Below are positions 1 through 64,000 of a stretch of 64,000 nucleotides of DNA, one piece after another. Within the stretch, counting starts at the first letter, position 1. Every line of letters begins with the position of its first letter. Made by a program: the position numbers and the translations under genes. The stretch covers positions 224,001-288,000 of the forward strand of contig CAWDVW010000005.1 in the NCBI GenBank assembly GCA_963805855.1, given 5' to 3'. The notes under the pieces were generated by a model. It made no database searches, was not told where the DNA came from, and was given only the letters and a program-made list of their open reading frames with translations. This DNA is from Candidatus Dadabacteria bacterium (GTDB lineage Bacteria > Desulfobacterota_D > UBA1144 > Nemesobacterales > CSP1-2).

Positions 1-71
1 CACGTGATCCGATCGCAATTATCGTGATCTTCATAAATATATTCCCAATTGTCTAAAATCGAAGAAGCGAT

Positions 72-1058
72 TCACCTAATATAACCATTTTCTTTAAACC
101 ACGCTACGGTTTTTTCCATTGTCTTGTCAATTGAGGTCTGTGGAAATCCTAGCTCACGGACAGATTTGGAACTGTCGAAATACCATTTTAGACTCGTAGC
201 CTTTACAGAATCTGTATCAAGTAAAACAAAGCTCGAGAACGGTAATCGGAGCAGGCGTTCAAACAAATAGCCACCCCCCAGAGCTAATATATAAGGAATC
301 TTCAATTTCGGACTACTAATCCCTGTGACTTTTTCGAGAAGGGTAAAAAGCTCTTTAATACTATAGTTCTTGTTAGCCAATACATAACGCTCGCCTGGCC
401 TTCCGTTCTCTGCTGCCAATAGATGGCCCTCTGCAACATCGTCGACACTAACCAAATTAACGCCGCCATCTATGTATCCCGGGTATCTCCTTTTACAGTA
501 CATTACGACAAATCCACATGAAGCAAGATATATATCCCCCGGTCCCACAACTACTGATGGATTTACAATGACAAGAGGCAAACCCTTTTTGTGTATTCTT
601 AAGGCTTCATTCTCAGCATCGTGCTTTGTGTTTATATATTGAATTCCTAAATGCTCAAGGTTGAAGGGGGTCTCCTCATTCGCGACACCTCCATCAGGGT
701 CAACCCCAATAGCCGCTATACTGCTAGTGTAAACCGCTCTTTCCACCCCTTCATCCAAGGCGGCTGAAAGTATATTTATCGTCCCATTGACATTTACATC
801 GCGCATTTTCTTGTAATGCGCCTTCTTAGATGAAACTAGCCCTGCCACATGGTACAAGGTATCGCATCCTTTTATGGCCGCTCTGATCGATTCACTATCA
901 AGAACATCTCCATAAACCCTTTCAACATCAAGACCATCAATGTTTGAAGTCTTACTTGTCTTTCTTACTAGAACTCTAACCCTCTCACCCCTTTCGACGA
1001 GCTTCCTAGCGACATGAGAACCTATAAATCCTGTAGCTCCTGTCACAAGTGTGGGCAT
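72..1058 (-). CDS. NAD-dependent epimerase/dehydratase (extended SDR, dihydroflavonol reductase/HpnA-like)
   Basis: N-terminal TGATGFIG Rossmann motif, YxxxK (YINTK), VNPSVVVGPGD, and VDDVAEGHLLA typical of this family. Confidence 0.85.
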   Translation of the reverse strand: MPTLVTGATGFIGSHVARKLVERGERVRVLVRKTSKTSNIDGLDVERVYGDVLDSESIRAAIKGCDTLYHVAGLVSSKKAHYKKMRDVNVNGTINILSAALDEGVERAVYTSSIAAIGVDPDGGVANEETPFNLEHLGIQYINTKHDAENEALRIHKKGLPLVIVNPSVVVGPGDIYLASCGFVVMYCKRRYPGYIDGGVNLVSVDDVAEGHLLAAENGRPGERYVLANKNYSIKELFTLLEKVTGISSPKLKIPYILALGGGYLFERLLRLPFSSFVLLDTDSVKATSLKWYFDSSKSVRELGFPQTSIDKTMEKTVAWFKENGYIR

Positions 1059-1346
1059 AAGATACCTTCCTAGAATAAAGACATAGGATTTGATACTAGA
1101 AAGTCAACCCTGACTTATTTTCAAGAGTTAACTGAGTGTTAACAAATATGGATTAGGCAATGCAGTCATTTATTGATTTCTTTGTTTTCTCGCCACAACC
1201 CCTTACCCTTTTCCTTCGCTTCACTCTCCAATTTCGAAAAGTATTTATCGTATCTTAATTAGTGAGAAGGACGCCAGCCGAACAGATAACAAAATCAAAA
1301 TAGGACATCAAAAATTAGTTGCCGACACGAACCCTTAGTAAACCAA

Positions 1347-1769
1347 TTAATCAGACTTCTTTACGGTATAAAACTTATATGACTTGACGTCTCTTCCATC
1401 GGCAGTCTTTCTAATATTACCAACAGTCACTCCCATCTCATTTCCAATCTTGAGCTCGTCGAAATTATCTGTTTCAACCTGTGCCATGACCCTCACCTTT
1501 TCAGGAAAATCTACAAGGGCAAGCGCGTATGGTACAGGGAAGTCGGGCAGACTCCTCCTAACAATCGTGTACGTATGCAGAATACCTGTCGGACTCAAGA
1601 ATCTCTCTTCCACATCCTCAGAAAAGCTTTTTGGATCTACCAGGTATTTAGGAAAAGTATAGCTATCCGACTCTTTATAATAACCGGCTACAAGCCTAAC
1701 AGTTCCAGCCCTGTCGGTTCCAAACAACTCCGGAAACATCACTTCATCATTTTTCTTGATTTCGCCCAT
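1347..1769 (-). CDS. DUF35-family OB-fold protein (acyl-CoA-binding, thiolase/hydratase partner type)
   Basis: G-ILHTYTIV...PVPYALALVD...RVMAQV...LKIGNEM pattern of the DUF35 OB-fold; N-terminal zinc-ribbon cysteines absent. Confidence 0.75.
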   Translation of the reverse strand: MGEIKKNDEVMFPELFGTDRAGTVRLVAGYYKESDSYTFPKYLVDPKSFSEDVEERFLSPTGILHTYTIVRRSLPDFPVPYALALVDFPEKVRVMAQVETDNFDELKIGNEMGVTVGNIRKTADGRDVKSYKFYTVKKSD

Positions 1770-1905
1770 TTGCGAATACCTCCATCATCGATGTTCAAAA
1801 TATTTTCTTGTCTAGAGAATCTGATACCGCAATATAATACAAGTAATTTCATTTAAATCAAAATCATTCTTGCTTGGAACTACGTTATCCACGATATTCA
1901 ATCAA

Positions 1906-2411
1906 TGAAGCCCCCTGCAGCGAGCTGCAGGGTATCATAATATAAACTGAACGTCTCAAATGTCATTGCTGTAGATGCTAGATATTTCCTGTACAAAACC
2001 CAAAAAATAATAAATCTCTAGGAAATTTACTCATCCGTCATGCTCGAACGTTTTTATCGGGGATCCATCGTATAATTTTTTATTTTCTTTGTCTTGATAC
2101 AAAGAAACAAAAATCAAGGGCTGTCAAAAAATTAGGAATTATTAAATCAATTCCTTCAGCTAAAAATATTTAATCCAACCACAACCCCAAATCTTTTTTT
2201 AACGCTTCCGGAATTGATTGTGGCAATTTTTTGAATGCCCATTTAAGATCTGAGATACTGTCCCTGAATTATCTAACATCTACAATTGCAAGGAGCGAAG
2301 CGACGAAGCAATCTGAAAATGAGATTGCTTCACGGAGCCTGCACTGAGGAATGCGAATGTGTTCGCAATGACAGGCAGGGGGAAACCCTGTAGCAAGCTA
2401 CAGGCAATTCA
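1906..2411. mobile_element. Composite non-autonomous element, copy A (hairpin ends, internal REP, nested MITE)
   Basis: Ends TGAAgccCCCTGCAGCgaGCTGCAGGG and CCCTGTAGCaaGCTACAGGcaaTTCA; colinear outer parts recur at 14432-14994. Confidence 0.7.
1970..2284 (+). mobile_element. MITE with ~26-bp TGT..ACA terminal inverted repeats, copy A
   Basis: TIRs TGTAGATGCTAGATATTTCCTGTACA / TGTCCCTGAATTATCTAACATCTACA; ATTGC direct repeat at 1965-1969 and 2285-2289. Confidence 0.75.
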
Positions 2412-2415
2412 CTAG

Positions 2416-3291
2416 TTAAACTAGTTGTCCTTGAGTCTTCAAAATTTTTTTCACCTCTTTAACACCAAATGCAAGCAGAAAAAATAATGATGCGACAACA
2501 GTTATCGAGGCCCCGGTTGGAATAGAAAGTATAAATGAGAAAAAATATCCCAAGACTGCTGAGAGAATACCGATAATAACTGAGAATATAAAAATCATAA
2601 TTAGCTTTTCGGTGAGAAAGAGGGCCGTGAGGGGCGGCAGAGCAATAAGTCCAAAGACAGGTAGTGCGCCCAGGGCCCTCGTAGTAACCGCGACTATAAT
2701 ACCGACGGTCAACAGCAAAATAGTATTGAGAAATCTAACGGGATATTTATATAAAATCGCCGTTTCCTGATCGAAAGAAACGAAAATGAAATCCTTATAG
2801 AACACCAAATGAACAATAATGGTTATCAAGGCAACCGAAGGTATTACATAAACATCCGTCGGCTCGACAACTACGGCGCTTCCAAATAGAATATCTGCTA
2901 TATCATGGGCTCCTTTAGTTATACGGTCACCAAGTATCACCACAAGCCCCGACGCAATCAGGAAACCAAATGCTATAACTCCTTCCTGGCTGATCGGGAA
3001 AAAATCCCTTTTCAAAGCAAAAAACAAGGCAGCCAGTGCGGTGAAAATCAATGACATCGTAAATGGATCAATCAAGTGACCAAGTGAGCTTACAACTGCA
3101 AGTCCCTGGAGATAAAAGGCAAGCGCCACACTGAAACTTGAAACCTGAGTCAATGCTGCACTCACAAAAATAACCCTTCTGAGTACAACATAAACCCCAA
3201 GATACCCGCAAATTGCTCCTGAAACAGCGCCTACGATCATAGGGTCCCGCCAAAGAAAGTAACTGTTTACAAATTCAGTAATTGATTCCAT
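2416..3291 (-). CDS. Zn/Mn ABC transporter permease (ZnuB/MntB family)
   Basis: Hydrophobic; GYLGVYVVLRR, ILFGS and FVSFD motifs; co-oriented with ATPase and binding protein. Confidence 0.9.
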   Translation of the reverse strand: MESITEFVNSYFLWRDPMIVGAVSGAICGYLGVYVVLRRVIFVSAALTQVSSFSVALAFYLQGLAVVSSLGHLIDPFTMSLIFTALAALFFALKRDFFPISQEGVIAFGFLIASGLVVILGDRITKGAHDIADILFGSAVVVEPTDVYVIPSVALITIIVHLVFYKDFIFVSFDQETAILYKYPVRFLNTILLLTVGIIVAVTTRALGALPVFGLIALPPLTALFLTEKLIMIFIFSVIIGILSAVLGYFFSFILSIPTGASITVVASLFFLLAFGVKEVKKILKTQGQLV

Positions 3292-3460
3292 TTCTCAATC
3301 TTTACTAGTTGCCTAGCTTTTGTATAGGCTATGTTGAAACATTCGGAACGATCAAAAACCTTAATTCATCAAGAAATAATTTCCTCCCATTGTACTAGGC
3401 ACGGGTAATTTACGCTCTAATTCATGCTAGAATCTTAGCCCAAGAATCGAAATACGTTAT

Positions 3461-4210
3461 TCAAACTAATCTTCCTAACCTGTCGGGTACCTGGCCAAGG
3501 CTCATGTCTATTCCAAATATCTCGCTTATGATCTCATCGGTTAGAATGTCGTCTTTAATCCCTGCTTTGAAGATACCGTTATCTTTATCGATTACCATTA
3601 CATGGTCTGCAAATCTTGATACTGTGTTTAAAAAATGACTCACCATTAGAACCGTAAGTTTACTTTCCTCTCTTACCCTCTCGACGTGCTTCATGATTTC
3701 AGTTTCTCCCCTGACGTCAACAGAAGCTGTAGGTTCGTCGAGGATCAGTATATCAGGGGTACCTGCTATTGCTCGGGCAAGGAGAGCTCGCTGTTTTTCA
3801 CCTCCCGAGAGCGATCTGAATGGACGATTCTTTAAGTGAGAGATTTCAAGTTTATCGAGAGAATTCTCGACTATATCACGGTCTGACTGCCTCGGTCTTC
3901 TGCCGACTGGAATACGACCATGCCTCCCCATCATGACGATTTCATACACCGAGGTCGGGAAAATCCTGTCAAAAATTTCAGTTTGAGGAACATAGCCAAA
4001 TACCATATTATCCCGGTAGTCTATTCGACCAGACACTTGCGGGATAAGCCCCAGTATTGTCTTAATCAATGTGCTCTTGCCCCCTCCATTGGGTCCTATG
4101 ATCCCCCAATACTCCCCCTTTTGAATCGACAGGTTTATCGATTTTGAAAAGCCCTCGTTTAAATATCCGATGGACACGTCCTTAAGCTCAATCAGAGGTT
4201 TTAATTTCAT
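3461..4210 (-). CDS. Zn/Mn ABC transporter ATP-binding protein (ZnuC family)
   Basis: Walker A GPNGGGKST, GYVPQ, LSGGEKQR, Walker B LILDEPT. Confidence 0.92.
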   Translation of the reverse strand: MKLKPLIELKDVSIGYLNEGFSKSINLSIQKGEYWGIIGPNGGGKSTLIKTILGLIPQVSGRIDYRDNMVFGYVPQTEIFDRIFPTSVYEIVMMGRHGRIPVGRRPRQSDRDIVENSLDKLEISHLKNRPFRSLSGGEKQRALLARAIAGTPDILILDEPTASVDVRGETEIMKHVERVREESKLTVLMVSHFLNTVSRFADHVMVIDKDNGIFKAGIKDDILTDEIISEIFGIDMSLGQVPDRLGRLV

Positions 4211-4283
4211 GATTTTATTTTATCGCCCATAAATCTAGAACCTTAGCTACCCCTGTGCCAACTTCATGAAATCGACATGATAT

Positions 4284-5252
4284 TTATGTAGCCTTTTCAA
4301 TGTTCTTCACTTTACTTAAAGCTCCTGTGAGCTCATTTACGATTGTATCAATTAGTTGCGTATAGGTATCAATCCCCTCCCTCGCCCCGACGCTGGACGG
4401 AAGTACAAGAAACTCTGTCCCAGTTTTCTCGGCAATTATACGGGCCGTTTTTTGAGGATAGAAGGACTCGGCTATCACAAGTTTAACATTCTGATTCTTC
4501 ATATTCTCAATCAATTTAGCAACATGGGATGGTGTAGGAGGAATTCCAGGCTTTGGTTCAATCCATCCGACTTCTTCTAAGCCTGCCCAGTTTGCAAAAT
4601 AATCCCAACTCTTGTGGTAGGCCACTATCTTAGTGCCCTTAAAAGGCGCAAGTTGGGCCTCCCACACCCCGATCTTTTTGATTAGCCTATCGGCAAATTG
4701 CTTAAAATTGTCTTCATAAAATGAGGCATTTTCAGGATCGATTTGTCCCAGTCTATGCGCAATCCCTTTTGCGACCAAAATACCATTTCTTGGGTTGAGC
4801 ATATAGTGAGGATTTCCAAAGGGATGTATGTCTCCCATACTCCTGTCAATTCTCGTTGTTGGAACCTCCAGTATGTTAGTTATTAAGGTTGAAGCGTCAA
4901 GACGGCCTGGCGCCGAAAGTGCCGTAATGTTTGAATTCCTTGAACCTGTAATGAGAACGGGGAGCCAACCTATCTCCAGATCTAAGCCTTGATATATCAG
5001 TAAATCGGCTCTATTCAGGTCTCGGATAAAACTTGGTTTAGCGTCGACAAAATGCGGGTTCTGGTAACCTTTACCGATGCTTCTCACCTCTACTTTGTCT
5101 CCACCGATCTCCTTAGCAATTGCCGCAAAATCGGGAAGAGAAGTAACTACCCTAACCCTGGCAAATAAATCCTGAGTCGGAAAAAGAGTCAGTCCTAACG
5201 AAAAAGATACCACGAAAAATAAGACGATTTGGGGAAATTTATACAAGCTCAT
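4284..5252 (-). CDS. Zn/Mn ABC transporter substrate-binding protein (cluster A-I)
   Basis: Likely start MSLYKF at 5252 with GGAGG SD; signal peptide; NPHF, GNPHY, YHKSW and PGIPPTPSH motifs. Confidence 0.9.
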   Translation of the reverse strand: MSLYKFPQIVLFFVVSFSLGLTLFPTQDLFARVRVVTSLPDFAAIAKEIGGDKVEVRSIGKGYQNPHFVDAKPSFIRDLNRADLLIYQGLDLEIGWLPVLITGSRNSNITALSAPGRLDASTLITNILEVPTTRIDRSMGDIHPFGNPHYMLNPRNGILVAKGIAHRLGQIDPENASFYEDNFKQFADRLIKKIGVWEAQLAPFKGTKIVAYHKSWDYFANWAGLEEVGWIEPKPGIPPTPSHVAKLIENMKNQNVKLVIAESFYPQKTARIIAEKTGTEFLVLPSSVGAREGIDTYTQLIDTIVNELTGALSKVKNIEKAT

Positions 5253-5277
5253 TTTCTTAGCCTCCCTTTCATAGTTT

Positions 5278-6639
5278 CTAAAATGGGTGCGCCCCATGGG
5301 CACCCATTGCCCACTCAAATTGGAGAAAAAAAGCACTAACATTCCTGGCGAAGTCGGGATTTGTAAAATCGTACTCAAGCTTAAATCTCGTAAACTCTGT
5401 TGGACTGAAGGTAAGCATTGGTGATATACGGTACTCTCTGCCGGGAAGACCAAGCATTTGATCCTCGGGGCCACCCGGTGGAATTGGCACAGGAGTATTG
5501 GTATCAGTTAAGCCAAGCCTGACACCGGTATTCCATCTCTTTGCAAAACGATAAACTACCTGGGAATAAAACCCCCAATCCTTCAGGCTTTCATCAGGCG
5601 TCTGTGACCTCCTCGACATAAATTCAGACTGCAGCATGACCGCTTGATATGGATTATTGAGTAAGGGCCGATACTTGGCGAACACGTCTGCCCCCCAAAG
5701 GTAAGAGCGATTCTTTTCCCCTGTACCATCAGGCCCGGTCGCAAACGAAGCTCCGAGAGCAAGTGATAGTGAATCTGAGATCTCAAAAAAGTTAGCGACG
5801 TGAAAAACGTAGAGTAGCAACCCTAGATTGTTCATATCTTCATCCGGCGCAAAAGTCGGCGTTTCCAGGTCAAAAGGGCTATTAACCGAAGCGTTCAGCT
5901 CTAAGAACCATGGGACTGGTACTAAAATATTAGCCTCAATTCCCGTGGGATTGAGATGCTCTGCTAGGAATCTCGCGGCAACAAGAGGTAAAGTTACAAA
6001 GTCTTGATTGTGTCTGTGTATCTGATTGATTCTCCCGAACTTACTCCTCATAACCCCACCCCTGAACTGGAGACCAAGCGGAAGAGAAAAGAGACTTGTA
6101 CCATAAATTTCTTCGACCTCGAATCCTTCTCTCGTAAACGAAATAAAACTGTCAAATCTAAAATATGGATCTACTACACTTTGAAACCCTATTTCACCTT
6201 CCTGAAAATTAACGCCCGTATTTTGTGGGTCATTTTCGACAAGCATCGGAGGATTATTCGTAGAATAGTATGCTGCTGCAAACAGTCCAATTACGCTTAT
6301 ATCCGGATTAAGGGTCTGCAGAGTTCTTTGGAAAAAGCCCTCTTTGGGAAGAGAAGCCTCGGTAATCTGCTTGATCTCTTCCTCCGATTTCTTTTCTTCC
6401 TCTGCTTTCTTGGCCCGGCTCTCTAATTCCATATTTTTCTTTTCAAGCTCCTCCAATTTTTGTTGCATTTGCTGCATCTGCTGACGAAGCTCCTGTATCT
6501 GTTTTTTTATGTCCCCTTCTTCACCCACGGCCTGATTTGATGAAATCAAACTAGAAAAGAAAAAGGACAGTGCACAAGTAACAATTATTTTATTTAATAG
6601 GGATATTCCGAAATACCCTATATATAGGCGGAATACCAT
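5278..6639 (-). CDS. Outer-membrane beta-barrel/porin associated with Zn uptake (N-terminal coiled coil)
   Basis: Signal peptide, coiled coil, NPDISVIG, FGRINQIHRH, C-terminal GAHGAHPF ending in Phe; first large gene of the metal ABC operon. Confidence 0.75.
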   Translation of the reverse strand: MVFRLYIGYFGISLLNKIIVTCALSFFFSSLISSNQAVGEEGDIKKQIQELRQQMQQMQQKLEELEKKNMELESRAKKAEEEKKSEEEIKQITEASLPKEGFFQRTLQTLNPDISVIGLFAAAYYSTNNPPMLVENDPQNTGVNFQEGEIGFQSVVDPYFRFDSFISFTREGFEVEEIYGTSLFSLPLGLQFRGGVMRSKFGRINQIHRHNQDFVTLPLVAARFLAEHLNPTGIEANILVPVPWFLELNASVNSPFDLETPTFAPDEDMNNLGLLLYVFHVANFFEISDSLSLALGASFATGPDGTGEKNRSYLWGADVFAKYRPLLNNPYQAVMLQSEFMSRRSQTPDESLKDWGFYSQVVYRFAKRWNTGVRLGLTDTNTPVPIPPGGPEDQMLGLPGREYRISPMLTFSPTEFTRFKLEYDFTNPDFARNVSAFFLQFEWAMGAHGAHPF

Positions 6640-6745
6640 ATCTCACCTCCAAAACTAAAGTAAGTCAGACTGCTCTAAGACGGCTGACTCACAATGTATT
6701 TGTTGAAAAAATATTGAGGAGATATGTCAGGCAACCGGAGGTGAG
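6637..6745 (-). promoter_or_regulatory. Putative SD/anti-SD translational switch between leader ORF and porin
   Basis: Plus-strand CTCACCTCC (6642-6650, the SD on the mRNA) is the inverted repeat of GGAGGTGAG (6737-6745, in the RSPP codons); CATATCTC (6637-6644) is the inverted repeat of GAGATATG (6719-6726). Confidence 0.6.
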
Positions 6746-7050
6746 CGGGGTGAATAGTTAAATCGGAAATACGATGAAGGGATTATAAGATCGCTATTGA
6801 CATAAGTTATTAATCGACTAAATCGATTGAAAGCAATATTTATAACTTTATTTGTCTGTCTTAAATTGCCGCTCAAACGGCAGGCAGAGCAATATTCAAT
6901 ATTGTGACCAGGATAACCTGATTCAGTCTTATAAACTCCATCAGGTAAAGAGGAACCAAAATAGAAGACATGATTATGCAACCCAAGTGAGAGAACAAAT
7001 ATTACAACTAGAAACCAGATCGATATCTTCGTATAATTTTTAAATCTCAT
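6727..7050 (-). CDS. DUF2946-like leader/regulatory peptide (TM segment, HNH, CxxC, C-terminal RSPP)
   Basis: 107 aa from MRFKNY; hydrophobic N-terminus, LHNH, CSAC, terminal SPRSPPVA; directly upstream of the porin. Confidence 0.7.
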   Translation of the reverse strand: MRFKNYTKISIWFLVVIFVLSLGLHNHVFYFGSSLPDGVYKTESGYPGHNIEYCSACRLSGNLRQTNKVINIAFNRFSRLITYVNSDLIIPSSYFRFNYSPRSPPVA

Positions 7051-7339
7051 CACTTTAGCTTTATCGAATCGGAGTATATGATCGCTACTTATATCACAAA
7101 CAAAACGCTCTGTCAATCAAAATACTTATTGATCGACCTTTCACCAAATTAAGCCCCCACTACTTATTATGTCTATAAATTTTTATCCTTCTTTCCTGAA
7201 TTTCATATGCTTCGCCGATATGGCAGACCTAGGTATCTTTTATAGAATTGTCATAATAAAATCTTGTTTACGATATAATGTAAGTTACGAATCAATCGTG
7301 AAAAATTAAACTGAGACAGGTAATCATAATACGGGAGAT

Positions 7340-8914
7340 ATGATGAAAGAATCTGATAGAAAGATAGCAGAGGGAATCCTATTTACGGATCAATATCAAC
7401 TCACAATGGCTCAGCTTTATTTCCGAATGGGTATACATGAAAAGAAGGTCCAATTTGACCACTTCTTCAGAAGTTATCCAGACTACGGCAACCATCAGGC
7501 GGGATATTGCATCAATGCCGGATTAGAATGGCTCATAGATTGGATGCAAAACACACATTTTCTAGATGAGGATATTGAGTTATTGCGTTCACAAACTGGA
7601 AATTCTGGCAATAAATTGTTTGAGGAAGACTTTCTCAGATGGCTCCGGACAAATGGCTCATTTGAATCAATCTCAATGCTTGCAATACCTGAGGGAAGAG
7701 TCGTCCATCCGAATGTTCCGCTCGCCGTTACACAGGGCTCACTGGCCATGGCTCAGATCCTTGAATCCCCGCTTCTAAACCAATTAAACTACCAAACCCT
7801 CATTGCTACCAAGGCTGCGCGAATACACGAAGCGGGTCGAGGTCAAACATTAATCGAATTCGGGATGCGCCGTGGGCACGAAAAGGGCGTCAATGCTGGG
7901 ATCCGAGCCGCACTAATAGGTGGCGCCGATTTTACATCTACAGTGGGAATATCACACGTTCTAGGGTATCCCCCTAAGGGTACCCACGCCCATAGCATGG
8001 TTCAGGTTTTTATGGCCCTCGGGGAAGGCGAGGTCGGCGCATTTCGAGCATATGCAGACGTCTATCCAGATGACTGCGTGTTATTGGTAGACACAATAAA
8101 TACCATTGAAAGCGGAATACCAAACGCGATAAGGGTTTTTGAAGAACTGAAGCGGAAAGGTCACGAGCCCGTAGGTATCCGTTTGGATTCAGGTGATTTA
8201 GCATATTTGAGCATTCAAGCCGCAAAGATGCTAGATGATGCCGGTTTCCAAAATACCAAGATTGTCTTGTCAAACCAATTGGATGAACTGGTAGTATGGC
8301 AAATAATCACTCAGATTGAAGAAGAGGCACCGAGATATGGCGTCGATGCAGACAATCTGATTCGACGACTTACTTACGGAGTGGGGACAAGGTTAATTTC
8401 TTCAAAAGGAGATTCGGCTCTAGATGGTGTATATAAACTCGTGGGGGTTGAGGAAAGAGGGGAGTGGATCCCGGCAATTAAACTCTCAGAAACTCCATCA
8501 AAAACCCTTAACCCCGGGTTTAAGCATGTATGGAGAATCTATGACACAAGGGGAAAAGCCACGGCTGACCTGTTGAGCCTTGATAGAAACGAACCCATGG
8601 AATCAAATCACCTTACACTACACCACCCGTCAGATCATACTAAATATCGAATCCTGAGCCGAGATAAAATTAACGAGATAGAACCACTTTTGACCGAAGT
8701 TTTGACTGAAGGAAAACTTAATTATGATCAACCATCTATTGAAGAAATCCGAAAAGTCCGTGAAAAAGATATAGATCGACTTGATTCCGGCGTAAAACGC
8801 ATCGTGAACCCTCATATTTATCATGTCTCTCTTTCACAACGTCTCTGGGAGCTAAAAGAGGGTCTCGTAAGATCACTCACCAGGGAAAATAAATTACATA
8901 CTAACACGCGCTAA
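7340..8914 (+). CDS. pncB: Nicotinate phosphoribosyltransferase
   Basis: [33 protein letters not shown] and GVYKL motifs. Confidence 0.95.
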
Positions 8915-9560
8915 AATCCACCAACCTCGGTTTCCACACCCTTGTGATGAGCCAACCTGCCAAGTCAAAAATCCCTTTGGTTTCTGATATTATCACCGAA
9001 TCTGAAGTAGCGACGAAACCAGCATTTTTTAAAACGTAATCCGGAGACAATACTGTTTCAGCATTTCCAGCTACACGATGTTTACCCATTAAATCATTTA
9101 TCAACGCGCAAAGCTCACCTGAATGAGATATTGGCTTGTCAAAATAAAACTTTGCCTCTCTAAGTCGCAAATAGCAGAGATTTTTGATCAGGATATTCAG
9201 GACCTCAACGGTAATGTCGGTGATTTTATACGATCGATACACCGAAGCGGTATCCCTGACGATACCATCCGTGGCTTTAAAAACAAACCTACCCTTTCTG
9301 TACGACTCTATGGTTATCAACTGATTATATCCATCAATTTCAAGCAAACTGCCATTGACGTTCTTTTCACTCAATAATCTATTCATTCTGCTTCTTATTT
9401 CTTTTTTTGTAAAAAATCCCCTATAAAGGACGTTCCTTTCATCATTATTAAGCTGAAAACGGTTTCCAATAATATCTAAAATAGATTTAATTGAATAACC
9501 TCTCCTCTTTAAATAGAGGTAATCCCTACTGGAAGCTATGACTTTGTCTACACTAACCAC
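8901..9560 (-). CDS. DUF434-family protein
   Basis: YLKRRGY...[34 protein letters not shown] and ATSDSVII pattern. Confidence 0.75.
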
Positions 9561-9698
9561 TGTTCTATAAAGTTTGAATTCTATTTCTGGTTGAGTAAAG
9601 CTAAGTTAAAGAAAAAGTAAATTTAGTTTATTAATGATTTTAGACTTCAATAGAAAATAACAGAAGGGATAAATTGCAAAAATATTCTGAAATAATTT

Positions 9699-10991
9699 TC
9701 AACGAAACACCGCTAAAAGCATCCCTGCAGCAACTGCAGAACCGATCACTCCGGCGACATTCGGACCCATCGCATGCATTAGAAGCGTGTTTTGAGGATC
9801 TTCTCTAGTTCCCATTTCCTGAGACACACGGGCCGCCATCGGAACAGCAGACACACCAGCCGAGCCAATTAGAGGATTTATTTTCTCTTTAAAAAACACA
9901 TTCATAAATTTTGCCATTATGACCCCTGATGCGGTACCAATTCCGAACGCTATAATTCCCAGTATAAGAATACCGAGTGTTTCCACTGACAAGAATTGTT
10001 CCGCAGAAAGCTTTGATCCCACACCTAATCCAAGGAAAATTGTAGTAATATTCAAAAGCGCATTTCTGGTCGTATCAGAAAGCCTTTCCACAACGCCGGA
10101 TTCCCTCATCAGATTTCCAAACATAAAAAAGCCAATCAATGGCGAAGCCGAGGGCAAGAGTATCATGCATACACCCAATGTTATTAATGGAAAAAGAATC
10201 TTCTCTGTTTTCCCAACTGGACGAAGCTGCTTCATCCTGATTTTTCTTTCTTTAGTAGTCGTAAGCAATTTCATTATCGGCGGCTGTATAATCGGAACCA
10301 GGGCCATATACGAATATGCAGCGACCGATATGGCACCTAACAGTCTTGGTGATAACTGTGAACTCAAATATATAGCAGTCGGTCCGTCAGCGCCTCCAAT
10401 TATTCCAATCGACGCTGCATCCCTCAATGAAAAATGGACTTGAGGAAATAAGTACGATAAGGCAATTGCTCCAACAAGTGTCGTAAAAATTCCAAACTGC
10501 GCAGCTCCACCCAACAGGATTGTCTTAGGGTTCGCAAGCAGTGGCCCGAAATCCGTCAAAGCGCCAATGCCCATAAATATGATTAAGGGAGCCACCCCTG
10601 TTTTTATCCCTATATTATAGATGTAATAGATTATCCCGCCTGGCTCATCCATCCCTGCTAACGGTATATTTGATAATAGACATCCAAAGGATATGGTAAC
10701 CAAAAGGAGGGGTTCAAATTTCTTTACAATACCCAGATAGAGCAAAAAGAACCCAACCACAATCATCAAAAGACGGCCATATCCCTGGCTGAATGATTTG
10801 GCGTTCCCCTGGATAAAGCCACCGATCCCCGTCGATTCTCCAATATTTTTTATTAGTTTTTTTATGGAGGGAAGTGATTCTTTGATTTCAGCCGGTTGCG
10901 GTTCTGAACTAATTTGCGAGGAATGGACAGTTTGAGATGATACTAAAACGCCGAATATCACAAAGATAATAAAAAAGGAATTTTTCAACAA
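9699..10991 (-). CDS. oadB: Na+-translocating decarboxylase beta subunit
   Basis: [58 protein letters not shown]. Confidence 0.95.
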
Positions 10992-10999
10992 CGGCCTCG

Positions 11000-12808
11000 T
11001 TACTGACTGATAGTCAAAAGTAGCTGTCCGACTTCAACTACTTCGCCAAGCTTAACTTCAATTGAATTAACCTTTCCATTACATGGGCTTGCTACGGGAG
11101 TTTCCATCTTCATAGCTTCGAGAACAATGAGTGTATCGTTTTCAGTAACGATATCACCTGGTTTTACAGCTACCTTATAAACATTTCCAGGCAGGCTTGA
11201 TATAACAGGAATAACATTATTGGAAGATGCGGCCCGTTCTTCAATCTTATGAGTGGAAAGATCTGAAACCTTTTGAATCTCCGAACTTCCCTGCCTTACG
11301 GTTACTTGATAATCTCTCCCCTCAACCGTTACTATGAAGCTCTCCGTTTCCCTTCCATCAGACACAGACCTCACAGGCGGGGTAGTCTTTGTCTCTTTCG
11401 GCTCTTCGGCAGATACCTTCCTAACGCTGATGGAGAAATTTCCTTTTAAAAAATCCAGCCCCTTGTTCCCTCCGGGAGTAGCGAGAGCACCAACCGTAAA
11501 TATATTTTCATCAGTTACTGGAAGACCTTCTTTCTCAAGAATCTCCTTTGCTTTTGGTATTCCTGGCTCCAGTATTTCCAAAGGATCTCCATCAAACCTA
11601 GGTTTCCCCAGTTGCGTTTCAGCGATCTTCACTACGTCGGGATCTGGATCAACCGGAGTGCGTCCGAAATAACCGAGCACCATATCGCCGTATCCATCGG
11701 TAATCTTTTTCCATGGTCCCTGTGTAACATTTGCATAGGCCTGCTGGAAATAGAACTGAGATACAGGAGTAACCGAAGTCCCGTAGCCTCCCTTCGCGAC
11801 ACATTCTGACATCGCCTCAATCACCTTCGGGTATAGATGAAGGGTTCCGGTATCTCTCATCATCATCGTATTTGCGGTTAAAGCCCCACCCGGCATAGGA
11901 GAGAGCAGAACCTCTGAGGAAACCCTCAGCGCCTCAGGAGGAAAGTAATAATCCTTCATACATTCCTTGAATACAGAGTTGGCCTCCATAATCTTATTAA
12001 TGTCCACGTCCAAGGTATAATCTGTTCCCTTAAGAGCGTTCCACATCGATATAAGATCGGGCTGCGAGGTGCCACCAGAAACCGGTGCACGAGCAACGCA
12101 GATGCCGTCCGCGCCCGCCTCCATCGCTGCAACATACTGCTGTACGCCTTGAGAGGCGGTTTCATGAGAATGAGCCCAGAGAATTACCTGATCTCCAACT
12201 ATTTTTCTGGCACCCTTGACAGTCTCATAGAATTTTCTCGGATGTGACGTACCTGAAGCATCTTTAAAACATATTGAATCGAATGGTATTCCCAAATCCA
12301 ATATCTCTCTCAAAGTCTTTAGGTAAAAATCTGCATCATGAGCACCACTGCACCCTGGCGGGAGTTCCATCAATGTTATAACAACCTGATGATGAAGGCC
12401 TGCATCTTTTATACACCTGCCCGAATATGCCAAATTACGCGCATCATTCAGTGCATCAAAATTTCTGATGTGGGTAATGCCATGTTTTTTAAACATCTTT
12501 GCGTGAAGGTCAATCATATCTTTGGGCTGCTGTGAAAGAGCAACAACATTTATGCCCCTGGCCAGTGTTTGAAGATTCGTATCGGGTCCAGCCGCATTTC
12601 TAAATGCATCCATCATGTCAAATGCCGATTCGCCACAGTATAAAAATAAGCTCTGAAACCTGGCGCCTCCACCTGCCTCAAAATGATAAACTCCAGCGTG
12701 CACAGCCGCTTCAACAGCTGGGATAAAATCTTCGGTCAGAACGCGAGCGCCGAAAAAGGATTGGAAACCGTCTCGGAAGGATGTGTCCTGAAATAGAATT
12801 TTCTTCAT
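11000..12808 (-). CDS. oadA: Oxaloacetate decarboxylase alpha / pyruvate carboxylase B-type carboxyltransferase with biotin carrier domain
   Basis: [35 protein letters not shown]-terminal EAMKME biotinylation motif; lies between oadG and oadB. Confidence 0.88.
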
Positions 12809-12826
12809 TTATAACTACCCTCAATT

Positions 12827-13048
12827 CTATTGTTTTCTTCTCGACCTGTATGCAGCAATAGCTGCTGAAATAACCGGGATTGGAAGATGCATTCGCCTAC
12901 CTTCTTCAACCGGTAGCTTTTGAAATTCTACCCTATGCTTAAAAATCCTCGAAGAAATCATGATTAGAACCATGAGTAAAATCAGGAAGACATACACTAT
13001 GGTCATACCGATGATTGTTAATTTCAATCCTTCATAAACTAATTCCAT
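12827..13048 (-). CDS. oadG: Decarboxylase gamma subunit
   Basis: GLKLTIIGMTIVYVFL TM segment and VISAAIAAY motif; first gene of the oad operon. Confidence 0.85.
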   Translation of the reverse strand: MELVYEGLKLTIIGMTIVYVFLILLMVLIMISSRIFKHRVEFQKLPVEEGRRMHLPIPVISAAIAAYRSRRKQ

Positions 13049-13112
13049 ATTTGTGCGCGGATATAGAGTCTAATTACCTTAGCTGAAAATTTCAACAAAA
13101 GTTAACAACATA

Positions 13113-14195
13113 CTAATTTTTTTTCCTGGTTTCCAAAGCCTTTATAACTGAGTCAATCTTTGAACCTAGATAGTCCTGTTTTTCTCTGAGCTCTTCAATC
13201 GAATTCATGATCATCTTATGATTCTCGCTAGAGATTACGTATTCACCGTTGTCAACAAATCTCTCGGCACGACCCATCTCACCTATTTTCAAACTGAGAA
13301 TATCGGGTCTCGAGAAATGACCGACCGAATCAATCACGGCCTTTGCACGTATGATCATATCCATATCAATTTCCGCATACAATATCCCCTCGCAATCGTA
13401 CAGAGGACCTGCTATATATTCGGCTCTGGGGTTTATTATTCCACTACCTCCAGGGAAATCCCAGGTCGTGAACTTCTTAAGTGGGAAACTATCCGGAATC
13501 ATGTCTTCGTTAATGTAACCCGAAGCTACAATCACAAATACCTGTCCCTCAAAGGCATATTCCCTACTGGCGCAGTCCATCGTGGGTTTAACAAATCCAT
13601 GACCGGCCCAGAGTCCTGCATGGACTTGCTCACCTTTCATAAACATTGCGTACTTCGCGAGGGTAATGTGGTGCTCATAACAAAAAAACCCGCCAAGCTT
13701 TCCAAGCTCAGTTTGGAAAACTCCAATGTCCTCTGCACCACCCATACCCCATATACACTTTTCACTGTCAATCGAAAGAAGCTTTCTGTGCTTGCCTATA
13801 ATCGCGCCTGTTTTATCGATGTAAAGTATCGTGTTGTATAATGTACCCCCTTCCCTTTCATTTACTCCGATTATTAAATGAGAGCCTGCCTTCAGAGCAG
13901 CAGATGAAAGCCTTTCCGTATCTTCGCTCGGGATCTCCACCGAGTTTTTATAAAGCTCCATGTAGGCATCCAACACAAGCTTCCTTTCAGGGCCGGTCCC
14001 CAAATCCTTAGGCCAGTATGGATACGCCGGGATAAACGCCTCGGGAAATACTATTAAATCCGCTCCATTTTCTCTAGCCTCTTCAATCAAACTGCAAACC
14101 TTTCCTATGGTCTCACGCTTGTTCAAGAAAACCGGCGCAGCCTGAACAGCTGCTGCAATATATTTTTGCTTTGGGCTCTCCATAGATATCACCAA
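13113..14195 (-). CDS. Nitrilase (carbon-nitrogen hydrolase, class 1)
   Basis: Catalytic triad motifs FPEAFIPAYP, KHRKL and CYEH; GHFSRPD. Confidence 0.88.
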   Translation of the reverse strand: MVISMESPKQKYIAAAVQAAPVFLNKRETIGKVCSLIEEARENGADLIVFPEAFIPAYPYWPKDLGTGPERKLVLDAYMELYKNSVEIPSEDTERLSSAALKAGSHLIIGVNEREGGTLYNTILYIDKTGAIIGKHRKLLSIDSEKCIWGMGGAEDIGVFQTELGKLGGFFCYEHHITLAKYAMFMKGEQVHAGLWAGHGFVKPTMDCASREYAFEGQVFVIVASGYINEDMIPDSFPLKKFTTWDFPGGSGIINPRAEYIAGPLYDCEGILYAEIDMDMIIRAKAVIDSVGHFSRPDILSLKIGEMGRAERFVDNGEYVISSENHKMIMNSIEELREKQDYLGSKIDSVIKALETRKKN

Positions 14196-14431
14196 TTAAA
14201 ACTCAACCGCTATTAGCAGAATAAGCTAATTAGAAGATATACGACATTATCGCAGTAATCATAGTATCTTGTCAACATCTTGTATAAGGATTACCCAATG
14301 GCGCGTTCGGAGAACACACCCTGCATTCTCGCAAATATTAGAGGGATAGTAATGTCCAACGTATAGTGGTTTTTATAAATGCTCATTCGATTGGCGGGTT
14401 TCCCAACCCCGCCAAAAAAATTCTACGGCAG

Positions 14432-14994
14432 TGAAACTCCCTGCTACACGCTGCCGGGTATCGTAATAGAAACTGAAAGTCTCACCTGTTATTGCCGTAG
14501 ATATTACATAATTCGCGGACAGTATCTTAGATCTCAAGTGGGCATTCAAAAAATTGCCAAAATCAATTCCGGAAGCGTTAAAAAAAGTGACAGTCATTAC
14601 TGTCATCTCGAAGGAACACTTCGACGTAGCTCAGTACAGCCTCCGTGACTGAGAGAACTAATTAATTAAAGCAATAGATATTTCGCATTCGCTCAATACG
14701 CAAGCGTTTTTTGACAGCCCTTGATCTTTGTTTCTTTGTATCAAGACAAAGAAAATAAAAGATTAAACAATGGATCCCCGCTTAAAACATTCGAGGATGA
14801 CGGATGAGCAAATTTCCAGGAAATTTATTATTTTTAGGATCTTGTCCACGAAATATCTAACATCTACAATTGCAAGGAGCAACGCGACGAAGCAATCTAG
14901 ACATGAGATTGCTTCACGGAGCCTGCACTGAGGAATGCGAATGTGTTCGCAATGACAGGCCAAGGAAACCCTGCAGCGAGCCACAGGGAATTCA
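14432..14994. mobile_element. Composite non-autonomous element, copy B
   Basis: Outer parts colinear with 1906-2411 (TGAA...GGGTATC.TAATA.AAACTGAA.GTCTCA and ATTGCAAGGAGC...GCAATGACAGGC...CCCTG...TTCA). Confidence 0.7.
14496..14868 (-). mobile_element. MITE copy B, inverted relative to copy A
   Basis: Interior is the reverse complement of copy A/C interior; ATTGC at 14491-14495 and 14869-14873. Confidence 0.75.
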
Positions 14995-15033
14995 GTGGTT
15001 AAACGGGATACATCCCAAAATATTCGGCACCAA

Positions 15034-15939
15034 TTACGCTGGCAACACTGTTGCGAATTTAAGAGAAGGCCTGATCTCGGTTGAAAAGAATTCCATTGTA
15101 TGGATGATATCCTCAAACCTTCCGCCCAGAATCTGAAACACTAGGTGTGACACTCCGCTCTTAGAATATAATTCGATGCCTTTTGATATCATCTCAGGAG
15201 TATCGCGAAGCGGCTCGCGGAGATCGGGCTTCTTCTTTCTTGATTTATAAATTTGCAGATTTTTTCTCAATGATATCACGAAATTTGACGATCTTTTTTC
15301 AGATCGCAATTCGCCCACGGCCCTTCTCTTTTCTTGAATCTCACCGGGTGTAAGGCCCACAGGATGCCACCCATTTCCAAGCGTAATCGCTCTTCTAAGA
15401 GCCACCAGACCGTTACCACCGATCCATAAGGGTGGATGAGGTTTTTGAATAGGCTTTGGGAAAAACTTAATATTAGAAAAATTAAAATACTTTCCCCGAT
15501 AACTTGGCTCCTCGTTAGACCAGAGGTTTTTTAACACATCTATACACTCATCGGTAATCGGACCTCGATCTATGTAAGAAACGCCTAGCGCATCAAATTC
15601 GTCTTCTAGCCATCCTACTCCAACACCCAATGTAAGCCTCCCACCACAAAGGACGTCAAGCGTTGAAATCATCTTTGCAAGAACAATTGGATTCCTATAC
15701 GGAAGAATAATCACACTAGTTCCAAGTTGAATGGACCTTGTCTTAGCAGAAACAAAAGACAATGTTGCCAGAGGGTCGTAAAAGACATCGCCAAAACCCT
15801 TATGCGATTCCGGAATTATAATATGATCGCTCACCCATAAAGAATCGAATCCAAGATCCTCGGCAGATATCGCAATATCAAGGATCGATTCCCTTTGTGC
15901 ATATCTACCGAAATTAGGAAGAGCTATTCCAAACTTCAT
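15034..15939 (-). CDS. LLM-class (probably F420-dependent) oxidoreductase
   Basis: AEDLGFDSLWVSDH, LGTSVIILPYRNP, GRLTLGVGVGW, PKPIQKPHPPLWIGG. Confidence 0.85.
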   Translation of the reverse strand: MKFGIALPNFGRYAQRESILDIAISAEDLGFDSLWVSDHIIIPESHKGFGDVFYDPLATLSFVSAKTRSIQLGTSVIILPYRNPIVLAKMISTLDVLCGGRLTLGVGVGWLEDEFDALGVSYIDRGPITDECIDVLKNLWSNEEPSYRGKYFNFSNIKFFPKPIQKPHPPLWIGGNGLVALRRAITLGNGWHPVGLTPGEIQEKRRAVGELRSEKRSSNFVISLRKNLQIYKSRKKKPDLREPLRDTPEMISKGIELYSKSGVSHLVFQILGGRFEDIIHTMEFFSTEIRPSLKFATVLPA

Positions 15940-16060
15940 TTCTAAGTTAATTTAAGCAAGTAAAAAAAAAGATTTTAACTCCGATGTCTATTTTAAAAAA
16001 TCACGGGAACAGGAAAAGAAAAGGCAATTTTCAGGAAGAAAGATATCATAATTGCAGTAT

Positions 16061-16768
16061 TTAACTCTGGCTCAAAAAATACATCTCGTCGTCAAGAAAG
16101 CTCTTAAAGCTAAGAACCTTCCTAACATACCTAGGCAATTTTATACTGAGATATCTATTACTCTCAAACCTGCTGGGTCCATAATAATAGGCAAAAAGAG
16201 CATCCTCGATATTGTCAAAACGACCCTCTAACAATGAAAGGTAATATATTCCAAGCCTTACATTAAGGAATGGGTCGTGAAGCTCCTTTTTACCACTGAT
16301 TGAAATACCAAGTTTTTCAGCCAGGTATTCAGCAGTCGAAGGCATTACTTGCATAAGCCCAATAGCCCCTTTATCGGAAACAGCCGTCGGTGAAAAATTG
16401 CTCTCTACCTGAATTATCGCAAGGACAAGTGAAGGATCAATTTCATAATTGTCACATTCTTCAATAATCAGTTTGGCCAGCTTCTTTGCCTGTGACGAAG
16501 ATATGTCATCTGAAAATCTTAAAATTAATTTTAAGATATCATTTTCACTCGGTCGGGAAGTGGCTATGTCGCCATTTAAATTCCCATTTTCATATTTCGG
16601 TGGATACGGTTTTAGAAATGTGCTCAGAGTCCTGTTCGCCTGCTGATTCGATATAAAACCAAGTTTATGCAATATAAAAAAGGAAAAGATAATGACTGAG
16701 AATAGAAAAATAATTTTAGAAACGCCAAAAAAATATAAAATGAAGCTGTTGTGAAATCTCTTAAACAT
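16061..16768 (-). CDS. Membrane-anchored lytic transglycosylase (SLT domain)
   Basis: AIIQVESNF, GAIGLMQVMP, N-terminal TM segment; AYYYG in place of the usual AYNxG. Confidence 0.85.
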   Translation of the reverse strand: MFKRFHNSFILYFFGVSKIIFLFSVIIFSFFILHKLGFISNQQANRTLSTFLKPYPPKYENGNLNGDIATSRPSENDILKLILRFSDDISSSQAKKLAKLIIEECDNYEIDPSLVLAIIQVESNFSPTAVSDKGAIGLMQVMPSTAEYLAEKLGISISGKKELHDPFLNVRLGIYYLSLLEGRFDNIEDALFAYYYGPSRFESNRYLSIKLPRYVRKVLSFKSFLDDEMYFLSQS

Positions 16769-17385
16769 TTTAACACCTCCTCTACATCTGCCCTGTCTAT
16801 CAGACTTTCATTTAACTCTTTTTTATTTAAGCGTCAATTCATCTTAGCAGCCCCTAGGACATCATTAACCGAAAGACTAGATAGGCCAAATTTTGTTATA
16901 AATAGTTTCAAATTATTTTTTTTGTTATTTAGAGCAAATCAGGTAATAAATATAAGACAGAGACTTTTCGCAACCATTTTTATAATCTAAGTCAATCAAA
17001 TAACCGTTGTATAAAATACTACTGATAAAACATATGTCAAGTGAGTTATTCGCAAGTGCGAAATGAAGAGAAAACATATTATTCAGTCTTCACATTTAAA
17101 GTCCTATAGTTTTTCTGATTGAAAAGGAATATTTCTTGATTCGAGTTTGTGATAAAAATGTAAGTTCATATCGATAAAAAAGATCTAAGACATCTATTTC
17201 TCCGGAATATCACATAAATTAAATTGCCAATGACAATGGGCTATTAAGCCTCGGTTCACTGGTCGATTTCGTTTAGCCATGGGATTAGTTTAAATACCGT
17301 CATCAGCTCAATACATTATGCCAATTCGTGTCCTAAAGTAGCCTTGACCTTTATTTTATTTCGTGTTAGGTTTTAGGGCTTAATC

Positions 17386-17535
17386 ATGAAGAGGACGTAT
17401 CAACCTCATAGCAAAAAAAGATTGAGAGTGCACGGCTTCCGCGAAAGAATGACAACAAAGGGGGGAAGACGCACTCTGAAGAGAAGGATGGCTAAAGGGA
17501 GACACAGTCTCACGGTTCAGGCCTGGAAGAAATGA
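17386..17535 (+). CDS. rpmH: 50S ribosomal protein L34 (not in ORF track)
   Basis: Hand translation [53 protein letters not shown] overlap with rnpA. Confidence 0.97.
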
Positions 17536-17888
17536 ATTTTCCTTCAAGACTCAAATTCCCAAATAAAAATATAATCCGCAAAAGCCATGATTTTAGAGAA
17601 GTTTTTAAGAAGGGTAACACGTGCACTACAAAAAACTTCATTGTCCACTTTAATAATAATTCACTTGGATACCCAAGACTCGGAGTAGTTATTGGAAAGA
17701 AACTATTTGCAAGTGCGGTAAAGAGAAACCGATTAAAGAGATTAATAAGAGAAGTATTCAGAAAAAACAAACTTCAGTTTAATTCCTTTGACTTAGTGAT
17801 CGTCGCTAGTAAAAAAAACGCGGAAACCCTAAATTACGACAATACTCGAAAAGAGATTTGTGATAGAATTAATTTGAAACCCTCATGA
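17532..17888 (+). CDS. rnpA: Ribonuclease P protein component
   Basis: RLGVVIGKK and [13 protein letters not shown] (RNR motif); synteny after rpmH. Confidence 0.96.
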
Positions 17889-18106
17889 CGAATAATGCTA
17901 TAAAATTTATAATCGTGTTTTTGCTAAAGATATATAAATACACGATTTCCACCATATTACCTCCATCGTGTCGATTTCACCCAAGCTGCTCAGAGTACGC
18001 ACTATCCGCTATTAACAAACACGGTGTTCCAAGGGGTGTCTGGTATACAATCAAGAGAATCGCAAGATGTCATCCTTTTGGGAATGGAGGGTATGACCCA
18101 GTCTGA
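17885..18106 (+). CDS. yidD: Membrane protein insertion efficiency factor
   Basis: CRFHPSCSEYA and RCHPFGNGGYDPV. Confidence 0.96.
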   Translation: MTNNAIKFIIVFLLKIYKYTISTILPPSCRFHPSCSEYALSAINKHGVPRGVWYTIKRIARCHPFGNGGYDPV

Positions 18107-18121
18107 CGCAAGGTTAAGGGG

Positions 18122-19837
18122 ATGTTTGATAAAACTAAGATTAACTACATATTGTTTTTTGTAATATCCTTTGCAATTATAGTTGGATATTCCGTCTTCT
18201 TTGCACCTAAATCGACAAAGAAAGCTACTAAGATAGTCGGTGAGGAAGAAAGGGTTGTGGAACAACAAGCCCCTCCGACGAAACAGGAAATCCCACTAGA
18301 AGAACCAGTAAAAGAATACGTGATCCCTAGCGAACCGAAGGGAGAGCTCATAACCATAAATACACCCTTATACAGTGGAACTATTGACACTGCCGGGGGA
18401 AGGATAATTAGTTGGAATCTGGAAAAATACAGAGAAACAACCTCAATAGATTCTCCGACTGTTAACCTTTTCAAAGATTCACCACCTTCTTATAACTTTA
18501 ATCTGAAGCTCAAGGGCCTTGATATCCCGGACATCATACCATTCAAATATGATGGCAATAAGGTGCTGGACTTGCGTGATGAAAAGCATGATTTAGCTCT
18601 CTACTGGAAATCACCGGACGGAATCGAGGTCAGGAATATATTCACAATTAACCCCGAAAGTTATCTGCTCGAACAAAGATTTGAGGTCACAAATCCAACA
18701 GATTCTAATGTCAACCAGAGACTATCGGTCGAATGGTATGATCAAATACAAAATAAAGGCAGAAATCAAAACAATAAGGATTTTATTGCTTTGGTCTCTG
18801 ACAAAGTCGAACGAATCAATAGTCTGCCCGGAGAACCCACCCAGTGGAAAGGTTTAATAAGCTGGTTTGGTTTCTCAAACAAATATTTTCTCAAAGCATA
18901 CCTCACCGAAATTGGTGGGGAGACTCAAATTATTTTCACGTCAGTTGGAAGTGATAGTCTTGGTAGAGCCGTCTATCGATATCCTGATGATATCGTACCA
19001 CGGGGTACCACCTCAGTTCACAAATCCAAGTTATTCTTAGGCCCTAAGGACTATCAAATATTGAAATCCGTAGGTTTCGAACTCCAAAATGCGATAAACT
19101 ACGGATGGGCTGGCATTATCGCGAGGCCCGTCGGTCAGCTGCTTACATATATAAACACCTATATCCGCAACTATGGCGTTTCAATAATCGTCATAACTAT
19201 TATTATGAGACTAATTTTCCTTCCGCTGACTGTAAAGAGCATGGCCTCTATGAAAGAGATGCAGAACAAGATGCAGGAGATTAAACCGAAGATCGATGAT
19301 CTCAAAGAGAAGTATAAGGATGATAAGACAAAGCAAAATACGGAGCTTATGAAATTATATTCCAGTTATGGTATCAACCCGCTCAGTAGCCTCGGTGGAT
19401 GTCTTCCACTCTTGATTCAGCTTCCGGTCTTCATCGCCCTATATGAAGTACTGCTGTACTCAATAGAACTTCGACAAAGCTCATTTCTATGGGTGAAAGA
19501 TCTCTCCGAACCCGAGACCCTTTTCACTATACCTGGAATCGGGATACCGTTCAGGATATTGCCACTGGTCATGGGTGCATCGTGGTATCTTTCACAAAAG
19601 ATGACTCCCACAACAACTGTCGGAACCGACAATATGCAGATGAAAATGATGCAATTCATGCCCTTGATTTTTACGGTGATGTTCTGGGGATTACCCTCAG
19701 GGTTGATACTATATTGGACAGTGAGTAACATACTATCAATAGGTCAACAACTTTACGTAAACAGTCGTTCTAGGGTGCCAAAAGGAGGAAATATCAATGC
19801 CGATAGTGATAGAAAGAGAAGGAAAGACCGTGTCTGA
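18122..19837 (+). CDS. yidC: Membrane protein insertase
   Basis: Periplasmic domain, NYGVSII, GGCLPLLIQLP, PSGLILYW; synteny. Confidence 0.96.
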   Translation: MFDKTKINYILFFVISFAIIVGYSVFFAPKSTKKATKIVGEEERVVEQQAPPTKQEIPLEEPVKEYVIPSEPKGELITINTPLYSGTIDTAGGRIISWNLEKYRETTSIDSPTVNLFKDSPPSYNFNLKLKGLDIPDIIPFKYDGNKVLDLRDEKHDLALYWKSPDGIEVRNIFTINPESYLLEQRFEVTNPTDSNVNQRLSVEWYDQIQNKGRNQNNKDFIALVSDKVERINSLPGEPTQWKGLISWFGFSNKYFLKAYLTEIGGETQIIFTSVGSDSLGRAVYRYPDDIVPRGTTSVHKSKLFLGPKDYQILKSVGFELQNAINYGWAGIIARPVGQLLTYINTYIRNYGVSIIVITIIMRLIFLPLTVKSMASMKEMQNKMQEIKPKIDDLKEKYKDDKTKQNTELMKLYSSYGINPLSSLGGCLPLLIQLPVFIALYEVLLYSIELRQSSFLWVKDLSEPETLFTIPGIGIPFRILPLVMGASWYLSQKMTPTTTVGTDNMQMKMMQFMPLIFTVMFWGLPSGLILYWTVSNILSIGQQLYVNSRSRVPKGGNINADSDRKRRKDRV

Positions 19838-20480
19838 AGCGATAATAAGAGCATGTGAGGATTTAGGAGTAACCAGAAACGATATTGACGTTCAGGTCTT
19901 GGAAGAGGGTTCGAAAGGGGTATTGGGAATCGGAGGTAAGGAAGCCCGTATAAGGATCACGGTAACAAGGCCAGATGTCAGTGAAAAGGGACTAAAAGCC
20001 AAGAAAGCACTTCAAGAAATACTGGGATATATCGTCTCTTCACATTCTATTACCTTAAAGGAAACCGCAGATAGAATTAAACTTGATGTAAAGATCAGCG
20101 ATGACAAGGGGCTTTTGATTGGCAGGAAAGGCGAGATGATCAAGGCGCTGGAATACATCACCGGTAAAATTGCCGGAAGGTTTTGTGAAGAGGGACGGGA
20201 AAAAAGGGTATTAATCGACATCGATGATTATAAGAGAAGGAGAGAAGAATCTATTTCGAGAATGGTAAAGGATACGGTTAAAAAGGTAAGAAAGATCGGG
20301 AAGCCAATCACGCTTGAGCCAATGTCCGCCTTTGAAAGGAGAATTACATACATAACCCTAAAACAGGAATCAGGAATAACCTACGAAACAAGGGGCACTG
20401 GTGAGGAAAAGAGAATTGTGATAAATCCACAGAGACATAATAGAGCCAGAGACCGACAGTCAAACCAAATGGGGACTTAA
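19797..20480 (+). CDS. jag: Jag/EloR (KhpB) RNA-binding protein
   Basis: Jag_N (EGKTVSEAI...GVLGIG), KH domain GLLIGRKG, R3H-like PMSAFERR. Confidence 0.9.
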   Translation: MPIVIEREGKTVSEAIIRACEDLGVTRNDIDVQVLEEGSKGVLGIGGKEARIRITVTRPDVSEKGLKAKKALQEILGYIVSSHSITLKETADRIKLDVKISDDKGLLIGRKGEMIKALEYITGKIAGRFCEEGREKRVLIDIDDYKRRREESISRMVKDTVKKVRKIGKPITLEPMSAFERRITYITLKQESGITYETRGTGEEKRIVINPQRHNRARDRQSNQMGT

Positions 20481-20575
20481 TTCATATTCCAGGCATGGTA
20501 AAGTTCGTACCTCCTGAGCTCCAGGACAAAATACAAGCATAAACCAATAAAGAATATTCATATAAAGGGAGCCAT

Positions 20576-20893
20576 TTGATGAGTTCTGATAAACCCACAA
20601 AGAGTGAAGACGAATATTTCGCTAAGGAAGACGCTGAAAAGGCAAAGCGCCTCAAGGACAAATTAAGGGGCGAGATTTTAGAAGAGCAAAGGAAAAATAT
20701 AAAAGAAATTTGCCATATGAAATGTCCAAAGTGTGGAGGGGACCTGAAAGAAGTAGTATTTCGCGGCATAAGGATTGATAAATGTAATGCATGTAACGGC
20801 GTGTGGCTCGACGATGGTGAGCTCGAGAAGCTTGCCGGTACTGAGGAGAAAAGTTCATTAAGAGAAATTATCAGCCTCTTTAAGGCTAGTTAA
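20576..20893 (+). CDS. Small zinc-ribbon protein (zf-TFIIB-like)
   Basis: EDEYF N-terminus; CPKC...IDKCNACNGVWLDDGELE. Confidence 0.8.
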   Translation: MMSSDKPTKSEDEYFAKEDAEKAKRLKDKLRGEILEEQRKNIKEICHMKCPKCGGDLKEVVFRGIRIDKCNACNGVWLDDGELEKLAGTEEKSSLREIISLFKAS

Positions 20894-20897
20894 TCCC

Positions 20898-21359
20898 TCA
20901 GCCTCTTAAACCCTGAAAAAAATCTCTCAGTAATTGAGCACATTCTCTCTCCAACACTCCTCCAGAGACCTCGACAATGTGATTTAGTCTTCCATCGCTA
21001 CCTATATTATAGTTCGAAACTACGGCACCCGATTTTGGATCATCGGCACCAAATACTAATCTTCTTAACCTCGCAAGCACAATCGCCCCGATGCACATCG
21101 AGCATGGTTCAAGGGTAACATAAATCGTACTTTGGTTAATTCTAGTGCTTTGGTGCTTTTTTGCGGCTTCTCTTATGGCTATTATTTCAGCGTGAGCAGT
21201 AGGATCAAACGATGTCTCACAAAGATTATGGGCACGGGAAATAATTTCCTTATCGTTTCCTACCAGGACAGCGCCGACTGGAACCTCGCCGCTTAGCCCA
21301 GCCCTCATAGCTTCTTCATAAGCCAATCGCATAAAGGCTTCGTCCCTGTCATGGGTCAT
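20898..21359 (-). CDS. tadA: tRNA adenosine(34) deaminase
   Basis: EVPVGAV, PTAHAE, TLEPCSMC, GADDPKSGA. Confidence 0.93.
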   Translation of the reverse strand: MTHDRDEAFMRLAYEEAMRAGLSGEVPVGAVLVGNDKEIISRAHNLCETSFDPTAHAEIIAIREAAKKHQSTRINQSTIYVTLEPCSMCIGAIVLARLRRLVFGADDPKSGAVVSNYNIGSDGRLNHIVEVSGGVLERECAQLLRDFFQGLRG

Positions 21360-21402
21360 AGAAGTAAGTGGTGTAGAAAGACTGAACAGCTAAATTTTAT
21401 CC

Positions 21403-23130
21403 TTACTTACGAGCGCTGAACTTAAGACCCGTTGTTGCGCGATCCCAGGTCTTTTCTGCAATCTCTTTTATTTCCGCCACCTTGATCTTCTGAGTTGCAG
21501 TAACGGGGAATCCATCCTCGTAAACCTCTATAAACCTTGGAACCATTGCCACCATTACCTGATCTGCCATCCATTTGCTAAACTCCACTGGATCAAACGA
21601 GGCCCCGGGCTTCAAAGTTACATTGAGCTTGATCTCGTCATCAGAAACATTTGGAAGCCTGATGCCAACCGCTATCGCCTCTTGAATAGACTCATAACGC
21701 ATCGCCAGATCCTGCACCGCTATAGGATCAACGTTCTCCCCTGACACCCGTATGCGGCTGAATCTCCCAACGAAGTAATATCTTCCATCTATCCCCCTTG
21801 CAAACAGGTCATCTGAATTGAAAAACCCATCATCATCAAAGGCCTCCCTCGTTCTCCTTTCGTCTTTGAAATATTCATTTAGTGTGGTGTGGGGAACCAA
21901 CGGTTTAATAAAAACCAATCCCTTTGCCTCTTCGGGCGGCGTGTGATCTTCATACGGATCCCAGAACGGCCTAAGAACCTTGTCACTATCTTGCGGGTCG
22001 CGGAGTTCAACATAGTAGCCCTCCATCGGGAAACCTGACGAACCAGGACGGTGATCCTCCGGATCCTTCCAAAGAACCATGCCCATCTCAGTCGACCCAT
22101 AACCGTCTATAACACGAACCCCGAATCTGTCCTGAAATTCCCGAAGATTACGGGGAGCTGGAGAGCCAAGCATTATCCGAATCTTATGCTTATTATCCCA
22201 TTCGCTTGGTTTAGCGGCCCACAGATACTCTGCTATCGCTCCCAACATATTTGCACATGTAGCCCCGCACTCAGATGCCCACTTCCAGAAGCTCGATGCA
22301 GAGAATCTAGGATAAAATACCGCTGTGGCACCGGCTCCAACGGCACTGAATAGACACATAACCTGCGCGTTTGCGTGACCAAGCGAAAGGACGCTCATTA
22401 AGACATCTTCACTACGTATGCCTTGCTGCTGGAGATATCCGCGCACAGTCATTACGACGCCGCCGTGGTTGCGGGCAACACCCTTCGGCATTCCGGTAGT
22501 ACCCGACGTAAACATGCATCTTTCCATATCAGAAACCGCTACGTCAACGCCCGGGTTATCCTCCGAAAACCCATCAAAAGCGCTGAATGGAAGGGTCTTT
22601 ATTCCATTTATGTCTTTTGGAACGGCGCCGGGATCATCTGTTACAAAGATTGTTTTCAGATTAGTCAGATCCTTCGAAATCTCCTGAATAAAAGGAACGC
22701 TACCCGGATCAACGACCAAGGCAACCATGTCCGAATAATTTATAACGTATGCAAGCCTCTCACCCTTTTCGTCCTTATTGATAGGCACCTGAACTCCGCC
22801 GGCCTTGTGAATAGCGATAATAGATGCCACATACTCGGAGCAATTAATCATATACATGCCTACCTTATCGCCCTTTTTTACGCCAAATTCCTGTATAAGA
22901 CCATTTGCTACCCTGTTCGCCCATTTATTGGTCTCTCCATATGAGTAACTTTCTACAAGTTTGCCGTCCTTATCAGCAACCCTGAACATCGTCTTGTCAG
23001 GATAATTTTCGGCTCCCTTCTCTAAGTATCGCGTTATTGGCAACCATTCAGATGTATCATCAAAGGTACCGTTTGGTAAAGTCCCCTTACCCATGTACTT
23101 AGAATCGCGTGGTTTGAATAGCAGAAGCAT
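21403..23130 (-). CDS. AMP-dependent acyl-CoA ligase (CaiC-like), paralog 1
   Basis: FTSGTTGMPKG, GYGSTE, RFSASSFW, GENV; near-duplicate of 24959-26686. Confidence 0.85.
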   Translation of the reverse strand: MLLLFKPRDSKYMGKGTLPNGTFDDTSEWLPITRYLEKGAENYPDKTMFRVADKDGKLVESYSYGETNKWANRVANGLIQEFGVKKGDKVGMYMINCSEYVASIIAIHKAGGVQVPINKDEKGERLAYVINYSDMVALVVDPGSVPFIQEISKDLTNLKTIFVTDDPGAVPKDINGIKTLPFSAFDGFSEDNPGVDVAVSDMERCMFTSGTTGMPKGVARNHGGVVMTVRGYLQQQGIRSEDVLMSVLSLGHANAQVMCLFSAVGAGATAVFYPRFSASSFWKWASECGATCANMLGAIAEYLWAAKPSEWDNKHKIRIMLGSPAPRNLREFQDRFGVRVIDGYGSTEMGMVLWKDPEDHRPGSSGFPMEGYYVELRDPQDSDKVLRPFWDPYEDHTPPEEAKGLVFIKPLVPHTTLNEYFKDERRTREAFDDDGFFNSDDLFARGIDGRYYFVGRFSRIRVSGENVDPIAVQDLAMRYESIQEAIAVGIRLPNVSDDEIKLNVTLKPGASFDPVEFSKWMADQVMVAMVPRFIEVYEDGFPVTATQKIKVAEIKEIAEKTWDRATTGLKFSARK

Positions 23131-23320
23131 ATTTATCCTCCTTCACTAATTTACGGTATTTTATTTAAAAAGCGGTTTAAAAACATTTTAACCAAATTCT
23201 TTTAATTAGCTATCTTTAAATGTCACATAGATCTTCTAAGTCACAGTATACTTGCACCAAGATCAACGAACCATTCAAAAGGACAACTATTTTACCCTAT
23301 TTTTTTAATCCAAAACAAGT

Positions 23321-23625
23321 GTTGTCGCGACCGGAACATCATCACCCGATCTCTCTACATGATTAGTGGCTGCCCATAGAAAGAGCACGACATCGTGGTT
23401 AGAAACATCATAGGAAGCAGTATTTTTAGCATAGGGATTCTTGGATTCCTTTCGATTATTCATCCAATTAATGTCAACTCAAGCGTCCTGAAGTATGAGC
23501 TTCCGGTCATGATTCTCTTCGCATTATCGGCGATTCCGATAATGAAGACGGGCTCCAAAGTATCCCGCCTTGAAGGAGTTTTTCCTCTCCTATTCTATTC
23601 ACTCTTTGTCATTTTCCTTTTCTGA
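23321..23625 (+). pseudogene. Remnant of a Ca2+/Na+ antiporter (YrbG/CaCA family), C-terminal part
   Basis: VVATGTSSPDLST (degenerate GTSxPE repeat), then in-frame TGA at 23360-23362 and a frameshift into DIVVRNIIGSSIF...VSRLEG; 5' part missing. Confidence 0.75.
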
Positions 23626-23908
23626 AGTAGGTGATACGTTACACAACAAAAACTAATGTGAGAGAAGAAGGGCGCACCCATTCCTGCCAACAAAGATAAA
23701 CGATGTGCCGTCGTGTTTATATTTTAAATGGTCTAGATTTGTTCTTGCTTTAATTTCAGCTCGGCGCTAGTATGATCTATGATAGTAGAAATTAGACTGC
23801 ACAAGCACTATTAACATTATAGTCATCGAATATTATGCTTAATCAATATTATTCTCCAACAGAGCTTTTCTGCCATCCATTGCGTCCGTAGCCCAATACT
23901 ATGGTCAA

Positions 23909-24493
23909 ATGACGATGCCACTTGGGGAAAATAATATGGAAGAAAAGGAATTATTAAAGTTAATAAAAAGCAATTATGGTGCGATAGCAGAGGATTTGCT
24001 AGAGAGTAAAAGAGTTGATGAAATAAAAACAGCAATTGAAGCTTTTCTTGATCAAAAATTAACTGGCAACGATTTGTTGTCGTTAAGATATAAAAAATTT
24101 AGATCTGGTTCAGAAACAATACCTACGCTTTGGTCTGATGAGAAGGGATTATACCCGAGGAACGGCTTAGCGTATTTGAAAAATTGGTTGAATTATTTAG
24201 AGCAATATTTAGACGCCAAACGCGTAAAAAAACGTCTTGAGAATGAAAATTTGTGGGTTGAATCACATTTTGAGAGTGGAGAAGAGCACCTGTTTATTGG
24301 AGATAAGGATAAACGTGGCCAGCATGTACACGTTATTCGCGGTAGGACCGGAGAGTTAAGAGTAGATGAGAAAGATTTAGCTCCCCAACATTTGGTTTCA
24401 AAGGTTGAATCGACGCTCGAAGTTACCCTTGTTAGCGGACAGAAGGTCAGGTCAGTTAAGGGAATTTTAGAGTTTATAAAAGATAGTGAATAA
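23909..24493 (+). CDS. Hypothetical protein (orphan, AT-rich)
   Basis: 194-aa open frame, hydrophilic; probable start MEEKELL at 23936; no recognised motif. Confidence 0.6.
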   Translation: MTMPLGENNMEEKELLKLIKSNYGAIAEDLLESKRVDEIKTAIEAFLDQKLTGNDLLSLRYKKFRSGSETIPTLWSDEKGLYPRNGLAYLKNWLNYLEQYLDAKRVKKRLENENLWVESHFESGEEHLFIGDKDKRGQHVHVIRGRTGELRVDEKDLAPQHLVSKVESTLEVTLVSGQKVRSVKGILEFIKDSE

Positions 24494-24589
24494 ACCATTA
24501 CAATTCCTCTAGTAATTCAAGGCGTGCCATTGTGAACAGCCACTCTTAGAAAAATAATATAGTTTACTTAACAAGGGCCGTTCAAACCG

Positions 24590-24890
24590 TGTCATGTCGA
24601 GTCGACCCAATATGTCATCTCGAACCTTGTCCTGAGCGACCGCGAAAGAACTGTGAGAGATCTTGTAGTTAAGCCGGAAAATACAAAAGCAACGGAAAGA
24701 TTTCTCATTTTCATTCGAAATGACAGGAGGTGGGCGAAAGGAAAACATTTCTCGGTCGTCGTGGCACCTAAGTCTGTCATCTCGAACGAACGTGAGAGAT
24801 CTTAGTACTAACGTCGGCAAAAGCAAAAGACAATGGAAAGATTTCTCATGGAGCCTGTACTAAGCTCATCCGAAGTGCTCAGTGTGAACG
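24590..24890. repeat. Cluster of GTCAT...ATGAC REP-like palindromes
   Basis: Two units GTCATCTCGAAC...GTGAGAGATCTT followed by GGAAAGATTTCTCAT, one closing with CGAAATGAC. Confidence 0.65.
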
Positions 24891-24958
24891 GAGATAATTC
24901 AATTTTGACGAAACCAGGAAGTGAGTTCTACGCCTGATAACGCTATCGAATCGATTTG

Positions 24959-26686
24959 CTATTTTCTTGCGCTGAACCTGAGGTTGGTCTTCGCCCTGTC
25001 CCAGGTATTATCGGTGATATTCTTTATCTCGGCGACCTTTATCTTCTGCGTCGCAGTTACGGGAAATCCTTCCTCATATACCTCAATAAACCTCGGAACC
25101 ATCGCAACCATAACCTGATCGGCCATCCACTTGCTGAACTCAACCGGATCAAAGGAAGCACCTTCCTTCAGTGTGACGTTCAGCTTTATTTCATCGTCTG
25201 CCACATCCGGCAGCCTGAGCCCCACGGCAATGGCTTCCCGTACCGCATCATAGCGCATTGCAATATCCTGCACGGCGATCGGATCGACATTTTCGCCTGA
25301 TACCCTGATCCTGCTAAACCTTCCGAGGAAGTAGTACCTGCCGTCGATTCCCCTTGCAAATAGATCATCGGAGTTAAAGAATCCATCGTCGTCGAACCCC
25401 TCTCTTGTCCTTCTCTCATCCTTAAAGTACTCGGTAAGCGTCGTGTGGGGAATAAATGGTTTTATAAAGAGTAATCCCTTCGCATAATCGGGGGGGTTGG
25501 GAATTTCGACCGGATCCCAGAAGGGGCGGAGGACCTTGCTCGTATCCTCGGGATCTCTCAGCTCTACATGGTACCCTTCCATCGGGAAACCTGATGAACC
25601 GGGCCGAAAATCCTCCGGGTCTTTCCAGGTTACCATACCCATCTCTGTAGACCCATAACCGTCTATTGCCCGAACCCCGAATCTTTTTTCAAATTCCCTG
25701 TGATTTCTTGGCGCGGGACCGGCAAGGACAGTACGGACCCGATTTTTTCCATCCCACTCGCTCGGTGGCGCGGCCCAGAGGTATTCCGAGATAGCTCCGA
25801 GCATATTGGTGCAGGTCGCACCGCATTCAGTTGCCCATTTCCAAAAGTTCGACGCGGAAAAACGAGGATATAATACCGCCGTTGCCCCGGCACCGATGGC
25901 GCTGAAAAGACACATTACCTGGGCGTTGGCATGACCCAAAGTAAGTACACTCATCAATACGTCCTCACTGCGAACCCCATGCTGAAGAATGTACCCCCTG
26001 ACAGTTAGAATGACACCGCCGTGATCTCTTACAACCCCTTTTGGCATTCCCGTTGTCCCCGAGGTAAACATGCACCGTTCCATATCCGCTACTGTGACTT
26101 CAATCCCCGGATCATCTGATGAAAAATCATTAAATGTTGAAAAAGGCAGGGCCTTAATTCCACCAATCTCATCGGGCACATCCTTCTCGTCCCCGGTCAT
26201 AAATATGGTCTTGACCTTCGTTAAATCCTTGGCAATCTCCCGGATCAGTGGAAGGCTATCGGGGTCGATCACCAAAGCCTTCATATCCGAATAGTTTATG
26301 ACATAGGCCAACCTCTCACCCTTCTCGTCCTTATTAATCGGCACCTGTACAGCCCCGCTCTTATGAATCCCGATAATCGAAATTACGTACTCCGAGCAAT
26401 TGATCATATAGATGCCGACCTTATCGCCCTTTTTAATCCCGAACCTCTTCCTCAAACCGTTGGCAACCCTGTTTGCCCACTCATTTGTCTCCTTGTAAGA
26501 ATAGCTTTCAGTAAGATTTCCGTCCCTGTCACCGACCCTGAACATCACCTTTTCGGGAAACGTCTCCGCTCCCTTTTCAAGGTAACGAGTTATGGGCAAC
26601 CACTTCGCCGTATCGTCAAATGAGCCATGCGGCAGCGTGCCCTCTCCGATAAACTTGGAATCTCGCGGTCTAAAATATAAAAGCAT
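24959..26686 (-). CDS. AMP-dependent acyl-CoA ligase (CaiC-like), paralog 2
   Basis: Same motifs and identical 575-aa length as 21403-23130. Confidence 0.85.
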   Translation of the reverse strand: MLLYFRPRDSKFIGEGTLPHGSFDDTAKWLPITRYLEKGAETFPEKVMFRVGDRDGNLTESYSYKETNEWANRVANGLRKRFGIKKGDKVGIYMINCSEYVISIIGIHKSGAVQVPINKDEKGERLAYVINYSDMKALVIDPDSLPLIREIAKDLTKVKTIFMTGDEKDVPDEIGGIKALPFSTFNDFSSDDPGIEVTVADMERCMFTSGTTGMPKGVVRDHGGVILTVRGYILQHGVRSEDVLMSVLTLGHANAQVMCLFSAIGAGATAVLYPRFSASNFWKWATECGATCTNMLGAISEYLWAAPPSEWDGKNRVRTVLAGPAPRNHREFEKRFGVRAIDGYGSTEMGMVTWKDPEDFRPGSSGFPMEGYHVELRDPEDTSKVLRPFWDPVEIPNPPDYAKGLLFIKPFIPHTTLTEYFKDERRTREGFDDDGFFNSDDLFARGIDGRYYFLGRFSRIRVSGENVDPIAVQDIAMRYDAVREAIAVGLRLPDVADDEIKLNVTLKEGASFDPVEFSKWMADQVMVAMVPRFIEVYEEGFPVTATQKIKVAEIKNITDNTWDRAKTNLRFSARK

Positions 26687-26972
26687 GAGCTTCCCTACTC
26701 ACTGAAATAAACCCACCACCCACGAATACAAATCGCAGCAAGTACCGTGCCAATGAACATTCAATTCATGTTTCTAATTACATGCCAAGTCATCTGCGGT
26801 GTATGCTTCGGCACAAGATATGATAACTTAAGCTGTGCCCAAATATTAAGCAGAAAAACCTATTTAATAAGCATTCATTTGTCGTATGTCATGAGTCGCA
26901 GGGTTCAAGAAGCTTTAAAAAGCTTGAACCCCCGATTTTTTTATCCACATATAATAACGGTAAATATTAATA

Positions 26973-27548
26973 TTAGTTTCTCTTCGCGATATCTATAAAG
27001 TTTTTCAAGACATCTTTTCCGAAATGTGTGAGTATTGACTCGGGATGAAACTGGACCCCCTCGAGCACGTATTCTTTATGCCTTATACCCATTATCTCCC
27101 CTTCGTCCGTCCATGCGGAAATCTCAAATTCATCGGGCAGCGATTTCTCTTCTACTATGAGGGAATGATACCTCGTCGCTTCAAAGGGATCGGGTATCCC
27201 GGAATAAATACTCCTAGCGTCATGATGTATCATGGACGTCTTACCGTGCAGAAGTCTTTTTGCTCTTACAATGTTTCCGCCCCTTGCATATGCCAGTGAT
27301 TGGTGACCCAGACATACCCCGAGCATTGGTTTTTTCCCAAAAAACTCCTTAATCAAATCGACGGAAATACCGGCTTCCCTTGGAGTGCAAGGACCGGGAG
27401 AAATCATTATCATCTCCGGGTCGAGCCTGCCGACGCCCTCCAGAGTAATTTTATCATTCCTGAATACTACAACCTGCTCCCCGAGCTCGCCAAGGTAGTG
27501 AACAAGATTGTAGGTAAAGGAATCATAGTTATCTATCATCAATATCAT
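26973..27548 (-). CDS. trpG: Anthranilate/aminodeoxychorismate synthase component II (glutamine amidotransferase)
   Basis: IDNYDSFTYNL, SPGPC, GVCLGHQ, TRYHSL, QFHPES; downstream of trpE. Confidence 0.88.
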   Translation of the reverse strand: MILMIDNYDSFTYNLVHYLGELGEQVVVFRNDKITLEGVGRLDPEMIMISPGPCTPREAGISVDLIKEFFGKKPMLGVCLGHQSLAYARGGNIVRAKRLLHGKTSMIHHDARSIYSGIPDPFEATRYHSLIVEEKSLPDEFEISAWTDEGEIMGIRHKEYVLEGVQFHPESILTHFGKDVLKNFIDIAKRN

Positions 27549-27612
27549 TGATCATACCCCGAATTATTATACATTATACGGTCCAATTCACCGCTTGGTA
27601 AGCGTTGTCCCG

Positions 27613-29097
27613 CTAAATTCCTGCCCTCGATACCTCTACGGCCTCTATAAGAGCCTTTACCTTATTCACGGTCTCAGTGTATTCCCTTTCGGGGTCTGAA
27701 TCCGCTACAATACCCGCACCGGCTTGAATATATACCTTTTTACCTTTGATCACAAAGGTCCTTATAGTAATGCATGTATCCATATTGCCGGAAAAGCTGA
27801 AATATCCGACAGCACCACCATAAGCACCTCTACGTGTAGGCTCCATTTCCTCAATAATTTCCATTGCTCTAATCTTAGGGGCGCCGGAAAGTGTTCCAGC
27901 CGGGAATGTAGCCTTTATAACATCAAACGCATCTTTATCAGCCTTTAACTCGGCAATCACATTTGATACTATATGCATCACATGCGAATACCTTTCAACA
28001 ATCATTAGCTCATCAACTTTAACTGTTCCGTATTTCGCAACCCGACCGAGGTCGTTTCTCGCGAGATCAACAAGCATAATATGTTCCGCTCTCTCTTTAG
28101 GATCGGCTAGCAATTCCTTTTCAAGCACCTTGTCGTTGGAGGGGTTTAACCCACGGGGTCTCGTACCAGCGATCGGTCGGTTTTCGATCCTGTCTCCCTC
28201 TACACGAACCATTACCTCTGGTGAAGATCCGACAAGATAGTCTTCACCCATCTTTAGGTAAAACATGTACGGTGAAGGATTTAATACCCTTAAAGCCCGG
28301 TATAAATCGAAAGGTACAATATTAAGATCGGTTTCCCAGCGCTGTGAGATAACTGATTGGATTATATCGCCCGCCCGAATATATTCCTTTGTTTTCCTGA
28401 CGGCTTCCAAAAACTCCTGGCGTTTAAAGTTTGACTTTAATCTCGGAGATCTCGTCTTATCTGAAAACATCCTCGATCTGGATTCATTTTGAGATAATGG
28501 TGATCGAAGTTTTTCTGTTAATTTCTCAATCTTTTCTACTGCTGCCCTATAAGCCCTTCTCGCTTCATTTGGTTTTGATACATACGCATTAGAAATGATC
28601 TTAAGCTTGTTATTGACGTTGTCAAATACCAAAACCGAATCAGTGATCATAAAAACCGAATCCCAAAGCTCAAGATCATCCTTTGCAATCTCCGGAAGCT
28701 TCTCAACAAATCTAACGACATCATAACCGAAATAGCCGACGGCTCCGCCATGAAATCTAGGCAAATCCGTATTAACTACCGGTGTATATCGTGATAAAAG
28801 TTCCCTTAAAGAATCGATGGGGTTCCCCTCAGTTTTTACTACCGTTCCGTTCTCTATGATTTCAATGTTACTCTCTTTTGACCTGAACACCACAGACGGT
28901 TCTGTCCCAAGAAAACTGTACCTACCCCACTTCTCTCCACCCTCTACACTTTCGAGAAGGAAAGCATATTCACCGGTTTCAATCTTCCGCAAAGCAGACA
29001 CAGGGGTATCAAAATCGGCCAGGATCTCGGTCCATACGGGAATAAGATTCCCATTTTTCAACTTCTCCTTAAACTCTGTAAAAGAAGGAAAAATCAT
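27613..29097 (-). CDS. trpE: Anthranilate synthase component I
   Basis: LLESVEGGEKWGRYS, NPSPYM, PIAGTRPRG, EHIMLVDLARND, GAPKIRAMEII; probable start MIFPSF at 29097. Confidence 0.93.
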   Translation of the reverse strand: MIFPSFTEFKEKLKNGNLIPVWTEILADFDTPVSALRKIETGEYAFLLESVEGGEKWGRYSFLGTEPSVVFRSKESNIEIIENGTVVKTEGNPIDSLRELLSRYTPVVNTDLPRFHGGAVGYFGYDVVRFVEKLPEIAKDDLELWDSVFMITDSVLVFDNVNNKLKIISNAYVSKPNEARRAYRAAVEKIEKLTEKLRSPLSQNESRSRMFSDKTRSPRLKSNFKRQEFLEAVRKTKEYIRAGDIIQSVISQRWETDLNIVPFDLYRALRVLNPSPYMFYLKMGEDYLVGSSPEVMVRVEGDRIENRPIAGTRPRGLNPSNDKVLEKELLADPKERAEHIMLVDLARNDLGRVAKYGTVKVDELMIVERYSHVMHIVSNVIAELKADKDAFDVIKATFPAGTLSGAPKIRAMEIIEEMEPTRRGAYGGAVGYFSFSGNMDTCITIRTFVIKGKKVYIQAGAGIVADSDPEREYTETVNKVKALIEAVEVSRAGI

Positions 29098-29212
29098 GCT
29101 CAGAATGATATAAAGGCGAGTTTTTAAAGTCAAGAAAGTGCGTTGACGGAAGAACCATGTATATTGTATTGCTATGAACAATTATCGATGTAACACCGGA
29201 GGCCCATGATCA

Positions 29213-30577
29213 ATGTTAACAATCAATCCTCGAATCTTCAGAGAGTATGATATTAGAGGAGTGGTCGATGAGGACATCGATGAAGTAGTCGTCGAGACTA
29301 TAGGCAAGGCCTATGGAACATACATCAGAAAGCTCGGCAAGGATACCGTGACTATCGGGCACGACTGTCGACTCAGTTCACCCAAACTTTCTGAAGCAAT
29401 GATTACCGGCATTACATCTGCGGGAGTCAATGTTGTTGATCTAGGAATGGTTACAACGCCTATGGTCTATTTCTCCCTTTTCAATCTCCCCGTCCATGGG
29501 GGAGTTGTAATCACGGCAAGTCATAACCCAAGCGAGTACAACGGAATTAAGCTCTGTGTGGACGGGGATTCACTCTTTGGCGAGGGCATACAAAAAATCA
29601 GAAGAATTGCCGAAGGAGGAAAATTCCAGAAAGGTACCGGTACAGTCAAGACACTTGACATAATGGACAGTTATTTAGACTATCTAAGAAAGAACGTTGA
29701 AATCGATCCAGGGGTCAGAGTGGCGATTGATTGTGGAAATGGGATGGTCGGTATCGTGGCCCCAAAGATTCTAAGGCACTTTGGCTGCGAATTAACAGAG
29801 CTTTATGTCGAACCGGATGGAAGGTTTCCCAATCATCATCCAGACCCAACTGTAGAGGAAAATATTAAAGACCTTATCGATGCCGTCCGTAGCCAAGGAC
29901 TTCAGCTGGGCTTAGGGTTTGACGGAGACGGTGATAGAATTGGGGTCGTCGACGAAAGAGGAACTATAATATGGGGCGACATGCTGGTTCTCATATTTGC
30001 GAGGCAAATTTTAAAACTCAATCCTAAAGCGAAGATCATAGGAGATGTGAAGTGCTCGGTTAGACTTTTTAAAGATATCGAGAGGAATGGCGGCATTCCA
30101 ATAATGTGGAAAACCGGACATTCACTCATGAAGAATAAAATGAAGCTTGAAAAGGCAGCCTTGGCAGGCGAGATGAGCGGGCACATATTTTTTGCCGACA
30201 GATACTACGGGTATGACGACGCCCTGTATGCAGCCCTGAGAATGCTTGAGATTATCTCCAAAACCGGAAAAAGGACATCGGAACTGCTGGAAGGGGTCCC
30301 GGACGCCTTCTCAACTCCTGAGATACGGGTTGATTGCCCGGACGAAACGAAATTCAAATTAGTTAATCAAACTAGAGAAGAGCTTAAGAAAGAATATAAT
30401 GTAATAGATATAGACGGTGTACGGGTCGAATTTCCCTATGGGTGGGGTCTTGTTAGGGCCTCAAATACTCAACCGGCATTGGTCTTAAGGTTTGAAGGCG
30501 ATACGCCTGAAAGGCTCGAGCAGATACGTTCTATCGTTGAAGATAAATTGGAAATCGCGAGGAACAAGTTGTGTTAA
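29213..30577 (+). CDS. Phosphomannomutase/phosphoglucomutase (AlgC-like)
   Basis: FREYDIRG, TASHNP, FDGDGDR, GEMSGH, RASNTQP. Confidence 0.93.
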   Translation: MLTINPRIFREYDIRGVVDEDIDEVVVETIGKAYGTYIRKLGKDTVTIGHDCRLSSPKLSEAMITGITSAGVNVVDLGMVTTPMVYFSLFNLPVHGGVVITASHNPSEYNGIKLCVDGDSLFGEGIQKIRRIAEGGKFQKGTGTVKTLDIMDSYLDYLRKNVEIDPGVRVAIDCGNGMVGIVAPKILRHFGCELTELYVEPDGRFPNHHPDPTVEENIKDLIDAVRSQGLQLGLGFDGDGDRIGVVDERGTIIWGDMLVLIFARQILKLNPKAKIIGDVKCSVRLFKDIERNGGIPIMWKTGHSLMKNKMKLEKAALAGEMSGHIFFADRYYGYDDALYAALRMLEIISKTGKRTSELLEGVPDAFSTPEIRVDCPDETKFKLVNQTREELKKEYNVIDIDGVRVEFPYGWGLVRASNTQPALVLRFEGDTPERLEQIRSIVEDKLEIARNKLC

Positions 30578-30720
30578 TTCTGGCTACCCGCTTACTCAGT
30601 ATCAGTTAAATTCGAATAATTCCTCCGATTCAAAAGCAGTTTTTCGTATGAATATGTGTCAAGGTAGCTATTCAATGGCGTTATTATCCAAACGGTCGTT
30701 AGGTATTGGAGGAATGCTCC

Positions 30721-32148
30721 ATGCAGAACTATGACATCGTAGTGATCGGCGGCGGGGCAGCCGGACTTACGGTCGCTGCGGGATCGGCAAAGTTTGGACT
30801 TAAGGTAGCATTGATCGAGAAGGAAAAATTAGGGGGCGATTGCCTCTATTATGGCTGTGTCCCAAGTAAAACGCTTATTCGTTCAGCAAAAATTGTTTCG
30901 TTAATAAGGAGGGCACATGAGTTCGGCCTTCATAAGGCGAGTCCATCGTTTGAATTCGAAAATGTGATCAGCCATGTATGGGACGTAATAGACAAAATAG
31001 GTGAGCACGACAATCCAGAGAGATTCAGGAAAATGGGGATCGACGTAATATTTGGCGTGCCAAGGTTTATTTCTTCAAGAGAACTGATGGTTGGCGGGAA
31101 GAAGATTAGAAGCAAGAAGTTCATCATATCTACGGGCTCCAGCCCGTTGATACCCGATATCGGGGGTCTCAGACAAGCAGGGTTTATAACTCACGTAGAT
31201 GTCTTTAATCTGAAAAAACTCCCCCCTTCCATAATTGTCATAGGCGCAGGGCCTATTGGAATGGAGATGTCCCAGGCATTCGCAAGATTCGGCTCCGAAG
31301 TAACTGTGATAGAAATGGAAAATCAAGTCCTGCCTAAAGAAGACATAGATATATCTAAAACACTCGAGAGTTGTCTGGCAAAAGAAGGGATTAGATTTCG
31401 CACGGGAAAAATTGTAAAGCGTGTTAATAATGAGAATGGGAAAAAGGCCGTCTTTTGTATAAAGGATGGAAAGGAGTTCGTACACAGGGCAGACGAGATC
31501 CTGCTCGCTGTCGGGCGCACCCCCAATACCGATGGACTAAACCTTGAAGCCTCAGGAGTTGAACACACCAAAAAAGGCATAACTGTAAACAGCAATCTCA
31601 AGACAACCGCCAAAAACATATGGGCATGCGGTGATGTCGTGGGGCCCTATCTCTTCACACACATGGCTGAATACCAGGCCGGAATAGTACTGAGGAACGT
31701 ATTATTCAGGTTGCCGGCGAAGGTTGACTATTCAGCGGTTCCATGGACAACATTCACCGATCCAGAGGTTGCCCACATAGGAGTGACGGAGAGCGAGGCA
31801 GTAGAAAAAGACCTAAACTACACTGTTTATAAATACAATTACAGCGACGTAGATAGAGCGGTTACAGAGGTGGAAGGTCACGGATTCGTCAAGATATTAA
31901 CCACCGGGTGGAAGGGAAAGATAATCGGGGCTCATATAATAGGCCCGAATGCCGGGGAATTGATACACGAGCTCATTTTGGCCATAAGGAAGGGTTTAAG
32001 CGTAAAGGATATTTCTTCAACAATCCATGTCTATCCGACACTCGCTCTGGGTACAAGACAAACCGCAGATTTATACCTCCACCAGAAGTTCTTCTCAGCG
32101 GGCTGGACTCAAAGGCTCTTAAGACTTGTCGTAAAAGTACTCAACTAG
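30721..32148 (+). CDS. FAD-dependent pyridine nucleotide-disulfide oxidoreductase (MerA/Lpd-like, no C-terminal Cys pair)
   Basis: GGGAAG, GGDCLYYGCVPSK redox disulfide, GAGPIG, HVYPT. Confidence 0.85.
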   Translation: MQNYDIVVIGGGAAGLTVAAGSAKFGLKVALIEKEKLGGDCLYYGCVPSKTLIRSAKIVSLIRRAHEFGLHKASPSFEFENVISHVWDVIDKIGEHDNPERFRKMGIDVIFGVPRFISSRELMVGGKKIRSKKFIISTGSSPLIPDIGGLRQAGFITHVDVFNLKKLPPSIIVIGAGPIGMEMSQAFARFGSEVTVIEMENQVLPKEDIDISKTLESCLAKEGIRFRTGKIVKRVNNENGKKAVFCIKDGKEFVHRADEILLAVGRTPNTDGLNLEASGVEHTKKGITVNSNLKTTAKNIWACGDVVGPYLFTHMAEYQAGIVLRNVLFRLPAKVDYSAVPWTTFTDPEVAHIGVTESEAVEKDLNYTVYKYNYSDVDRAVTEVEGHGFVKILTTGWKGKIIGAHIIGPNAGELIHELILAIRKGLSVKDISSTIHVYPTLALGTRQTADLYLHQKFFSAGWTQRLLRLVVKVLN

Positions 32149-32345
32149 GAAACTATTCCCCGAGGGCTAATAGTTGAACTTTCTAAGAACATAGATCCTC
32201 ATTTGTATCAAGCCCGGAAGCGACTCATAAGTAGGATTCATCCCTGGCGAAAATAATGGGTACCAATCCAAAAAAACATGGATACCCGATCAATGAATTC
32301 GGGCATCAGGAATTCTTGTCACGCGCAAATACAACTACGTTATAA

Positions 32346-32375
32346 TAAATCCTTTTAAAAATTTCTCTCGTCTAA
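32346..32375 (+). promoter_or_regulatory. Putative ECF sigma promoter (aquaporin)
   Basis: TAAATCC-N16-CGTCTAA ending 9 nt before the ATG; identical boxes and spacing at 34705-34734. Confidence 0.6.
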
Positions 32376-32384
32376 ATAACTCAA

Positions 32385-33212
32385 ATGATCAATGCACTTC
32401 GCCAACATTGGCCTGAATATTTGATGGAAGCGGCGGGACTCGGAATATTCATGATTTCAGCCTGCGTGTTTACAATCCTATTGGAGCATCCGGGGTCTCC
32501 TGTGCGAATGGCTATAAACGATCCTTTTGTCAGGAGGTTCCTGATCGGAGTAGCCATGGGTCTTACCGCGATTGCCATTATCTATTCGCCATGGGGTAAG
32601 CAATCAGGTGCACACATAAATCCATCGGTAACACTAACCTTCCTGCGTTTAGGTAAAGTGAAGTCATGGGATGCCGTGTTTTACATCATTGCGCAGTTTA
32701 CTGGAGCACTCATTGGAGTTACCTTGGTCGTGGCTCTTGTCCGACACCTCATCACCCATCCTTCGGTCAATTTCGTTGATACCCTTCCAGGTTCCAGAGG
32801 AACAATCGTTGCCTTCATTGCCGAATTGGCAATCTCATTTATTCTCATGATGGTCATTCTGATCGTTTCCAACACAAACAAAATAGCTCGGTACACCGGT
32901 ATCTTCGCCGGAATACTGGTCGCTACCTATATCACCCTTGAGGCGCCTCTCTCCGGCATGAGCATGAACCCAGCCCGCACATTTGGATCTGCTATACCAG
33001 CCCATCATCTGATGTACCTGTGGGTCTATTTCACGGCTCCGGTCCTGGGAATGCTTTTGGCGTCGGAAGTTTACATCAGAGTGATGGGACTGAGCAGCAT
33101 TTCGTGCGCAAAGCTTCACCACCAAAATGATAAACGCTGCATCCACTGCGGCTATCCCGGCGCAATAAAATCCGCAGAATTCAATGCAACAATACATAAG
33201 GCGTATGTATGA
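32385..33212 (+). CDS. MIP-family channel (aquaporin) with Cys/His C-terminal tail
   Basis: SGAHINPS and SMNPART loops, six hydrophobic segments; tail CAKLHHQNDKRCIHC. Confidence 0.9.
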   Translation: MINALRQHWPEYLMEAAGLGIFMISACVFTILLEHPGSPVRMAINDPFVRRFLIGVAMGLTAIAIIYSPWGKQSGAHINPSVTLTFLRLGKVKSWDAVFYIIAQFTGALIGVTLVVALVRHLITHPSVNFVDTLPGSRGTIVAFIAELAISFILMMVILIVSNTNKIARYTGIFAGILVATYITLEAPLSGMSMNPARTFGSAIPAHHLMYLWVYFTAPVLGMLLASEVYIRVMGLSSISCAKLHHQNDKRCIHCGYPGAIKSAEFNATIHKAYV

Positions 33213-33447
33213 ATGTTATTGAACAATCAGGTCTGCTGCGAGGTAATAACCCCGTCCGAACTGAACTCACTCGAAGAATGTCATGCCTTATGCATCTTCA
33301 TACTTCGACAAGCTCATCATGTGCGGGTAATTTTTAATGATGCTGAATTGGATAGTGCTTATTATGGAAAAGGCAAAAATTAATAAGCAAATCGGCAAAT
33401 TAAAATTTCAGAAGGGTATTGAGAGTTTCTAAAATCGTAACGAACTT

Positions 33448-33477
33448 CAGATCCAAAGTATCCTTATTTACGTAAAT
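33448..33477 (+). promoter_or_regulatory. Possible weaker ECF promoter (msrAB)
   Basis: CAGATCC-N16-CGTAAAT; same ATCC-N16-CGT core. Confidence 0.35.
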
Positions 33478-33500
33478 TTTAGGTTGGGAGGCTGAAAGTC

Positions 33501-34610
33501 ATGATAAAAGTATTTGTAATCGCGATCCTTGCAGTAATTCTATTGTTCGTATACGCAAAATTTAATAAAAGTGACCATAATCCATCTATCCGGGCAGAGG
33601 ATTTGCAAGACCAAAATCTGGAAAAAGCGACCTTTGCAGGTGGCTGCTTCTGGTGTATGGAACCACCCTTCGAAAAACTGGAAGGCGTTTCGGCAGTAAT
33701 ATCTGGTTATACCGGGGGACAAAAAAAGAATCCTACCTATGAAGAGGTTTCTTCTGGTGGAACCGGGCACTTAGAATCTGTCGAGGTCCTCTACGATCCG
33801 TCAAAGATAACATATTCTGAACTACTAGACGTGTTCTGGAAGCAGATAGATCCGACCGACCCCAACGGTCAATTCGTTGATAGAGGCTCTCAGTACCGAT
33901 CGGCGATCTTCTATCATAACGACGAGCAAAAACGTCTGGCTGAAAAATCAAAGGAAGCGCTGGACAAATCTGGAAAATACGACAAACCCATTGTCACAGA
34001 GATTGTTAAAGCCTCTGAATTTTACAGGGCGGAGGATTATCACCAGGATTTCTATAAAAAGAATCCCGTAAGATACAAAAGCTATAGACACTTTTCCGGG
34101 CGCGACAAGTACATCAAGAAGATATGGGGTGATGAAATGAAAACAAAAACTTCAGAGAACAAAAACCAAACCTACAACAAACCGAGCCAAGAAGAACTCA
34201 AGAAAAAATTGACCCCAATTCAGTATGAAGTTACTCAGAATAACGGTACCGAGAGGCCGTTCAGCAACGAGTACTGGGATAATCACAGAGAAGGAATTTA
34301 CGTAGACATTGTTTCAGGCGAACCACTTTTCAGTTCGCTGGACAAGTTTGAATCCGGCACCGGATGGCCCAGCTTTACCAAGCCACTCGAGAAAGAGAAT
34401 ATTGTCGAAGGGCAAGACAACAGTTTATTCATGTCCAGGACCGAGCTCCGAAGCAACAACGCAAATTCCCACCTCGGACATGTATTTAATGATGGACCGC
34501 AACCGACAGGACTCCGATATTGTATCAACTCCGCAGCACTCCGCTTTATCCCGAAAGAAGATTTAGCGAAAGAAGGGTACGGAGAATATCAGAAACTTTT
34601 TGAAAAGTAA
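33501..34610 (+). CDS. msrAB: Exported bifunctional methionine sulfoxide reductase MsrA-MsrB
   Basis: N-terminal TM/signal; AGGCFWC, AEDYHQ; GTERPF, GWPSF, HLGHVF, RYCINS. Confidence 0.95.
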
Positions 34611-34704
34611 GAATTCAAATTTATGCACGGCCGATTGCGCTCTGTGTGGAATCAGGCTGAATACCATCGGATAGGTTTTACATAACACAAAATCTCCAGA
34701 TTGT

Positions 34705-34734
34705 TAAATCCTTCTCGAAAATTTAAACGTCTAA
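34705..34734 (+). promoter_or_regulatory. Putative ECF sigma promoter (DM13-GMC operon)
   Basis: TAAATCC-N16-CGTCTAA about 105 nt before the DM13 start. Confidence 0.6.
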
Positions 34735-34839
34735 CATTACCATAGTACAATTGATTGATGATTAATCTAATTTAGTGTTTAATGAAAGATGTGTCGGTCT
34801 TGAAATTGAAATTACAAAAAACTTGGAGGAGCCCAAATT

Positions 34840-35343
34840 ATGAATATACGTAATTTAGTAATTGTCATTGTTTTGATAATGATATTTGTCCTCTGGTATT
34901 TGTTCCGTCCTGAAAGGATTTTCATAAGCAAGACCGTTGACGAGGAGTTTCCCGGAACGACGGCGGTAGAAACGACCCAATCCGAAAACGAACCCAGGCT
35001 CCTTTACAATGGGAGCTTTCACGGTGTCGCACATGAAACAAAAGGAGCTGCCTCGATCTACCAGTTGCCAGATGGCAAGCAGGTACTGCGCTTTACAGAA
35101 TTTGAAACCTCGAATGGTCCAGACGTGCAGGTCTATCTGGTCGCAGCCGAGGATGCCAACGACAATGACACGGTAAAGAACGCCGGATTTATTCATCTTG
35201 CTGCACTCAAAGGGAATGTCGGCGATCAGAACTATGATCTGCCATCTGATATCGATTACAATAAATACAAAGCAGTAACAATCTGGTGTCGTAGGTTTGG
35301 GGTAAACTTCGGCACCGCTCCGTTAAAGCCGAATGCAGGTTAA
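34840..35343 (+). CDS. DM13 domain protein, membrane anchored
   Basis: GSF...HETKG, NGPDVQVYL, LKGNVGDQNY, IWCRRFGVNFG. Confidence 0.9.
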   Translation: MNIRNLVIVIVLIMIFVLWYLFRPERIFISKTVDEEFPGTTAVETTQSENEPRLLYNGSFHGVAHETKGAASIYQLPDGKQVLRFTEFETSNGPDVQVYLVAAEDANDNDTVKNAGFIHLAALKGNVGDQNYDLPSDIDYNKYKAVTIWCRRFGVNFGTAPLKPNAG

Positions 35344-35354
35344 GGAGCTGGGAA

Positions 35355-36926
35355 ATGAAAGCCGAAAATCAATATGACGTAATTATAATAGGATCCGGAG
35401 CAGGCGGCGGTACTCTGGCACATCATTTGGCTCCTTCGGGAAAGAGGGTATTGCTGCTGGAACGAGGCGACTATGTGCCCAGAGAAAAGGACAACTGGAA
35501 CCCTGTCGCCGTCAACGTGGAGGCAAAATACAATACCAAAGAGGTATGGCGAGATAAGGATGGTAAAGAACTGCACCCCCATACAAACTACTTTGTAGGC
35601 GGTAATACGAAGTTCTACGGCGCTGCGCTATTCCGCCTGCGCAAGGAAGATTTCGGTGAGATCGCCCACCACGGAGGTATTTCTCCGGCCTGGCCTCTTA
35701 GCTACGATGACCTTGAGCCCTATTATACTAAAGCCGAACAGATCTATCATGTACACGGCAAGCGCGGTGAAGATCCGACTGAACCCCATTCTGAAACACC
35801 ATACCCACATCCGCCCGTAAGCCATGAGCCGCGCATAAAGCAGCTTAGTGATGACTTTTCGAGTCATGGCCTCAATCCATTTCATACGCCCCTTGGGGTC
35901 ATGCTGGATGAACAGAACCCCCAGACCAGCCGCTGCATTCGCTGCAATACCTGTGATGGGTTTCCGTGCCTTGTGTATGCGAAGTCCGATGCCCATGTGT
36001 GCTGTGTGGAACCCGCCCTTCAGAATTCTAATGTAACATTGCTGAGAAATTCCTTTGTCACGAAGCTGGAGACCGGTCCCACGGGACGAGATATCTCCAG
36101 GGTTCATGTTAAACGGAACGGCTCAACAGAAAGTTACTCGGGGAATATCGTGGTGGTGTCATGCGGAGCGATAAACTCTGCAGCATTGCTGCTGCGCTCC
36201 GCAAACGACAAGCATCCGAACGGCCTGGCGAACGGCTCCGATGTCGTCGGAAGGCACTATATGGGTCACGTAAATTCGGTGCTGATGGCGATCTCAAAAT
36301 GTCCCAATCCAACCGTGTTCCAGAAGACCCTCTCGGTAAACGACTTCTATTTCGGCTCAAAGGAATGGGAATACCCAATGGGCCACATCTCTTTTGTCGG
36401 CAAGCTTGATGCAGAAACACTCAAGGCCGGGGCGCCTGCACTTACTCCGAAATGGACTCTTAAGTACATGGCCGGTCACTCGCTTGATTTCTGGCTCACA
36501 TCAGAAGACCTACCCGATCAAGAAAACCGGGTGACCTTGGATGGTGAAGGAAATATTGTGCTGAAATACAAACCGAACAACGAAGAGGGTCATAAGCGAC
36601 TGATCGCTAAACTTGAAAGTCTGATGAATCAGCAGTCGAAGTGCTCTGTTCATGGGCATGAATGTCATCAGGGTTTATTTGCGCGAAACCTGTTTATCGG
36701 TCAGCGTATTCCGCTCGCCGGTGTTGCCCATCAGAACGGTACTATTCGGTTTGGAAATGATCCAAAAACGTCAGCTCTCGATATTAACTGTAAGGCACAC
36801 GAAGTTGATAACCTATACGTAGTTGATGCCAGCTTTTTTCCCTCGTGCGGCGCGGTGAATCCCGGCCTGACAATCATGGCAAATGCTCTGAGAGTGGGCG
36901 ATCACATTCTTGAGCGACTGGGGTAA
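35355..36926 (+). CDS. GMC-family FAD oxidoreductase
   Basis: IIGSGAGGG, VGGNTKFYGA, CIRCNTCDGFPC, AHQNGT, VVDASFFP, NPGLTIMANALR. Confidence 0.9.
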   Translation: MKAENQYDVIIIGSGAGGGTLAHHLAPSGKRVLLLERGDYVPREKDNWNPVAVNVEAKYNTKEVWRDKDGKELHPHTNYFVGGNTKFYGAALFRLRKEDFGEIAHHGGISPAWPLSYDDLEPYYTKAEQIYHVHGKRGEDPTEPHSETPYPHPPVSHEPRIKQLSDDFSSHGLNPFHTPLGVMLDEQNPQTSRCIRCNTCDGFPCLVYAKSDAHVCCVEPALQNSNVTLLRNSFVTKLETGPTGRDISRVHVKRNGSTESYSGNIVVVSCGAINSAALLLRSANDKHPNGLANGSDVVGRHYMGHVNSVLMAISKCPNPTVFQKTLSVNDFYFGSKEWEYPMGHISFVGKLDAETLKAGAPALTPKWTLKYMAGHSLDFWLTSEDLPDQENRVTLDGEGNIVLKYKPNNEEGHKRLIAKLESLMNQQSKCSVHGHECHQGLFARNLFIGQRIPLAGVAHQNGTIRFGNDPKTSALDINCKAHEVDNLYVVDASFFPSCGAVNPGLTIMANALRVGDHILERLG

Positions 36927-37099
36927 AGAGAAATGGCGCTTCACCCTGCGACCCTTCAACCCTTCGACTGGGCTCAGGGCTCAGCGTGAGCGGACAAAAG
37001 TCACTTAGATTATTGGCGGTTTACGGTTCATGCTTAGCTAGTCGAAGCACGGAAGCTTTTTTGGTGTCCTGCAAGATACAATGCATTTGCATATACGAA

Positions 37100-38206
37100 A
37101 TGACGAAGCTCACACTAATTGAAATGACAACTCCAGTTTCAGCTAGATCCAAGATTTCTTTTTTATCGTTTCGTTTCATTCCTCTCACCGTACTGCTCGT
37201 TCTTTCGTATTCAATCGCTCTTAGCCCTTGCTCTCCCGCCGCTTGGTCACAGCAGCCATCCAGCAAAACACGGGTAAAAGCCGTTGATACCATCGGTATG
37301 ACCGTCTCGGATATGGATCGTTCCATAGATTTCTATACCAGTGTTCTTACTTTCGAAAAGGTTTCGGATGTCGAGGTCTGGGGACCCGAGTACGAGCACC
37401 TTCAGGGGATCTTTGGCATACGTATGCGTGTCGCGCGTTTGAAGATTGGTGATCAGTTCATCGAGTTAACCGAATATCTAACTCCTAAGGGTAGGCCTGT
37501 ACCAATCGATTCTCGAAGCAATGATAAATGGTTTCAGCACATAGCAATCGTTGTAGATGACATGGATAAAGCATATGAGCATCTTCGTAAGTACAAGGTT
37601 CAGCACGCTTCTACTGCCCCTCAGACACTTCCAGACTGGAACAAGGCCGCCGCCGGAATAAAAGCCTTTTATTTTAAGGATCCCGACGGGCATAATCTAG
37701 AGATCATATACTTCCCTCCCGGAAAAGGTGATTCAAAATGGCAAGTTCCCACCGACAAATTATTTTTGGGGATAGATCATACGGCGATTGTCGTAGGCGA
37801 TACAGATCAAAGCCTGAAGTTTTACCGAGACTTAATGGGGATGGACGTCAAGGGCGGAAGTGAAAATTATGGAACAGAGCAGGAGCACCTGAATAACGTA
37901 TTCGGAGCACACTTGGAGATAACTGGTCTTCGGACTCCAATGGGGCCGGGAATTGAATGTCTGGAATACATCTCACCCGACGACGGCCGCCGAATTCCTG
38001 TTAATGAGCGCGCAAACGACATAATGCACTGGCAGACAACCCTCGTAGTAGATGACGTAGAGGATGCAGCAAAGCAAATCAGAGCGGGAGATTACAAATT
38101 TATCTCATCCGGGGTCGTGGAACTTCCGGATAATAAACTTGGTTTTAGAAGAGGATTCCTAGTTCGTGACCCGGACGGTCACGTTATGAGATTAGTGGAA
38201 AAATAA
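37100..38206 (+). CDS. VOC/glyoxalase-family protein (two VOC repeats), probably exported
   Basis: [43 protein letters not shown]; hydrophobic segment ending AAWS; start uncertain (37100 or 37124). Confidence 0.8.
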
Positions 38207-38238
38207 TTGAGCGACACATAATTCGCAGGAGGTTAAGT

Positions 38239-39345
38239 ATGAAGGCAATAGCCGTTATACCAGGGAGACCAAATTCAATTCATTTGCGAGAGGTGCCGAA
38301 ACCAAAACTAACCGATATTCCAAATGGACGCGGAGTATTGGTCAAGCTACTCCGCGTCGGTGTAGATGGGACTGATAAAGAAATCAATGCCGCAGAATAT
38401 GGCGCTGCACCGCCGGGGGATGATTACCTCATAACCGGGCATGAATCCTTTGGAATCGTAGAAGAGGTCGGGCCGAATGTCAGCGAGTTACAACCGGGCG
38501 ATTATGTTGTAGCCACGGTGAGACGTCCGGGGAATTCTCCCTACGACAAGATCGGGATGTATGACATGACAACCGATGACGTGTACTTTGAGCGTGGCAT
38601 AAATCTTCGTCACGGGTATCTGACAGAATATTATGTTGATGATCCGGAATACATAGTAAAGGTACCACAGGGGCTCAGGGAGGTCGGGGTCGTTCTTGAA
38701 CCTACAAGCGTGATAGAAAAGGGCATAGTCCAGGCTTATGAGATCCAGCGCAGGCTTAGAATTTGGAACCCAAGGCGAGCCGCAGTGCTTGGAGCGGGAA
38801 CAATCGGGATACTCGCAACCATGGCCCTCCGTCTGAGGGGCTTAGAAGTCTGCACATTCGGAAGGACCAAGCCACCGTACTTAAATTCAGATCTATTGGG
38901 GGAAATAGGAGCCTGCTATCATAGCACGGATGACACTACTCTCACCGATTCTGCCAAAGAGCATGGTCCATATAATCTCATTTTTGAAGCGACAGGATTT
39001 TCGCCAATTGTCTTTGAAGCAATGAACGTACTGGGGAAAAACGGTGTCCTTGTGCTTTCAAGTGTGACCGGCGGAGGAAGAACAATAGAGGTTCCTGCGG
39101 ATATGATTAATCTGGGATTCGTACTCGGAAACAAGGTTGTGGTAGGCACGGTGAACGCAAACAGGGAGTATTTTGAGATAGGGGTCAAGGATCTTTCACA
39201 GGCAGACCTCGAATGGCCCGGCTGGCTCTCAAAGCTTCTGACCCATCCCGTCAAAGGGCTTGAAAATTACGAGGAATTGATAAATACACTCACAAACGCA
39301 AAGGGGGCAATTAAGGTTTTTTGCGAAGTGGCACCATTGACGTGA
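38239..39345 (+). CDS. Zn-dependent glucose 1-dehydrogenase (MDR family, archaeal-type)
   Basis: GVDGTD, GHES, TVRRP, ERGI...[24 protein letters not shown]. Confidence 0.85.
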
Positions 39346-39348
39346 ATT

Positions 39349-39426
39349 GATACAAGATACATGATGCAAGATGCAAGATATGAGATACATCTTTTGTCAT
39401 GCATACTGAATCGCGCATCATGCATC
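39349..39426. repeat. GATRCAN heptamer tandem array with inverted counterpart
   Basis: gatacaa gatacat gatgcaa gatgcaa gatatga gatacat, then tgaatc gcgcatc atgcatc. Confidence 0.7.
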
Positions 39427-39448
39427 AGTTGATTATTGGAGGAAAACC

Positions 39449-42145
39449 ATGACTAACGAAGAAAAAAGGCTTGAGGAAGACCTTAACAGAAAAGCCTATT
39501 GGAAGCGTTGGGGACCATATTTGAGTGAACGACAGTGGGGGACAGTAAGAGAGGATTATAGTCCCCATGGAGCAGCGTGGGACTATCTTACACACGACCA
39601 AGCACGATTTCGGACATACAGGTGGGGAGAAGACGGTATTGCCGGTATTTCAGACAACCACCAGCGGCTTTGCTTTGCAATTGCACTTTGGAATGGAAAT
39701 GACCCGATTATAAAGGAAAGACTTTTCGGCTTAACCGGAAGTGAAGGCAATCACGGCGAAGACGTAAAGGAATACTATTTTTATTTAGATAGCACTCCAA
39801 CCCATTCATATATGAAGTATCTCTACAAGTATCCGCAAGACGCCTTTCCATACTCCCAGCTCGTGGAAGAGAATAGGCGAAGGAGCCGGCGGGATTTTGA
39901 ATTTGAACTCATGGACACCGGTGTATTTCGCGACGACCGCTATTTCGATGTATTCGTGGAATACGCCAAGGATGAGCCAGATGACATACTCATTAAAATT
40001 GCCGTCGCCAACCGGGGACATGAAGAGGCCATTTTACACCTATTACCAACCATATGGTTTCGCAATACATGGACCTGGAATGGTGACGTTGATAAACCCT
40101 ATCTAAAGGAATTAAAGAAAAAGGGGGGCAAGGCCTTAGTGGAAGTTTCTCACCCCGGCCTTGGAAAAATGTGGCTGCACTGCGACAATCCGGATGAAAT
40201 TCTCTTCACAGAAAATGAAACCAACCATGAAAGACTATACGGGATTAATCACGGAAACCTCTACTGTAAAAGCGGTATTGATGAATACATTGTGCACAAC
40301 AAAAAAGAGGCAGTGAATCCAGACAAGATAGGGACAAAAGCGTCGCCCCATTATATGCTACGCATTGGGTCAGGAGAGAGACGTACCATACGGCTACGTC
40401 TTAGCAATAAAAAGGATTTGCCTGACCCACTCGGAGATCAGTTCGAATTAATTTTCAATGATCGTTTGAAGGAGGCGGACGAATTTTACAGCAGCCTTTC
40501 ACCCTTCCCGTTAAACGAAGAATTGAGGAGTGTCCAGCGACAGGCTTTCGCGGGCATGCTCTGGAGTAAGCAGTTCTACCACTACGTAGTAGAAGATTGG
40601 CTAAAAGGGGACCCCTCTACCCCAAGACCTCCTACGGAGCGCAACAGTGGCAGGAATCGCGATTGGATTCATCTCTATAACGACGACATCCTTTCGATGC
40701 CCGATAAATGGGAATACCCGTGGTTCGCTGCATGGGACCTGGCATTTCACACAATTCCTCTCGCAATGATCGATCCGGAATTTGCAAAACGTCAACTGAT
40801 ACTTCTTACGCGGGAATGGTATATGCATCCCAACGGTCAACTTCCTGCATATGAATGGGCTTTTGGCGATGTTAACCCGCCCGTTCATGCCTGGGCAGCG
40901 CTCCGTGTATATAAAATAGAGAAAAAGATGTACGGCCGCGACGACAGACTATTCTTAGAAAGGGTTTTTCAGAAGCTACTTCTCAATTTTACATGGTGGG
41001 TGAACAGAAAGGACTCAGAAGGCAAAAACGTATTTGAGGGAGGGTTTCTGGGATTAGATAACATCGGCGTTTTTGATAGGAGCGCAAAACTTCCAACAGG
41101 TGGAAAGATTGAGCAGGCAGACGGAACGAGCTGGATGGGAATGTATTGTTTGAATATGCTGGCTATAGCCCTAGAATTGGCCAAATATAATCCGAGCTAT
41201 GAAGACATCGCCAGCAAGTTTTTCGAGCATTTTCTATACATAGCAGACGCAATGAATTTGCTTGGGGAAGGCAGAGGGCTCTGGGACGAAGAAGATGGCT
41301 TCTACTACGACGTCCTGAATTTGCCAGATGGCCGCCACCTTCCTATGAAAGTCCGTTCAATGGTGGGGCTTATCCCACTGTTCGCCGTTCAGACAATGGA
41401 AGCCGATACCCTCAATATGCTTCGAGGTTTTAAAGGACGGCTTGAATGGTTTATAGATAATCGCGAGGAACTTAAGAAAAATGTCGCCTGCATGAGAACA
41501 CCCGGCGCTGGCGAAAGGAGACTTCTCTCGATTGTGAACCAGGAGAAGCTTAGGCGCATACTCCAGAAGATGCTTGATGAAAATGAATTCCTCGGGCCGT
41601 ATGGAATACGCGCCATTTCCAGGTTTCATGAGTCAAATCCATATGTGTTCCACGTTAATGGTCAAGAATACAGGGTCGATTATGAACCGGCCGAATCCTC
41701 GAGCGGTCTCTTCGGCGGCAATTCCAATTGGCGGGGACCTGTCTGGTTCCCGGTCAATTTTCTCCTAGTAGAGGCGCTGCAAAAGTTTCATTACTATCTC
41801 GGTGACGGATTCAAGGTTGAGTGTCCCACCGGTTCAGGTAAAGAAATGACTCTTTGGGAGGTTGCATCCGAATTATCTCACAGGCTTATGAGCATCTTCC
41901 TTAGAGACTCATCGGGTAGGAGACCGGTATACGGTGGAATTGAAAAGTTCCAGAATGATCCTCACTGGCGTGATTTTATACTTTTCCATGAATACTTTCA
42001 TGGAGATAACGGAGCCGGAATCGGTGCTAGTCATCAGACGGGCTGGACGGGAGTCGTGGCAAAGCTTATACAGCAATGTGGAGAATACTGCCTGCAAGAT
42101 AAGGCACCTGAACAGATAAAAATTCAGGAAGAGAAAATAACGTAG
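39449..42145 (+). CDS. MGH1/GH63-like (alpha/alpha)6 glucosidase
   Basis: [64 protein letters not shown]. Confidence 0.85.
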
Positions 42146-42204
42146 AAGAAGATGACGTCGACGGGTCGAGAGATCTGATGACAGTTTAAAATATGATTAA
42201 ATCT

Positions 42205-42257
42205 GCAGGGAACGCATGCCTGTCCTGAAGCCTGGCCGAAGGATATGCGTTCCCTAC
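42205..42257. repeat. GTAG-type REP with nested CCTTCG..CAGGACAGG unit
   Basis: Near reverse complement of 54551-54601. Confidence 0.65.
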
Positions 42258-42312
42258 TCAGATGAATTTTAAACAATAATTAGCACACAAGTACCCGGAG
42301 GTTCATTTAATA

Positions 42313-44313
42313 ATGTTTGTCAAATTCGGGCGCGAAGCTTGCGGTTACCCGGAATCAGCCGAAAACAGGGAATGGTTGTCTGCCAACGGGATTGGTGGTT
42401 ACGCCTCCGGTACCGTCGCAGGGGTTCTTACTCGACGCTATCACGGTTTGCTAGTAGCCGCTCTCAAACCCCCTCTCGGCAGAACCCTTCTGCTTTCCAA
42501 ACTCGACGAGAGCGTAACTTACGACGGATCGGAATACGAGCTATTCACAAACCGCTGGAGCGATGGGACCGTATCGCCCCGAGGCTTTCTCAATATAGAG
42601 AGCTTCGATCTCGACGGCACCATACCGGTTTGGAGATTTGCATGCGCCGATGCCTTAATGGAAAAACGTATATGGATGAAGCAGGGCGCAAACACCACCT
42701 ACATTCGCTACACATTATCCCGCGCAACCGCGCCAGTGACCCTGTCGATTAAGGCACTAGTTAATTATCGTGATTACCACGGCACGACGCACGCTGGTGG
42801 CTGGAACATGAACATTGAAAATGTCACCGAAGGAATCCGAATAGTGGCCTATTCCGAGGCTACGCCCTTTTATATTCTATCAGATAAGGCCGAAGCTCAA
42901 TCCACGCATGACTGGTATTATGGCTTCAATCTATCCCTAGAGCAATACCGCGGTCTCGACCACCTAGAGGATCATCTGCACGCCGCAACATTTAGAGCAA
43001 CCCTTCACCCGGGTGAGTCTATCACGTTCGTGGCAAGTACCGATGAGAATGCAGATTCAAATGGCGAACGTGCGCTGGTATCGCGAATGAGCTATGAAAA
43101 GGAACTCATAGAACAGCTACGCTCAACAATACCGGAAGACATAAATCATATTCCAGCCTGGATAGGTCAACTTGCACTTGCGTCGGATCAGTTTATTGCC
43201 GATAGGCCCTTGCAAGAAGAGCCTGACGGCAAAACCGTAATCGCGGGCTACCACTGGTTTGGCGACTGGGGTAGAGACACAATGATCAGTCTTCCCGGTC
43301 TAACTATTTGTAACGGCAGGCCGGACGTGTGTCGCTCCATTTTGCGAACATTCGCAAAATACGTCGACCGTGGAATGTTACCTAATAGGTTTCCGGATTC
43401 AGGTGAACAACCAGAATACAACACTGTAGACGCAACGCTTTGGTACTTTGAAGCAATTCGAGCATATCATGAAGCTACCGGGGATGATGATTTTATCGTC
43501 GAACTATTTCCAGTTCTAATAGAAATACTTGACTGGCACATTCGCGGAACCCGGTACAACATTCATGTCGACCCGCAGGATGGCTTGCTCTTTTCCGGTG
43601 AAAGGGGTGTCCAATTAACATGGATGGATGCCAAAATCGGCGACTGGGTTGTGACACCTCGGACAGGAAAGACGGTCGAGGTAAATGCACTATGGTACAA
43701 CGCATTGCGAACAATGGTTAAGGTAGCAAAACGGATTAAAAAACCATATAAAGATTATGAATCAGCCGCCAAGCTTACCTTCAAAGGATTCAGTCGGTTT
43801 TGGAATGAAAAAGATCGATTCTGTTATGATGTCATAGATGGACCTGGCGGAACCGATCCAACATTAAGACCAAACCAGATATTTGCCGTTTCACTACCTG
43901 AAAGCCCACTAACTACTCCACAGCAAAAGGCAGTGGTAGATATTTGCGCTCTTCGTCTACTCACGTCACATGGACTTAGGAGCCTTGATAATAGGAATCC
44001 TCAATATAAAGGACATTATGGAGGAGACCAGTTTCATAGGGATAGTGCATACCATCAGGGAACAGTATGGGGATGGTTGTTGGGACCTTTTGTTCTAGCA
44101 CACCTTAAAGTCTATAATGACCCAATTAGAGCTAGAGAATTTCTTGAACCAATGTGTAATCAATTAGTTACACATGGCCTTGGGACACTGAGCGAAATCT
44201 ACGACGGAGATGCACCCTTTTCTCCAAGGGGATGTATCGCCCAGGCTTGGACAGTCGCTGAGGTATTGAGGGCCTGGCTAGCCACAGGGAGCTCATCTCG
44301 AAAAAAGATGTAG
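42313..44313 (+). CDS. Amylo-alpha-1,6-glucosidase (glycogen debranching enzyme, archaeal/bacterial type)
   Basis: REWL..NGIGGYASGT, TRRYHGLL, AGYHWFGDWGRDTMI, LTWMDA, RPNQ, AYHQGTVWGW, QAWTVAE. Confidence 0.9.
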   Translation: MFVKFGREACGYPESAENREWLSANGIGGYASGTVAGVLTRRYHGLLVAALKPPLGRTLLLSKLDESVTYDGSEYELFTNRWSDGTVSPRGFLNIESFDLDGTIPVWRFACADALMEKRIWMKQGANTTYIRYTLSRATAPVTLSIKALVNYRDYHGTTHAGGWNMNIENVTEGIRIVAYSEATPFYILSDKAEAQSTHDWYYGFNLSLEQYRGLDHLEDHLHAATFRATLHPGESITFVASTDENADSNGERALVSRMSYEKELIEQLRSTIPEDINHIPAWIGQLALASDQFIADRPLQEEPDGKTVIAGYHWFGDWGRDTMISLPGLTICNGRPDVCRSILRTFAKYVDRGMLPNRFPDSGEQPEYNTVDATLWYFEAIRAYHEATGDDDFIVELFPVLIEILDWHIRGTRYNIHVDPQDGLLFSGERGVQLTWMDAKIGDWVVTPRTGKTVEVNALWYNALRTMVKVAKRIKKPYKDYESAAKLTFKGFSRFWNEKDRFCYDVIDGPGGTDPTLRPNQIFAVSLPESPLTTPQQKAVVDICALRLLTSHGLRSLDNRNPQYKGHYGGDQFHRDSAYHQGTVWGWLLGPFVLAHLKVYNDPIRAREFLEPMCNQLVTHGLGTLSEIYDGDAPFSPRGCIAQAWTVAEVLRAWLATGSSSRKKM

Positions 44314-44331
44314 GCACGAATAAATATTCAT

Positions 44332-44359
44332 GATGCAGGATGCACGATGCAGGATACAA
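44332..44359. repeat. GATRCAN heptamer tandem array
   Basis: gatgcag gatgcac gatgcag gatacaa. Confidence 0.6.
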
Positions 44360-44721
44360 AAAAGCCACCATCCCCATCCCCATCCTCACCTTCCCCTTCA
44401 AAGGGGAAGGGATTTTGCAAACCTATACAAACCTCTTTGAAGAAGATATAAGTTTTCCTCCTCCGAAACGAACCGATCGGCCAGAGCTCAGTCGAAGGCC
44501 GTCCTGAATCCGCGAAAGACGCTTTCATGATTTATGAAGCGATTGACCCTTCGATTCAACTCAGGACAGGGTCAGGGTGAACAGATTAATTTGTATTTTC
44601 TTTACCCACGACGGAACCCGCAGACCCTATCTGCTTATCAGTATCCAAAATGAAGGGGTGATGCAAATTCGAGAAACGGACGCTACATTGGATTTAATTT
44701 AACCGTTCGGTTTTCTCTACG

Positions 44722-46668
44722 CTATGGATTCTTGAGTTGTTTCTTTATGCCGAGTTTTTGCATTCGAGACCGGAGTGTACTTGGATTCATCTTCAAGATC
44801 GAAGCCGCACCCCTTTTCCCGTCGATCACCCAGTCGGTCTTCTCAAGAATATCAATTATATGAGATCTTTCCACATCCTCCAGGGATTGATCAATTGTCA
44901 ATTCAGATAAAACGTTTAAACCCAACAGAGATTCATCAATCTGAATCTCGGATCCGTGAGAAAGTACAACAGCGCGCTCAATCACGTTTTGTAATTCTCT
45001 TATGTTTCCGGGCCAGGGATAAGAAGTTATCCTGCCCATAGTGTCCTTGGAAATCGGTTTAAAATTTTTATTCATCTTTTTAGCAAACTTAGTGAGAAAG
45101 AAATTGGTCAATAGTGGAATATCAGATCTTCGTTCTCTCAGTGGCGGCACATCGATGGGAAAAACATTTAGCCTGTAGAAAAGATCAGAGCGGAACGACC
45201 CTTTCTTAACGGCGTCGGTAAGATTTCGATTTGTAGCAGCAATTACACGTACATCCGCGCTGATAGTCTTACTACTACCAACGCGCTCAAATTCACCTTC
45301 CTGAAGTACACGCAGTAGCTTGACTTGAGTGTCAAGGGGCAGTTCGCTAACCTCATCCAAAAATATTGTGCCTCCGTCAGCAAGCTCAAACCGTCCAACT
45401 CTCTGTTGCAAAGCTCCTGTGAAAGCCCCTTTCTCATGTCCAAACAGTTCACTTTCAACTAGACCTGCAGATATTGCCCCGCAATTTACCTTTACAAGCG
45501 GCCGACCTTTACGATTGCTAAGGTTATGAATAGCTCTAGCGATAAGCTCTTTACCAGTTCCGGTCTCTCCGTATATCAACACGGTAGATTCAGATGTTGC
45601 GACTTTCTCCACACTCCGGAGCGTTTCTTTGAGTGATTCGCTCTGGCCGACGATCTCCTCGAAATTGTATTCAGTTTTGATTTCTTCCTGAAGATACACA
45701 TTTTCATCCTCAAGACGGTTTTTGAGTTGCTCAACTTCTAATAGAGCCTCCTGTAGAGCCTGCTCAGCATTCTTTCGCTCGGTTATGTCCTCTACCATCG
45801 CAAACGTATACATGAAATTCCCGTCGTCGTCGCGGATAGATGAACAGATTGTATTTGCCCAAATGAGCCGACCATCCTTTCTAACATAACGTTTCTCGAC
45901 TCGGAAATCGCCGATTTCCCCCTCCACGAGCTCAGTGAACAGTCTTTTACTCTCGTCAAGGTCTTCTGTGAAGGTTATTTCCTTAAAACTCATGCCCTTG
46001 AGCTCCTCCTCGCTGTATCCGAGCATATCCTGAAAAGAATTGTTGATAAGTCGGAATCTCCCGATGGCGTCGTTGATCGAAACTCCGATAGGGGCCGATT
46101 CAAAAAGAGCCCTAAAGCGCTCTTCACTTTTTCTTAGATTATGCGCGGCCTTCTCGCGCTCCATTTCAGCTCCGGCACGCGCTGCAAAAATCTGAAGAAC
46201 CGACAGTCCGTGCGGCTTGTCGGCCATCGGTCCCCGATCTAGGATAGCAATGTGTCCAAGTATGTTCTGGTATGAATCGCGAATAGGAATACCCAGAAAA
46301 CTCTCCGCTCCCCATTCCACCAGGCCAATATCCTTGGGGAATAGCGTCTGAAGAGAATTAGGATACAAGCATACATTTCCATTGATGACATTTTCACACG
46401 GGGTCCCAGCCAGTGTATACTCAAAGTTCTCTCCGAAGTCTTTCCCCATCCAAAATGCTAGGGTTCGAACCCTGGTAGAGGCTTCATCTGTACACTGTGT
46501 AATGAACGCATAGCTAACATTAAGTGCAGAAGCAAGATGATGCACGAGTGAGCGAAAAAAATCTGAACCGGTAACCGCAGCCGTTCCCTCCGCAAGATGC
46601 TGGAGCAATTCCAGAGACTTAATGTCTTGCTGCGGGAGCGTATCTGCGTCTTTCCGCCCGTCAGTCAT
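44722..46668 (-). CDS. Sigma54-dependent enhancer-binding protein (GAF-PAS-AAA+-HTH, FhlA-like)
   Basis: GETGTGKE, ESELFGHEKGAFTGA, FRSDLFYRLNVFP, WPGNIRELQN, HTH PSTLRSRM; N-terminal GAF and PAS/PAC; probable start MTDGRK at 46668 (frame open to 46812). Confidence 0.92.
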   Translation of the reverse strand: MTDGRKDADTLPQQDIKSLELLQHLAEGTAAVTGSDFFRSLVHHLASALNVSYAFITQCTDEASTRVRTLAFWMGKDFGENFEYTLAGTPCENVINGNVCLYPNSLQTLFPKDIGLVEWGAESFLGIPIRDSYQNILGHIAILDRGPMADKPHGLSVLQIFAARAGAEMEREKAAHNLRKSEERFRALFESAPIGVSINDAIGRFRLINNSFQDMLGYSEEELKGMSFKEITFTEDLDESKRLFTELVEGEIGDFRVEKRYVRKDGRLIWANTICSSIRDDDGNFMYTFAMVEDITERKNAEQALQEALLEVEQLKNRLEDENVYLQEEIKTEYNFEEIVGQSESLKETLRSVEKVATSESTVLIYGETGTGKELIARAIHNLSNRKGRPLVKVNCGAISAGLVESELFGHEKGAFTGALQQRVGRFELADGGTIFLDEVSELPLDTQVKLLRVLQEGEFERVGSSKTISADVRVIAATNRNLTDAVKKGSFRSDLFYRLNVFPIDVPPLRERRSDIPLLTNFFLTKFAKKMNKNFKPISKDTMGRITSYPWPGNIRELQNVIERAVVLSHGSEIQIDESLLGLNVLSELTIDQSLEDVERSHIIDILEKTDWVIDGKRGAASILKMNPSTLRSRMQKLGIKKQLKNP

Positions 46669-46929
46669 TTTTTCTAATTCCTTCGAGCTTTCAGAAAACG
46701 AATTTACATCAGGATCGACCGATTGCTCACAATTTCGCCCCTGATGTTGCACTGCTCCTCGTCGATTATTCTTTTTAATCCTAATATTAGTAGGACCACG
46801 CTCGTAAGCCATAAAGAACTTCTAAAATATTCCGACAATGCCTTCCTAAAGCGTATATTATAGTGCTCCTATCGCCCTCAATCAATAGGGTGCGCCAGTA
46901 TTAGCCGCTTTCAGCCCGGACCACGTGAT

Positions 46930-46969
46930 ATTTCGTACCGCTCTCGACATTTCGTGACAAATATTTCGT
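46930..46969 (+). promoter_or_regulatory. Putative enhancer (UAS) sites: three ATTTCGT repeats
   Basis: ATTTCGT at 46930, 46949 and 46963, about 90-130 bp upstream of the -24 box. Confidence 0.5.
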
Positions 46970-47055
46970 CTATCGAAAACCAATCAATCCGGACCCATAG
47001 ATAAAACACAACAAATTGAATAACTTACGAATATGTACCAAAGCCTTAACCTTTT

Positions 47056-47070
47056 TGGCACAGCGCTTGC
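47056..47070 (+). promoter_or_regulatory. Sigma54 -24/-12 promoter
   Basis: TGGCAC-AGCGC-TTGC, exact GG-N10-GC spacing, divergent from the bEBP and upstream of STAS/ECF. Confidence 0.85.
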
Positions 47071-47138
47071 GAACCATATTACACTGAACGCGGATAAGAT
47101 TGGATTAAAAAAGCAGATTTAGAAAGGGACTCAAACTA

Positions 47139-47441
47139 ATGTTTAAAATCACTAAGACCAAAGAGCATGACAACACAATAAACCTGAGAATGGATGGCAA
47201 GCTAGTTGAAGAATGGCTCTCAGAATTTGAAACGCTATATCTTAAAATCAGAAGTGAGGACTATAAGAGAATTATAATAGACCTCTCGGGTGTCAGTTTT
47301 ATTGCTGATAACGGGATTGATTTCATACAAAAAATAAAGGATGTGAGGATAGACATAATCAACTGTTCTCCTTTTATCGAATCGCTACTGGGCGACTTGG
47401 TAAACAGGGATAGGATCGAGAAACAGAAATTAAAGGGTTAA
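47139..47441 (+). CDS. Small STAS-like protein
   Basis: LRMDGKL...IIIDLSGVSFIADNG...INCSPFI pattern. Confidence 0.7.
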   Translation: MFKITKTKEHDNTINLRMDGKLVEEWLSEFETLYLKIRSEDYKRIIIDLSGVSFIADNGIDFIQKIKDVRIDIINCSPFIESLLGDLVNRDRIEKQKLKG

Positions 47442-47451
47442 GGAGATTGAA

Positions 47452-48111
47452 ATGGATACAATTAACATTGTCGATCAGCCAACATCTTTAGGAAAGAATT
47501 CCAGGCCGTTCTTGGATCAAAAGGCGTACTTTGAAAATGAAGAAACTGTACTCATAGAGCAGCTTAAGAACGGTGATCACGGAGCATTCGAGGCGATATT
47601 CGGTCTCTATGCAAACAAGGTTTACAACCAGGCTCTCAGGCGGTTAGGGAATAGTTCTGATGCCGAGGACGTGGTTCAGGAAGTGTTCCTGCTTGTATAT
47701 AGAAAGTCGAAGAGTTTCCAAGGTAAATCAAAGTTTTCTACTTGGCTCTACCGACTCACGATGAATGCGGCGATCACAAAGCTCCGCCAGAGCAAAGACG
47801 AGTGCGTTTCAATCGATGACTTCCTACCAAAGTTCAGCGACGATGGTCATCACTCAGCAAGACCTGTGGTCGATTGGTCTCAAGAGGTTGATAAGTTGGC
47901 GAGCAATCTGGAGTTATCCCGTGTAATAAGTCAGGCAATAGATCAGCTCCAGCCTTTAGATAAGGCAGTGCTAGTTTTGAGCGATTTAGAAGAAATATCT
48001 AACCGCGAGATTAGTGAAATACTCGGACTGAGCATTTTAGCGGTGAAAGCTCGACTCCATCGTGCGCGGCTATTTTTACGGGGAAAGCTAGCGGCCCATC
48101 TAGGATACTGA
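47452..48111 (+). CDS. ECF RNA polymerase sigma factor
   Basis: DAEDVVQEVF, FSTWLYR (region 2); EISEILG..AVKARLHRAR (region 4). Confidence 0.93.
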   Translation: MDTINIVDQPTSLGKNSRPFLDQKAYFENEETVLIEQLKNGDHGAFEAIFGLYANKVYNQALRRLGNSSDAEDVVQEVFLLVYRKSKSFQGKSKFSTWLYRLTMNAAITKLRQSKDECVSIDDFLPKFSDDGHHSARPVVDWSQEVDKLASNLELSRVISQAIDQLQPLDKAVLVLSDLEEISNREISEILGLSILAVKARLHRARLFLRGKLAAHLGY

Positions 48112-48189
48112 AGTTCTCAAGCAATCTCAAAGTTTAGCTCGCGAATTTCCTGTCGATTCTGCGGCGTTATTCATTAACGTGAAAAAGTT

Positions 48190-48219
48190 AGCATCTTACT
48201 TCAAACCACGAGCGTCTAA
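48190..48219 (+). promoter_or_regulatory. Putative ECF promoter (anti-sigma gene)
   Basis: AGCATCT-N16-CGTCTAA upstream of the zf-HC2 gene. Confidence 0.5.
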
Positions 48220-48242
48220 TAAAATGCTAATCAATAGTACGC

Positions 48243-48491
48243 ATGATTTGGTCTTTAATGAGAAGAAAAAAAGTAAATAGGACTGAACAAAGACAATTCA
48301 AGTTTGATTGTAAAAAGGTTACATCTTTGATACAAGATTATATAACAGGCGAACTGGAACCCGATATTGCATCGGAATTAGAGAAACACTTAAGCATTTG
48401 TCCTGACTGCGTCGCTTTTCTGAATACTTACAAAAAAACGATCGGCCTGGTCAATTCCTTTTACAACAAAAGATCTCAGAAACTGAAATAG
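48243..48491 (+). CDS. Soluble zinc-binding anti-sigma factor (zf-HC2/ZAS)
   Basis: C...LIQDYITGEL...HLSICPDC (HxxxCxxC); follows the ECF gene; no TM segment. Confidence 0.85.
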   Translation: MIWSLMRRKKVNRTEQRQFKFDCKKVTSLIQDYITGELEPDIASELEKHLSICPDCVAFLNTYKKTIGLVNSFYNKRSQKLK

Positions 48492-48575
48492 AGATTAAAG
48501 AAGTCCCTGAGAGCGAAAATTAATGAAGAAGAAGCCTAAGAGGTTGTTTTACAGTATCCCCGACCCCCTTGTAGT

Positions 48576-49286
48576 TCATTTTTTTGTAACCCAACTCGCA
48601 TTGGGAAGCTGTATCGCCCAACCGGGCTTAGCCCCACTTCTTCGAACCGCGGCAAATTGCTCTGCCGCCTCCGGAGCGACACGCTGGACATTCTCAGGCG
48701 TAGCCTGGAGGCCATTTATCTCAACAATCGCCTCGGCCATCCCATCGATGATTTTCATCCTATCCTTATTTTCTGCATTAAATGCACTTCTTTCCTGACT
48801 GGTAAGATCACCCAACATCACGAGTAATCCCTTATTACCCTCGCCGACTTTACGTCCTGACAGCATTTTACTTATCTCATTAAGTCTAGCTCCCCTGCTC
48901 TGAAATGCCCTGACCACCCCGGGCATATTGCGAATCTTGTTTGTTATCTCTCTTGCGATGTCGTCCTGAGCCCAGGCGAATTTCGACAGATCTAATGAAA
49001 AATTACGCTCAAGCCTTATAAACCTCCGGTACGTCAGTAAGGGCTTCTCCGAATATTTCCTGAGGCTTTGTGGTTCCGGTACTGATTCTTTCTTCACAGG
49101 CGGTTGTCCACTTACGGGACCCTCTCCTTCCTGCGGTTTTAATAGTTCTTCCTCCAGATCGATGTATGCTTCTCGAACCTCCTCCGCCGGGAAATAAACA
49201 TTAACATTTATAGTAGCACAAGCTTGTATGAATATCGGAACTGATATAAAACAAATTAGTAGACCCATTATTTTGTATCTATCCAT
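48576..49286 (-). CDS. DUF1318/YdbL-like lipoprotein
   Basis: Lipobox IQAC, TINVNVYFP, VGEGNKGLL, AENKDR, GWAIQLPNASW. Confidence 0.75.
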   Translation of the reverse strand: MDRYKIMGLLICFISVPIFIQACATINVNVYFPAEEVREAYIDLEEELLKPQEGEGPVSGQPPVKKESVPEPQSLRKYSEKPLLTYRRFIRLERNFSLDLSKFAWAQDDIAREITNKIRNMPGVVRAFQSRGARLNEISKMLSGRKVGEGNKGLLVMLGDLTSQERSAFNAENKDRMKIIDGMAEAIVEINGLQATPENVQRVAPEAAEQFAAVRRSGAKPGWAIQLPNASWVTKK

Positions 49287-49298
49287 AAGACTTTCTCC

Positions 49299-52200
49299 TT
49301 AATTCCTCTTATTTTCGAGATCAATCTGAAGGTGTCCCTCACCGGCTCTCTTGGAAATTTCTCTAATTACAGAAAGCAAATGTGCCAAAGATATTGTATT
49401 TCGTCGTGGATCAACTTGGATAGATAAATTCCTGTATCCAAGTACGCTGTTTGATATGTTAAACTCACTAAAGGTCAATACTCCGTCCTTAATATAACCT
49501 GAGATTTCTCCACTATCATATCTCCTGGAAGAACCAACGAAGAACCTGCTCTTTGCTCCCAGTTTCTCTAAAAAAGCCTTTCCCAATCTCCTCGACTCCT
49601 TTTTTGATTTTATAGACCAGAATTCAAAAAGTCCATCTATCGTCTCTAATTCTTCTCCATTGCCATTAAGCCAAACGAGTCCATTTATCCGTCCCGTAAT
49701 ATAATCTTTGATTGAATTTACCCTATTTGAAATATCTTCAAGGCTTATGTCCTTAAACAAGACTGAAAGATCGTATCGATCTTTTTTGACACCATAGTCA
49801 AAGGAACCGGCGACATAAATTCTTCCATCGAATAGATCTGAAGCACACTGATTCAGATTGAGTTTTAATCCCGTGATGTTAAACAAGCATTTTATGTCAT
49901 CAAGACTCAAAAATCCATATTTTATTCCATCTATCGTCAAGAAATCGTTTTTACCGTAATTATCAGTATCATTCAACAGAGATAAAAACCTTTTAAATAC
50001 CTCCTTATCCAACTCACGATGCTCCCGCAATAATGAAGCCAAGATATTTCGAGACTCGCTGTATTCGTCAAACGTAAGCACGCCGTTTATACCGCTAACA
50101 GAGGTCGGGACCCCCGCGATAACGCCGGAAAAGGAGGTGTTGGCAATAGACATTTTGCCGCTCCATGATAGATCCTTTTGCAGCACATGATCAAACACCA
50201 TATCCAACATTACGTCGCCCCTTAACTCACTCTCCTTAACCGATTCAGGCAGAAACGGGCTCAAAATACTCATTACTACCGGCAGTGGTATCCTGTTTGA
50301 ATTAATCTCTAACACCCTTTGTTCGTTCAATGAATTCTCCATTCGACCGGTAAATTCAATCTTTTGTCCATCTCCATTCTCTATAAAACCAGTTTTTAAT
50401 AGCAAAGTTTCACCAATCATTTGAAATTTCAAACTACTACCGATGTTGGAGGCCTTTCCATTATCCCTTATTCTCAAATTCTCAATTCTCAGTTCGCCCC
50501 GTCCTTGGGGTATTAAACCCTGATCAAGGGTTCCAGTAAAGTCGAGTACCATTCTTTCGAGAAAAAAAACATTGGACTCGTAAGGAATATTAGCGTCTTT
50601 TATTATGACGGATGAAGAAATGGATGAAAGAGGTTTAGTTGTATTTAATAACAAGCTACCCCCTAGCCTCCCCCCGAAAAGGCTACCCTCAAGATCATGT
50701 ACCCTAATACCATCTGATGAAGAATCTAATTTCACTGACATTTCCTTAATAGTTTGAGATTTGAGGTTAACTTCATCAGCAAAGATTTCTCCCCCCCAAC
50801 CGTTCTTTTTATTCGCACCATTGTAAAATATAAATTCTCCCCCCATTCCTATCGATTCAACCCCATATTTAGGCCCAGAAAAGCTCCCTTGGGAAAACCG
50901 AATTTTACCGGAAAATCTATCTCCCTTGCCGCCAAATATTATCGTGGTTTCATTTGCCTTGAGCTCTCCCAAACCTTCCAAACTCGCTTCTAGATTGATG
51001 AGTTTAAGCTCATCATGTTCAAATCCATAATCGGAGGTAACAGAAGGAAATTTGAAATCACCATATCTTCCATCTTTTAAACTAACCCTTCCCTTGAATC
51101 CAAATCCCCCATTTTCATCAGAGGCTAAATTAGCCTGGACACTGTCAAGGTACATGCTGTCATCCATGTTCCTAATTTTTGACCCATAAGCGGTTAGTTC
51201 TATAGATAAATTCTGATTGGTTTGGTACAGGACTGATATGTCATCAATGCTTCCCCTCTCAATCTTAAAGCCCTTATATGAAGCATCGTTAAAGGCCACA
51301 CCCCTACTCATGAGAGAGATCTTGTCCCGCCCTAACTGGGTTTCACTCTCACTTAATGACTTATCTAATGTATTGTTGAAACGCATATTGATCGGATCTC
51401 TGGTCTTTAAATTCGAAATCTCTAGCTTATCCCCTAAACCTGTCTCTAATTTTAGATCGTTAAGAGAAAATGAAAGTTCCGAACTATTCCATGTGCCATT
51501 GGTTTTAAAATCCAATTCCCCATTTAAACCTTCCAATAAACCGATTTTCGTCCAAACGTTCATTGAATTTAACTTTCCCTGGATAGATAGGCCGCTTGAT
51601 ACCCTGCGGGAAACAATTTTTTTAAAACCCAGGGCGCCTCCCAGTTGATTTACCCGTATATCTCTTTCCTTATCGTCAAAATCGACTCCGCTGAGAACAG
51701 CTTTACCGCTAAAGGTAACATCGTCCTTTTCCAAGGAACCAGTAAGTTTCAGATCTTGTGCCTCGACTTTCCCTGATGCAATAACATGTGAAAATCCACG
51801 AAATAATGTAATTACGTCCTCAAGCCGAGCGGTAGATGCAGAACCATTAATATTAAAAACTCCCCCTGTTGTTATCCTATCAACGCTCCCATCAAATCTG
51901 GCAAGAAGTAATTTCCCTACTTCAAAATCAAACGAGTTTATCAACAGTCTGTCAGCTATTTTGTCGTAGGTAACGTCATATAGGAGTTCGCTCGATAAAA
52001 GTGACCGGGTATTTGCGGATTCTTTACCATTTGCCAGTTGAATCCTCCCACTTGAACCTATTGTCTCAGCTATCCGGAAATTTAAGTCTGCATCTAGCGA
52101 AAGATTCTGCTGATCCTCCAGCACCTTGGATAATAAGCCCAGATTAAAATCAGATATATTGACATTTAATTTGCCATTTGTTTCATTCGAAGAAGCTTTT

Positions 52201-52823
52201 ATCAACCCATTGATACCGATTTCGTTATCCAAGAATATTACAGTGCCCTTTAAATCTATATTTCTCTGATCTCGTAATTCGTAATCTCTCAGTCTGGAAT
52301 CTAATTTACTTATATAAAGCTTTACCCCCTCTGAAACTTCAATTTCGGCCATATTTAACAATATTCTGTGTATAGCAATTGGAATAACCATCTCCTCTTC
52401 TTCACCTAACCTTTTTTGTCGGATTTCAGCGCTGAGCTTCTTAAGTTTGTCGAGCCCCACTTTGGGTAATGATAGATCTGCGTCATTAATCACTATTTCT
52501 TCGATTACCAGTTTACGCTCGATTAGTGATGATGTTACATCTGGTTTAATTATTAATTCACCAATCCTGATTGGATAAGCATTAAGATCCCTTGAGTCAA
52601 AAATCTCTATTTCCTCGAATTCGAGACCGGCTAAAAAACCAAATGCAATGTCACTGATTCTGACTTCATACCCCTTCTCTTTGGAAATATCTATGACCAA
52701 ACGTTGAACCTTTTTGGCTAGGTAGATCTTTGAAAATAAAAAGACGGAGATGAGCAAAAGTGAAAAGACAATCGCAATTGAAGCTAGTACATATTTTAAG
52801 ATACCTTTCCGGAGAGCCGGCAT
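49299..52823 (-). CDS. Large AsmA-like/YdbH-like intermembrane beta-groove protein
   Basis: N-terminal TM anchor, long beta-rich body with LFGGRLGG and LFDGRI; co-transcribed with YdbL-like gene. Confidence 0.6.
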   Translation of the reverse strand: MPALRKGILKYVLASIAIVFSLLLISVFLFSKIYLAKKVQRLVIDISKEKGYEVRISDIAFGFLAGLEFEEIEIFDSRDLNAYPIRIGELIIKPDVTSSLIERKLVIEEIVINDADLSLPKVGLDKLKKLSAEIRQKRLGEEEEMVIPIAIHRILLNMAEIEVSEGVKLYISKLDSRLRDYELRDQRNIDLKGTVIFLDNEIGINGLIKASSNETNGKLNVNISDFNLGLLSKVLEDQQNLSLDADLNFRIAETIGSSGRIQLANGKESANTRSLLSSELLYDVTYDKIADRLLINSFDFEVGKLLLARFDGSVDRITTGGVFNINGSASTARLEDVITLFRGFSHVIASGKVEAQDLKLTGSLEKDDVTFSGKAVLSGVDFDDKERDIRVNQLGGALGFKKIVSRRVSSGLSIQGKLNSMNVWTKIGLLEGLNGELDFKTNGTWNSSELSFSLNDLKLETGLGDKLEISNLKTRDPINMRFNNTLDKSLSESETQLGRDKISLMSRGVAFNDASYKGFKIERGSIDDISVLYQTNQNLSIELTAYGSKIRNMDDSMYLDSVQANLASDENGGFGFKGRVSLKDGRYGDFKFPSVTSDYGFEHDELKLINLEASLEGLGELKANETTIIFGGKGDRFSGKIRFSQGSFSGPKYGVESIGMGGEFIFYNGANKKNGWGGEIFADEVNLKSQTIKEMSVKLDSSSDGIRVHDLEGSLFGGRLGGSLLLNTTKPLSSISSSVIIKDANIPYESNVFFLERMVLDFTGTLDQGLIPQGRGELRIENLRIRDNGKASNIGSSLKFQMIGETLLLKTGFIENGDGQKIEFTGRMENSLNEQRVLEINSNRIPLPVVMSILSPFLPESVKESELRGDVMLDMVFDHVLQKDLSWSGKMSIANTSFSGVIAGVPTSVSGINGVLTFDEYSESRNILASLLREHRELDKEVFKRFLSLLNDTDNYGKNDFLTIDGIKYGFLSLDDIKCLFNITGLKLNLNQCASDLFDGRIYVAGSFDYGVKKDRYDLSVLFKDISLEDISNRVNSIKDYITGRINGLVWLNGNGEELETIDGLFEFWSIKSKKESRRLGKAFLEKLGAKSRFFVGSSRRYDSGEISGYIKDGVLTFSEFNISNSVLGYRNLSIQVDPRRNTISLAHLLSVIREISKRAGEGHLQIDLENKRN

Positions 52824-52952
52824 ACTTCGGATATTATATTAGTAATAGCTTGAATTAAAAGGAGGCTTAAAAAAATCAGAAAACGAAACTAAGAGGCGTT
52901 CGGTTCATAACTGGTTGAGAACAAATGATATTAATTAAGCTTAATAATTCAC

Positions 52953-53777
52953 CTATCTCCAAGATACATATCCTTTGTCTTTAATATGGTCGTAATAGGC
53001 TAAAACCTTTTCAACATATGCCTCAGTTTCAGGATACGGCGGAATGTCGTATCCATATCTTATTACTGCGTCCTTCCCGGCATTGTAAGCAGAAAGCGCA
53101 AGCTCCAAGTCTCCCTCGAAATATTCGATTAAGTCTCTCAGATGCCTGACTCCTCCATCGATGTTGTCTTCCGGATCAAAAGGGTCATCTACCCCGTATA
53201 TACTTGCAGTCTCAGGAATGAGCTGCATCATGCCCATCGCCTTTTTTGGCGAAACAGCTTGCGGATTGAAATTCGACTCTACCTTTATGACTGCTTTAAC
53301 TAGGTAAGGATCCACGCCATATCTTTTACTTGCACTCAATATTGCATTTTCAAACTCAGACTGAAAATTATCATAGTTAATACCTTCTCTAAGTTTTATA
53401 ACATGTCCATGCATTTCATCGATTATATCAAACCTTGCAAGTGGCGACGGAATCTTGATAGTTCTCTCGGATGGAATGTTATCGCATTCAAGCGTTTCAT
53501 ATCTCAAATTACCCTTGAGAATTACCATACAGCTTGATACCCCCGTGATAGTTGCATACTCGCCATTAGCCAGAGGAATCGCGTCACCCTGAGAATAAGT
53601 CTTGAGCTTGCCAGTAAAATGGTTTTTAATTATCGCCCTTGAAGTCGAGCCTCCGTTACCAATAGTGCCAAGAAGAATTAATTGATCTTGTTCAGAACAC
53701 TGTGAATAGATCGGATAGAGAAGGAAGGCACATAAGACTATGACAGAAGCTACACGAGAACTTCTCATTTGCGACAT
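52953..53777 (-). CDS. Lytic transglycosylase (SLT) with N-terminal GspC-like beta domain
   Basis: AVIKVESNFNP, GMMQLIP, AYNAG, PPYPETEAYV; N-terminal LLGTI...AIIK...YSQGDAI. Confidence 0.85.
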   Translation of the reverse strand: MSQMRSSRVASVIVLCAFLLYPIYSQCSEQDQLILLGTIGNGGSTSRAIIKNHFTGKLKTYSQGDAIPLANGEYATITGVSSCMVILKGNLRYETLECDNIPSERTIKIPSPLARFDIIDEMHGHVIKLREGINYDNFQSEFENAILSASKRYGVDPYLVKAVIKVESNFNPQAVSPKKAMGMMQLIPETASIYGVDDPFDPEDNIDGGVRHLRDLIEYFEGDLELALSAYNAGKDAVIRYGYDIPPYPETEAYVEKVLAYYDHIKDKGYVSWR

Positions 53778-53848
53778 ATACTATCAAAGATAAACAACAA
53801 ATACAATACAAAACTTCTATGAACGAAAATTAGACGCCATTAGCCCAG

Positions 53849-54445
53849 CTATTGAGTTTCGAACCAGATCGCCACCCATCCGCTTTCACGATAGTCGTTA
53901 TTTACCCTGAAGCCTGCTTTTGTATAAGCAGTTACGAGTGCTTCCTCCTTCACCTCATAGATTCCAGACACAAGGAGAATGCCATCCTCCGTTAACATGG
54001 ACTTGAACCAATCTACCAAAGCTAAAAGATCATCCGTAACAATATTGGCTATAATTAATTCGAATCTCCCTCGAACATCCTCTTTGGATCCATACTGTAC
54101 GCGACCTATAGAATTTAGTTTGTTCTTCTCAAAATTCACCTCCGCCTCTTTTACGGCCGCCGGATCGATATCCACAGCCAAAACACCTTCGGCTCCGAGC
54201 GATGCAGCGCAGATCCCCAGTACTCCGCTTCCACAACCAAAATCCAAGACTGTTTTTACGATCCGTTTTTTGAATATCTCTTCAAGGCCCGTTATGCAGA
54301 GCCTGGTTGTTGGATGTTCGGCACCAAAGGAGCTTCCTGGAGAGATCTCTATAACTTTCTTTTCACCATCCGGGGTTTTCAACCCAATCCTCGATTCGGT
54401 CAATCGGAATTCAACATAGGGCTTATATGATCTCATCGATTGCAT
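53849..54445 (-). CDS. PrmA-like SAM-dependent methyltransferase (short form)
   Basis: PGSSFG.EHPTT, VLDFGCGSGVL, DIDPAAV, IIANI, LVSGI; lacks most of the N-terminal domain. Confidence 0.75.
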   Translation of the reverse strand: MQSMRSYKPYVEFRLTESRIGLKTPDGEKKVIEISPGSSFGAEHPTTRLCITGLEEIFKKRIVKTVLDFGCGSGVLGICAASLGAEGVLAVDIDPAAVKEAEVNFEKNKLNSIGRVQYGSKEDVRGRFELIIANIVTDDLLALVDWFKSMLTEDGILLVSGIYEVKEEALVTAYTKAGFRVNNDYRESGWVAIWFETQ

Positions 54446-54550
54446 CTAAACATCTTTTTCTCGGAAGGTCAAGCCACTTATCAACGCGGTGGAAGATCTG
54501 GTCCTCCATAAATTGTAATCCAGGGCCTCTGACCGGTTCCATCCACATTT

Positions 54551-54601
54551 GTAGGGAACGCATATCCTTCGCCCAGACTCAGGACAGGCATGCGTTCCTA
54601 C
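54551..54601. repeat. GTAG-type REP
   Basis: GTAGGGAACGCAT...ATGCGTTCCTAC palindrome. Confidence 0.65.
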
Positions 54602-54677
54602 TAGCATGTTGACGGTGCCTCTTTCGTTTAATTCTCACCTCCGAATGCCTCTCTCGTGAGTCGAATGCGGGTCCTGT

Positions 54678-55050
54678 TGTAACTGTCTCGTAAATCGAGG
54701 ACAAAATTCTAAAAATAATAAATTTCCTAGAAATTTGCTCATGCGTCATCCTCGAATGTTCCCCGCCAGCGACATGCGGGGACGAGGTTAATCGGGGATC
54801 CATAGTATAATTTTTTTTCTTTGTCTTGATACAAAGAAACAAAAATCAAGGGCTTACAAAAAACGCTTGCGTATCGAGCGAATGCGAGATATCTATTGCT
54901 ATAATTAATTAGTTCTCTCAGTCACTATGCTCCTTCGAGATTACAGTAATGATTGTCACTTTTCTTAACGCTTCCGGAATTGATTTTGGCAATTTTTTGA
55001 ATGCCCACTTAAGATCTAAGAAACTGTCCCCGAATTATGTAACATCTACA
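54678..55050 (+). mobile_element. MITE copy C
   Basis: Interior colinear with copy A; right TIR TGTCCCCGAATTATGTAACATCTACA; divergent left end TGTAACTGTCTCGTAAATCGAGGACA; followed by REP TTGCGAGC...AGCGAAGCAATCT. Confidence 0.7.
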
Positions 55051-55228
55051 ATTTGCGAGCACTTTGACTGGCCTGTACTGAGTGAAATCGAAGTACTCAG
55101 TGCTGGCTTTAGCGAAGCAATCTACTCCATTCCCCACTTTATTGGATCGCGCCATATCATCAACCGAGTTGAAATTGACCAAAATACTAGTATCATTTGG
55201 TCAATTCTGCATCAAAACAGGAAGGATT

Positions 55229-56485
55229 ATGTACGAACTATTCAAGTCCCCGGCTTATGATAACGCACTAAAACAATTTGACAGGGCATGCGATAAACTG
55301 GATTTGGAGGATCCAATCATACAAAGATTCCGACTACCACAACGAACATTGGTAGTGAGCTGTCCAGTCAGAATGGATGATGGAGGCATAAAGGTCTTTA
55401 GCGGGTATCGAGTTCAACACAACCTCACACTAGGACCGTGCAAGGGCGGTGTCCGCTATCATCCTGACGTAGATATGGGGGAGGTAGCTGCTCTTGCAAT
55501 GAGTATGACTTGGAAATGCGGCATAGCTGAACTTCCTTTCGGAGGGGCCAAAGGAGGTGTAGCCGTTGATCCAACTAAGCTTTCATCTGCGGAGCTTGAA
55601 CGGCTTACAAGAAGGTACACTGCCGAGATACTCCCTATAATTGGCCCAAACAAAGACATACCCGCGCCGGATATGGGGACTAATCCTCAAATAATGGCAT
55701 GGATGATGGACACGTATAGCATGACTGAGGGATATACCTCCCCCGCAGTAGTCACCGGAAAACCGGTAATTATCGGAGGTACACACGGCCGGGAAGAAGC
55801 CACGGGCTTTGGCGTTGCTTACATGACAGAGGATGCGTTAAAGCATTTTGATAAAAAACGCTCCGGCATGCGAGCCGCGGTACAGGGATTCGGCAATGTA
55901 GGATCTCACACTGCCTTGAAGTTATCAAGATTAGGTTATAAGATCGTCGCGGCGAGCGATTTATTTGGGGGAGTTTACAACCCCTCGGGCCTTCCGGTTG
56001 AAAAAATTCTTAAGATTGTTGCGAGTGGAGGAAGGGTACAGGATTTACCGGATTCCGATAAAATTACAAACGAAGAGCTACTAACCGCGGATTGCGACAT
56101 CCTGATTCCTGCCGCGATAGGTAGAGTAATCACCGAAGATAACGCCTCGAGGTTAAGATGCGAGATTCTCATAGAGGCAGCCAACGGGCCTACAACAGCC
56201 GAAGCCGACGATATTCTGGAGGAAAGAGGAATTACCGTTGTACCCGATGTCATTGCCAATGCCGGCGGGTTAATTGTGTCATATTTTGAGTGGGTACAGG
56301 GACTGCAAGAATACTACTGGTCTAGTGAACTCGTTTATTCAGAGCTTAAGAAGCGAATGCGTAGAATATTTGACAAAATATCGACCTATTCGGAAGAGAA
56401 AAAGGTTTCTCCTAGAATGGCGGCTCTTATGATTGGCATAGAACAGATAGCCACTGCGAGGAAATTCAGGGGATTATACCCGTAG
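55229..56485 (+). CDS. gdhA: Glutamate dehydrogenase (Glu/Leu/Phe/Val family)
   Basis: GPCKGGVRYH, FGGAKGG, DIPAPD, VQGFGNVG, EAANGP, VSYFEWVQ; probable start MYELF at 55229. Confidence 0.9.
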   Translation: MYELFKSPAYDNALKQFDRACDKLDLEDPIIQRFRLPQRTLVVSCPVRMDDGGIKVFSGYRVQHNLTLGPCKGGVRYHPDVDMGEVAALAMSMTWKCGIAELPFGGAKGGVAVDPTKLSSAELERLTRRYTAEILPIIGPNKDIPAPDMGTNPQIMAWMMDTYSMTEGYTSPAVVTGKPVIIGGTHGREEATGFGVAYMTEDALKHFDKKRSGMRAAVQGFGNVGSHTALKLSRLGYKIVAASDLFGGVYNPSGLPVEKILKIVASGGRVQDLPDSDKITNEELLTADCDILIPAAIGRVITEDNASRLRCEILIEAANGPTTAEADDILEERGITVVPDVIANAGGLIVSYFEWVQGLQEYYWSSELVYSELKKRMRRIFDKISTYSEEKKVSPRMAALMIGIEQIATARKFRGLYP

Positions 56486-56535
56486 ACCCCGCTTTGTTTG
56501 TAAACGCTGGAAAGTATCTGTAATATAAACCGTCT

Positions 56536-57336
56536 ATGAGCAAAATCATACCGAGAGCGCTCACGATCGCGGGATCGGATTCAGGCGGGGGAGCCGGAAT
56601 TCAGGCAGATCTTAAAACATTTACTGCACTTAAAGTTTACGGGTTGTCGGTTATCACTTCTATCACGGCTCAAAATACACAGTCTGTCATTGGTATAATT
56701 GACACATCTCCCGATTTTGTAGAACTCCAGATTGACGCTGTTATGGGCGATATAGGAGTTGACGCTGTGAAAACCGGCATGCTATCAAATGAACGTATAG
56801 TCTTGGCAGTTGCAAAAAAAATTAAACAATATGGAATTGAAAAACTGGTTGTAGATCCGGTTATGAGGGCAAAAAGCGGAGATTCACTGTTAAAAAAAGA
56901 GGCAGAGGTCGCGTTAAAAGATGAGTTACTCCCTCTTGCATATATAGTTACGCCTAATATACCCGAGGCCGAACTGCTCTCTGGTATAAGAATTAAATCG
57001 CTAGAAGACATGAAACAGGCAGCGAAAAAAATAAAGGCTCTGGGTCCGAAAAATGTGCTCGTAAAAGGGGGACACCTTGATTCGATTGAGGAAGCAATCG
57101 ACGTTTTATTCGACGGTAATGACTTTCATAAGTATCGAGCACCAAGGATCAACACAAAAAACACCCATGGCACAGGCTGCACCTATTCGGCGGCAATCTG
57201 CGCCGGACTTGCAATGGGTTTTCACGTATTAGATGCTGTTGAAGACGCGAAGGAGTACGTTACACAGGCGATAAGAAATTCCTTCAACTTGGGTAAGGGC
57301 CACGGCCCGTTAAATCATTTTTGGAAATCTCAATAA
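56536..57336 (+). CDS. thiD: Hydroxymethylpyrimidine/phosphomethylpyrimidine kinase
   Basis: TIAGSDSGGGAGIQADLK, VKTGML, TPNIPEA, HGTGCT, GHGP. Confidence 0.95.
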   Translation: MSKIIPRALTIAGSDSGGGAGIQADLKTFTALKVYGLSVITSITAQNTQSVIGIIDTSPDFVELQIDAVMGDIGVDAVKTGMLSNERIVLAVAKKIKQYGIEKLVVDPVMRAKSGDSLLKKEAEVALKDELLPLAYIVTPNIPEAELLSGIRIKSLEDMKQAAKKIKALGPKNVLVKGGHLDSIEEAIDVLFDGNDFHKYRAPRINTKNTHGTGCTYSAAICAGLAMGFHVLDAVEDAKEYVTQAIRNSFNLGKGHGPLNHFWKSQ

Positions 57337-57340
57337 CCAG

Positions 57341-57453
57341 GATGCAGGATGCACGGATACAGGATACATGATGCATGATGCACAATGAAGGAGGTTTAAA
57401 GAGCGTTTCTATTGTGTTCTTTATCCTGTATCTTGAATCGTGCATCATGTATC
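57341..57453. repeat. GATRCAN heptamer array with inverted array
   Basis: gatgcag gatgcac gatacag gatacat gatgcat gatgcac ... ctgtatc ttgaatc gtgcatc atgtatc. Confidence 0.7.
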
Positions 57454-57518
57454 CCCGTGATTTTTATACCTGGTCACCCATGGTTAATTAAACATCACGA
57501 AGGAGGTAATAATTTGCT

Positions 57519-58379
57519 ATGTCGGAAATTATTGACGGCAAAAAAGTATCCCAGCATATTAGAGAAGAAGTGGCTAGAGAAGTAGAAATACTTAAAAACG
57601 AAACTGGAACAACTCCAGGACTTGCGGCAGTACTGGTTGGCGATAATCCGGCATCCGAAATTTACGTGAGAAACAAGAGAAAGGCCTGTGAGCAGGTAGG
57701 CATATATTCCGAAGAGTATAAATTATCAAAAGAAACAACCCAGAACGAGTTGTTATCTCTGATTGACAAATTAAACAATGATAAAAAGATTCATGGAATA
57801 CTTGTCCAGCTCCCACTACCGGAGCAAATAGAGAGTACAAAGATTCTCAGATCGGTTTCTCCCTCAAAAGATGTCGATGGTTTTCATCCGGAAAATGTGG
57901 GACTGCTCGTTGAAGGAAATCCAAGATTCATATCCTGTACACCAAACGGAATAATGAAGATGCTTGACTTTTACAATATTGAAATCAAGGGAAAAGAGGC
58001 AGTGGTGGTAGGAAGAAGTAACATTGTTGGAAAACCTACAGCGATACTTTTGCTGCATCGGCATGCTACAGTAACAATCTGTCATTCTAGAACGACTCGA
58101 CTCGATGAAGTCGTACGCAGAGCTGACATTCTTGTTGCAGCAATAGGACGGCCTAATTTCATCACCGAAGACATGGTTAAGGAGGGAGCCGTCGTCATCG
58201 ATGTTGGTATAAATCGTAACAAAGATGGAAAACTTATCGGTGATGTTGATTTTGAAAAGGTGAAGGGAAAAGCATCATATATAACCCCGGTCCCGGGCGG
58301 AGTTGGTCCTATGACAATCGCCATGCTGCTGTGGAACACACTTGAATCCGCAAAAATGCGCGTGGGAGAAGCAAGATGA
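57519..58379 (+). CDS. folD: Methylenetetrahydrofolate dehydrogenase/cyclohydrolase
   Basis: [42 protein letters not shown]. Confidence 0.96.
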
Positions 58380-58432
58380 CGAAGTCAACGGGTCAAGGCA
58401 TGAAGGGGTAAGTCCCCACCTTTTCTTCCTAA

Positions 58433-58556
58433 CTTCTTTGTCTTGATACTGAAACGAGTTCAGCATGACTGACGATGAAATTCGTCCTCTTAACACAATT
58501 TTTTGAATGCCCTTTTAAGACCTAAAGGACTGTCCACAAAATATCTAACATACACA
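58433..58556 (+). mobile_element. Degenerate MITE copy D (one end only)
   Basis: TTCTTTGTCTTGATAC, AATTTTTTGAATGCCC and TIR TGTCCACAAAATATCTAACATACACA, followed by GCAATGAC. Confidence 0.6.
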
Positions 58557-58684
58557 GCAATGACGGCCGTATCGTTGACCCGGATTATACTTGTACTCAA
58601 AAGCTTTGATTGGGTACTCTCGCCTAAGGCGAAGCCGAAAAACCCGCCGCTGGTTTTTACTGAGCTGATGTAGAAAATTAATCC

Positions 58685-58882
58685 TGTGGATAACTTTTAT
58701 AGGTATCTAAGTGAAGTTGCCCACAATATCTCGATTGAACAATCACAACATCATCCTAACGTGCTGTGTTCATTGAACGTTAAACCTATATTTTGCATAA
58801 AATAGCATGTTGAGAAGTTCTTGAAAAGTTTGTTTAAACACTGTGCACAGACTGTGGATTATTGTGGAATTATTGTGGAAAA
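58685..58882. other. DnaA-box cluster, candidate replication origin
   Basis: TGTGGATAA 58685, TTGCCCACA 58717, and a ~11-bp-phased run including TGTGCACAG 58842, TGTGGATTA 58853, TGTGGAATT 58863, TGTGGAAAA 58874. Confidence 0.5.
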
Positions 58883-59362
58883 GTCGCCGACCTTGTTAAC
58901 TCTCTTCGTTTCCTCCAAGTCGTGCAAAAGTTTGGAAACGGAAACCTTTAAGATCGGGTGAATAAAATCTGGGGCGATCTCCTGTAGCGGCTCCAGAACG
59001 AACCTCCTGAGATGCACCCTTGGATGGGGTATGATCAAATCTTCACCCTGAATTACCACATCATCATAAAAAATAAGATCGAGGTCGATAGTCCTCGGAC
59101 CACCTGCATCCACCCGCTTCCGCCCGAGCTTATTCTCGATATCAAGGAGGTTGGACAAAAGTTCGTAAGGGCCCAGTCCTGTCTCGATCTCTACCACGCA
59201 ATTGATAAAATCAGGTTGATCAATTACCCCAACTGGCTCGGTCTCATAAACTGAAGAAAGTGATTTAATGACCGCGAACTTTGTAATCGCCGTAATAGCC
59301 TTATTACAATAGTCAATTCTATCACCCTGATTTGATCCTATAGCGATATAGGCATTAGCCAT
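58859..59362 (-). CDS. folK: 2-amino-4-hydroxy-6-hydroxymethyldihydropteridine diphosphokinase
   Basis: IAIGSNQGD, YETEP, PRTIDLDL, IPHPR..R.FVL.PL. Confidence 0.95.
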   Translation of the reverse strand: MANAYIAIGSNQGDRIDYCNKAITAITKFAVIKSLSSVYETEPVGVIDQPDFINCVVEIETGLGPYELLSNLLDIENKLGRKRVDAGGPRTIDLDLIFYDDVVIQGEDLIIPHPRVHLRRFVLEPLQEIAPDFIHPILKVSVSKLLHDLEETKRVNKVGDFSTIIPQ

Positions 59363-59436
59363 TTTTTGTCAATAAAATTATAACATTTTGACTATACGAC
59401 TGCTTCTATATATTTTATACAATAAAGGAGGGGAAA

Positions 59437-59712
59437 ATGGGTCTATTGAGCGAAAGCGAAATTCGGGAAGGTTTACGTACCTCAGAGGGTTGGCAGTTAA
59501 AAGGAAACGAAATAACTAAAACATATACTCATAAAGATTTCATCGATTCCATATCATTTGTAAGCAGGGTCGCAATACTTGCCGAGAAGGCAAACCACCA
59601 TCCAGATATTCTAATCCAATATAACAAGGTAACGCTTACGTTATCCACTCATAGCGAGGGCGGTCTCACAGAAAACGACTTTAACCTGGCAAGGAAAATT
59701 GATCGGGTTTAG
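59437..59712 (+). CDS. phhB: Pterin-4-alpha-carbinolamine dehydratase
   Basis: AEKANHHPD, STHSEGGLTENDF. Confidence 0.9.
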   Translation: MGLLSESEIREGLRTSEGWQLKGNEITKTYTHKDFIDSISFVSRVAILAEKANHHPDILIQYNKVTLTLSTHSEGGLTENDFNLARKIDRV

Positions 59713-59739
59713 CCCAAGTGATAGCGATTGTCCACCGCC

Positions 59740-60100
59740 TCGTGTCATTCCCAAATGCCGTTATTGGGAATCCATGTTCTTGTCCGTGGACCCCCGATTA
59801 AAGTCCTCGGGGATGACACAAGAGAAGTCCCCGTACGCGGGTTAGAAAACCCCGCCTATCTTTATTGATGAGGACACTTATTATGGATAGTCGGGACATT
59901 CCTGTCCCGATAGGTTTCCAAGTCATCGATCCTATGGACAGCCTTACCCTGAGTCGATCAAAGGGACTCGCGATCTGCACGAATTGGACTAAGTAGTCCA
60001 AGAAAGTTAGGAAGGGAGGAGATTCCGTCGGGATAAACCTCCTCGCAAGCCCAGACCGGGAGCAAGCCTGGATTCCCGCTTACAGTCCGCGGGAATGACA
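59740..60100. repeat. Mosaic of REP-like palindromes
   Basis: GTCATTCCC..GGGAATCC, CCCCGA..TCGGGGATGAC, GCGGG..CCCGCC, TCGGGACA..TGTCCCGA, GGATTCCCGC..GCGGGAATGAC. Confidence 0.65.
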
Positions 60101-60177
60101 CGAATGGATGGATTCTCGTTAATGGGTTTGGTAATGTCACGCCTTGTCGAATGGACTCGTGACCTAACCAGGAATAA

Positions 60178-60447
60178 TCAATTCTTTTTGTCAATAACCT
60201 TGTACTCGTCTTGTCTTAATATAATCGTTCGACCGTCATCTTCTACCCGCTTTTGCTTAGGCTTGTACGGTTTCAAAAACAAACGGGCAAGCAAAGCTCC
60301 TGATGCAATTAATAGAATAAATGTACCTATTAATATCCCAAAAAAGATAGCAAGCATGAGTAATAGCAAACCCATTATCAAAAAACCCGGTATGGAGTAA
60401 AAGGGAAGTCTCTTATTGTAAGAAAAAATTCGGTTATTAAAATTCAC
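60178..60447 (-). CDS. Small membrane protein
   Basis: Long hydrophobic segment followed by a DDGRTIIL..DEYKVI tail. Confidence 0.6.
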   Translation of the reverse strand: MNFNNRIFSYNKRLPFYSIPGFLIMGLLLLMLAIFFGILIGTFILLIASGALLARLFLKPYKPKQKRVEDDGRTIILRQDEYKVIDKKN

Positions 60448-60646
60448 TTATTTTCTCCCGGACATATTCTTTTACCTATTATAGTGAAGATAACTAATGA
60501 ATAATGATTCTTCAAGTTGAATTGCCGACACTCACTACTTTGTGCGAGAAATTCCTCGACAAAGTACCTATCATTTGATGAATAATTCATTCTCCTCAGT
60601 TCTTTTCGGAATGAAAAAAAATTAAACGGCCTCCCAAAAATTACCG

Positions 60647-60962
60647 CCTGTGCCGAACCATGTCCTGACGATAGGTCACGATCTATTCAGTATTAAGATA
60701 ATCAGGAACGAAGACGTTAAAATCCCCTCTAACTCCCCTTTATAAAAGGGGAGGATGGACTGGCAGCATCTATTCTTAGAAGCTTTGCCAGAAGTAATTT
60801 CCTCCTTTCGTAAAGGAGGATTAAGGAGGATTTTGGACAGCCTTGTCCTGACTAGTGAGCACTTCGACGTAGCTCAGCACAAGCCTGTCGAACTATCGAA
60901 GGGGTGTTTCTTTGTACCTGTGCTGAACCATGCCCTGATGAGAGGTCAGGATCTATTCAGTA
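60647..60962. repeat. Imperfect 46-bp direct repeats enclosing CCCCT..AGGGG palindromes
   Basis: CCTGTGCYGAACCATGYCCTGAYGAKAGGTCASGATCTATTCAGTA at 60647-60692 and 60917-60962. Confidence 0.65.
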
Positions 60963-61035
60963 GCAAGACAAAGAAGTTAAACCGCGTCCAGCAATTAGAT
61001 TTTTCAAACCTTTAGGCTAAATGGGGATCTACCGA

Positions 61036-62004
61036 CTAGATCGGCACCTTTACCCTTTCAAGAACTTCATTAAGCAAGTCCTCTTGCCTTCTCTTTTCGG
61101 GCAGATGCTCGTATTTTAAAACAACCCGGTGCGAAAGAACAGGTATCACCATTTCCTTTATATCATCAGGTATGCAGAAGCTTCGGCCATCAAGAAGCGC
61201 TCTCGACTGCGCAGCTAATTTAAGCGCAATCGCTCCCCTGGGACTAACGCCAAGCTCGAAATATTTCTGGTTTCTCGTTTCTTTGACTATAGACAATATA
61301 TAATCCAGAAGCGATTCATCGATACTTACCTGCTGTGTCATACTTTGAAGCTGCAGTAACTCCTCCTTCGTCAAAACAGGCTTAATCCCGTTCAGGAAAC
61401 CGAGAGAATTAAATTTGACAAGAATCTCCATTTCACTTTCATAGTCGGGATATCCAATTCTTACCCTCATAAGGAATCTATCGAGCTGGTTTTCCGGAAG
61501 AGGAAAAGTACCTTTATACTCAAATGGATTCTGCGTGGCAACTACCATAAAGGGATCAGGAAGCCTGTGACTATACCCATCGATTGTGACGACAGATTCA
61601 TTCATCGCCTCCAGCAATGCGCTTTGCGTTTTTGGTGTGGCCCTGTTTATCTCGTCCACGAAAACGACATTCGCGAAAATTGGCCCATGCTTAAAGTTAA
61701 ACTCCCCGGTATTTTGATCAAATATCGAAACACCGAGTATATCGGTAGGCAGTAGATCGCTGGTAAACTGTAACCTTTTAAAAGATAGGTCAACCGAATT
61801 TGCGAGGGCCTGGGCTAAAGTTGTCTTTCCTACACCCGGGACATCCTCTATCAATAAATGTCCACGTGAAATAAGTGCTACTATAGCAGTTTTTATTACT
61901 TCGGGTTTTCCCTTTATAACCTGCTGGATATTCTTTTCGAGTCTTCGAATCTTTTCCGAAAGCCCCGAAAGTTCAGAATCAGTCACCAAGCTATGACCTG
62001 CCAT
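61036..62004 (-). CDS. MoxR-family AAA+ ATPase
   Basis: EDVPGVGKT, QFTSDLLP, DEINRA.PKTQSALLEAM, ATQNP, QLDRF; probable start MAGHS overlapping the secA stop. Confidence 0.92.
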   Translation of the reverse strand: MAGHSLVTDSELSGLSEKIRRLEKNIQQVIKGKPEVIKTAIVALISRGHLLIEDVPGVGKTTLAQALANSVDLSFKRLQFTSDLLPTDILGVSIFDQNTGEFNFKHGPIFANVVFVDEINRATPKTQSALLEAMNESVVTIDGYSHRLPDPFMVVATQNPFEYKGTFPLPENQLDRFLMRVRIGYPDYESEMEILVKFNSLGFLNGIKPVLTKEELLQLQSMTQQVSIDESLLDYILSIVKETRNQKYFELGVSPRGAIALKLAAQSRALLDGRSFCIPDDIKEMVIPVLSHRVVLKYEHLPEKRRQEDLLNEVLERVKVPI

Positions 62005-64000
62005 GACATTTCTTGTATTTCTTACCGCTTCCACACGGACACGGATCGTTTCTTCCCACCTTTTTCTCGCGCTTTACAGGTTTCCTTTTTTCTTCCCCCT
62101 CTCCCCTTCCCAACACCATCTGCTTTTGCTGCTCAAGCCTCCTTCTCCGCTCGAGACGCTCCATATCGACGTCGCTTATAGGCTGCACCCTAAAAAGCTT
62201 TTCGCAAACGTCTGCGTTACAGCGGTAAAGCATACCCGAAAACATCTCAAATCCTTCTTTCTTATATTCATAGAGTGGATCTTTTTGCGCATACCCCCTA
62301 AGCCCAATACCTTCTCTCAGATGATCCATGCTTAAAAGATGATCCTTCCATAAGTAATCAATCGTCTGGAGCATAATATATTTTTCGATTTGCCTGAGCG
62401 TTTCCGAACCAATCTGATTCTCCTTCTCATCATAATAACTATGCACTCTTTCCCTGGCATATTCCATAATGTCGGATCGCTTGGCTCCATTCTGAGCGTA
62501 TTGGGAAAAATCTAAATGTACATTGAAGATCCTGTAAATGGATTCATCGAGTTCATTAAAATCCACTCCATCGGATTTCAGGTTCTCAGGCAAATTAGAA
62601 ATAAGGATGCTGTCTTGGAGTTCATCCGCCATATTAAACAGATTATCTTTTAGATTCTCTCCGCCCAGTACTTCTCTTCTCTTTGTATAAATTACATCTC
62701 GCTGCGTGTTTAAAACATCGTCGTACTCAAGCAAATGCTTCCTGATGTCAAAGTTTCTGGACTCAACCCTTTTCTGTGCGTTTTCGATAGACTTGGATAT
62801 CATTTTGTGCTCGATAGGTTCGCCCTCATTCCATCCCAGCTTATCCATGATCCGCGAGATCCGGTCAGAAGCAAAAATCCTCATTAGATCGTCTTCGAGC
62901 GAAACATAGAAACGAGAAGAACCCGGATCCCCCTGTCTACCGGATCTACCCCTCAGCTGATTGTCGATTCTTCTGGCTTCATGCCTCTCGGTACCAATTA
63001 TGTGAAGACCACCGAGCTCAATCACCTTTCTCTTTTCTTCCTCGCAACTCGATTTGGCTTCAAGCATTGCTTCCTCAAACTGATGCGGCTCCGCCTCGTT
63101 AGCTTCGACCTTGAATCTCCTTTTTATAATTTCCCTTGCAAGAAACTCTGGATTTCCGCCAAGTATGATATCCGTACCACGGCCTGCCATATTTGTCGCA
63201 ATGGTTACACCCCCAACTCTTCCAGCCTGCGCCACAATCTCTGCCTCTCTCTCATGATGCTTAGCATTGAGCACCTGGTGCTTGATTCGAAGTTTGTCCA
63301 GCAACTTGCTCACCCTCTCGGATTTTTCGATTGAAGTGGTCCCAACGAGCACAGGCCTTCCCATTTCATTTAGTTCTTTAATCTCTTCCGCCACGGCGCC
63401 AAACTTCTCTCCCTCACTCTTATAGACAGAGTCATTATTGTCAATCCTTATCATCGGCTTATGCGTGGGGACTATTACAACATCCAGGTTATAAATATTT
63501 TTAAACTCAAATGCCTCTGTATCCGCTGTACCGGTCATTCCCGATAACTTTCCATACATCCTGAAGTAGTTCTGAATGGTAATTGTAGCAAGCGTTTGGT
63601 TTTCGCTTTCAATCTCTACCCCCTCCTTAGCCTCTATAGCCTGATGAAGACCGTCACTCCATCTTCTACCAGGCATTAGCCTTCCCGTAAATTCATCAAC
63701 TATGATGACCTTGCCATCTTTCACCATATAGTCGACATCATATTGAAAAAGGTTATGTGCCCGAAGAGCCTGTATCACATGATGGAGTAACTCAATATTT
63801 GAGGGATCATATATGTTGTTAATCTCAAGCATCTTCTCTACCCTGGTAGCGCCTTCTTCGGTGGGTGTCACCTGCCTTGTCTTTTCGTCTACGGTAAAGT
63901 CGACCTCCTTCTTCAGCTTCTTGACCACATTATCTATCTCATAGTAGAGCTGTGTTGAATCTTCAGATGGTCCGGATATAATGAGCGGTGTTCTCGCTTC
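61991..64000 (-). CDS. secA: Preprotein translocase ATPase SecA (5' part outside window)
   Basis: VDEFTGR, GLHQAIEAKE, ATNMAGRGTDI, RRIDNQLRGRSGRQGDPG, C-terminal GRNDPCPCGSGKKYKKCH. Confidence 0.98.
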   Translation of the reverse strand, partial: EARTPLIISGPSEDSTQLYYEIDNVVKKLKKEVDFTVDEKTRQVTPTEEGATRVEKMLEINNIYDPSNIELLHHVIQALRAHNLFQYDVDYMVKDGKVIIVDEFTGRLMPGRRWSDGLHQAIEAKEGVEIESENQTLATITIQNYFRMYGKLSGMTGTADTEAFEFKNIYNLDVVIVPTHKPMIRIDNNDSVYKSEGEKFGAVAEEIKELNEMGRPVLVGTTSIEKSERVSKLLDKLRIKHQVLNAKHHEREAEIVAQAGRVGGVTIATNMAGRGTDIILGGNPEFLAREIIKRRFKVEANEAEPHQFEEAMLEAKSSCEEEKRKVIELGGLHIIGTERHEARRIDNQLRGRSGRQGDPGSSRFYVSLEDDLMRIFASDRISRIMDKLGWNEGEPIEHKMISKSIENAQKRVESRNFDIRKHLLEYDDVLNTQRDVIYTKRREVLGGENLKDNLFNMADELQDSILISNLPENLKSDGVDFNELDESIYRIFNVHLDFSQYAQNGAKRSDIMEYARERVHSYYDEKENQIGSETLRQIEKYIMLQTIDYLWKDHLLSMDHLREGIGLRGYAQKDPLYEYKKEGFEMFSGMLYRCNADVCEKLFRVQPISDVDMERLERRRRLEQQKQMVLGRGEGEEKRKPVKREKKVGRNDPCPCGSGKKYKKCHGRS

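Follow-up and report, generated by a model that had tools for sequence, protein, structure and literature searches.

The minus strand of the window (the whole 64,000-nucleotide stretch that was analysed) carries a small leader ORF that is followed by the genes for an outer-membrane porin-like protein and a ZnuABC-type importer (Table 1). The leader reads as described in the first-pass annotation, with 107 aa, a hydrophobic segment, HNH, CSAC and, after a gap of exactly 44 residues, RSPP. Two details of that description had to be amended: RSPP is not terminal, as V and A codons precede the TGA, and the 'HNH', while present as H25-N-H27, is only an H-x-H motif. The N terminus is basic and then hydrophobic, a pattern kept across the alignments A1 and A3, and this segment is a putative export signal or N-in membrane anchor. 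The AF2 model of the leader has a pLDDT of 61.3 with an N-terminal helix (residues 4-26) as its sole confident element, and because the model is poor the metal site of the leader was not inferred from it. The gene upstream of the leader is divergent. A candidate sigma-70 promoter was recognised by eye, whose position received no call in the promoter scan of the window because its second hexamer ends in G. Upstream regions were likewise inspected by eye for a Zur box and contained no convincing palindrome. No RNA data set is listed as covering the stretch, and the DNA data sets that cover it best carry salt-marsh metagenome labels; one of them may be its source.

The porin-like protein matched no Pfam family. 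Its AF2 model has a mean pLDDT of 67.9 and a barrel of approximately 16 strands with values of 70-88, and Foldseek relates it to MOMP, OmpT, VhChiP, DcaP and OprP/OprO (E 3e-11 to 1e-8, TM 0.4-0.65). Pfam, Foldseek and synteny all agree with the earlier assignment of a porin plus ZnuABC-type operon downstream of the leader. Substrate-binding proteins of the zinc type have three His and no Asp at the fourth position, and those of the Mn type have His, His, Glu and Asp. An alignment to PsaA gives the ZnuA-type protein a His at each of NPH, NPH and YHK, with Pro opposite the Asp of SVDD; with what we take to be the ligand residues of PsaA, the Glu ligand is replaced by His and the Asp ligand by Pro, which is the H,H,H pattern of ZnuA. 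ZIP and Fur-family genes adjoin the leader in several loci. This context, namely the three-His binding protein and the ZIP and Fur neighbours, favours zinc over copper, and the sensed metal is more likely than not Zn. Fur-family regulators beside some of the loci could themselves explain metal control without the leader.

Table 1. Features of the leader-porin-ZnuABC region (positions within the window)
Feature	Position	Strand	Basis or remarks
Candidate sigma-70 promoter TTGACA, 17 nt, TATAAG	7088..7116	(-)	by eye; TTGACA...TATAAT likewise in L026-L028
Leader ORF, 107 aa from ATG	7050..6727	(-)	ORF reading; C-terminal ...SPRSPPVA + TGA
N-terminal hydrophobic segment, residues ~9-24	6979..7026	(-)	sequence reading and AF2 helix 4-26
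H25-N-H27 (H-x-H)	6970..6978	(-)	both His invariant, 52/52 sequences
H49	6904..6906	(-)	nearly invariant in alignment A1
C54-S-A-C57, putative metal-ligand motif	6880..6891	(-)	C54 invariant, 52/52 sequences
R102-S-P-P105 codons CGC UCA CCU CCG, putative arrest motif	6736..6747	(-)	R, P, P invariant, 52/52
5' arm of 11-bp helix (anti-SD)	6735..6745	(-)	from base 3 of the R codon to base 1 of the codon that follows P105
Second complementary segment CAUAUCUC	6726..6719	(-)	complements GAGAUAUG; not conserved
Inner intergenic hairpin (GUGAGUCAG...CUGACUUAC)	6660..6692	(-)	MFE
UUUAGUUUU, after inner hairpin	6651..6659	(-)	sequence reading
3' arm of helix = porin SD UUGGAGGUGAG	6642..6652	(-)	paired with the RxPP codons at P>0.5 in 25/30 loci
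Outer-membrane porin-like protein, 453 aa	5278..6639	(-)	signal, coiled coil (~41-87), ~16 strands, C-terminal Phe
ZnuA-family substrate-binding protein, 3-His pattern	4284..5243	(-)	PF01297, 5.6e-52
ABC transporter ATPase (ZnuC-like)	3461..4210	(-)	PF00005, 4.6e-28
ABC-3 family permease (ZnuB-like)	2416..3291	(-)	PF00950, 2.3e-38

The leader family among relatives

Homologues of the leader are present in 32 of 61 relatives and, across the phylum, in 47 of 120 genomes, and in 31 of the 32 related loci the leader, porin, ZnuA, ZnuC and ZnuB genes are syntenic. H25, H27, C54, R102, P104 and P105 are invariant across 52 leader sequences. The H-x-H motif is HNH in 36/52 and HSH, HTH, HAH or others in the remainder, and residue 57 is C (CxxC) in 42 and H (CxxH) in 10; the CxxH variants are easier to reconcile with metal binding than with a disulfide. 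The putative arrest motif itself, RSPP in 42/52 and RAPP in 10/52, lies 40-44 residues beyond CxxC/H (44 in 29/52) and is followed by two residues in 38 of the sequences and by three in 8. The stretch that separates the two motifs is poorly conserved in the 52 sequences and disordered in the AF2 model. In the family f2 the leader does not come first, its start being overlapped by an ABC ATPase gene. Of two word-indexed protein searches, one returned 7 matches, all of them to close relatives, and the other gave just the query; a metagenome scan with the CxxH subgroup returned a single locus.

A link to DUF2946 had been drawn in the first-pass annotation, and by profile it was not recovered: the window leader matches no Pfam family at E<=1, and PF11162, the Pfam model of DUF2946, has no match at E<=1 in the whole genome. 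When 25 family members were scanned with PF11162 only P0044 matched, with 20.4 bits (E=9e-4) and thus below the gathering score of 23.7 bits. The closest Atlas cluster having a Pfam family is DUF2946 (0.95), which serves as a lead only.

Pairing of the RxPP codons with the porin SD

The RSPP codons hold CUCACCUCC (6745..6737), which is the perfect 9-nt complement of GGAGGUGAG (6650..6642), the porin SD located just 5' of the porin ATG (6639..6637); the two lie 94 nt apart, start to start, and this complementarity had been reported correctly. In the MFE structure of the window between 6620 and 6780 (minus strand) the two 9-mers are paired (z = -2.46), and 5/200 shuffles fold as well. The leader-porin intergenic regions of 30 loci range from 60 to 215 nt, and despite these varied lengths pairing between the SD core and the RxPP codons exceeds P=0.5 in 25 of them, which means that the complementarity is kept in homologues; the closing helix is present in 26/30 local MFEs. 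The 11-bp helix has 297/330 of its cells paired compared with 122-177 in shifted registers, and its columns are paired in 22-30 of the 30 loci against 1-15, which is near random, in the flanking columns. The RxPP-SD helix is also the sole one that RNAalifold returns for a set of 14 loci. As there is no fully compensatory pair in this subset (covariation term +0.15), the support for the helix comes mainly from conservation among related, non-independent genomes, and the SD side (GGAGGU in 30/30 loci, GGAGGUGA in 26/30) is conserved anyway because an SD must match the 16S rRNA. The columns at the helix ends alternate between U-A/C-G and A-U/G-C, and a joint shuffle reaches the observed pairing in 130 of 20000 cases.

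The 30 loci omit L029 (G010), because its porin frame is interrupted, a second, truncated leader copy without RxPP in G013 (L037), and L019, which is cut by the contig end. The omitted L029 still has CGU UCU CCU CCA together with a GGAGGUGA SD. The same arrangement occurs in the metagenomic CxxH variant L087, where CGU UCA CCU CCA stands opposite UGGAGGU in a locus with the gene order Fur-ZIP-leader-porin-ZnuABC, and in G056, overlooked by the HMM, with AGA UCA CCU CCA opposite UGGAGGUGA. G016, the sole orthologous locus that is leaderless, has an ordinary SD, AGGAGA, and a GTG start.

P104 is encoded by CCU in 26/30 loci (absent in 4/30) versus the 8.3 expected from local codon usage at 38-60% G+C. 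The S/A codon ends in A or G in 26/30 loci versus 15.1 expected; in the same loci R uses 5 codons and P105 uses 3. It could be argued that Pro-Pro codons often read CCUCC, that this matches any strong SD by complementarity, and that the pairing is functionless: 5/9 bases follow from Pro-Pro with CCU, and conservation of the SD has causes of its own. The excess of CCU across this range of G+C, the extension of the helix to 11 bp with sharp borders and the persistence of the pairing in distant loci as well as in a sister RGPP family all speak against such a coincidence, which is disfavoured as very improbable, and the comparison indicates that the RxPP-SD pairing is not chance. At the level of sequence comparison the conserved peptide motifs and their spacing, the synteny, the helix and the synonymous-codon constraint are established.

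A second segment directly after the leader stop had been proposed to act on the porin start codon. Its complementarity to GAGAUAUG is real, but conservation is absent: the 8-nt run of CAUAUCUC is matched by 26/200 shuffles in the window, runs of at least 7 occur in only 3/30 loci, and as a functional anti-SD it is judged to be chance. Counted from the P-site codon the segment begins at +15, on the footprint edge, and it is therefore doubtful that a stalled ribosome masks both anti-SD segments as had been claimed. When the stalled ribosome is masked in equilibrium folding of the 30 loci, the mean P(unpaired) of the SD rises from 0.03 to 0.14 and exceeds 0.5 in none of them, and the masked SD is still mostly paired, with weaker partners. 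The average energy needed to open the SD falls from 13.6 to 9.4 kcal/mol, with a median gain of 4.1 kcal/mol; the gain is at least 3 kcal/mol in 16/30 loci and about 0 or negative in 7/30, and the low-gain loci are mostly those with long intergenic regions and a second CCUCC element. The expectation that masking liberates the SD is thus weakened: the opening cost drops moderately and the freeing is partial.

Inner hairpins are found in the intergenic regions of most loci. An intrinsic terminator composed of this hairpin and UUUAGUUUU was considered and rejected, as the terminator scan calls none and the other loci do not share the U-tract. No known RNA family was matched apart from a noise-level isrI at E=0.84.

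Proposed control of uptake by arrest and alternative readings

It is proposed, at odds somewhat better than even, that the leader is a cis-acting regulator of the CruR/CutF kind that heads a zinc-type uptake operon and works through arrest, helix formation and metal release. A ribosome on the leader would arrest at R-S-P-P with the P104 codon CCU in the P site and the P105 codon in the A site, as expected by analogy with the CruR toeprint (PMC12992588, partial text). The codons then occupying the E, P and A sites, UCA CCU CCG, would double as the anti-SD; with a ribosome parked on them the 11-bp helix could therefore not form and the porin would be translated, probably along with the whole operon. 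Once the arrest is released two more codons would be read, and after termination the ribosome would leave and the helix close over the SD. Release would probably be triggered by metal, most likely Zn(II), on H25, H27, H49, C54 and C57/H57, ligands that should lie just outside the exit tunnel at arrest because CxxC precedes RSPP by 44 residues. Since metal would release the arrest, metal sufficiency would turn the importer off, which is the polarity of CruR; given arrest, this polarity is more likely than not. Arrest, metal binding and the compartment in which metal is sensed are what we infer in this scheme.

The CruR and CutF precedents are as the first-pass annotation gave them. CruR (Bp2923) is a DUF2946 protein of Bordetella pertussis with CXXC, 45 (+/-1-2) residues, RAPP and 3 residues, which needs both CXXC and RAPP for regulation and acts through Rho-dependent termination (PMC9426467, as far as available). 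CruR arrests with one Pro codon in the P site and the other in the A site, and RSPP is reported as an arrest-permissive variant that is under-represented in proteomes (PMC12992588, partial text). The leader shares with CruR the N-terminal export-type segment, the CXXC, the spacing of approximately 45 residues and an RxPP placed 2-3 residues from the C terminus, and is likewise separated by a long intergenic region from an outer-membrane uptake protein; the expected logic, in which arrest means importer on and metal means release, would also be that of CruR. It differs in having RSPP instead of RAPP and extra invariant His residues (HxH), in lacking a PF11162 match, in probably controlling a porin and a ZnuABC-type importer in place of a TonB-dependent Cu transporter, in its SD-sequestering helix where CruR employs Rho-dependent termination, and in its occurrence in Dadabacteria-type MAGs as opposed to Proteobacteria.

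CutF of Rhodobacter capsulatus is exported co-translationally, and Cu binding enhances its stalling and melts an SD-shielding stem-loop (PMC9973294; 10.1101/2025.02.05.636593; both in the parts available), so that the 'explicit RNA switch' put forward earlier as a novelty is not new for the class. Both would be exported metal-sensing leaders on which a stalled ribosome is proposed to open an SD-shielding structure, and here too the SD is paired in a helix, one that a ribosome at the end of the leader would disrupt. However, CutF has CxxxC and PPP whereas the present leader has CxxC and RSPP. The anti-SD of CutF is part of an intergenic stem-loop, while here it coincides with the putative arrest codons; and in the presence of Cu, CutF switches on a Cu-detoxifying oxidase, whereas the target here is an importer.

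A C-terminal RxPP in small upstream-encoded proteins is likewise seen in the RAPP/RGPP arrest peptides ApdA and ApdP (PMC12992588, PMC7897499; partial texts), for which no SD-sequestering hairpin is reported in the available text of PMC7897499. Metal-homeostasis genes are among those downstream of RAPP/RGPP peptides, and in the portion available of this survey they are Cu-related (TonB receptors, YcnI, PCuAC, PepSY) and not ZnuABC (PMC12992588). In the SecM-secA and MifM-yidC2 pairs, too, a ribosome that arrests shortly before completing an upstream ORF blocks an SD-occluding helix, but SecM and MifM monitor export or insertion, have their arrest relieved when Sec or YidC pulls on the chain, and have neither metal ligands nor a metal transporter downstream.

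Among the alternatives, attenuation of the CruR type, in which the stalled ribosome mainly blocks Rho loading at the C-rich, G-poor 3' end of the leader and the SD helix is secondary or additional, is unlikely although it draws on several observations. The genome has a gene for Rho, the final 150 nt of the leader average 25.7% C and 15.4% G compared with 17.9% C and 26.2% G at the porin start, and the best C-minus-G 60-nt window begins 24-88 nt before the leader stop in 28/30 loci, mostly at 53-70 (in the other 2 it is intergenic); this is moreover the mode of CruR itself (PMC9426467, partial text). Codons for Ser, Pro, Leu and Phe account for part of the C-richness, however, and Rho loading leaves both the CCU constraint and the register-specific SD helix unexplained. 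A slightly lower probability is given to constitutive translational coupling, whereby any ribosome translating the leader would open the helix and the leader would be an exported small metal-binding protein with RSPP as a mere slow spot. The helix overlaps codons 3-4 from the stop, so that each passing or terminating ribosome opens it, and the overlap of the f2 leader start with the stop of the upstream ABC ATPase suggests coupling chains. What coupling fails to accommodate is an R-x-P-P that is invariant in 52/52 sequences at a fixed distance from CxxC/H, though the region between is poorly conserved, and a pattern of motifs and spacing that matches CruR, where both are regulatory.

The reverse polarity, with metal on the exported nascent chain prolonging the stall and the operon being metal-induced and not repressed, is less probable again. 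It would follow CutF, where Cu binding enhances stalling (PMC9973294; 10.1101/2025.02.05.636593; partial texts), and the leader shares an N-terminal export-type segment. An importer that depends on a substrate-binding protein, together with a porin, is normally wanted under metal shortage, however, and CxxC, 44 residues and RxPP resemble CruR and not CxxxC with PPP.

To our knowledge metal-sensing arrest leaders (CruR in 2022, CutF in 2023-25) have to date been shown for copper only. According to the CruR authors, neither Cu nor Zn has a known riboswitch (PMC9426467, available part). No paper was found that ties an arrest peptide or a DUF2946 leader to ZnuABC-type zinc uptake, and relatives or ZnuA-type neighbours may be included in the supplementary lists of PMC9426467, PMC9973294 and PMC12992588; the nearest item in the literature concerns Caulobacter, where a DUF2946 gene is listed ahead of the czr efflux genes. 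If the preferred reading is true, the arrest-leader principle extends to zinc import, the leader family reaches past detection by the Pfam model, and the peptide geometry of CruR is joined to the SD shielding of CutF. The locus would also provide an unusually clean and compact test system, since arrest and RNA switch should come apart through one synonymous change at one Pro codon.

A bolder and more tentative version, thought rather less likely to be right than wrong, would make this the first zinc-sensing nascent peptide: Zn(II) on HxH...H...CxxC/H would fold the chain outside the tunnel and the resulting pull would release the RSPP arrest, the arrest codons would be the anti-SD of a zinc-uptake operon, and the RSPP and RGPP sister families of one bacterial lineage would reuse the design. 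This would amount to a protein-based post-transcriptional Zn switch whose arrest site and RNA switch are a single element. As a search rule, an RxPP encoded by ..A CCU CC. opposite a strong SD is offered, applicable to all RAPP/RGPP upstream ORFs. In the sister RGPP leader family the first Pro codon is CCU in 19/19 loci (L090 of this set was read by hand) and in 15 of the 19 the codons from RGPP to the stop are paired with the SD, and by its codons and pairing this family shows the same design as the RSPP family.

Leader family and the operon downstream of it

The 107-aa leader (MRFKNYTKISIWFLVVIFVLSLGLHNHVFYF...GHNIEYCSACRLSGN...IIPSSYFRFNYSPRSPPVA) begins with a hydrophobic segment, followed by H25-N-H27, H49 and C54-S-A-C57, and the distance from CSAC to R102-S-P-P105 is exactly 44 residues. 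The first-pass annotation had placed RSPP at the very end of the protein; the motif and its spacing stand, but V and A codons precede the TGA, making it near-terminal. Homologues were found in 32 of 61 related genomes; of 120 genomes searched from the phylum, 47 have one by HMM, every one of them belonging to a single order, and a profile search of 1.84 billion cluster representatives returned only 39 clusters at E<=0.001. Across an alignment of 52 sequences M1, H25, H27, C54, R102, P104 and P105 are invariant, 42 sequences have Cys at position 57 and ten have His, and the arrest-type motif is RSPP in 42 and RAPP in ten. The gap from CxxC/H to RxPP measures 40-44 residues (44 in 29 sequences) and two residues follow RxPP in 38, while the stretch between the motifs is weakly conserved and disordered in the predicted model. 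The leader is a genuine, conserved gene. Because the Pfam DUF2946 model does not detect the window leader, and the only links are one sub-threshold match (20.4 bits) among 25 scanned family members and an Atlas cluster search that provides a lead only, the family is treated here as CruR-like in its working and, by membership, as at most a remote DUF2946 relative.

Four genes follow the leader on the same strand, encoding a 453-aa protein, a ZnuA-family binding protein (PF01297, 5.6e-52), an ABC ATPase and an ABC-3 permease. The 453-aa protein matched no Pfam family. It is modelled with a signal helix and a coiled coil together with a barrel of roughly 16 strands (mean pLDDT 67.9), and the structures that it resembles best are porins, among them DcaP, which also has a coiled coil, and OprP/OprO; given this predicted barrel and these matches, porin is a fair label. 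Alignment with PsaA puts His at each of the two NPH motifs of the binding protein, His opposite the PsaA Glu ligand and Pro opposite the PsaA Asp ligand. Such a three-His set is typical of zinc proteins of the ZnuA type. Two porin orthologues, G097:C3:38086-39471 with three in-frame TGA codons and G010:C50:13099-14255 with one in-frame TAG and a split frame, may be pseudogenes or assembly errors.

The order leader, porin, ZnuA, ZnuC, ZnuB is preserved in 31 of 32 leader-bearing loci, the sole exception being a truncated second leader copy without RxPP. Strong porin orthologues (E<1e-100, our own tally) occur in 49 genomes, of which 47 have a leader by HMM and one, G056, by inspection. The G056 leader (L089:182-954 (-)) is diverged and missed by the family HMM; it contains SHFH, CVLC, 43 residues, RSPP and SFA, its RxPP codons AGA UCA CCU CCA lie opposite UGGAGGUGA, and it overlaps at its start with the 3' end of the Fur-family gene directly upstream. 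The sole genome with a strong porin orthologue but no leader is G016 (L088, G016:C17:780700-782400), where a Fur-family gene, a ZIP gene and a 69-nt spacer precede the porin; its start has an ordinary AGGAGA Shine-Dalgarno sequence (SD) and GTG in place of GGAGGUGA and ATG.

The genes 5' of the leader vary, with an ABC ATPase (family f2), an ABC-3 permease, a ZIP zinc transporter and a short-chain dehydrogenase among those seen. A distant metagenome locus with the CxxH variant (L087) has a Fur-family gene and then ZIP ahead of the leader, which is followed by a porin (50% identical), ZnuA, ZnuC and ZnuB. At L024, L025, L030-L036 and L039-L046 (family f2, genus g5) the leader ATG overlaps or abuts the stop of the upstream ABC ATPase gene (ATGA or TAATG), which suggests translational coupling and means that some operons do not begin with the leader. 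At L037 (G013:C186; protein P0020) a second copy of the leader still has its HNH and CPAC, has lost RxPP and continues into unrelated sequence beside ABC ATPase and permease paralogues; it may be decayed or rearranged.

Predicted pairing of the putative arrest codons with the porin SD

Coordinates of the leader, its pairing segments and related features in the window
Feature	Position	Strand	Remark
Leader ORF, 107 aa	7050..6727	(-)	ORF reading; ATG start, TGA stop
Anti-SD 9-mer CUCACCUCC	6745..6737	(-)	in the RSPP codons
Porin SD GGAGGUGAG	6650..6642	(-)	before the porin ATG at 6639
Hairpin of 9 bp, then UUUAGUUUU	6651..6692	(-)	just 5' of the SD
Other GGAGGTGA occurrence	54136..54143		8-mer count in window
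Other GGAGGTGA occurrence	54635..54642	(-)	8-mer count in window
Other GGAGGTGA occurrence	3798..3805	(-)	8-mer count in window

The RSPP codons (CGC UCA CCU CCG) had been proposed to contain an anti-SD, and the 9-mer is indeed perfectly complementary to the porin SD. The minimum free energy (MFE) fold of 6620-6780(-) pairs the two (-34.6 kcal/mol, z = -2.46, with equally good folds in 5 of 200 shuffles). The extended SD-like 8-mer GGAGGTGA is present five times when the two strands of the 64-kb window are counted together (1.64 expected); the porin SD itself and the anti-SD read from the opposite strand account for two of these.

Conservation was assessed in 30 loci where the leader is complete and the porin frame unbroken (L009 and L013 are cut by the contig end), with leader-porin intergenic lengths of 60 to 215 nt. 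When aligned on the first Pro codon and on GGAGG, helix columns -4 to +6 are paired in 22-30 of the 30 loci and flanking columns in 1-15; this complementarity is register-specific, with 297 paired cells in total against 122-177 at register shifts of 1-3. In 25 loci partition-function folding has the SD core paired to the RxPP codons (P>0.5), the closing helix is present in 26 of the 30 local MFEs, and the SD/RxPP helix is the sole output of RNAalifold for 14 short-spacer loci, among which no fully compensatory pair was found (covariation term +0.15). In the 30-locus set the helix ends do alternate between pair types: column +5 is A-U in seven, G-C in seven and G-U in 11 loci, and column -4 is U-A in nine, C-G in seven and U-G in six. 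A joint shuffle of columns -4, +5 and +6, which ignores the kinship of the loci, reached the observed pairing in 130 of 20000 trials.

The strongest argument for the predicted helix comes from synonymous sites. Across loci covering 38-60% G+C, orthologues hold codons compatible with the anti-SD: P104 is encoded by CCU in 26 of 30, where the codon usage of each locus would predict 8.3, and the Ser/Ala codon ends in A or G in 26 where 15.1 would be expected, while the Arg codon of RxPP is drawn from five codons and P105 from three. The nominal p values (1e-11 and 3e-5) are overstated because the genomes are related; by our own tally, CCU at P104 is used by all or most members of 15 of 18 genera. 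The observation of the first-pass annotation is real, and comparative evidence supports the core of its interpretation well. Its second anti-SD segment, CAUAUCUC opposite GAGAUAUG and at the edge of the ribosome footprint, is not conserved.

The hairpin just 5' of the SD is terminator-like in this genus and also in L022; it was not picked up by a terminator scan, and its U-tract lacks conservation across families. Genus g20 loci (L033, L036, L040, L043 and L046), with 150-215-nt spacers, have a long inner stem that holds a second CCCCUCCGGAAUG-like element; this element could be an alternative anti-SD and hints at a more complex multi-state structure.

Proposed switch and probable metal, and known arrest leaders

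It is proposed that arrest at RSPP would keep the codons of the E, P and A sites (UCA CCU CCG) within the ribosome, so that the SD would emerge partnerless and the porin be translated; release would lead to termination three codons on and closing of the helix. Folding with the stalled-ribosome footprint masked (-12 to +15, P104 in the P site, forced unpaired) weakens this model: the SD then pairs with weaker partners, its mean P(unpaired) rising only from 0.03 to 0.14. To open the SD-to-start region takes on average 9.4 kcal/mol, down from 13.6; the median gain is 4.1 kcal/mol, with 3 or more in 16 of 30 loci and about zero or less in seven. Several long-spacer loci have a second CCUCC element within the intergenic region. 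Masking tempers the switch model without refuting it, because equilibrium folding ignores kinetics and competition by the 30S subunit.

The nascent chain at arrest is 104 residues long. If the ribosomal tunnel accommodates some 30-40 residues, every conserved ligand as far as C57 would just have emerged, and the fixed 44-residue spacer fits release by folding or metal binding, as proposed for CruR. We infer the arrest, the metal and the polarity. Zinc is favoured as the metal by the three-His binding protein, by neighbouring genes of the ZIP and Fur families, by a ligand set rich in His and by the occurrence of CxxH variants, and metal-triggered release that turns the importer off would be the sensible polarity because the downstream genes encode an importer. 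Rho-dependent attenuation may add a further layer to this proposed switch: Rho is encoded in the genome and the 3' end of the leader is rich in C and poor in G.

The leader is a variant on a known type of regulator, not a new kind. CruR is described in PMC9426467 as a DUF2946 upstream ORF that has an export signal and a CXXC separated by 45 (+/-1-2) residues from RAPP, which stands three residues before the end; it is followed by a long intergenic region and a TonB-dependent Cu transporter; its arrest is relieved by copper, which allows Rho-dependent termination. Arrest of CruR occurs with both Pro codons in the P and A sites, RSPP is arrest-permissive and under-represented in proteomes, and RAPP/RGPP small proteins lie upstream of Cu-related genes, according to PMC12992588. 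CutF uses CxxxC and PPP (PMC9973294; 2025 preprint), and ApdA and ApdP, both RAPP peptides, are reported in PMC7897499 to have no SD-sequestering hairpin. The window family thus resembles CruR in peptide geometry and CutF in its type of RNA control; particular to it is that the anti-SD is the putative arrest site itself. Supplementary lists aside, no literature linking such leaders to ZnuABC-type zinc uptake was found, and 'zinc', 'ZnuA', 'ABC' and 'porin' are absent from the main text of the CutF paper (PMC9973294).

A sister family with RGPP

A second leader family is present in genus g16, which has many complete genomes (L090-L109, e.g. L090:228-518 (-), and L110:4459-7555 (-)). These leaders consist of a signal, EHEHEG-x-x-CEIC, 45 residues, RGPP and three residues. 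Downstream of them lie genes for a coiled-coil porin that is a distant paralogue, for a ZnuA-family protein and for an ABC-3 permease. All 19 parsed loci encode the first Pro by CCU, and the last two codons before the stop are usually UCC UCC, a second complement to the SD AAGGAGGAAA. Because pairing of this SD with the codons from RGPP to the stop is predicted at P>0.5 for 15 of the 19 loci, an anti-SD within arrest or termination codons appears to recur in this lineage.

Follow-up and report, generated by a model that had tools for sequence, protein, structure and literature searches.

In Bacillus subtilis, the ECF sigma factor SigW controls its own gene, and its membrane-spanning anti-sigma factor RsiW is eliminated through regulated proteolysis. 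In the hrp system, HrpR and HrpS together with sigma-54 transcribe the gene of the ECF sigma factor HrpL, so that an earlier note on the present locus, which knew of no characterised circuit with this wiring, was too strongly worded (available sections of PMC8999054 and PMC5263251). HrpL is not known to have an anti-sigma factor, nor HrpR and HrpS to have sensor domains, and it is type III secretion that this regulon serves (available sections of PMC8999054). According to the available part of the Casas-Pastor 2021 classification, group ECF18 is predicted to use promoters with TGCATCTT at -35 and CGTA at -10, is confined to Proteobacteria and is characterised by two conserved sigma-4 cysteines and a transmembrane RskA-like anti-sigma factor. 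In subgroups ECF19s7 and ECF19s18, as described in the same part, position -1 is taken by a STAS protein, and the anti-sigma factor is of the soluble zinc-finger type (Casas-Pastor 2021).

Here, we analyze a 64-kb stretch of DNA, referred to as the window, which probably encodes a two-tier transcriptional cascade from sigma-54 to an ECF sigma factor that switches on a stress regulon. Its sequence elements occur in excess over chance, are conserved and co-occur across phyla; the binding and transcription steps are those that we infer from them. In tier 1, a signal perceived by the sensor domains would cause an activator, bound to GAYATTTCG repeats 87-130 nt upstream of a -24/-12 promoter, to drive sigma-54 RNA polymerase on a STAS-ECF bicistron. 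In tier 2, the SigW-like ECF sigma factor would guide polymerase to (T)GCATC/AAATCC-N16-C(G/A)TCTAA promoters. Its targets would be a MIP channel gene, perhaps together with MsrAB, a DM13-GMC-VOC-dehydrogenase unit, perhaps with read-through into GH63 and GDE, and the gene of its soluble zinc-finger anti-sigma factor, whose induction would result in delayed negative feedback. The theme of this regulon might be the repair of envelope and oxidative damage, coupled to the release of stored glucan and its oxidation for reducing power. The same wiring is predicted from the genomes of bacteria belonging to many little-studied phyla.

Activator, predicted sigma-54 promoter and STAS protein

The regulatory part of the window contains the following features:

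44722..46812, minus strand: sigma-54 activator with GAF, PAS, AAA+ (GAFTGA) and HTH_8 domains (Pfam, structure model)
46926..46969, plus strand: predicted enhancer, 87-130 nt upstream of the promoter, with three GAYATTTCGT-like direct repeats
47056..47070, plus strand: predicted sigma-54 -24/-12 promoter TGGCACAGCGCTTGC (exact TGGCAC-N5-TTGC)
47139..47441, plus strand: short STAS protein of 100 aa, first gene of the predicted sigma-54 operon (PF01740, marginal at 22.8 vs 22.6 bits)
47452..48111, plus strand: SigW-like ECF sigma factor (Pfam Sigma70_r2 and r4)
48243..48491, plus strand: soluble zinc-finger (ZAS-type) anti-sigma factor of 82 aa (PF13490, E 1.8e-9)

The GAF domain of the activator was missed in a Pfam scan of the whole protein, but a separate scan of residues 55-225 detected it (PF01590, E 2.8e-5, 25.1 bits vs a cut-off of 22.4). 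The modelled GAF part (pLDDT 92) resembles GAF domains in the PDB and shows 43-88% identity across 30 of the sampled loci introduced below, with Cys107 and Cys139 invariant and Cys148 almost so. The GAF-PAS-AAA+ activator with intact GAFTGA motif that the earlier note had described is thus confirmed, as are the STAS protein, the ECF sigma factor and the soluble HxxxCxxC anti-sigma factor located 3' of the promoter. The consensus -24/-12 site itself also stood; exact TGGCAC-N5-TTGC occurs twice in the window vs 0.06 expected and none of 100 shuffles reached two copies. The predicted enhancer comprises two exact copies of GAYATTTCGT, found three times in the whole window vs 0.31 expected, and a third repeat, AAATATTTCGT, identified by eye. 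The term “self-contained,” which had been applied to the cascade, was not borne out, as no sigma-54 gene was found among window ORFs of at least 120 aa.

For comparison, we used the loci of 80 ECF relatives. They are the best 80 of at least 566 confirmed matches, so that all frequencies given for these sampled loci describe a sample, and apart from the window they are mostly MAG contigs, in which misbinning is possible. Fifty-nine closer loci (group A, L001-L059) share 49-90% ECF identity, and the remaining 21 (L060-L080) form a sister clade. A STAS gene is present in 34 of the 59 sampled closer loci, 33 of which exhibit a divergent activator within 3.5 kb upstream; the sole STAS locus without a visible activator, L023, has less than 200 nt of upstream sequence. 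Thirty-two of these 34 sampled loci carry TGG-N9/10-TGC at a distance of 28-127 nt upstream of STAS, the two outside this count being L010, which carries a GGGCAT variant, and L040, which is N-masked at this position. The enhancer 8-mer GATATTTC/GAAATATC was found in 30 of the 34 promoter-upstream regions of the sample, at the preserved distances of -130/-111 or -97/-78. In five of the 80 sampled loci, a Methylomirabilota version consists of a histidine kinase, a REC-AAA+ activator, a sigma-54 promoter, a REC-only protein, a small secreted protein and the ECF sigma factor, suggesting that the link from sigma-54 to the ECF sigma factor is retained while the input changes. These comparisons support the prediction that the STAS-ECF operon is conserved as a unit together with the activator, the enhancer and the sigma-54 promoter. 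By eye, a diverged STAS was seen in locus L056.

The model of the STAS protein (pLDDT 81) resembles SpoIIAA and RsbV (TM 0.73-0.77). In the family alignment, the residue at the phospho-serine position is N, D, E or another one, and none of the columns there shows a conserved Ser or Thr; Pfam found no kinase or phosphatase domain among the neighboring genes. Feedback on activators is exerted by PspA on PspF and by HrpV on HrpS, and a comparable role of the STAS protein, as part of the input module acting back on the GAF-PAS activator instead of belonging to the sigma/anti-sigma pair, is conceivable, though we hold it to be rather unlikely; in Methylomirabilota, the REC-only protein would then feed back on the kinase. 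Its distribution would agree with such a role: among the sampled closer loci, STAS is confined to those with the GAF-PAS activator, tblastn detected it in none of the 25 other group-A loci, and all 21 sampled sister-clade loci lack both. Similarly, the REC-only protein is present in all five loci with a REC-type activator and in none of the remaining sampled loci, while 23 of the 25 STAS-less group-A loci and 19 of the 21 sister-clade loci of the sample have an ECF/anti-sigma pair all the same. The missing phosphorylatable serine and partner enzymes fit as well. However, the fold of the STAS model is nearest to the anti-sigma antagonists, and protein cluster P0067, in which STAS is fused to the ECF sigma factor, speaks for the sigma side. 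On the other hand, the best 150 STAS-family representatives include none of the roughly 300 aa that such a fusion would have.

ECF-type promoters and the predicted regulon

The following genes and predicted promoters, all on the plus strand, make up the putative regulon:

32345..32378, plus strand: predicted ECF-type promoter before MIP, AAATCC-N16-CGTCTAA, exact match 32349-32375 (pattern, matrix)
32385..33212, plus strand: MIP-family channel, aquaporin or aquaglyceroporin-like (Pfam PF00230, E 1.3e-31)
33501..34610, plus strand: MsrA-MsrB fusion with N-terminal membrane anchor or signal (PF01625, PF01641)
34704..34737, plus strand: predicted ECF-type promoter before DM13, AAATCC-N16-CGTCTAA, exact match 34708-34734 (pattern, matrix)
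34840-35343, plus strand: DM13 protein, anchored (Pfam)
35355-36926, plus strand: GMC flavoprotein dehydrogenase (Pfam)
36986-38206, plus strand: two-domain VOC protein (Pfam)
38239-39345, plus strand: NAD(P)-glucose-dehydrogenase-like protein, Glu_dehyd_C (Pfam)
39449-42145, plus strand: GH63/MGH1-like glycosidase (Pfam)
42313-44313, plus strand: archaeal-type amylo-alpha-1,6-glucosidase GDE, GDE_N and GDE_C (Pfam)
48189..48222, plus strand: predicted ECF-type promoter before the anti-sigma gene, GCATCT-N16-CGTCTAA, exact match 48193-48219 (pattern, matrix)

All eight cargo genes that had been named previously were recovered by Pfam on this strand. The MIP protein scores under the cut-off of TIGR00861, the N-terminus of MsrAB is hydrophobic, and GDE reaches 442.5 bits with TIGR01561 (cut-off 364). 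DM13, GMC, VOC and dehydrogenase genes form a tightly spaced unit (34840..39345, plus strand) with gaps of 11, 59 and 32 nt. The closest solved relatives are the Burkholderia FAD-glucose dehydrogenase 6a2u for the GMC protein (E 1.6e-42) and the Haloferax glucose dehydrogenase 2b5v for the Glu_dehyd_C protein (E 7e-57).

ATCY-N16-CGTCTAA is found in three exact copies in 64 kb vs 0.04 expected, and none of 100 shuffles reached three. In the scan of the window, these sites score 20.7-20.9 bits (MIP 20.7, DM13 20.9), the next best in 64 kb being 14.8; a multi-locus matrix gave 24.2 for MIP, 23.2 for DM13 and 25.7 for the anti-sigma gene, whose site is kept in L001. The promoter-DM13 arrangement is likewise present in L007. 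About 10 nt separate the end of the -10 element preceding MIP from the annotated ATG, which implies that the mRNA is near-leaderless or that the true start codon is located further downstream. No ECF-type site of at least 11 bits was detected in the 64-kb matrix scan before MsrAB, GH63 or GDE (gaps of 288, 103 and 167 nt, respectively), so that these genes would need read-through or other promoters. The shared ECF-like motif proposed in the earlier note is real but precedes transcription units and not every gene, and the proposed ECF control of the cargo holds at the level of the motif for MIP and the DM13 unit, not for the other three genes.

The cascade might therefore be limited to a small envelope set (MIP, the DM13 unit and the anti-sigma gene), with MsrAB, GH63 and GDE as ordinary sigma-70 neighbors and “glucan-mobilising” as an overstatement, a reading that we consider doubtful. 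Besides the missing sites, it draws on sigma-70-like hexamers at 33407-33435 and 39394-39421, although such sites are fewer in the region than in shuffles, and on the presence of GH63 in only 8 and GDE in only 10 of the 59 sampled closer loci. Other lineages, however, exhibit an ECF-type site directly before GH63 (L008) or GDE (L011, L035, L044), the order GH63-GDE-activator is preserved in L001, L033, L040, L042 and L047, and in the window the eight cargo genes share one orientation with no convincing terminator between them.

The multi-locus matrix was trained on the window and L001-L059, and its refinement used the very loci that supplied the match counts; the only controls are the strand ratio and the result for the sister clade. 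In this part of the best 80 loci, matches of at least 13 bits number 160 on the ECF strand vs 14 on the opposite strand, and those of at least 20 bits 111 to 1. The first ORFs behind sites of at least 18 bits code for zf-HC2 proteins in 18 sampled loci, glucose-dehydrogenase-like proteins in 15, MIP in 12, DM13 and GDE in two each and GH63 in one. Recurring behind sites in the sample, though not in the window, are an NTP-transferase (five loci), HbpS-like proteins (three) and an MsrP-like molybdopterin oxidoreductase (two). In L005, a secreted MsrAB follows the ECF and anti-sigma genes behind a weaker, 16.0-bit ECF-type site. Some ECF-type sites carry a TGAAAC -35 element, which we take to be SigW-like, in accordance with the SigW consensus. 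These matches across genomes lend support to the ECF-type promoters before cargo genes proposed earlier.

Seven of the 21 sampled sister-clade loci exhibit a site of at least 16 bits upstream of the ECF gene, at a distance of about 115-160 nt, which is the usual position for autoregulation. None of the 34 sampled STAS loci shows an ECF-type site within 600 nt before STAS, and 32 of them have at least one downstream of the ECF gene; in 22 of the 25 sampled STAS-less group-A loci, no site was found in the 700 nt that precede the ECF gene. That the CGTCTAA-type promoters are read by another ECF sigma factor encoded elsewhere, their nearness to 47452..48111 being coincidental, is very improbable. 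Many ECF groups share a -10 element of the CGTC type, several of them, such as ECF21, ECF35, ECF105 and ECF116, being listed in the available part of the supplement of PMC7826278, but the sites cluster beside this ECF family in many phyla of the sample with the strand bias given above, precede the family's own gene in the sister clade, and have no counterpart above 14.8 bits in the rest of the window. The motif is accordingly best read as tied to the ECF family of 47452..48111, an assignment supported by these sequence comparisons.

A lack of co-occurrence of module and cargo in other genomes had been named beforehand as a result that would refute the proposal, which withstood this test. Of the 59 sampled closer loci, 43 contain at least one cargo homologue and 30 contain two or more, vs 0 of the 21 in the sister clade, though the latter loci are longer on average. 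The dehydrogenase homologues in loci of the Binatia type (36-41% identity) may not be orthologues.

The zinc-finger anti-sigma factor

The LPKFxxDGHH linker of the ECF sigma factor is conserved in family alignments, and its closest solved relative is SigW (5wuq_A, E 2.5e-27). The predicted anti-sigma factor, which would bind this ECF sigma factor, has no hydrophobic segment in its 82 aa and carries the motif C23-x25-H49-x3-C53-x2-C56, whose four residues are the same in all 28 sequences compared; its TAG stop codon aligns with a GAG of L001. In most sampled loci of the Binatia type, the anti-sigma gene starts less than 30 nt after the ECF gene, suggesting that the separate anti-sigma promoter is lineage-specific.

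The earlier note proposed a two-input gate, in which the activator sets ECF synthesis while thiol oxidation of the anti-sigma factor separately frees the ECF sigma factor, as in RsrA, so that GAF/PAS signal and thiol stress would both be needed. We regard this as possible, with the odds against it; the zinc/thiol switch is deduced from the motif. The invariant motif has a spacing that is presumably that of RsrA, the RsrA model TIGR03988 matches weakly (E 1.3e-4, 22 bits, under the cut-off of 62.5), and methionine-sulfoxide reductases and HbpS-like proteins are part of the predicted regulon. The motif, however, also exists in anti-sigma factors that do not sense redox, e.g., RsiW and ChrR, and RsiW (5wuq_C) was the only solved relative found, at a weak E of 0.28. 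In addition, the ECF-type promoter of the anti-sigma gene fits a feedback arm at least as well as an independent second input. Within the two-tier cascade, the anti-sigma factor would provide delayed negative feedback.

Comparison with described systems

The STAS protein shares its modelled fold with the partner-switching antagonists SpoIIAA and RsbV, but not a conserved phosphorylatable serine; there is no SpoIIAB/RsbW-type kinase or PP2C phosphatase among its neighbors, and the only anti-sigma factor nearby is of the zinc-finger type. With the redox pair SigR-RsrA of Streptomyces, the locus has in common a small soluble anti-sigma factor with C-x25-H-x3-C-x2-C and methionine-sulfoxide reductases in the regulon, although the anti-sigma factor stays far below the RsrA model cut-off; SigR-RsrA is not known to include a STAS or sigma-54 layer. 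SigW-RsiW of B. subtilis provides the nearest solved ECF relative and a weak anti-sigma relative, and the promoter shape TGAAAC/TGCATC, about 16 nt, CGT presumably resembles the SigW consensus. Unlike in that system, the anti-sigma factor is soluble and the ECF gene, which no ECF-type site precedes, lies behind a predicted sigma-54 promoter.

Among classified groups, the predicted ECF18 promoter resembles the window motif, whereas none of the three ECF18 traits given above holds here (available part of Casas-Pastor 2021). ECF19s7 and ECF19s18 share STAS at -1 and the soluble zinc-finger anti-sigma factor with the window; as described in that part, theirs is fused to a mycothiol-isomerase domain, unlike the one found here.

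The overall plan, in which an enhancer-binding protein acts on a sigma-54 promoter of an ECF gene, whose product would control a regulon with negative feedback, is that of HrpR/HrpS-HrpL (P. syringae, ECF32; available sections of PMC8999054 and PMC5263251). Cascades from sigma-54 to an ECF sigma factor are thus already known, and the present one differs in its parts: a GAF-PAS sensor, a STAS gene predicted to be co-transcribed, a zinc-finger anti-sigma factor and a stress/sugar regulon distinguish it from HrpL, and its feedback would proceed through the anti-sigma factor, whereas that of the Hrp system is promoter occlusion.

The module, its neighbourhood and its relatives

A Pfam scan of the window proteins recovered every gene named by the earlier note, in DNA with a G+C content of about 44% across the 64-kb window:

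32385-44313, + strand, cargo genes: MIP, MsrA-MsrB, DM13, GMC oxidoreductase, two-domain VOC, Glu_dehyd_C-type dehydrogenase, MGH1/GH63 and GDE_N+GDE_C
44722-46812, - strand, sigma-54 activator
46926-46969, three GAYATTTCGT-like direct repeats, predicted enhancer
47056-47070, -24/-12 promoter TGGCACAGCGCTTGC
47139-47441, + strand, STAS protein
47452-48111, + strand, ECF sigma factor
48243-48491, + strand, zf-HC2 anti-sigma factor

Among the cargo enzymes, the dehydrogenase has archaeal NAD(P)-glucose dehydrogenases as its nearest solved relatives (2b5v, E 7e-57), and the GMC protein has the catalytic subunits of FAD-glucose or fructose dehydrogenase complexes. For GDE, the solved relatives are limited to eukaryotic debranching enzymes, in their glucosidase part, and a PDB sequence search found none for GH63 at E <=1e-5. 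MsrAB and DM13 are probably envelope-facing, since the N-termini of both are hydrophobic anchors. GATGCARGATGCA-type short repeats occupy intergenic positions after the dehydrogenase gene (about 39360-39385) and after GDE (about 44331-44357), and an inverted repeat with 10-bp arms, GGGAACGCAT...ATGCGTTCCC, lies between GH63 and GDE (about 42208-42254); these elements could be terminators or repeat elements. A generic scan for sigma-70 promoters and terminators gave fewer sites than were obtained in shuffled sequences. The module is followed on the - strand (48576-52823) by a DUF1318 lipoprotein-like gene and a 1174-aa YhdP/AsmA-like gene. This pair is also present after the ECF and anti-sigma genes of one related locus (L007), and DUF1318 alone in another (L001), a recurrence that marks the chromosomal context of the lineage.

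An alignment of 21 ECF relatives (A1) was used to fetch loci from species-representative genomes, and the best 80 of at least 566 confirmed matches (L001-L080) were compared with the window proteins by tblastn, resulting in two groups. In group A (L001-L059), the ECF sequences are 49-90% identical to that of the window, and the sources comprise Thermodesulfobacteriota, Dadabacteria, Binatia, Methylomirabilota/NC10, “Deltaproteobacteria,” Chloroflexota, Entotheonellaceae, Acidiferrales and Udaeobacter, together with single Ignavibacteriales and Spirochaetia bins. Within these best 80 of at least 566 matches, a STAS gene was found directly 5' of the ECF gene in 34/59 group A loci. An activator gene is located at most 3.5 kb upstream in 38/59, and in 32 of the 44 loci whose upstream sequence exceeds 3 kb. 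The neighbourhood check proposed by the earlier note bore out the co-occurrence of module and cargo in other genomes: cargo homologues are present in 43 of the 59 group A loci, 30 of which have two or more, with glucose-dehydrogenase-like genes in 30, MIP in 22, GDE in 10, GH63 in 8, VOC in 7, DM13 in 5, GMC in 4 and MsrAB in 3. The sister clade, group B (L060-L080; ECF 43-47% identical, mostly Nitrospinota), yielded STAS, activator and cargo genes in 0/21 loci by tblastn, though the average length of its loci is greater.

A variant of the module was observed in Methylomirabilota, at positions 4392-11270 of L011 and also in L014, L020, L035 and L044. Here, a GAF/PAS histidine kinase, a REC-AAA+ activator, a sigma-54 promoter, a REC-only protein, a small secreted protein and the ECF follow one another, with two zf-HC2 proteins and GDE after the ECF. 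Judged by gene order and predicted sites, the sigma-54-to-ECF link is kept and the input is changed in these five loci, the REC-only and secreted proteins replacing STAS. In a quick maximum-likelihood analysis of 78 ECF sequences (LG+G4, SH-aLRT only, rooted on group B; L054, L056 and L057 left out), group A and, within it, the REC version were each recovered as a single clade with a support of 99. The STAS version appears on both deep group A branches, with at least six changes on the tree, three of them forced by well-supported branches. This distribution can be read as an old architecture with losses, a reading that the quick tree is too light to decide.

Sigma-54 promoter, activator and STAS protein

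The consensus -24/-12 promoter that had been noticed divergent from the activator gene was recovered 69 nt 5' of the STAS start codon and carries GG at -24 and GC at -12 with the right spacing. It is one of two exact matches to TGGCAC-N5-TTGC in the window, where 0.06 are expected. A site of the form TGG-N9/10-TGC is located 28-127 nt 5' of STAS in 32/34 STAS loci; the remaining two are L010, which has a GGGCAT variant, and L040, which is masked by N there. The GAYATTTCGT-like repeats lie 87-130 nt 5' of the promoter, in line with the distance of about 80-150 nt for putative upstream activator sequences. Furthermore, when the window was compared with 33 STAS loci (L040 left out), 30 of these 34 regions contained the 8-mer GATATTTC/GAAATATC no more than 220 nt 5' of the promoter, often as inverted pairs, e.g., GCGATATTTCGCAA...TTGCGAAATATCGC, at conserved distances. 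The other exact match, TGGCACGGTACTTGC (26738-26752, - strand), is situated about 52 nt before an acyl-CoA-ligase-like AMP-binding gene (24959-26686, - strand). Another AMP-binding gene (575 aa) exists at 21403-23130, and no activator gene was seen beside either of them.

The activator contains an AAA+ domain (PF00158, E 1.2e-73) and HTH_8 according to Pfam, and its translation shows the GAFTGA motif to be intact, as first noticed. The GAF domain attributed to it was missed by whole-protein scans and matched by Pfam when residues 55-225 were scanned alone; the predicted structure of this part (pLDDT 92) matches GAF domains in the PDB. Over 30 loci, the activator GAF is 43-88% identical, with Cys107 and Cys139 invariant and Cys148 nearly so, and a common signal is probably sensed by GAF in all these loci. 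A role as an fRMsr-like methionine-sulfoxide sensor was considered and dropped, as the fold-search matches were generic (PtsP, Nlh2, phytochromes) and the free-Met-sulfoxide reductase 1f5m appeared only at rank 27. A PDB sequence search yielded nothing useful on the ligand. In L008, a Dadabacteria locus, tblastn revealed an activator GAF part with in-frame stops and a scrambled stretch (8666-9115, - strand), pointing either to gene decay or to faulty assembly. The Sigma54 domain (rpoN) was not found among window ORFs of at least 120 aa.

For the STAS protein, the best PDB matches of the predicted model (pLDDT 81) are SpoIIAA (1th8_B, E 1.6e-5, TM 0.73) and RsbV (6m36_B, TM 0.77). No conserved phosphorylatable Ser/Thr was found after the third strand, at the position which we take, placing it by eye, to be equivalent to Ser58 of SpoIIAA: the window protein reads FIADNG, its relatives exhibit D, N, E, K or other residues at the expected phospho-site positions, and no column is conserved as Ser/Thr. 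Neither a HATPase kinase nor a PP2C phosphatase was identified among the 17 proteins of the 29-53 kb region or elsewhere in the window. The STAS family forms a distinct class of short proteins, with 309 cluster representatives at E <=1e-10, almost all of 85-100 aa, and without fusion-length proteins among the best 150 representatives. A STAS-ECF fusion was considered as a sign of contact and given little weight, being present in one protein cluster only (P0067).

Among the best 80 of at least 566 matches, STAS is confined to loci of the GAF-PAS activator type and the REC-only protein to those of the REC type, and there are ECF/anti-sigma pairs without STAS and without a REC-only protein. Since the modulators track the activator type and the pairs also exist without them, two roles can be considered for STAS, either as an antagonist of the anti-sigma factor or as a modulator of the input. 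A complex prediction of ECF and anti-sigma factor with STAS as partner returned scores of 0.01 and 0.00 without controls, values that speak neither for nor against an interaction.

The ECF sigma factor, its anti-sigma factor and predicted promoters

The ECF protein (219 aa) matches Sigma70_r2, Sigma70_r4_2 and Sigma70_ECF as well as TIGR02937 (101 bits, cut-off 42.9), and Pfam lists no region 1 or region 3 families, giving the group 4 layout of regions 2 and 4 only in about 200 aa. Its nearest relative is a 90% identical Thermodesulfobacteriota MAG protein (cluster P0001, locus L001). Between regions 2 and 4, the linker LPKFxxDGHHxxRPVxDWS (residues ~124-143) is strongly conserved, with P126, F128, H133, H134, P138, D141 and W142 among the residues invariant in 28 sequences; this conservation among loci is partly due to selection because the linker motif was used in the locus search. 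The linker stretch DECVS holds the single Cys of the window ECF.

The zf-HC2 gene is located directly downstream of the ECF gene after a gap of 131 nt, and such a gene is present in 54/59 group A and 19/21 group B loci. Its product, a predicted anti-sigma factor, is soluble, as described at the outset; it has 82 aa and the arrangement C23-x25-H49-x3-C53-x2-C56, including HxxxCxxC. All four residues are invariant in 28/28 sequences, and together with the PF13490 match (E 1.8e-9) they agree with the ZAS motif; the score against the RsrA model stays under the cut-off. In the window, in L001 and in Dadabacteria-type loci, the gene has its own predicted ECF-type promoter, and in Binatia-type loci it is found less than 30 nt after the ECF gene. 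The window gene terminates with TAG (48489-48491) where L001 has GAG. The next 45 nt are in frame and conserved, and the window protein is 16 C-terminal residues shorter than that of L001, with the zinc-finger core unaffected. This TAG may represent natural variation or a sequencing error.

The ECF-type promoter motif ATCY-N16-CGTCTAA was derived from a gapped-dyad count upstream of cargo homologues and subsequent pattern searches. GGAATTC/AATTCC-type -35 boxes, seen by eye before MIP and an upstream oxidoreductase gene, were dropped for inconsistent spacing in favour of the dyad count. Three exact copies exist in the window, where 0.04 are expected, located before MIP, before DM13 and within the ECF-anti-sigma gap. 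Refinement on the window and the group A loci yielded a position matrix (consensus TGCATCnTTT-N13-C(A/G)TCTAA) that assigned 20.7-20.9 bits to these three sites and no more than 14.8 bits to the rest of the 64 kb. Of the co-oriented genes for which a shared ECF-like motif had been proposed, MIP and DM13 have it, and the window matrix scan showed none for MsrAB, GH63 and GDE. In the window and group A, the ECF strand carries 160 matches of at least 13 bits and the other strand 14; for matches of at least 20 bits, the figures are 111 and 1. Up to seven successive sites, about one gene length apart, were found in Binatia-type loci.

Families of first ORFs behind sites of at least 18 bits, clustered and named via Pfam scans of representatives (number of loci)
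zf-HC2: 18
Unknown protein of ~85 aa: 16
Glucose-dehydrogenase-like: 15
MIP: 12
Secreted protein of ~116-120 aa: 8
Protein of ~67 aa: 7
Protein of ~139 aa: 6
NTP-transferase: 5
HbpS-like: 3
DM13: 2
GDE: 2
MsrP-like molybdopterin oxidoreductase: 2
GH63: 1
ATP-dependent DNA ligase: 1
Diadenylate cyclase: 1

The ~85-aa and ~67-aa proteins of Binatia-type loci (L030 8452-8739, L028 1366-1605) are without a Pfam family and sited between the ECF and dehydrogenase genes; they and a second zf-HC2 protein have their own ECF-type promoters, and all three are absent from the window. In L005 (9231-10850), a Dadabacteria locus that lacks both STAS and activator, the ECF and zf-HC2 genes are directly followed by genes for a secreted 153-aa protein, which by eye looks thioredoxin-like, and a secreted MsrAB, both behind a weaker ECF-type site.

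The placement of the sites in the two groups is taken to assign the motif to this ECF family. In group B, a site of at least 16 bits is located ~115-160 nt before the ECF gene itself in 7/21 loci, which is the classical autoregulatory position. No such site was found within 600 nt before STAS in the 34 STAS loci, 32 of which have sites downstream of the ECF gene. Consequently, the sigma-54 lineages seem to have given up autoregulation in favour of enhancer-dependent transcription. This suggests that the ECF family swapped self-activation for sigma-54 control, with the sister clade retaining an autoregulatory-type site.

Proposed circuit and comparison with known systems

In the proposed mechanism, a signal received by the GAF/PAS sensor would switch on the sigma-54 promoter, from which STAS and ECF would be made. 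The ECF would then drive transcription of MIP, of the DM13-GMC-VOC-dehydrogenase unit, from which read-through probably extends to GH63 and GDE, and of the anti-sigma gene, whose product would dampen the response. Going by gene content, the island might serve to repair oxidised methionine in the envelope while glucose is released from stored glucan and oxidised for reductant. The observation made in the earlier note is confirmed, and its interpretation in part: genome comparison lends good support to the cascade and to its connection with the island, and the redox gate at the anti-sigma factor, a role for STAS and the complete set of window targets are putative.

A far wider reading, which we consider rather unlikely in its entirety, sees a widespread design in which a sigma-54/enhancer input replaces ECF autoregulation and the first gene encodes a modulator matched to the sensor (a non-phosphorylatable STAS with a Cys-bearing GAF-PAS activator, a REC-only protein with a kinase/REC activator). 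Combined with a zinc-finger anti-sigma factor under ECF control, the design would act as a pulse generator with feed-forward and feedback, inducing envelope methionine repair and draining stored glucan via two glucose dehydrogenases for reductant, as a general stress or dormancy programme common to Binatia, Dadabacteria, Methylomirabilota and Thermodesulfobacteriota.

For MAGs of these four almost wholly uncultured lineages, the predicted circuit offers a concrete, testable regulon with a defined promoter consensus, enhancer sequence, sensor domain and set of target genes. It also places a STAS protein lacking a phospho-site in one system with a zinc-finger anti-sigma factor. Its components are compact and perhaps orthogonal, and may be of interest to circuit builders.

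The window ECF is closest to SigW, whose anti-sigma factor is membrane-bound. The STAS protein shares its fold with SpoIIAA/RsbV-type antagonists, but their phospho-Ser/Thr and kinase/PP2C partners were not found in the window. No characterised precedent for a STAS protein without phospho-site combined with a zinc-finger anti-sigma factor was found in full-text searches of the openly accessible literature.

As far as the accessible part of the ECF classification shows, the predicted promoter motif of ECF18 resembles that of the window, and ECF18 is defined by restriction to Proteobacteria, two conserved Cys in sigma-4 and a transmembrane RskA-like anti-sigma factor (PMC7826278). Measured against this partial description, membership is ruled out by the single linker Cys, the soluble anti-sigma factor and the relatives in Dadabacteria, Binatia, Methylomirabilota and others. 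From the same portion of the source, the STAS context of ECF19s7/s18 is a lead only (PMC7826278).

The same searches of openly accessible literature brought up HrpL, BtrS-type systems and general reviews, and no description of the activator-STAS-ECF-zf-HC2 unit; an earlier bioinformatic mention of the module may exist. The available text of a study on the Desulfovibrio sigma-54 regulome contains 0 occurrences of “ECF” (PMC4641369). The initial statement that no characterised circuit has this wiring does not hold for the sigma-54-to-ECF step, which is established for HrpL (PMC8999054; PMC5263251). HrpL is not known to have an anti-sigma factor, nor its activators to carry sensor domains (see also PMC8999054). 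Like HrpL (ECF32), the window ECF gene is predicted to lie behind a sigma-54 promoter. Unlike HrpL, it is accompanied by a zf-HC2 anti-sigma factor, and its cargo consists of MIP, Msr and sugar enzymes instead of type III secretion.
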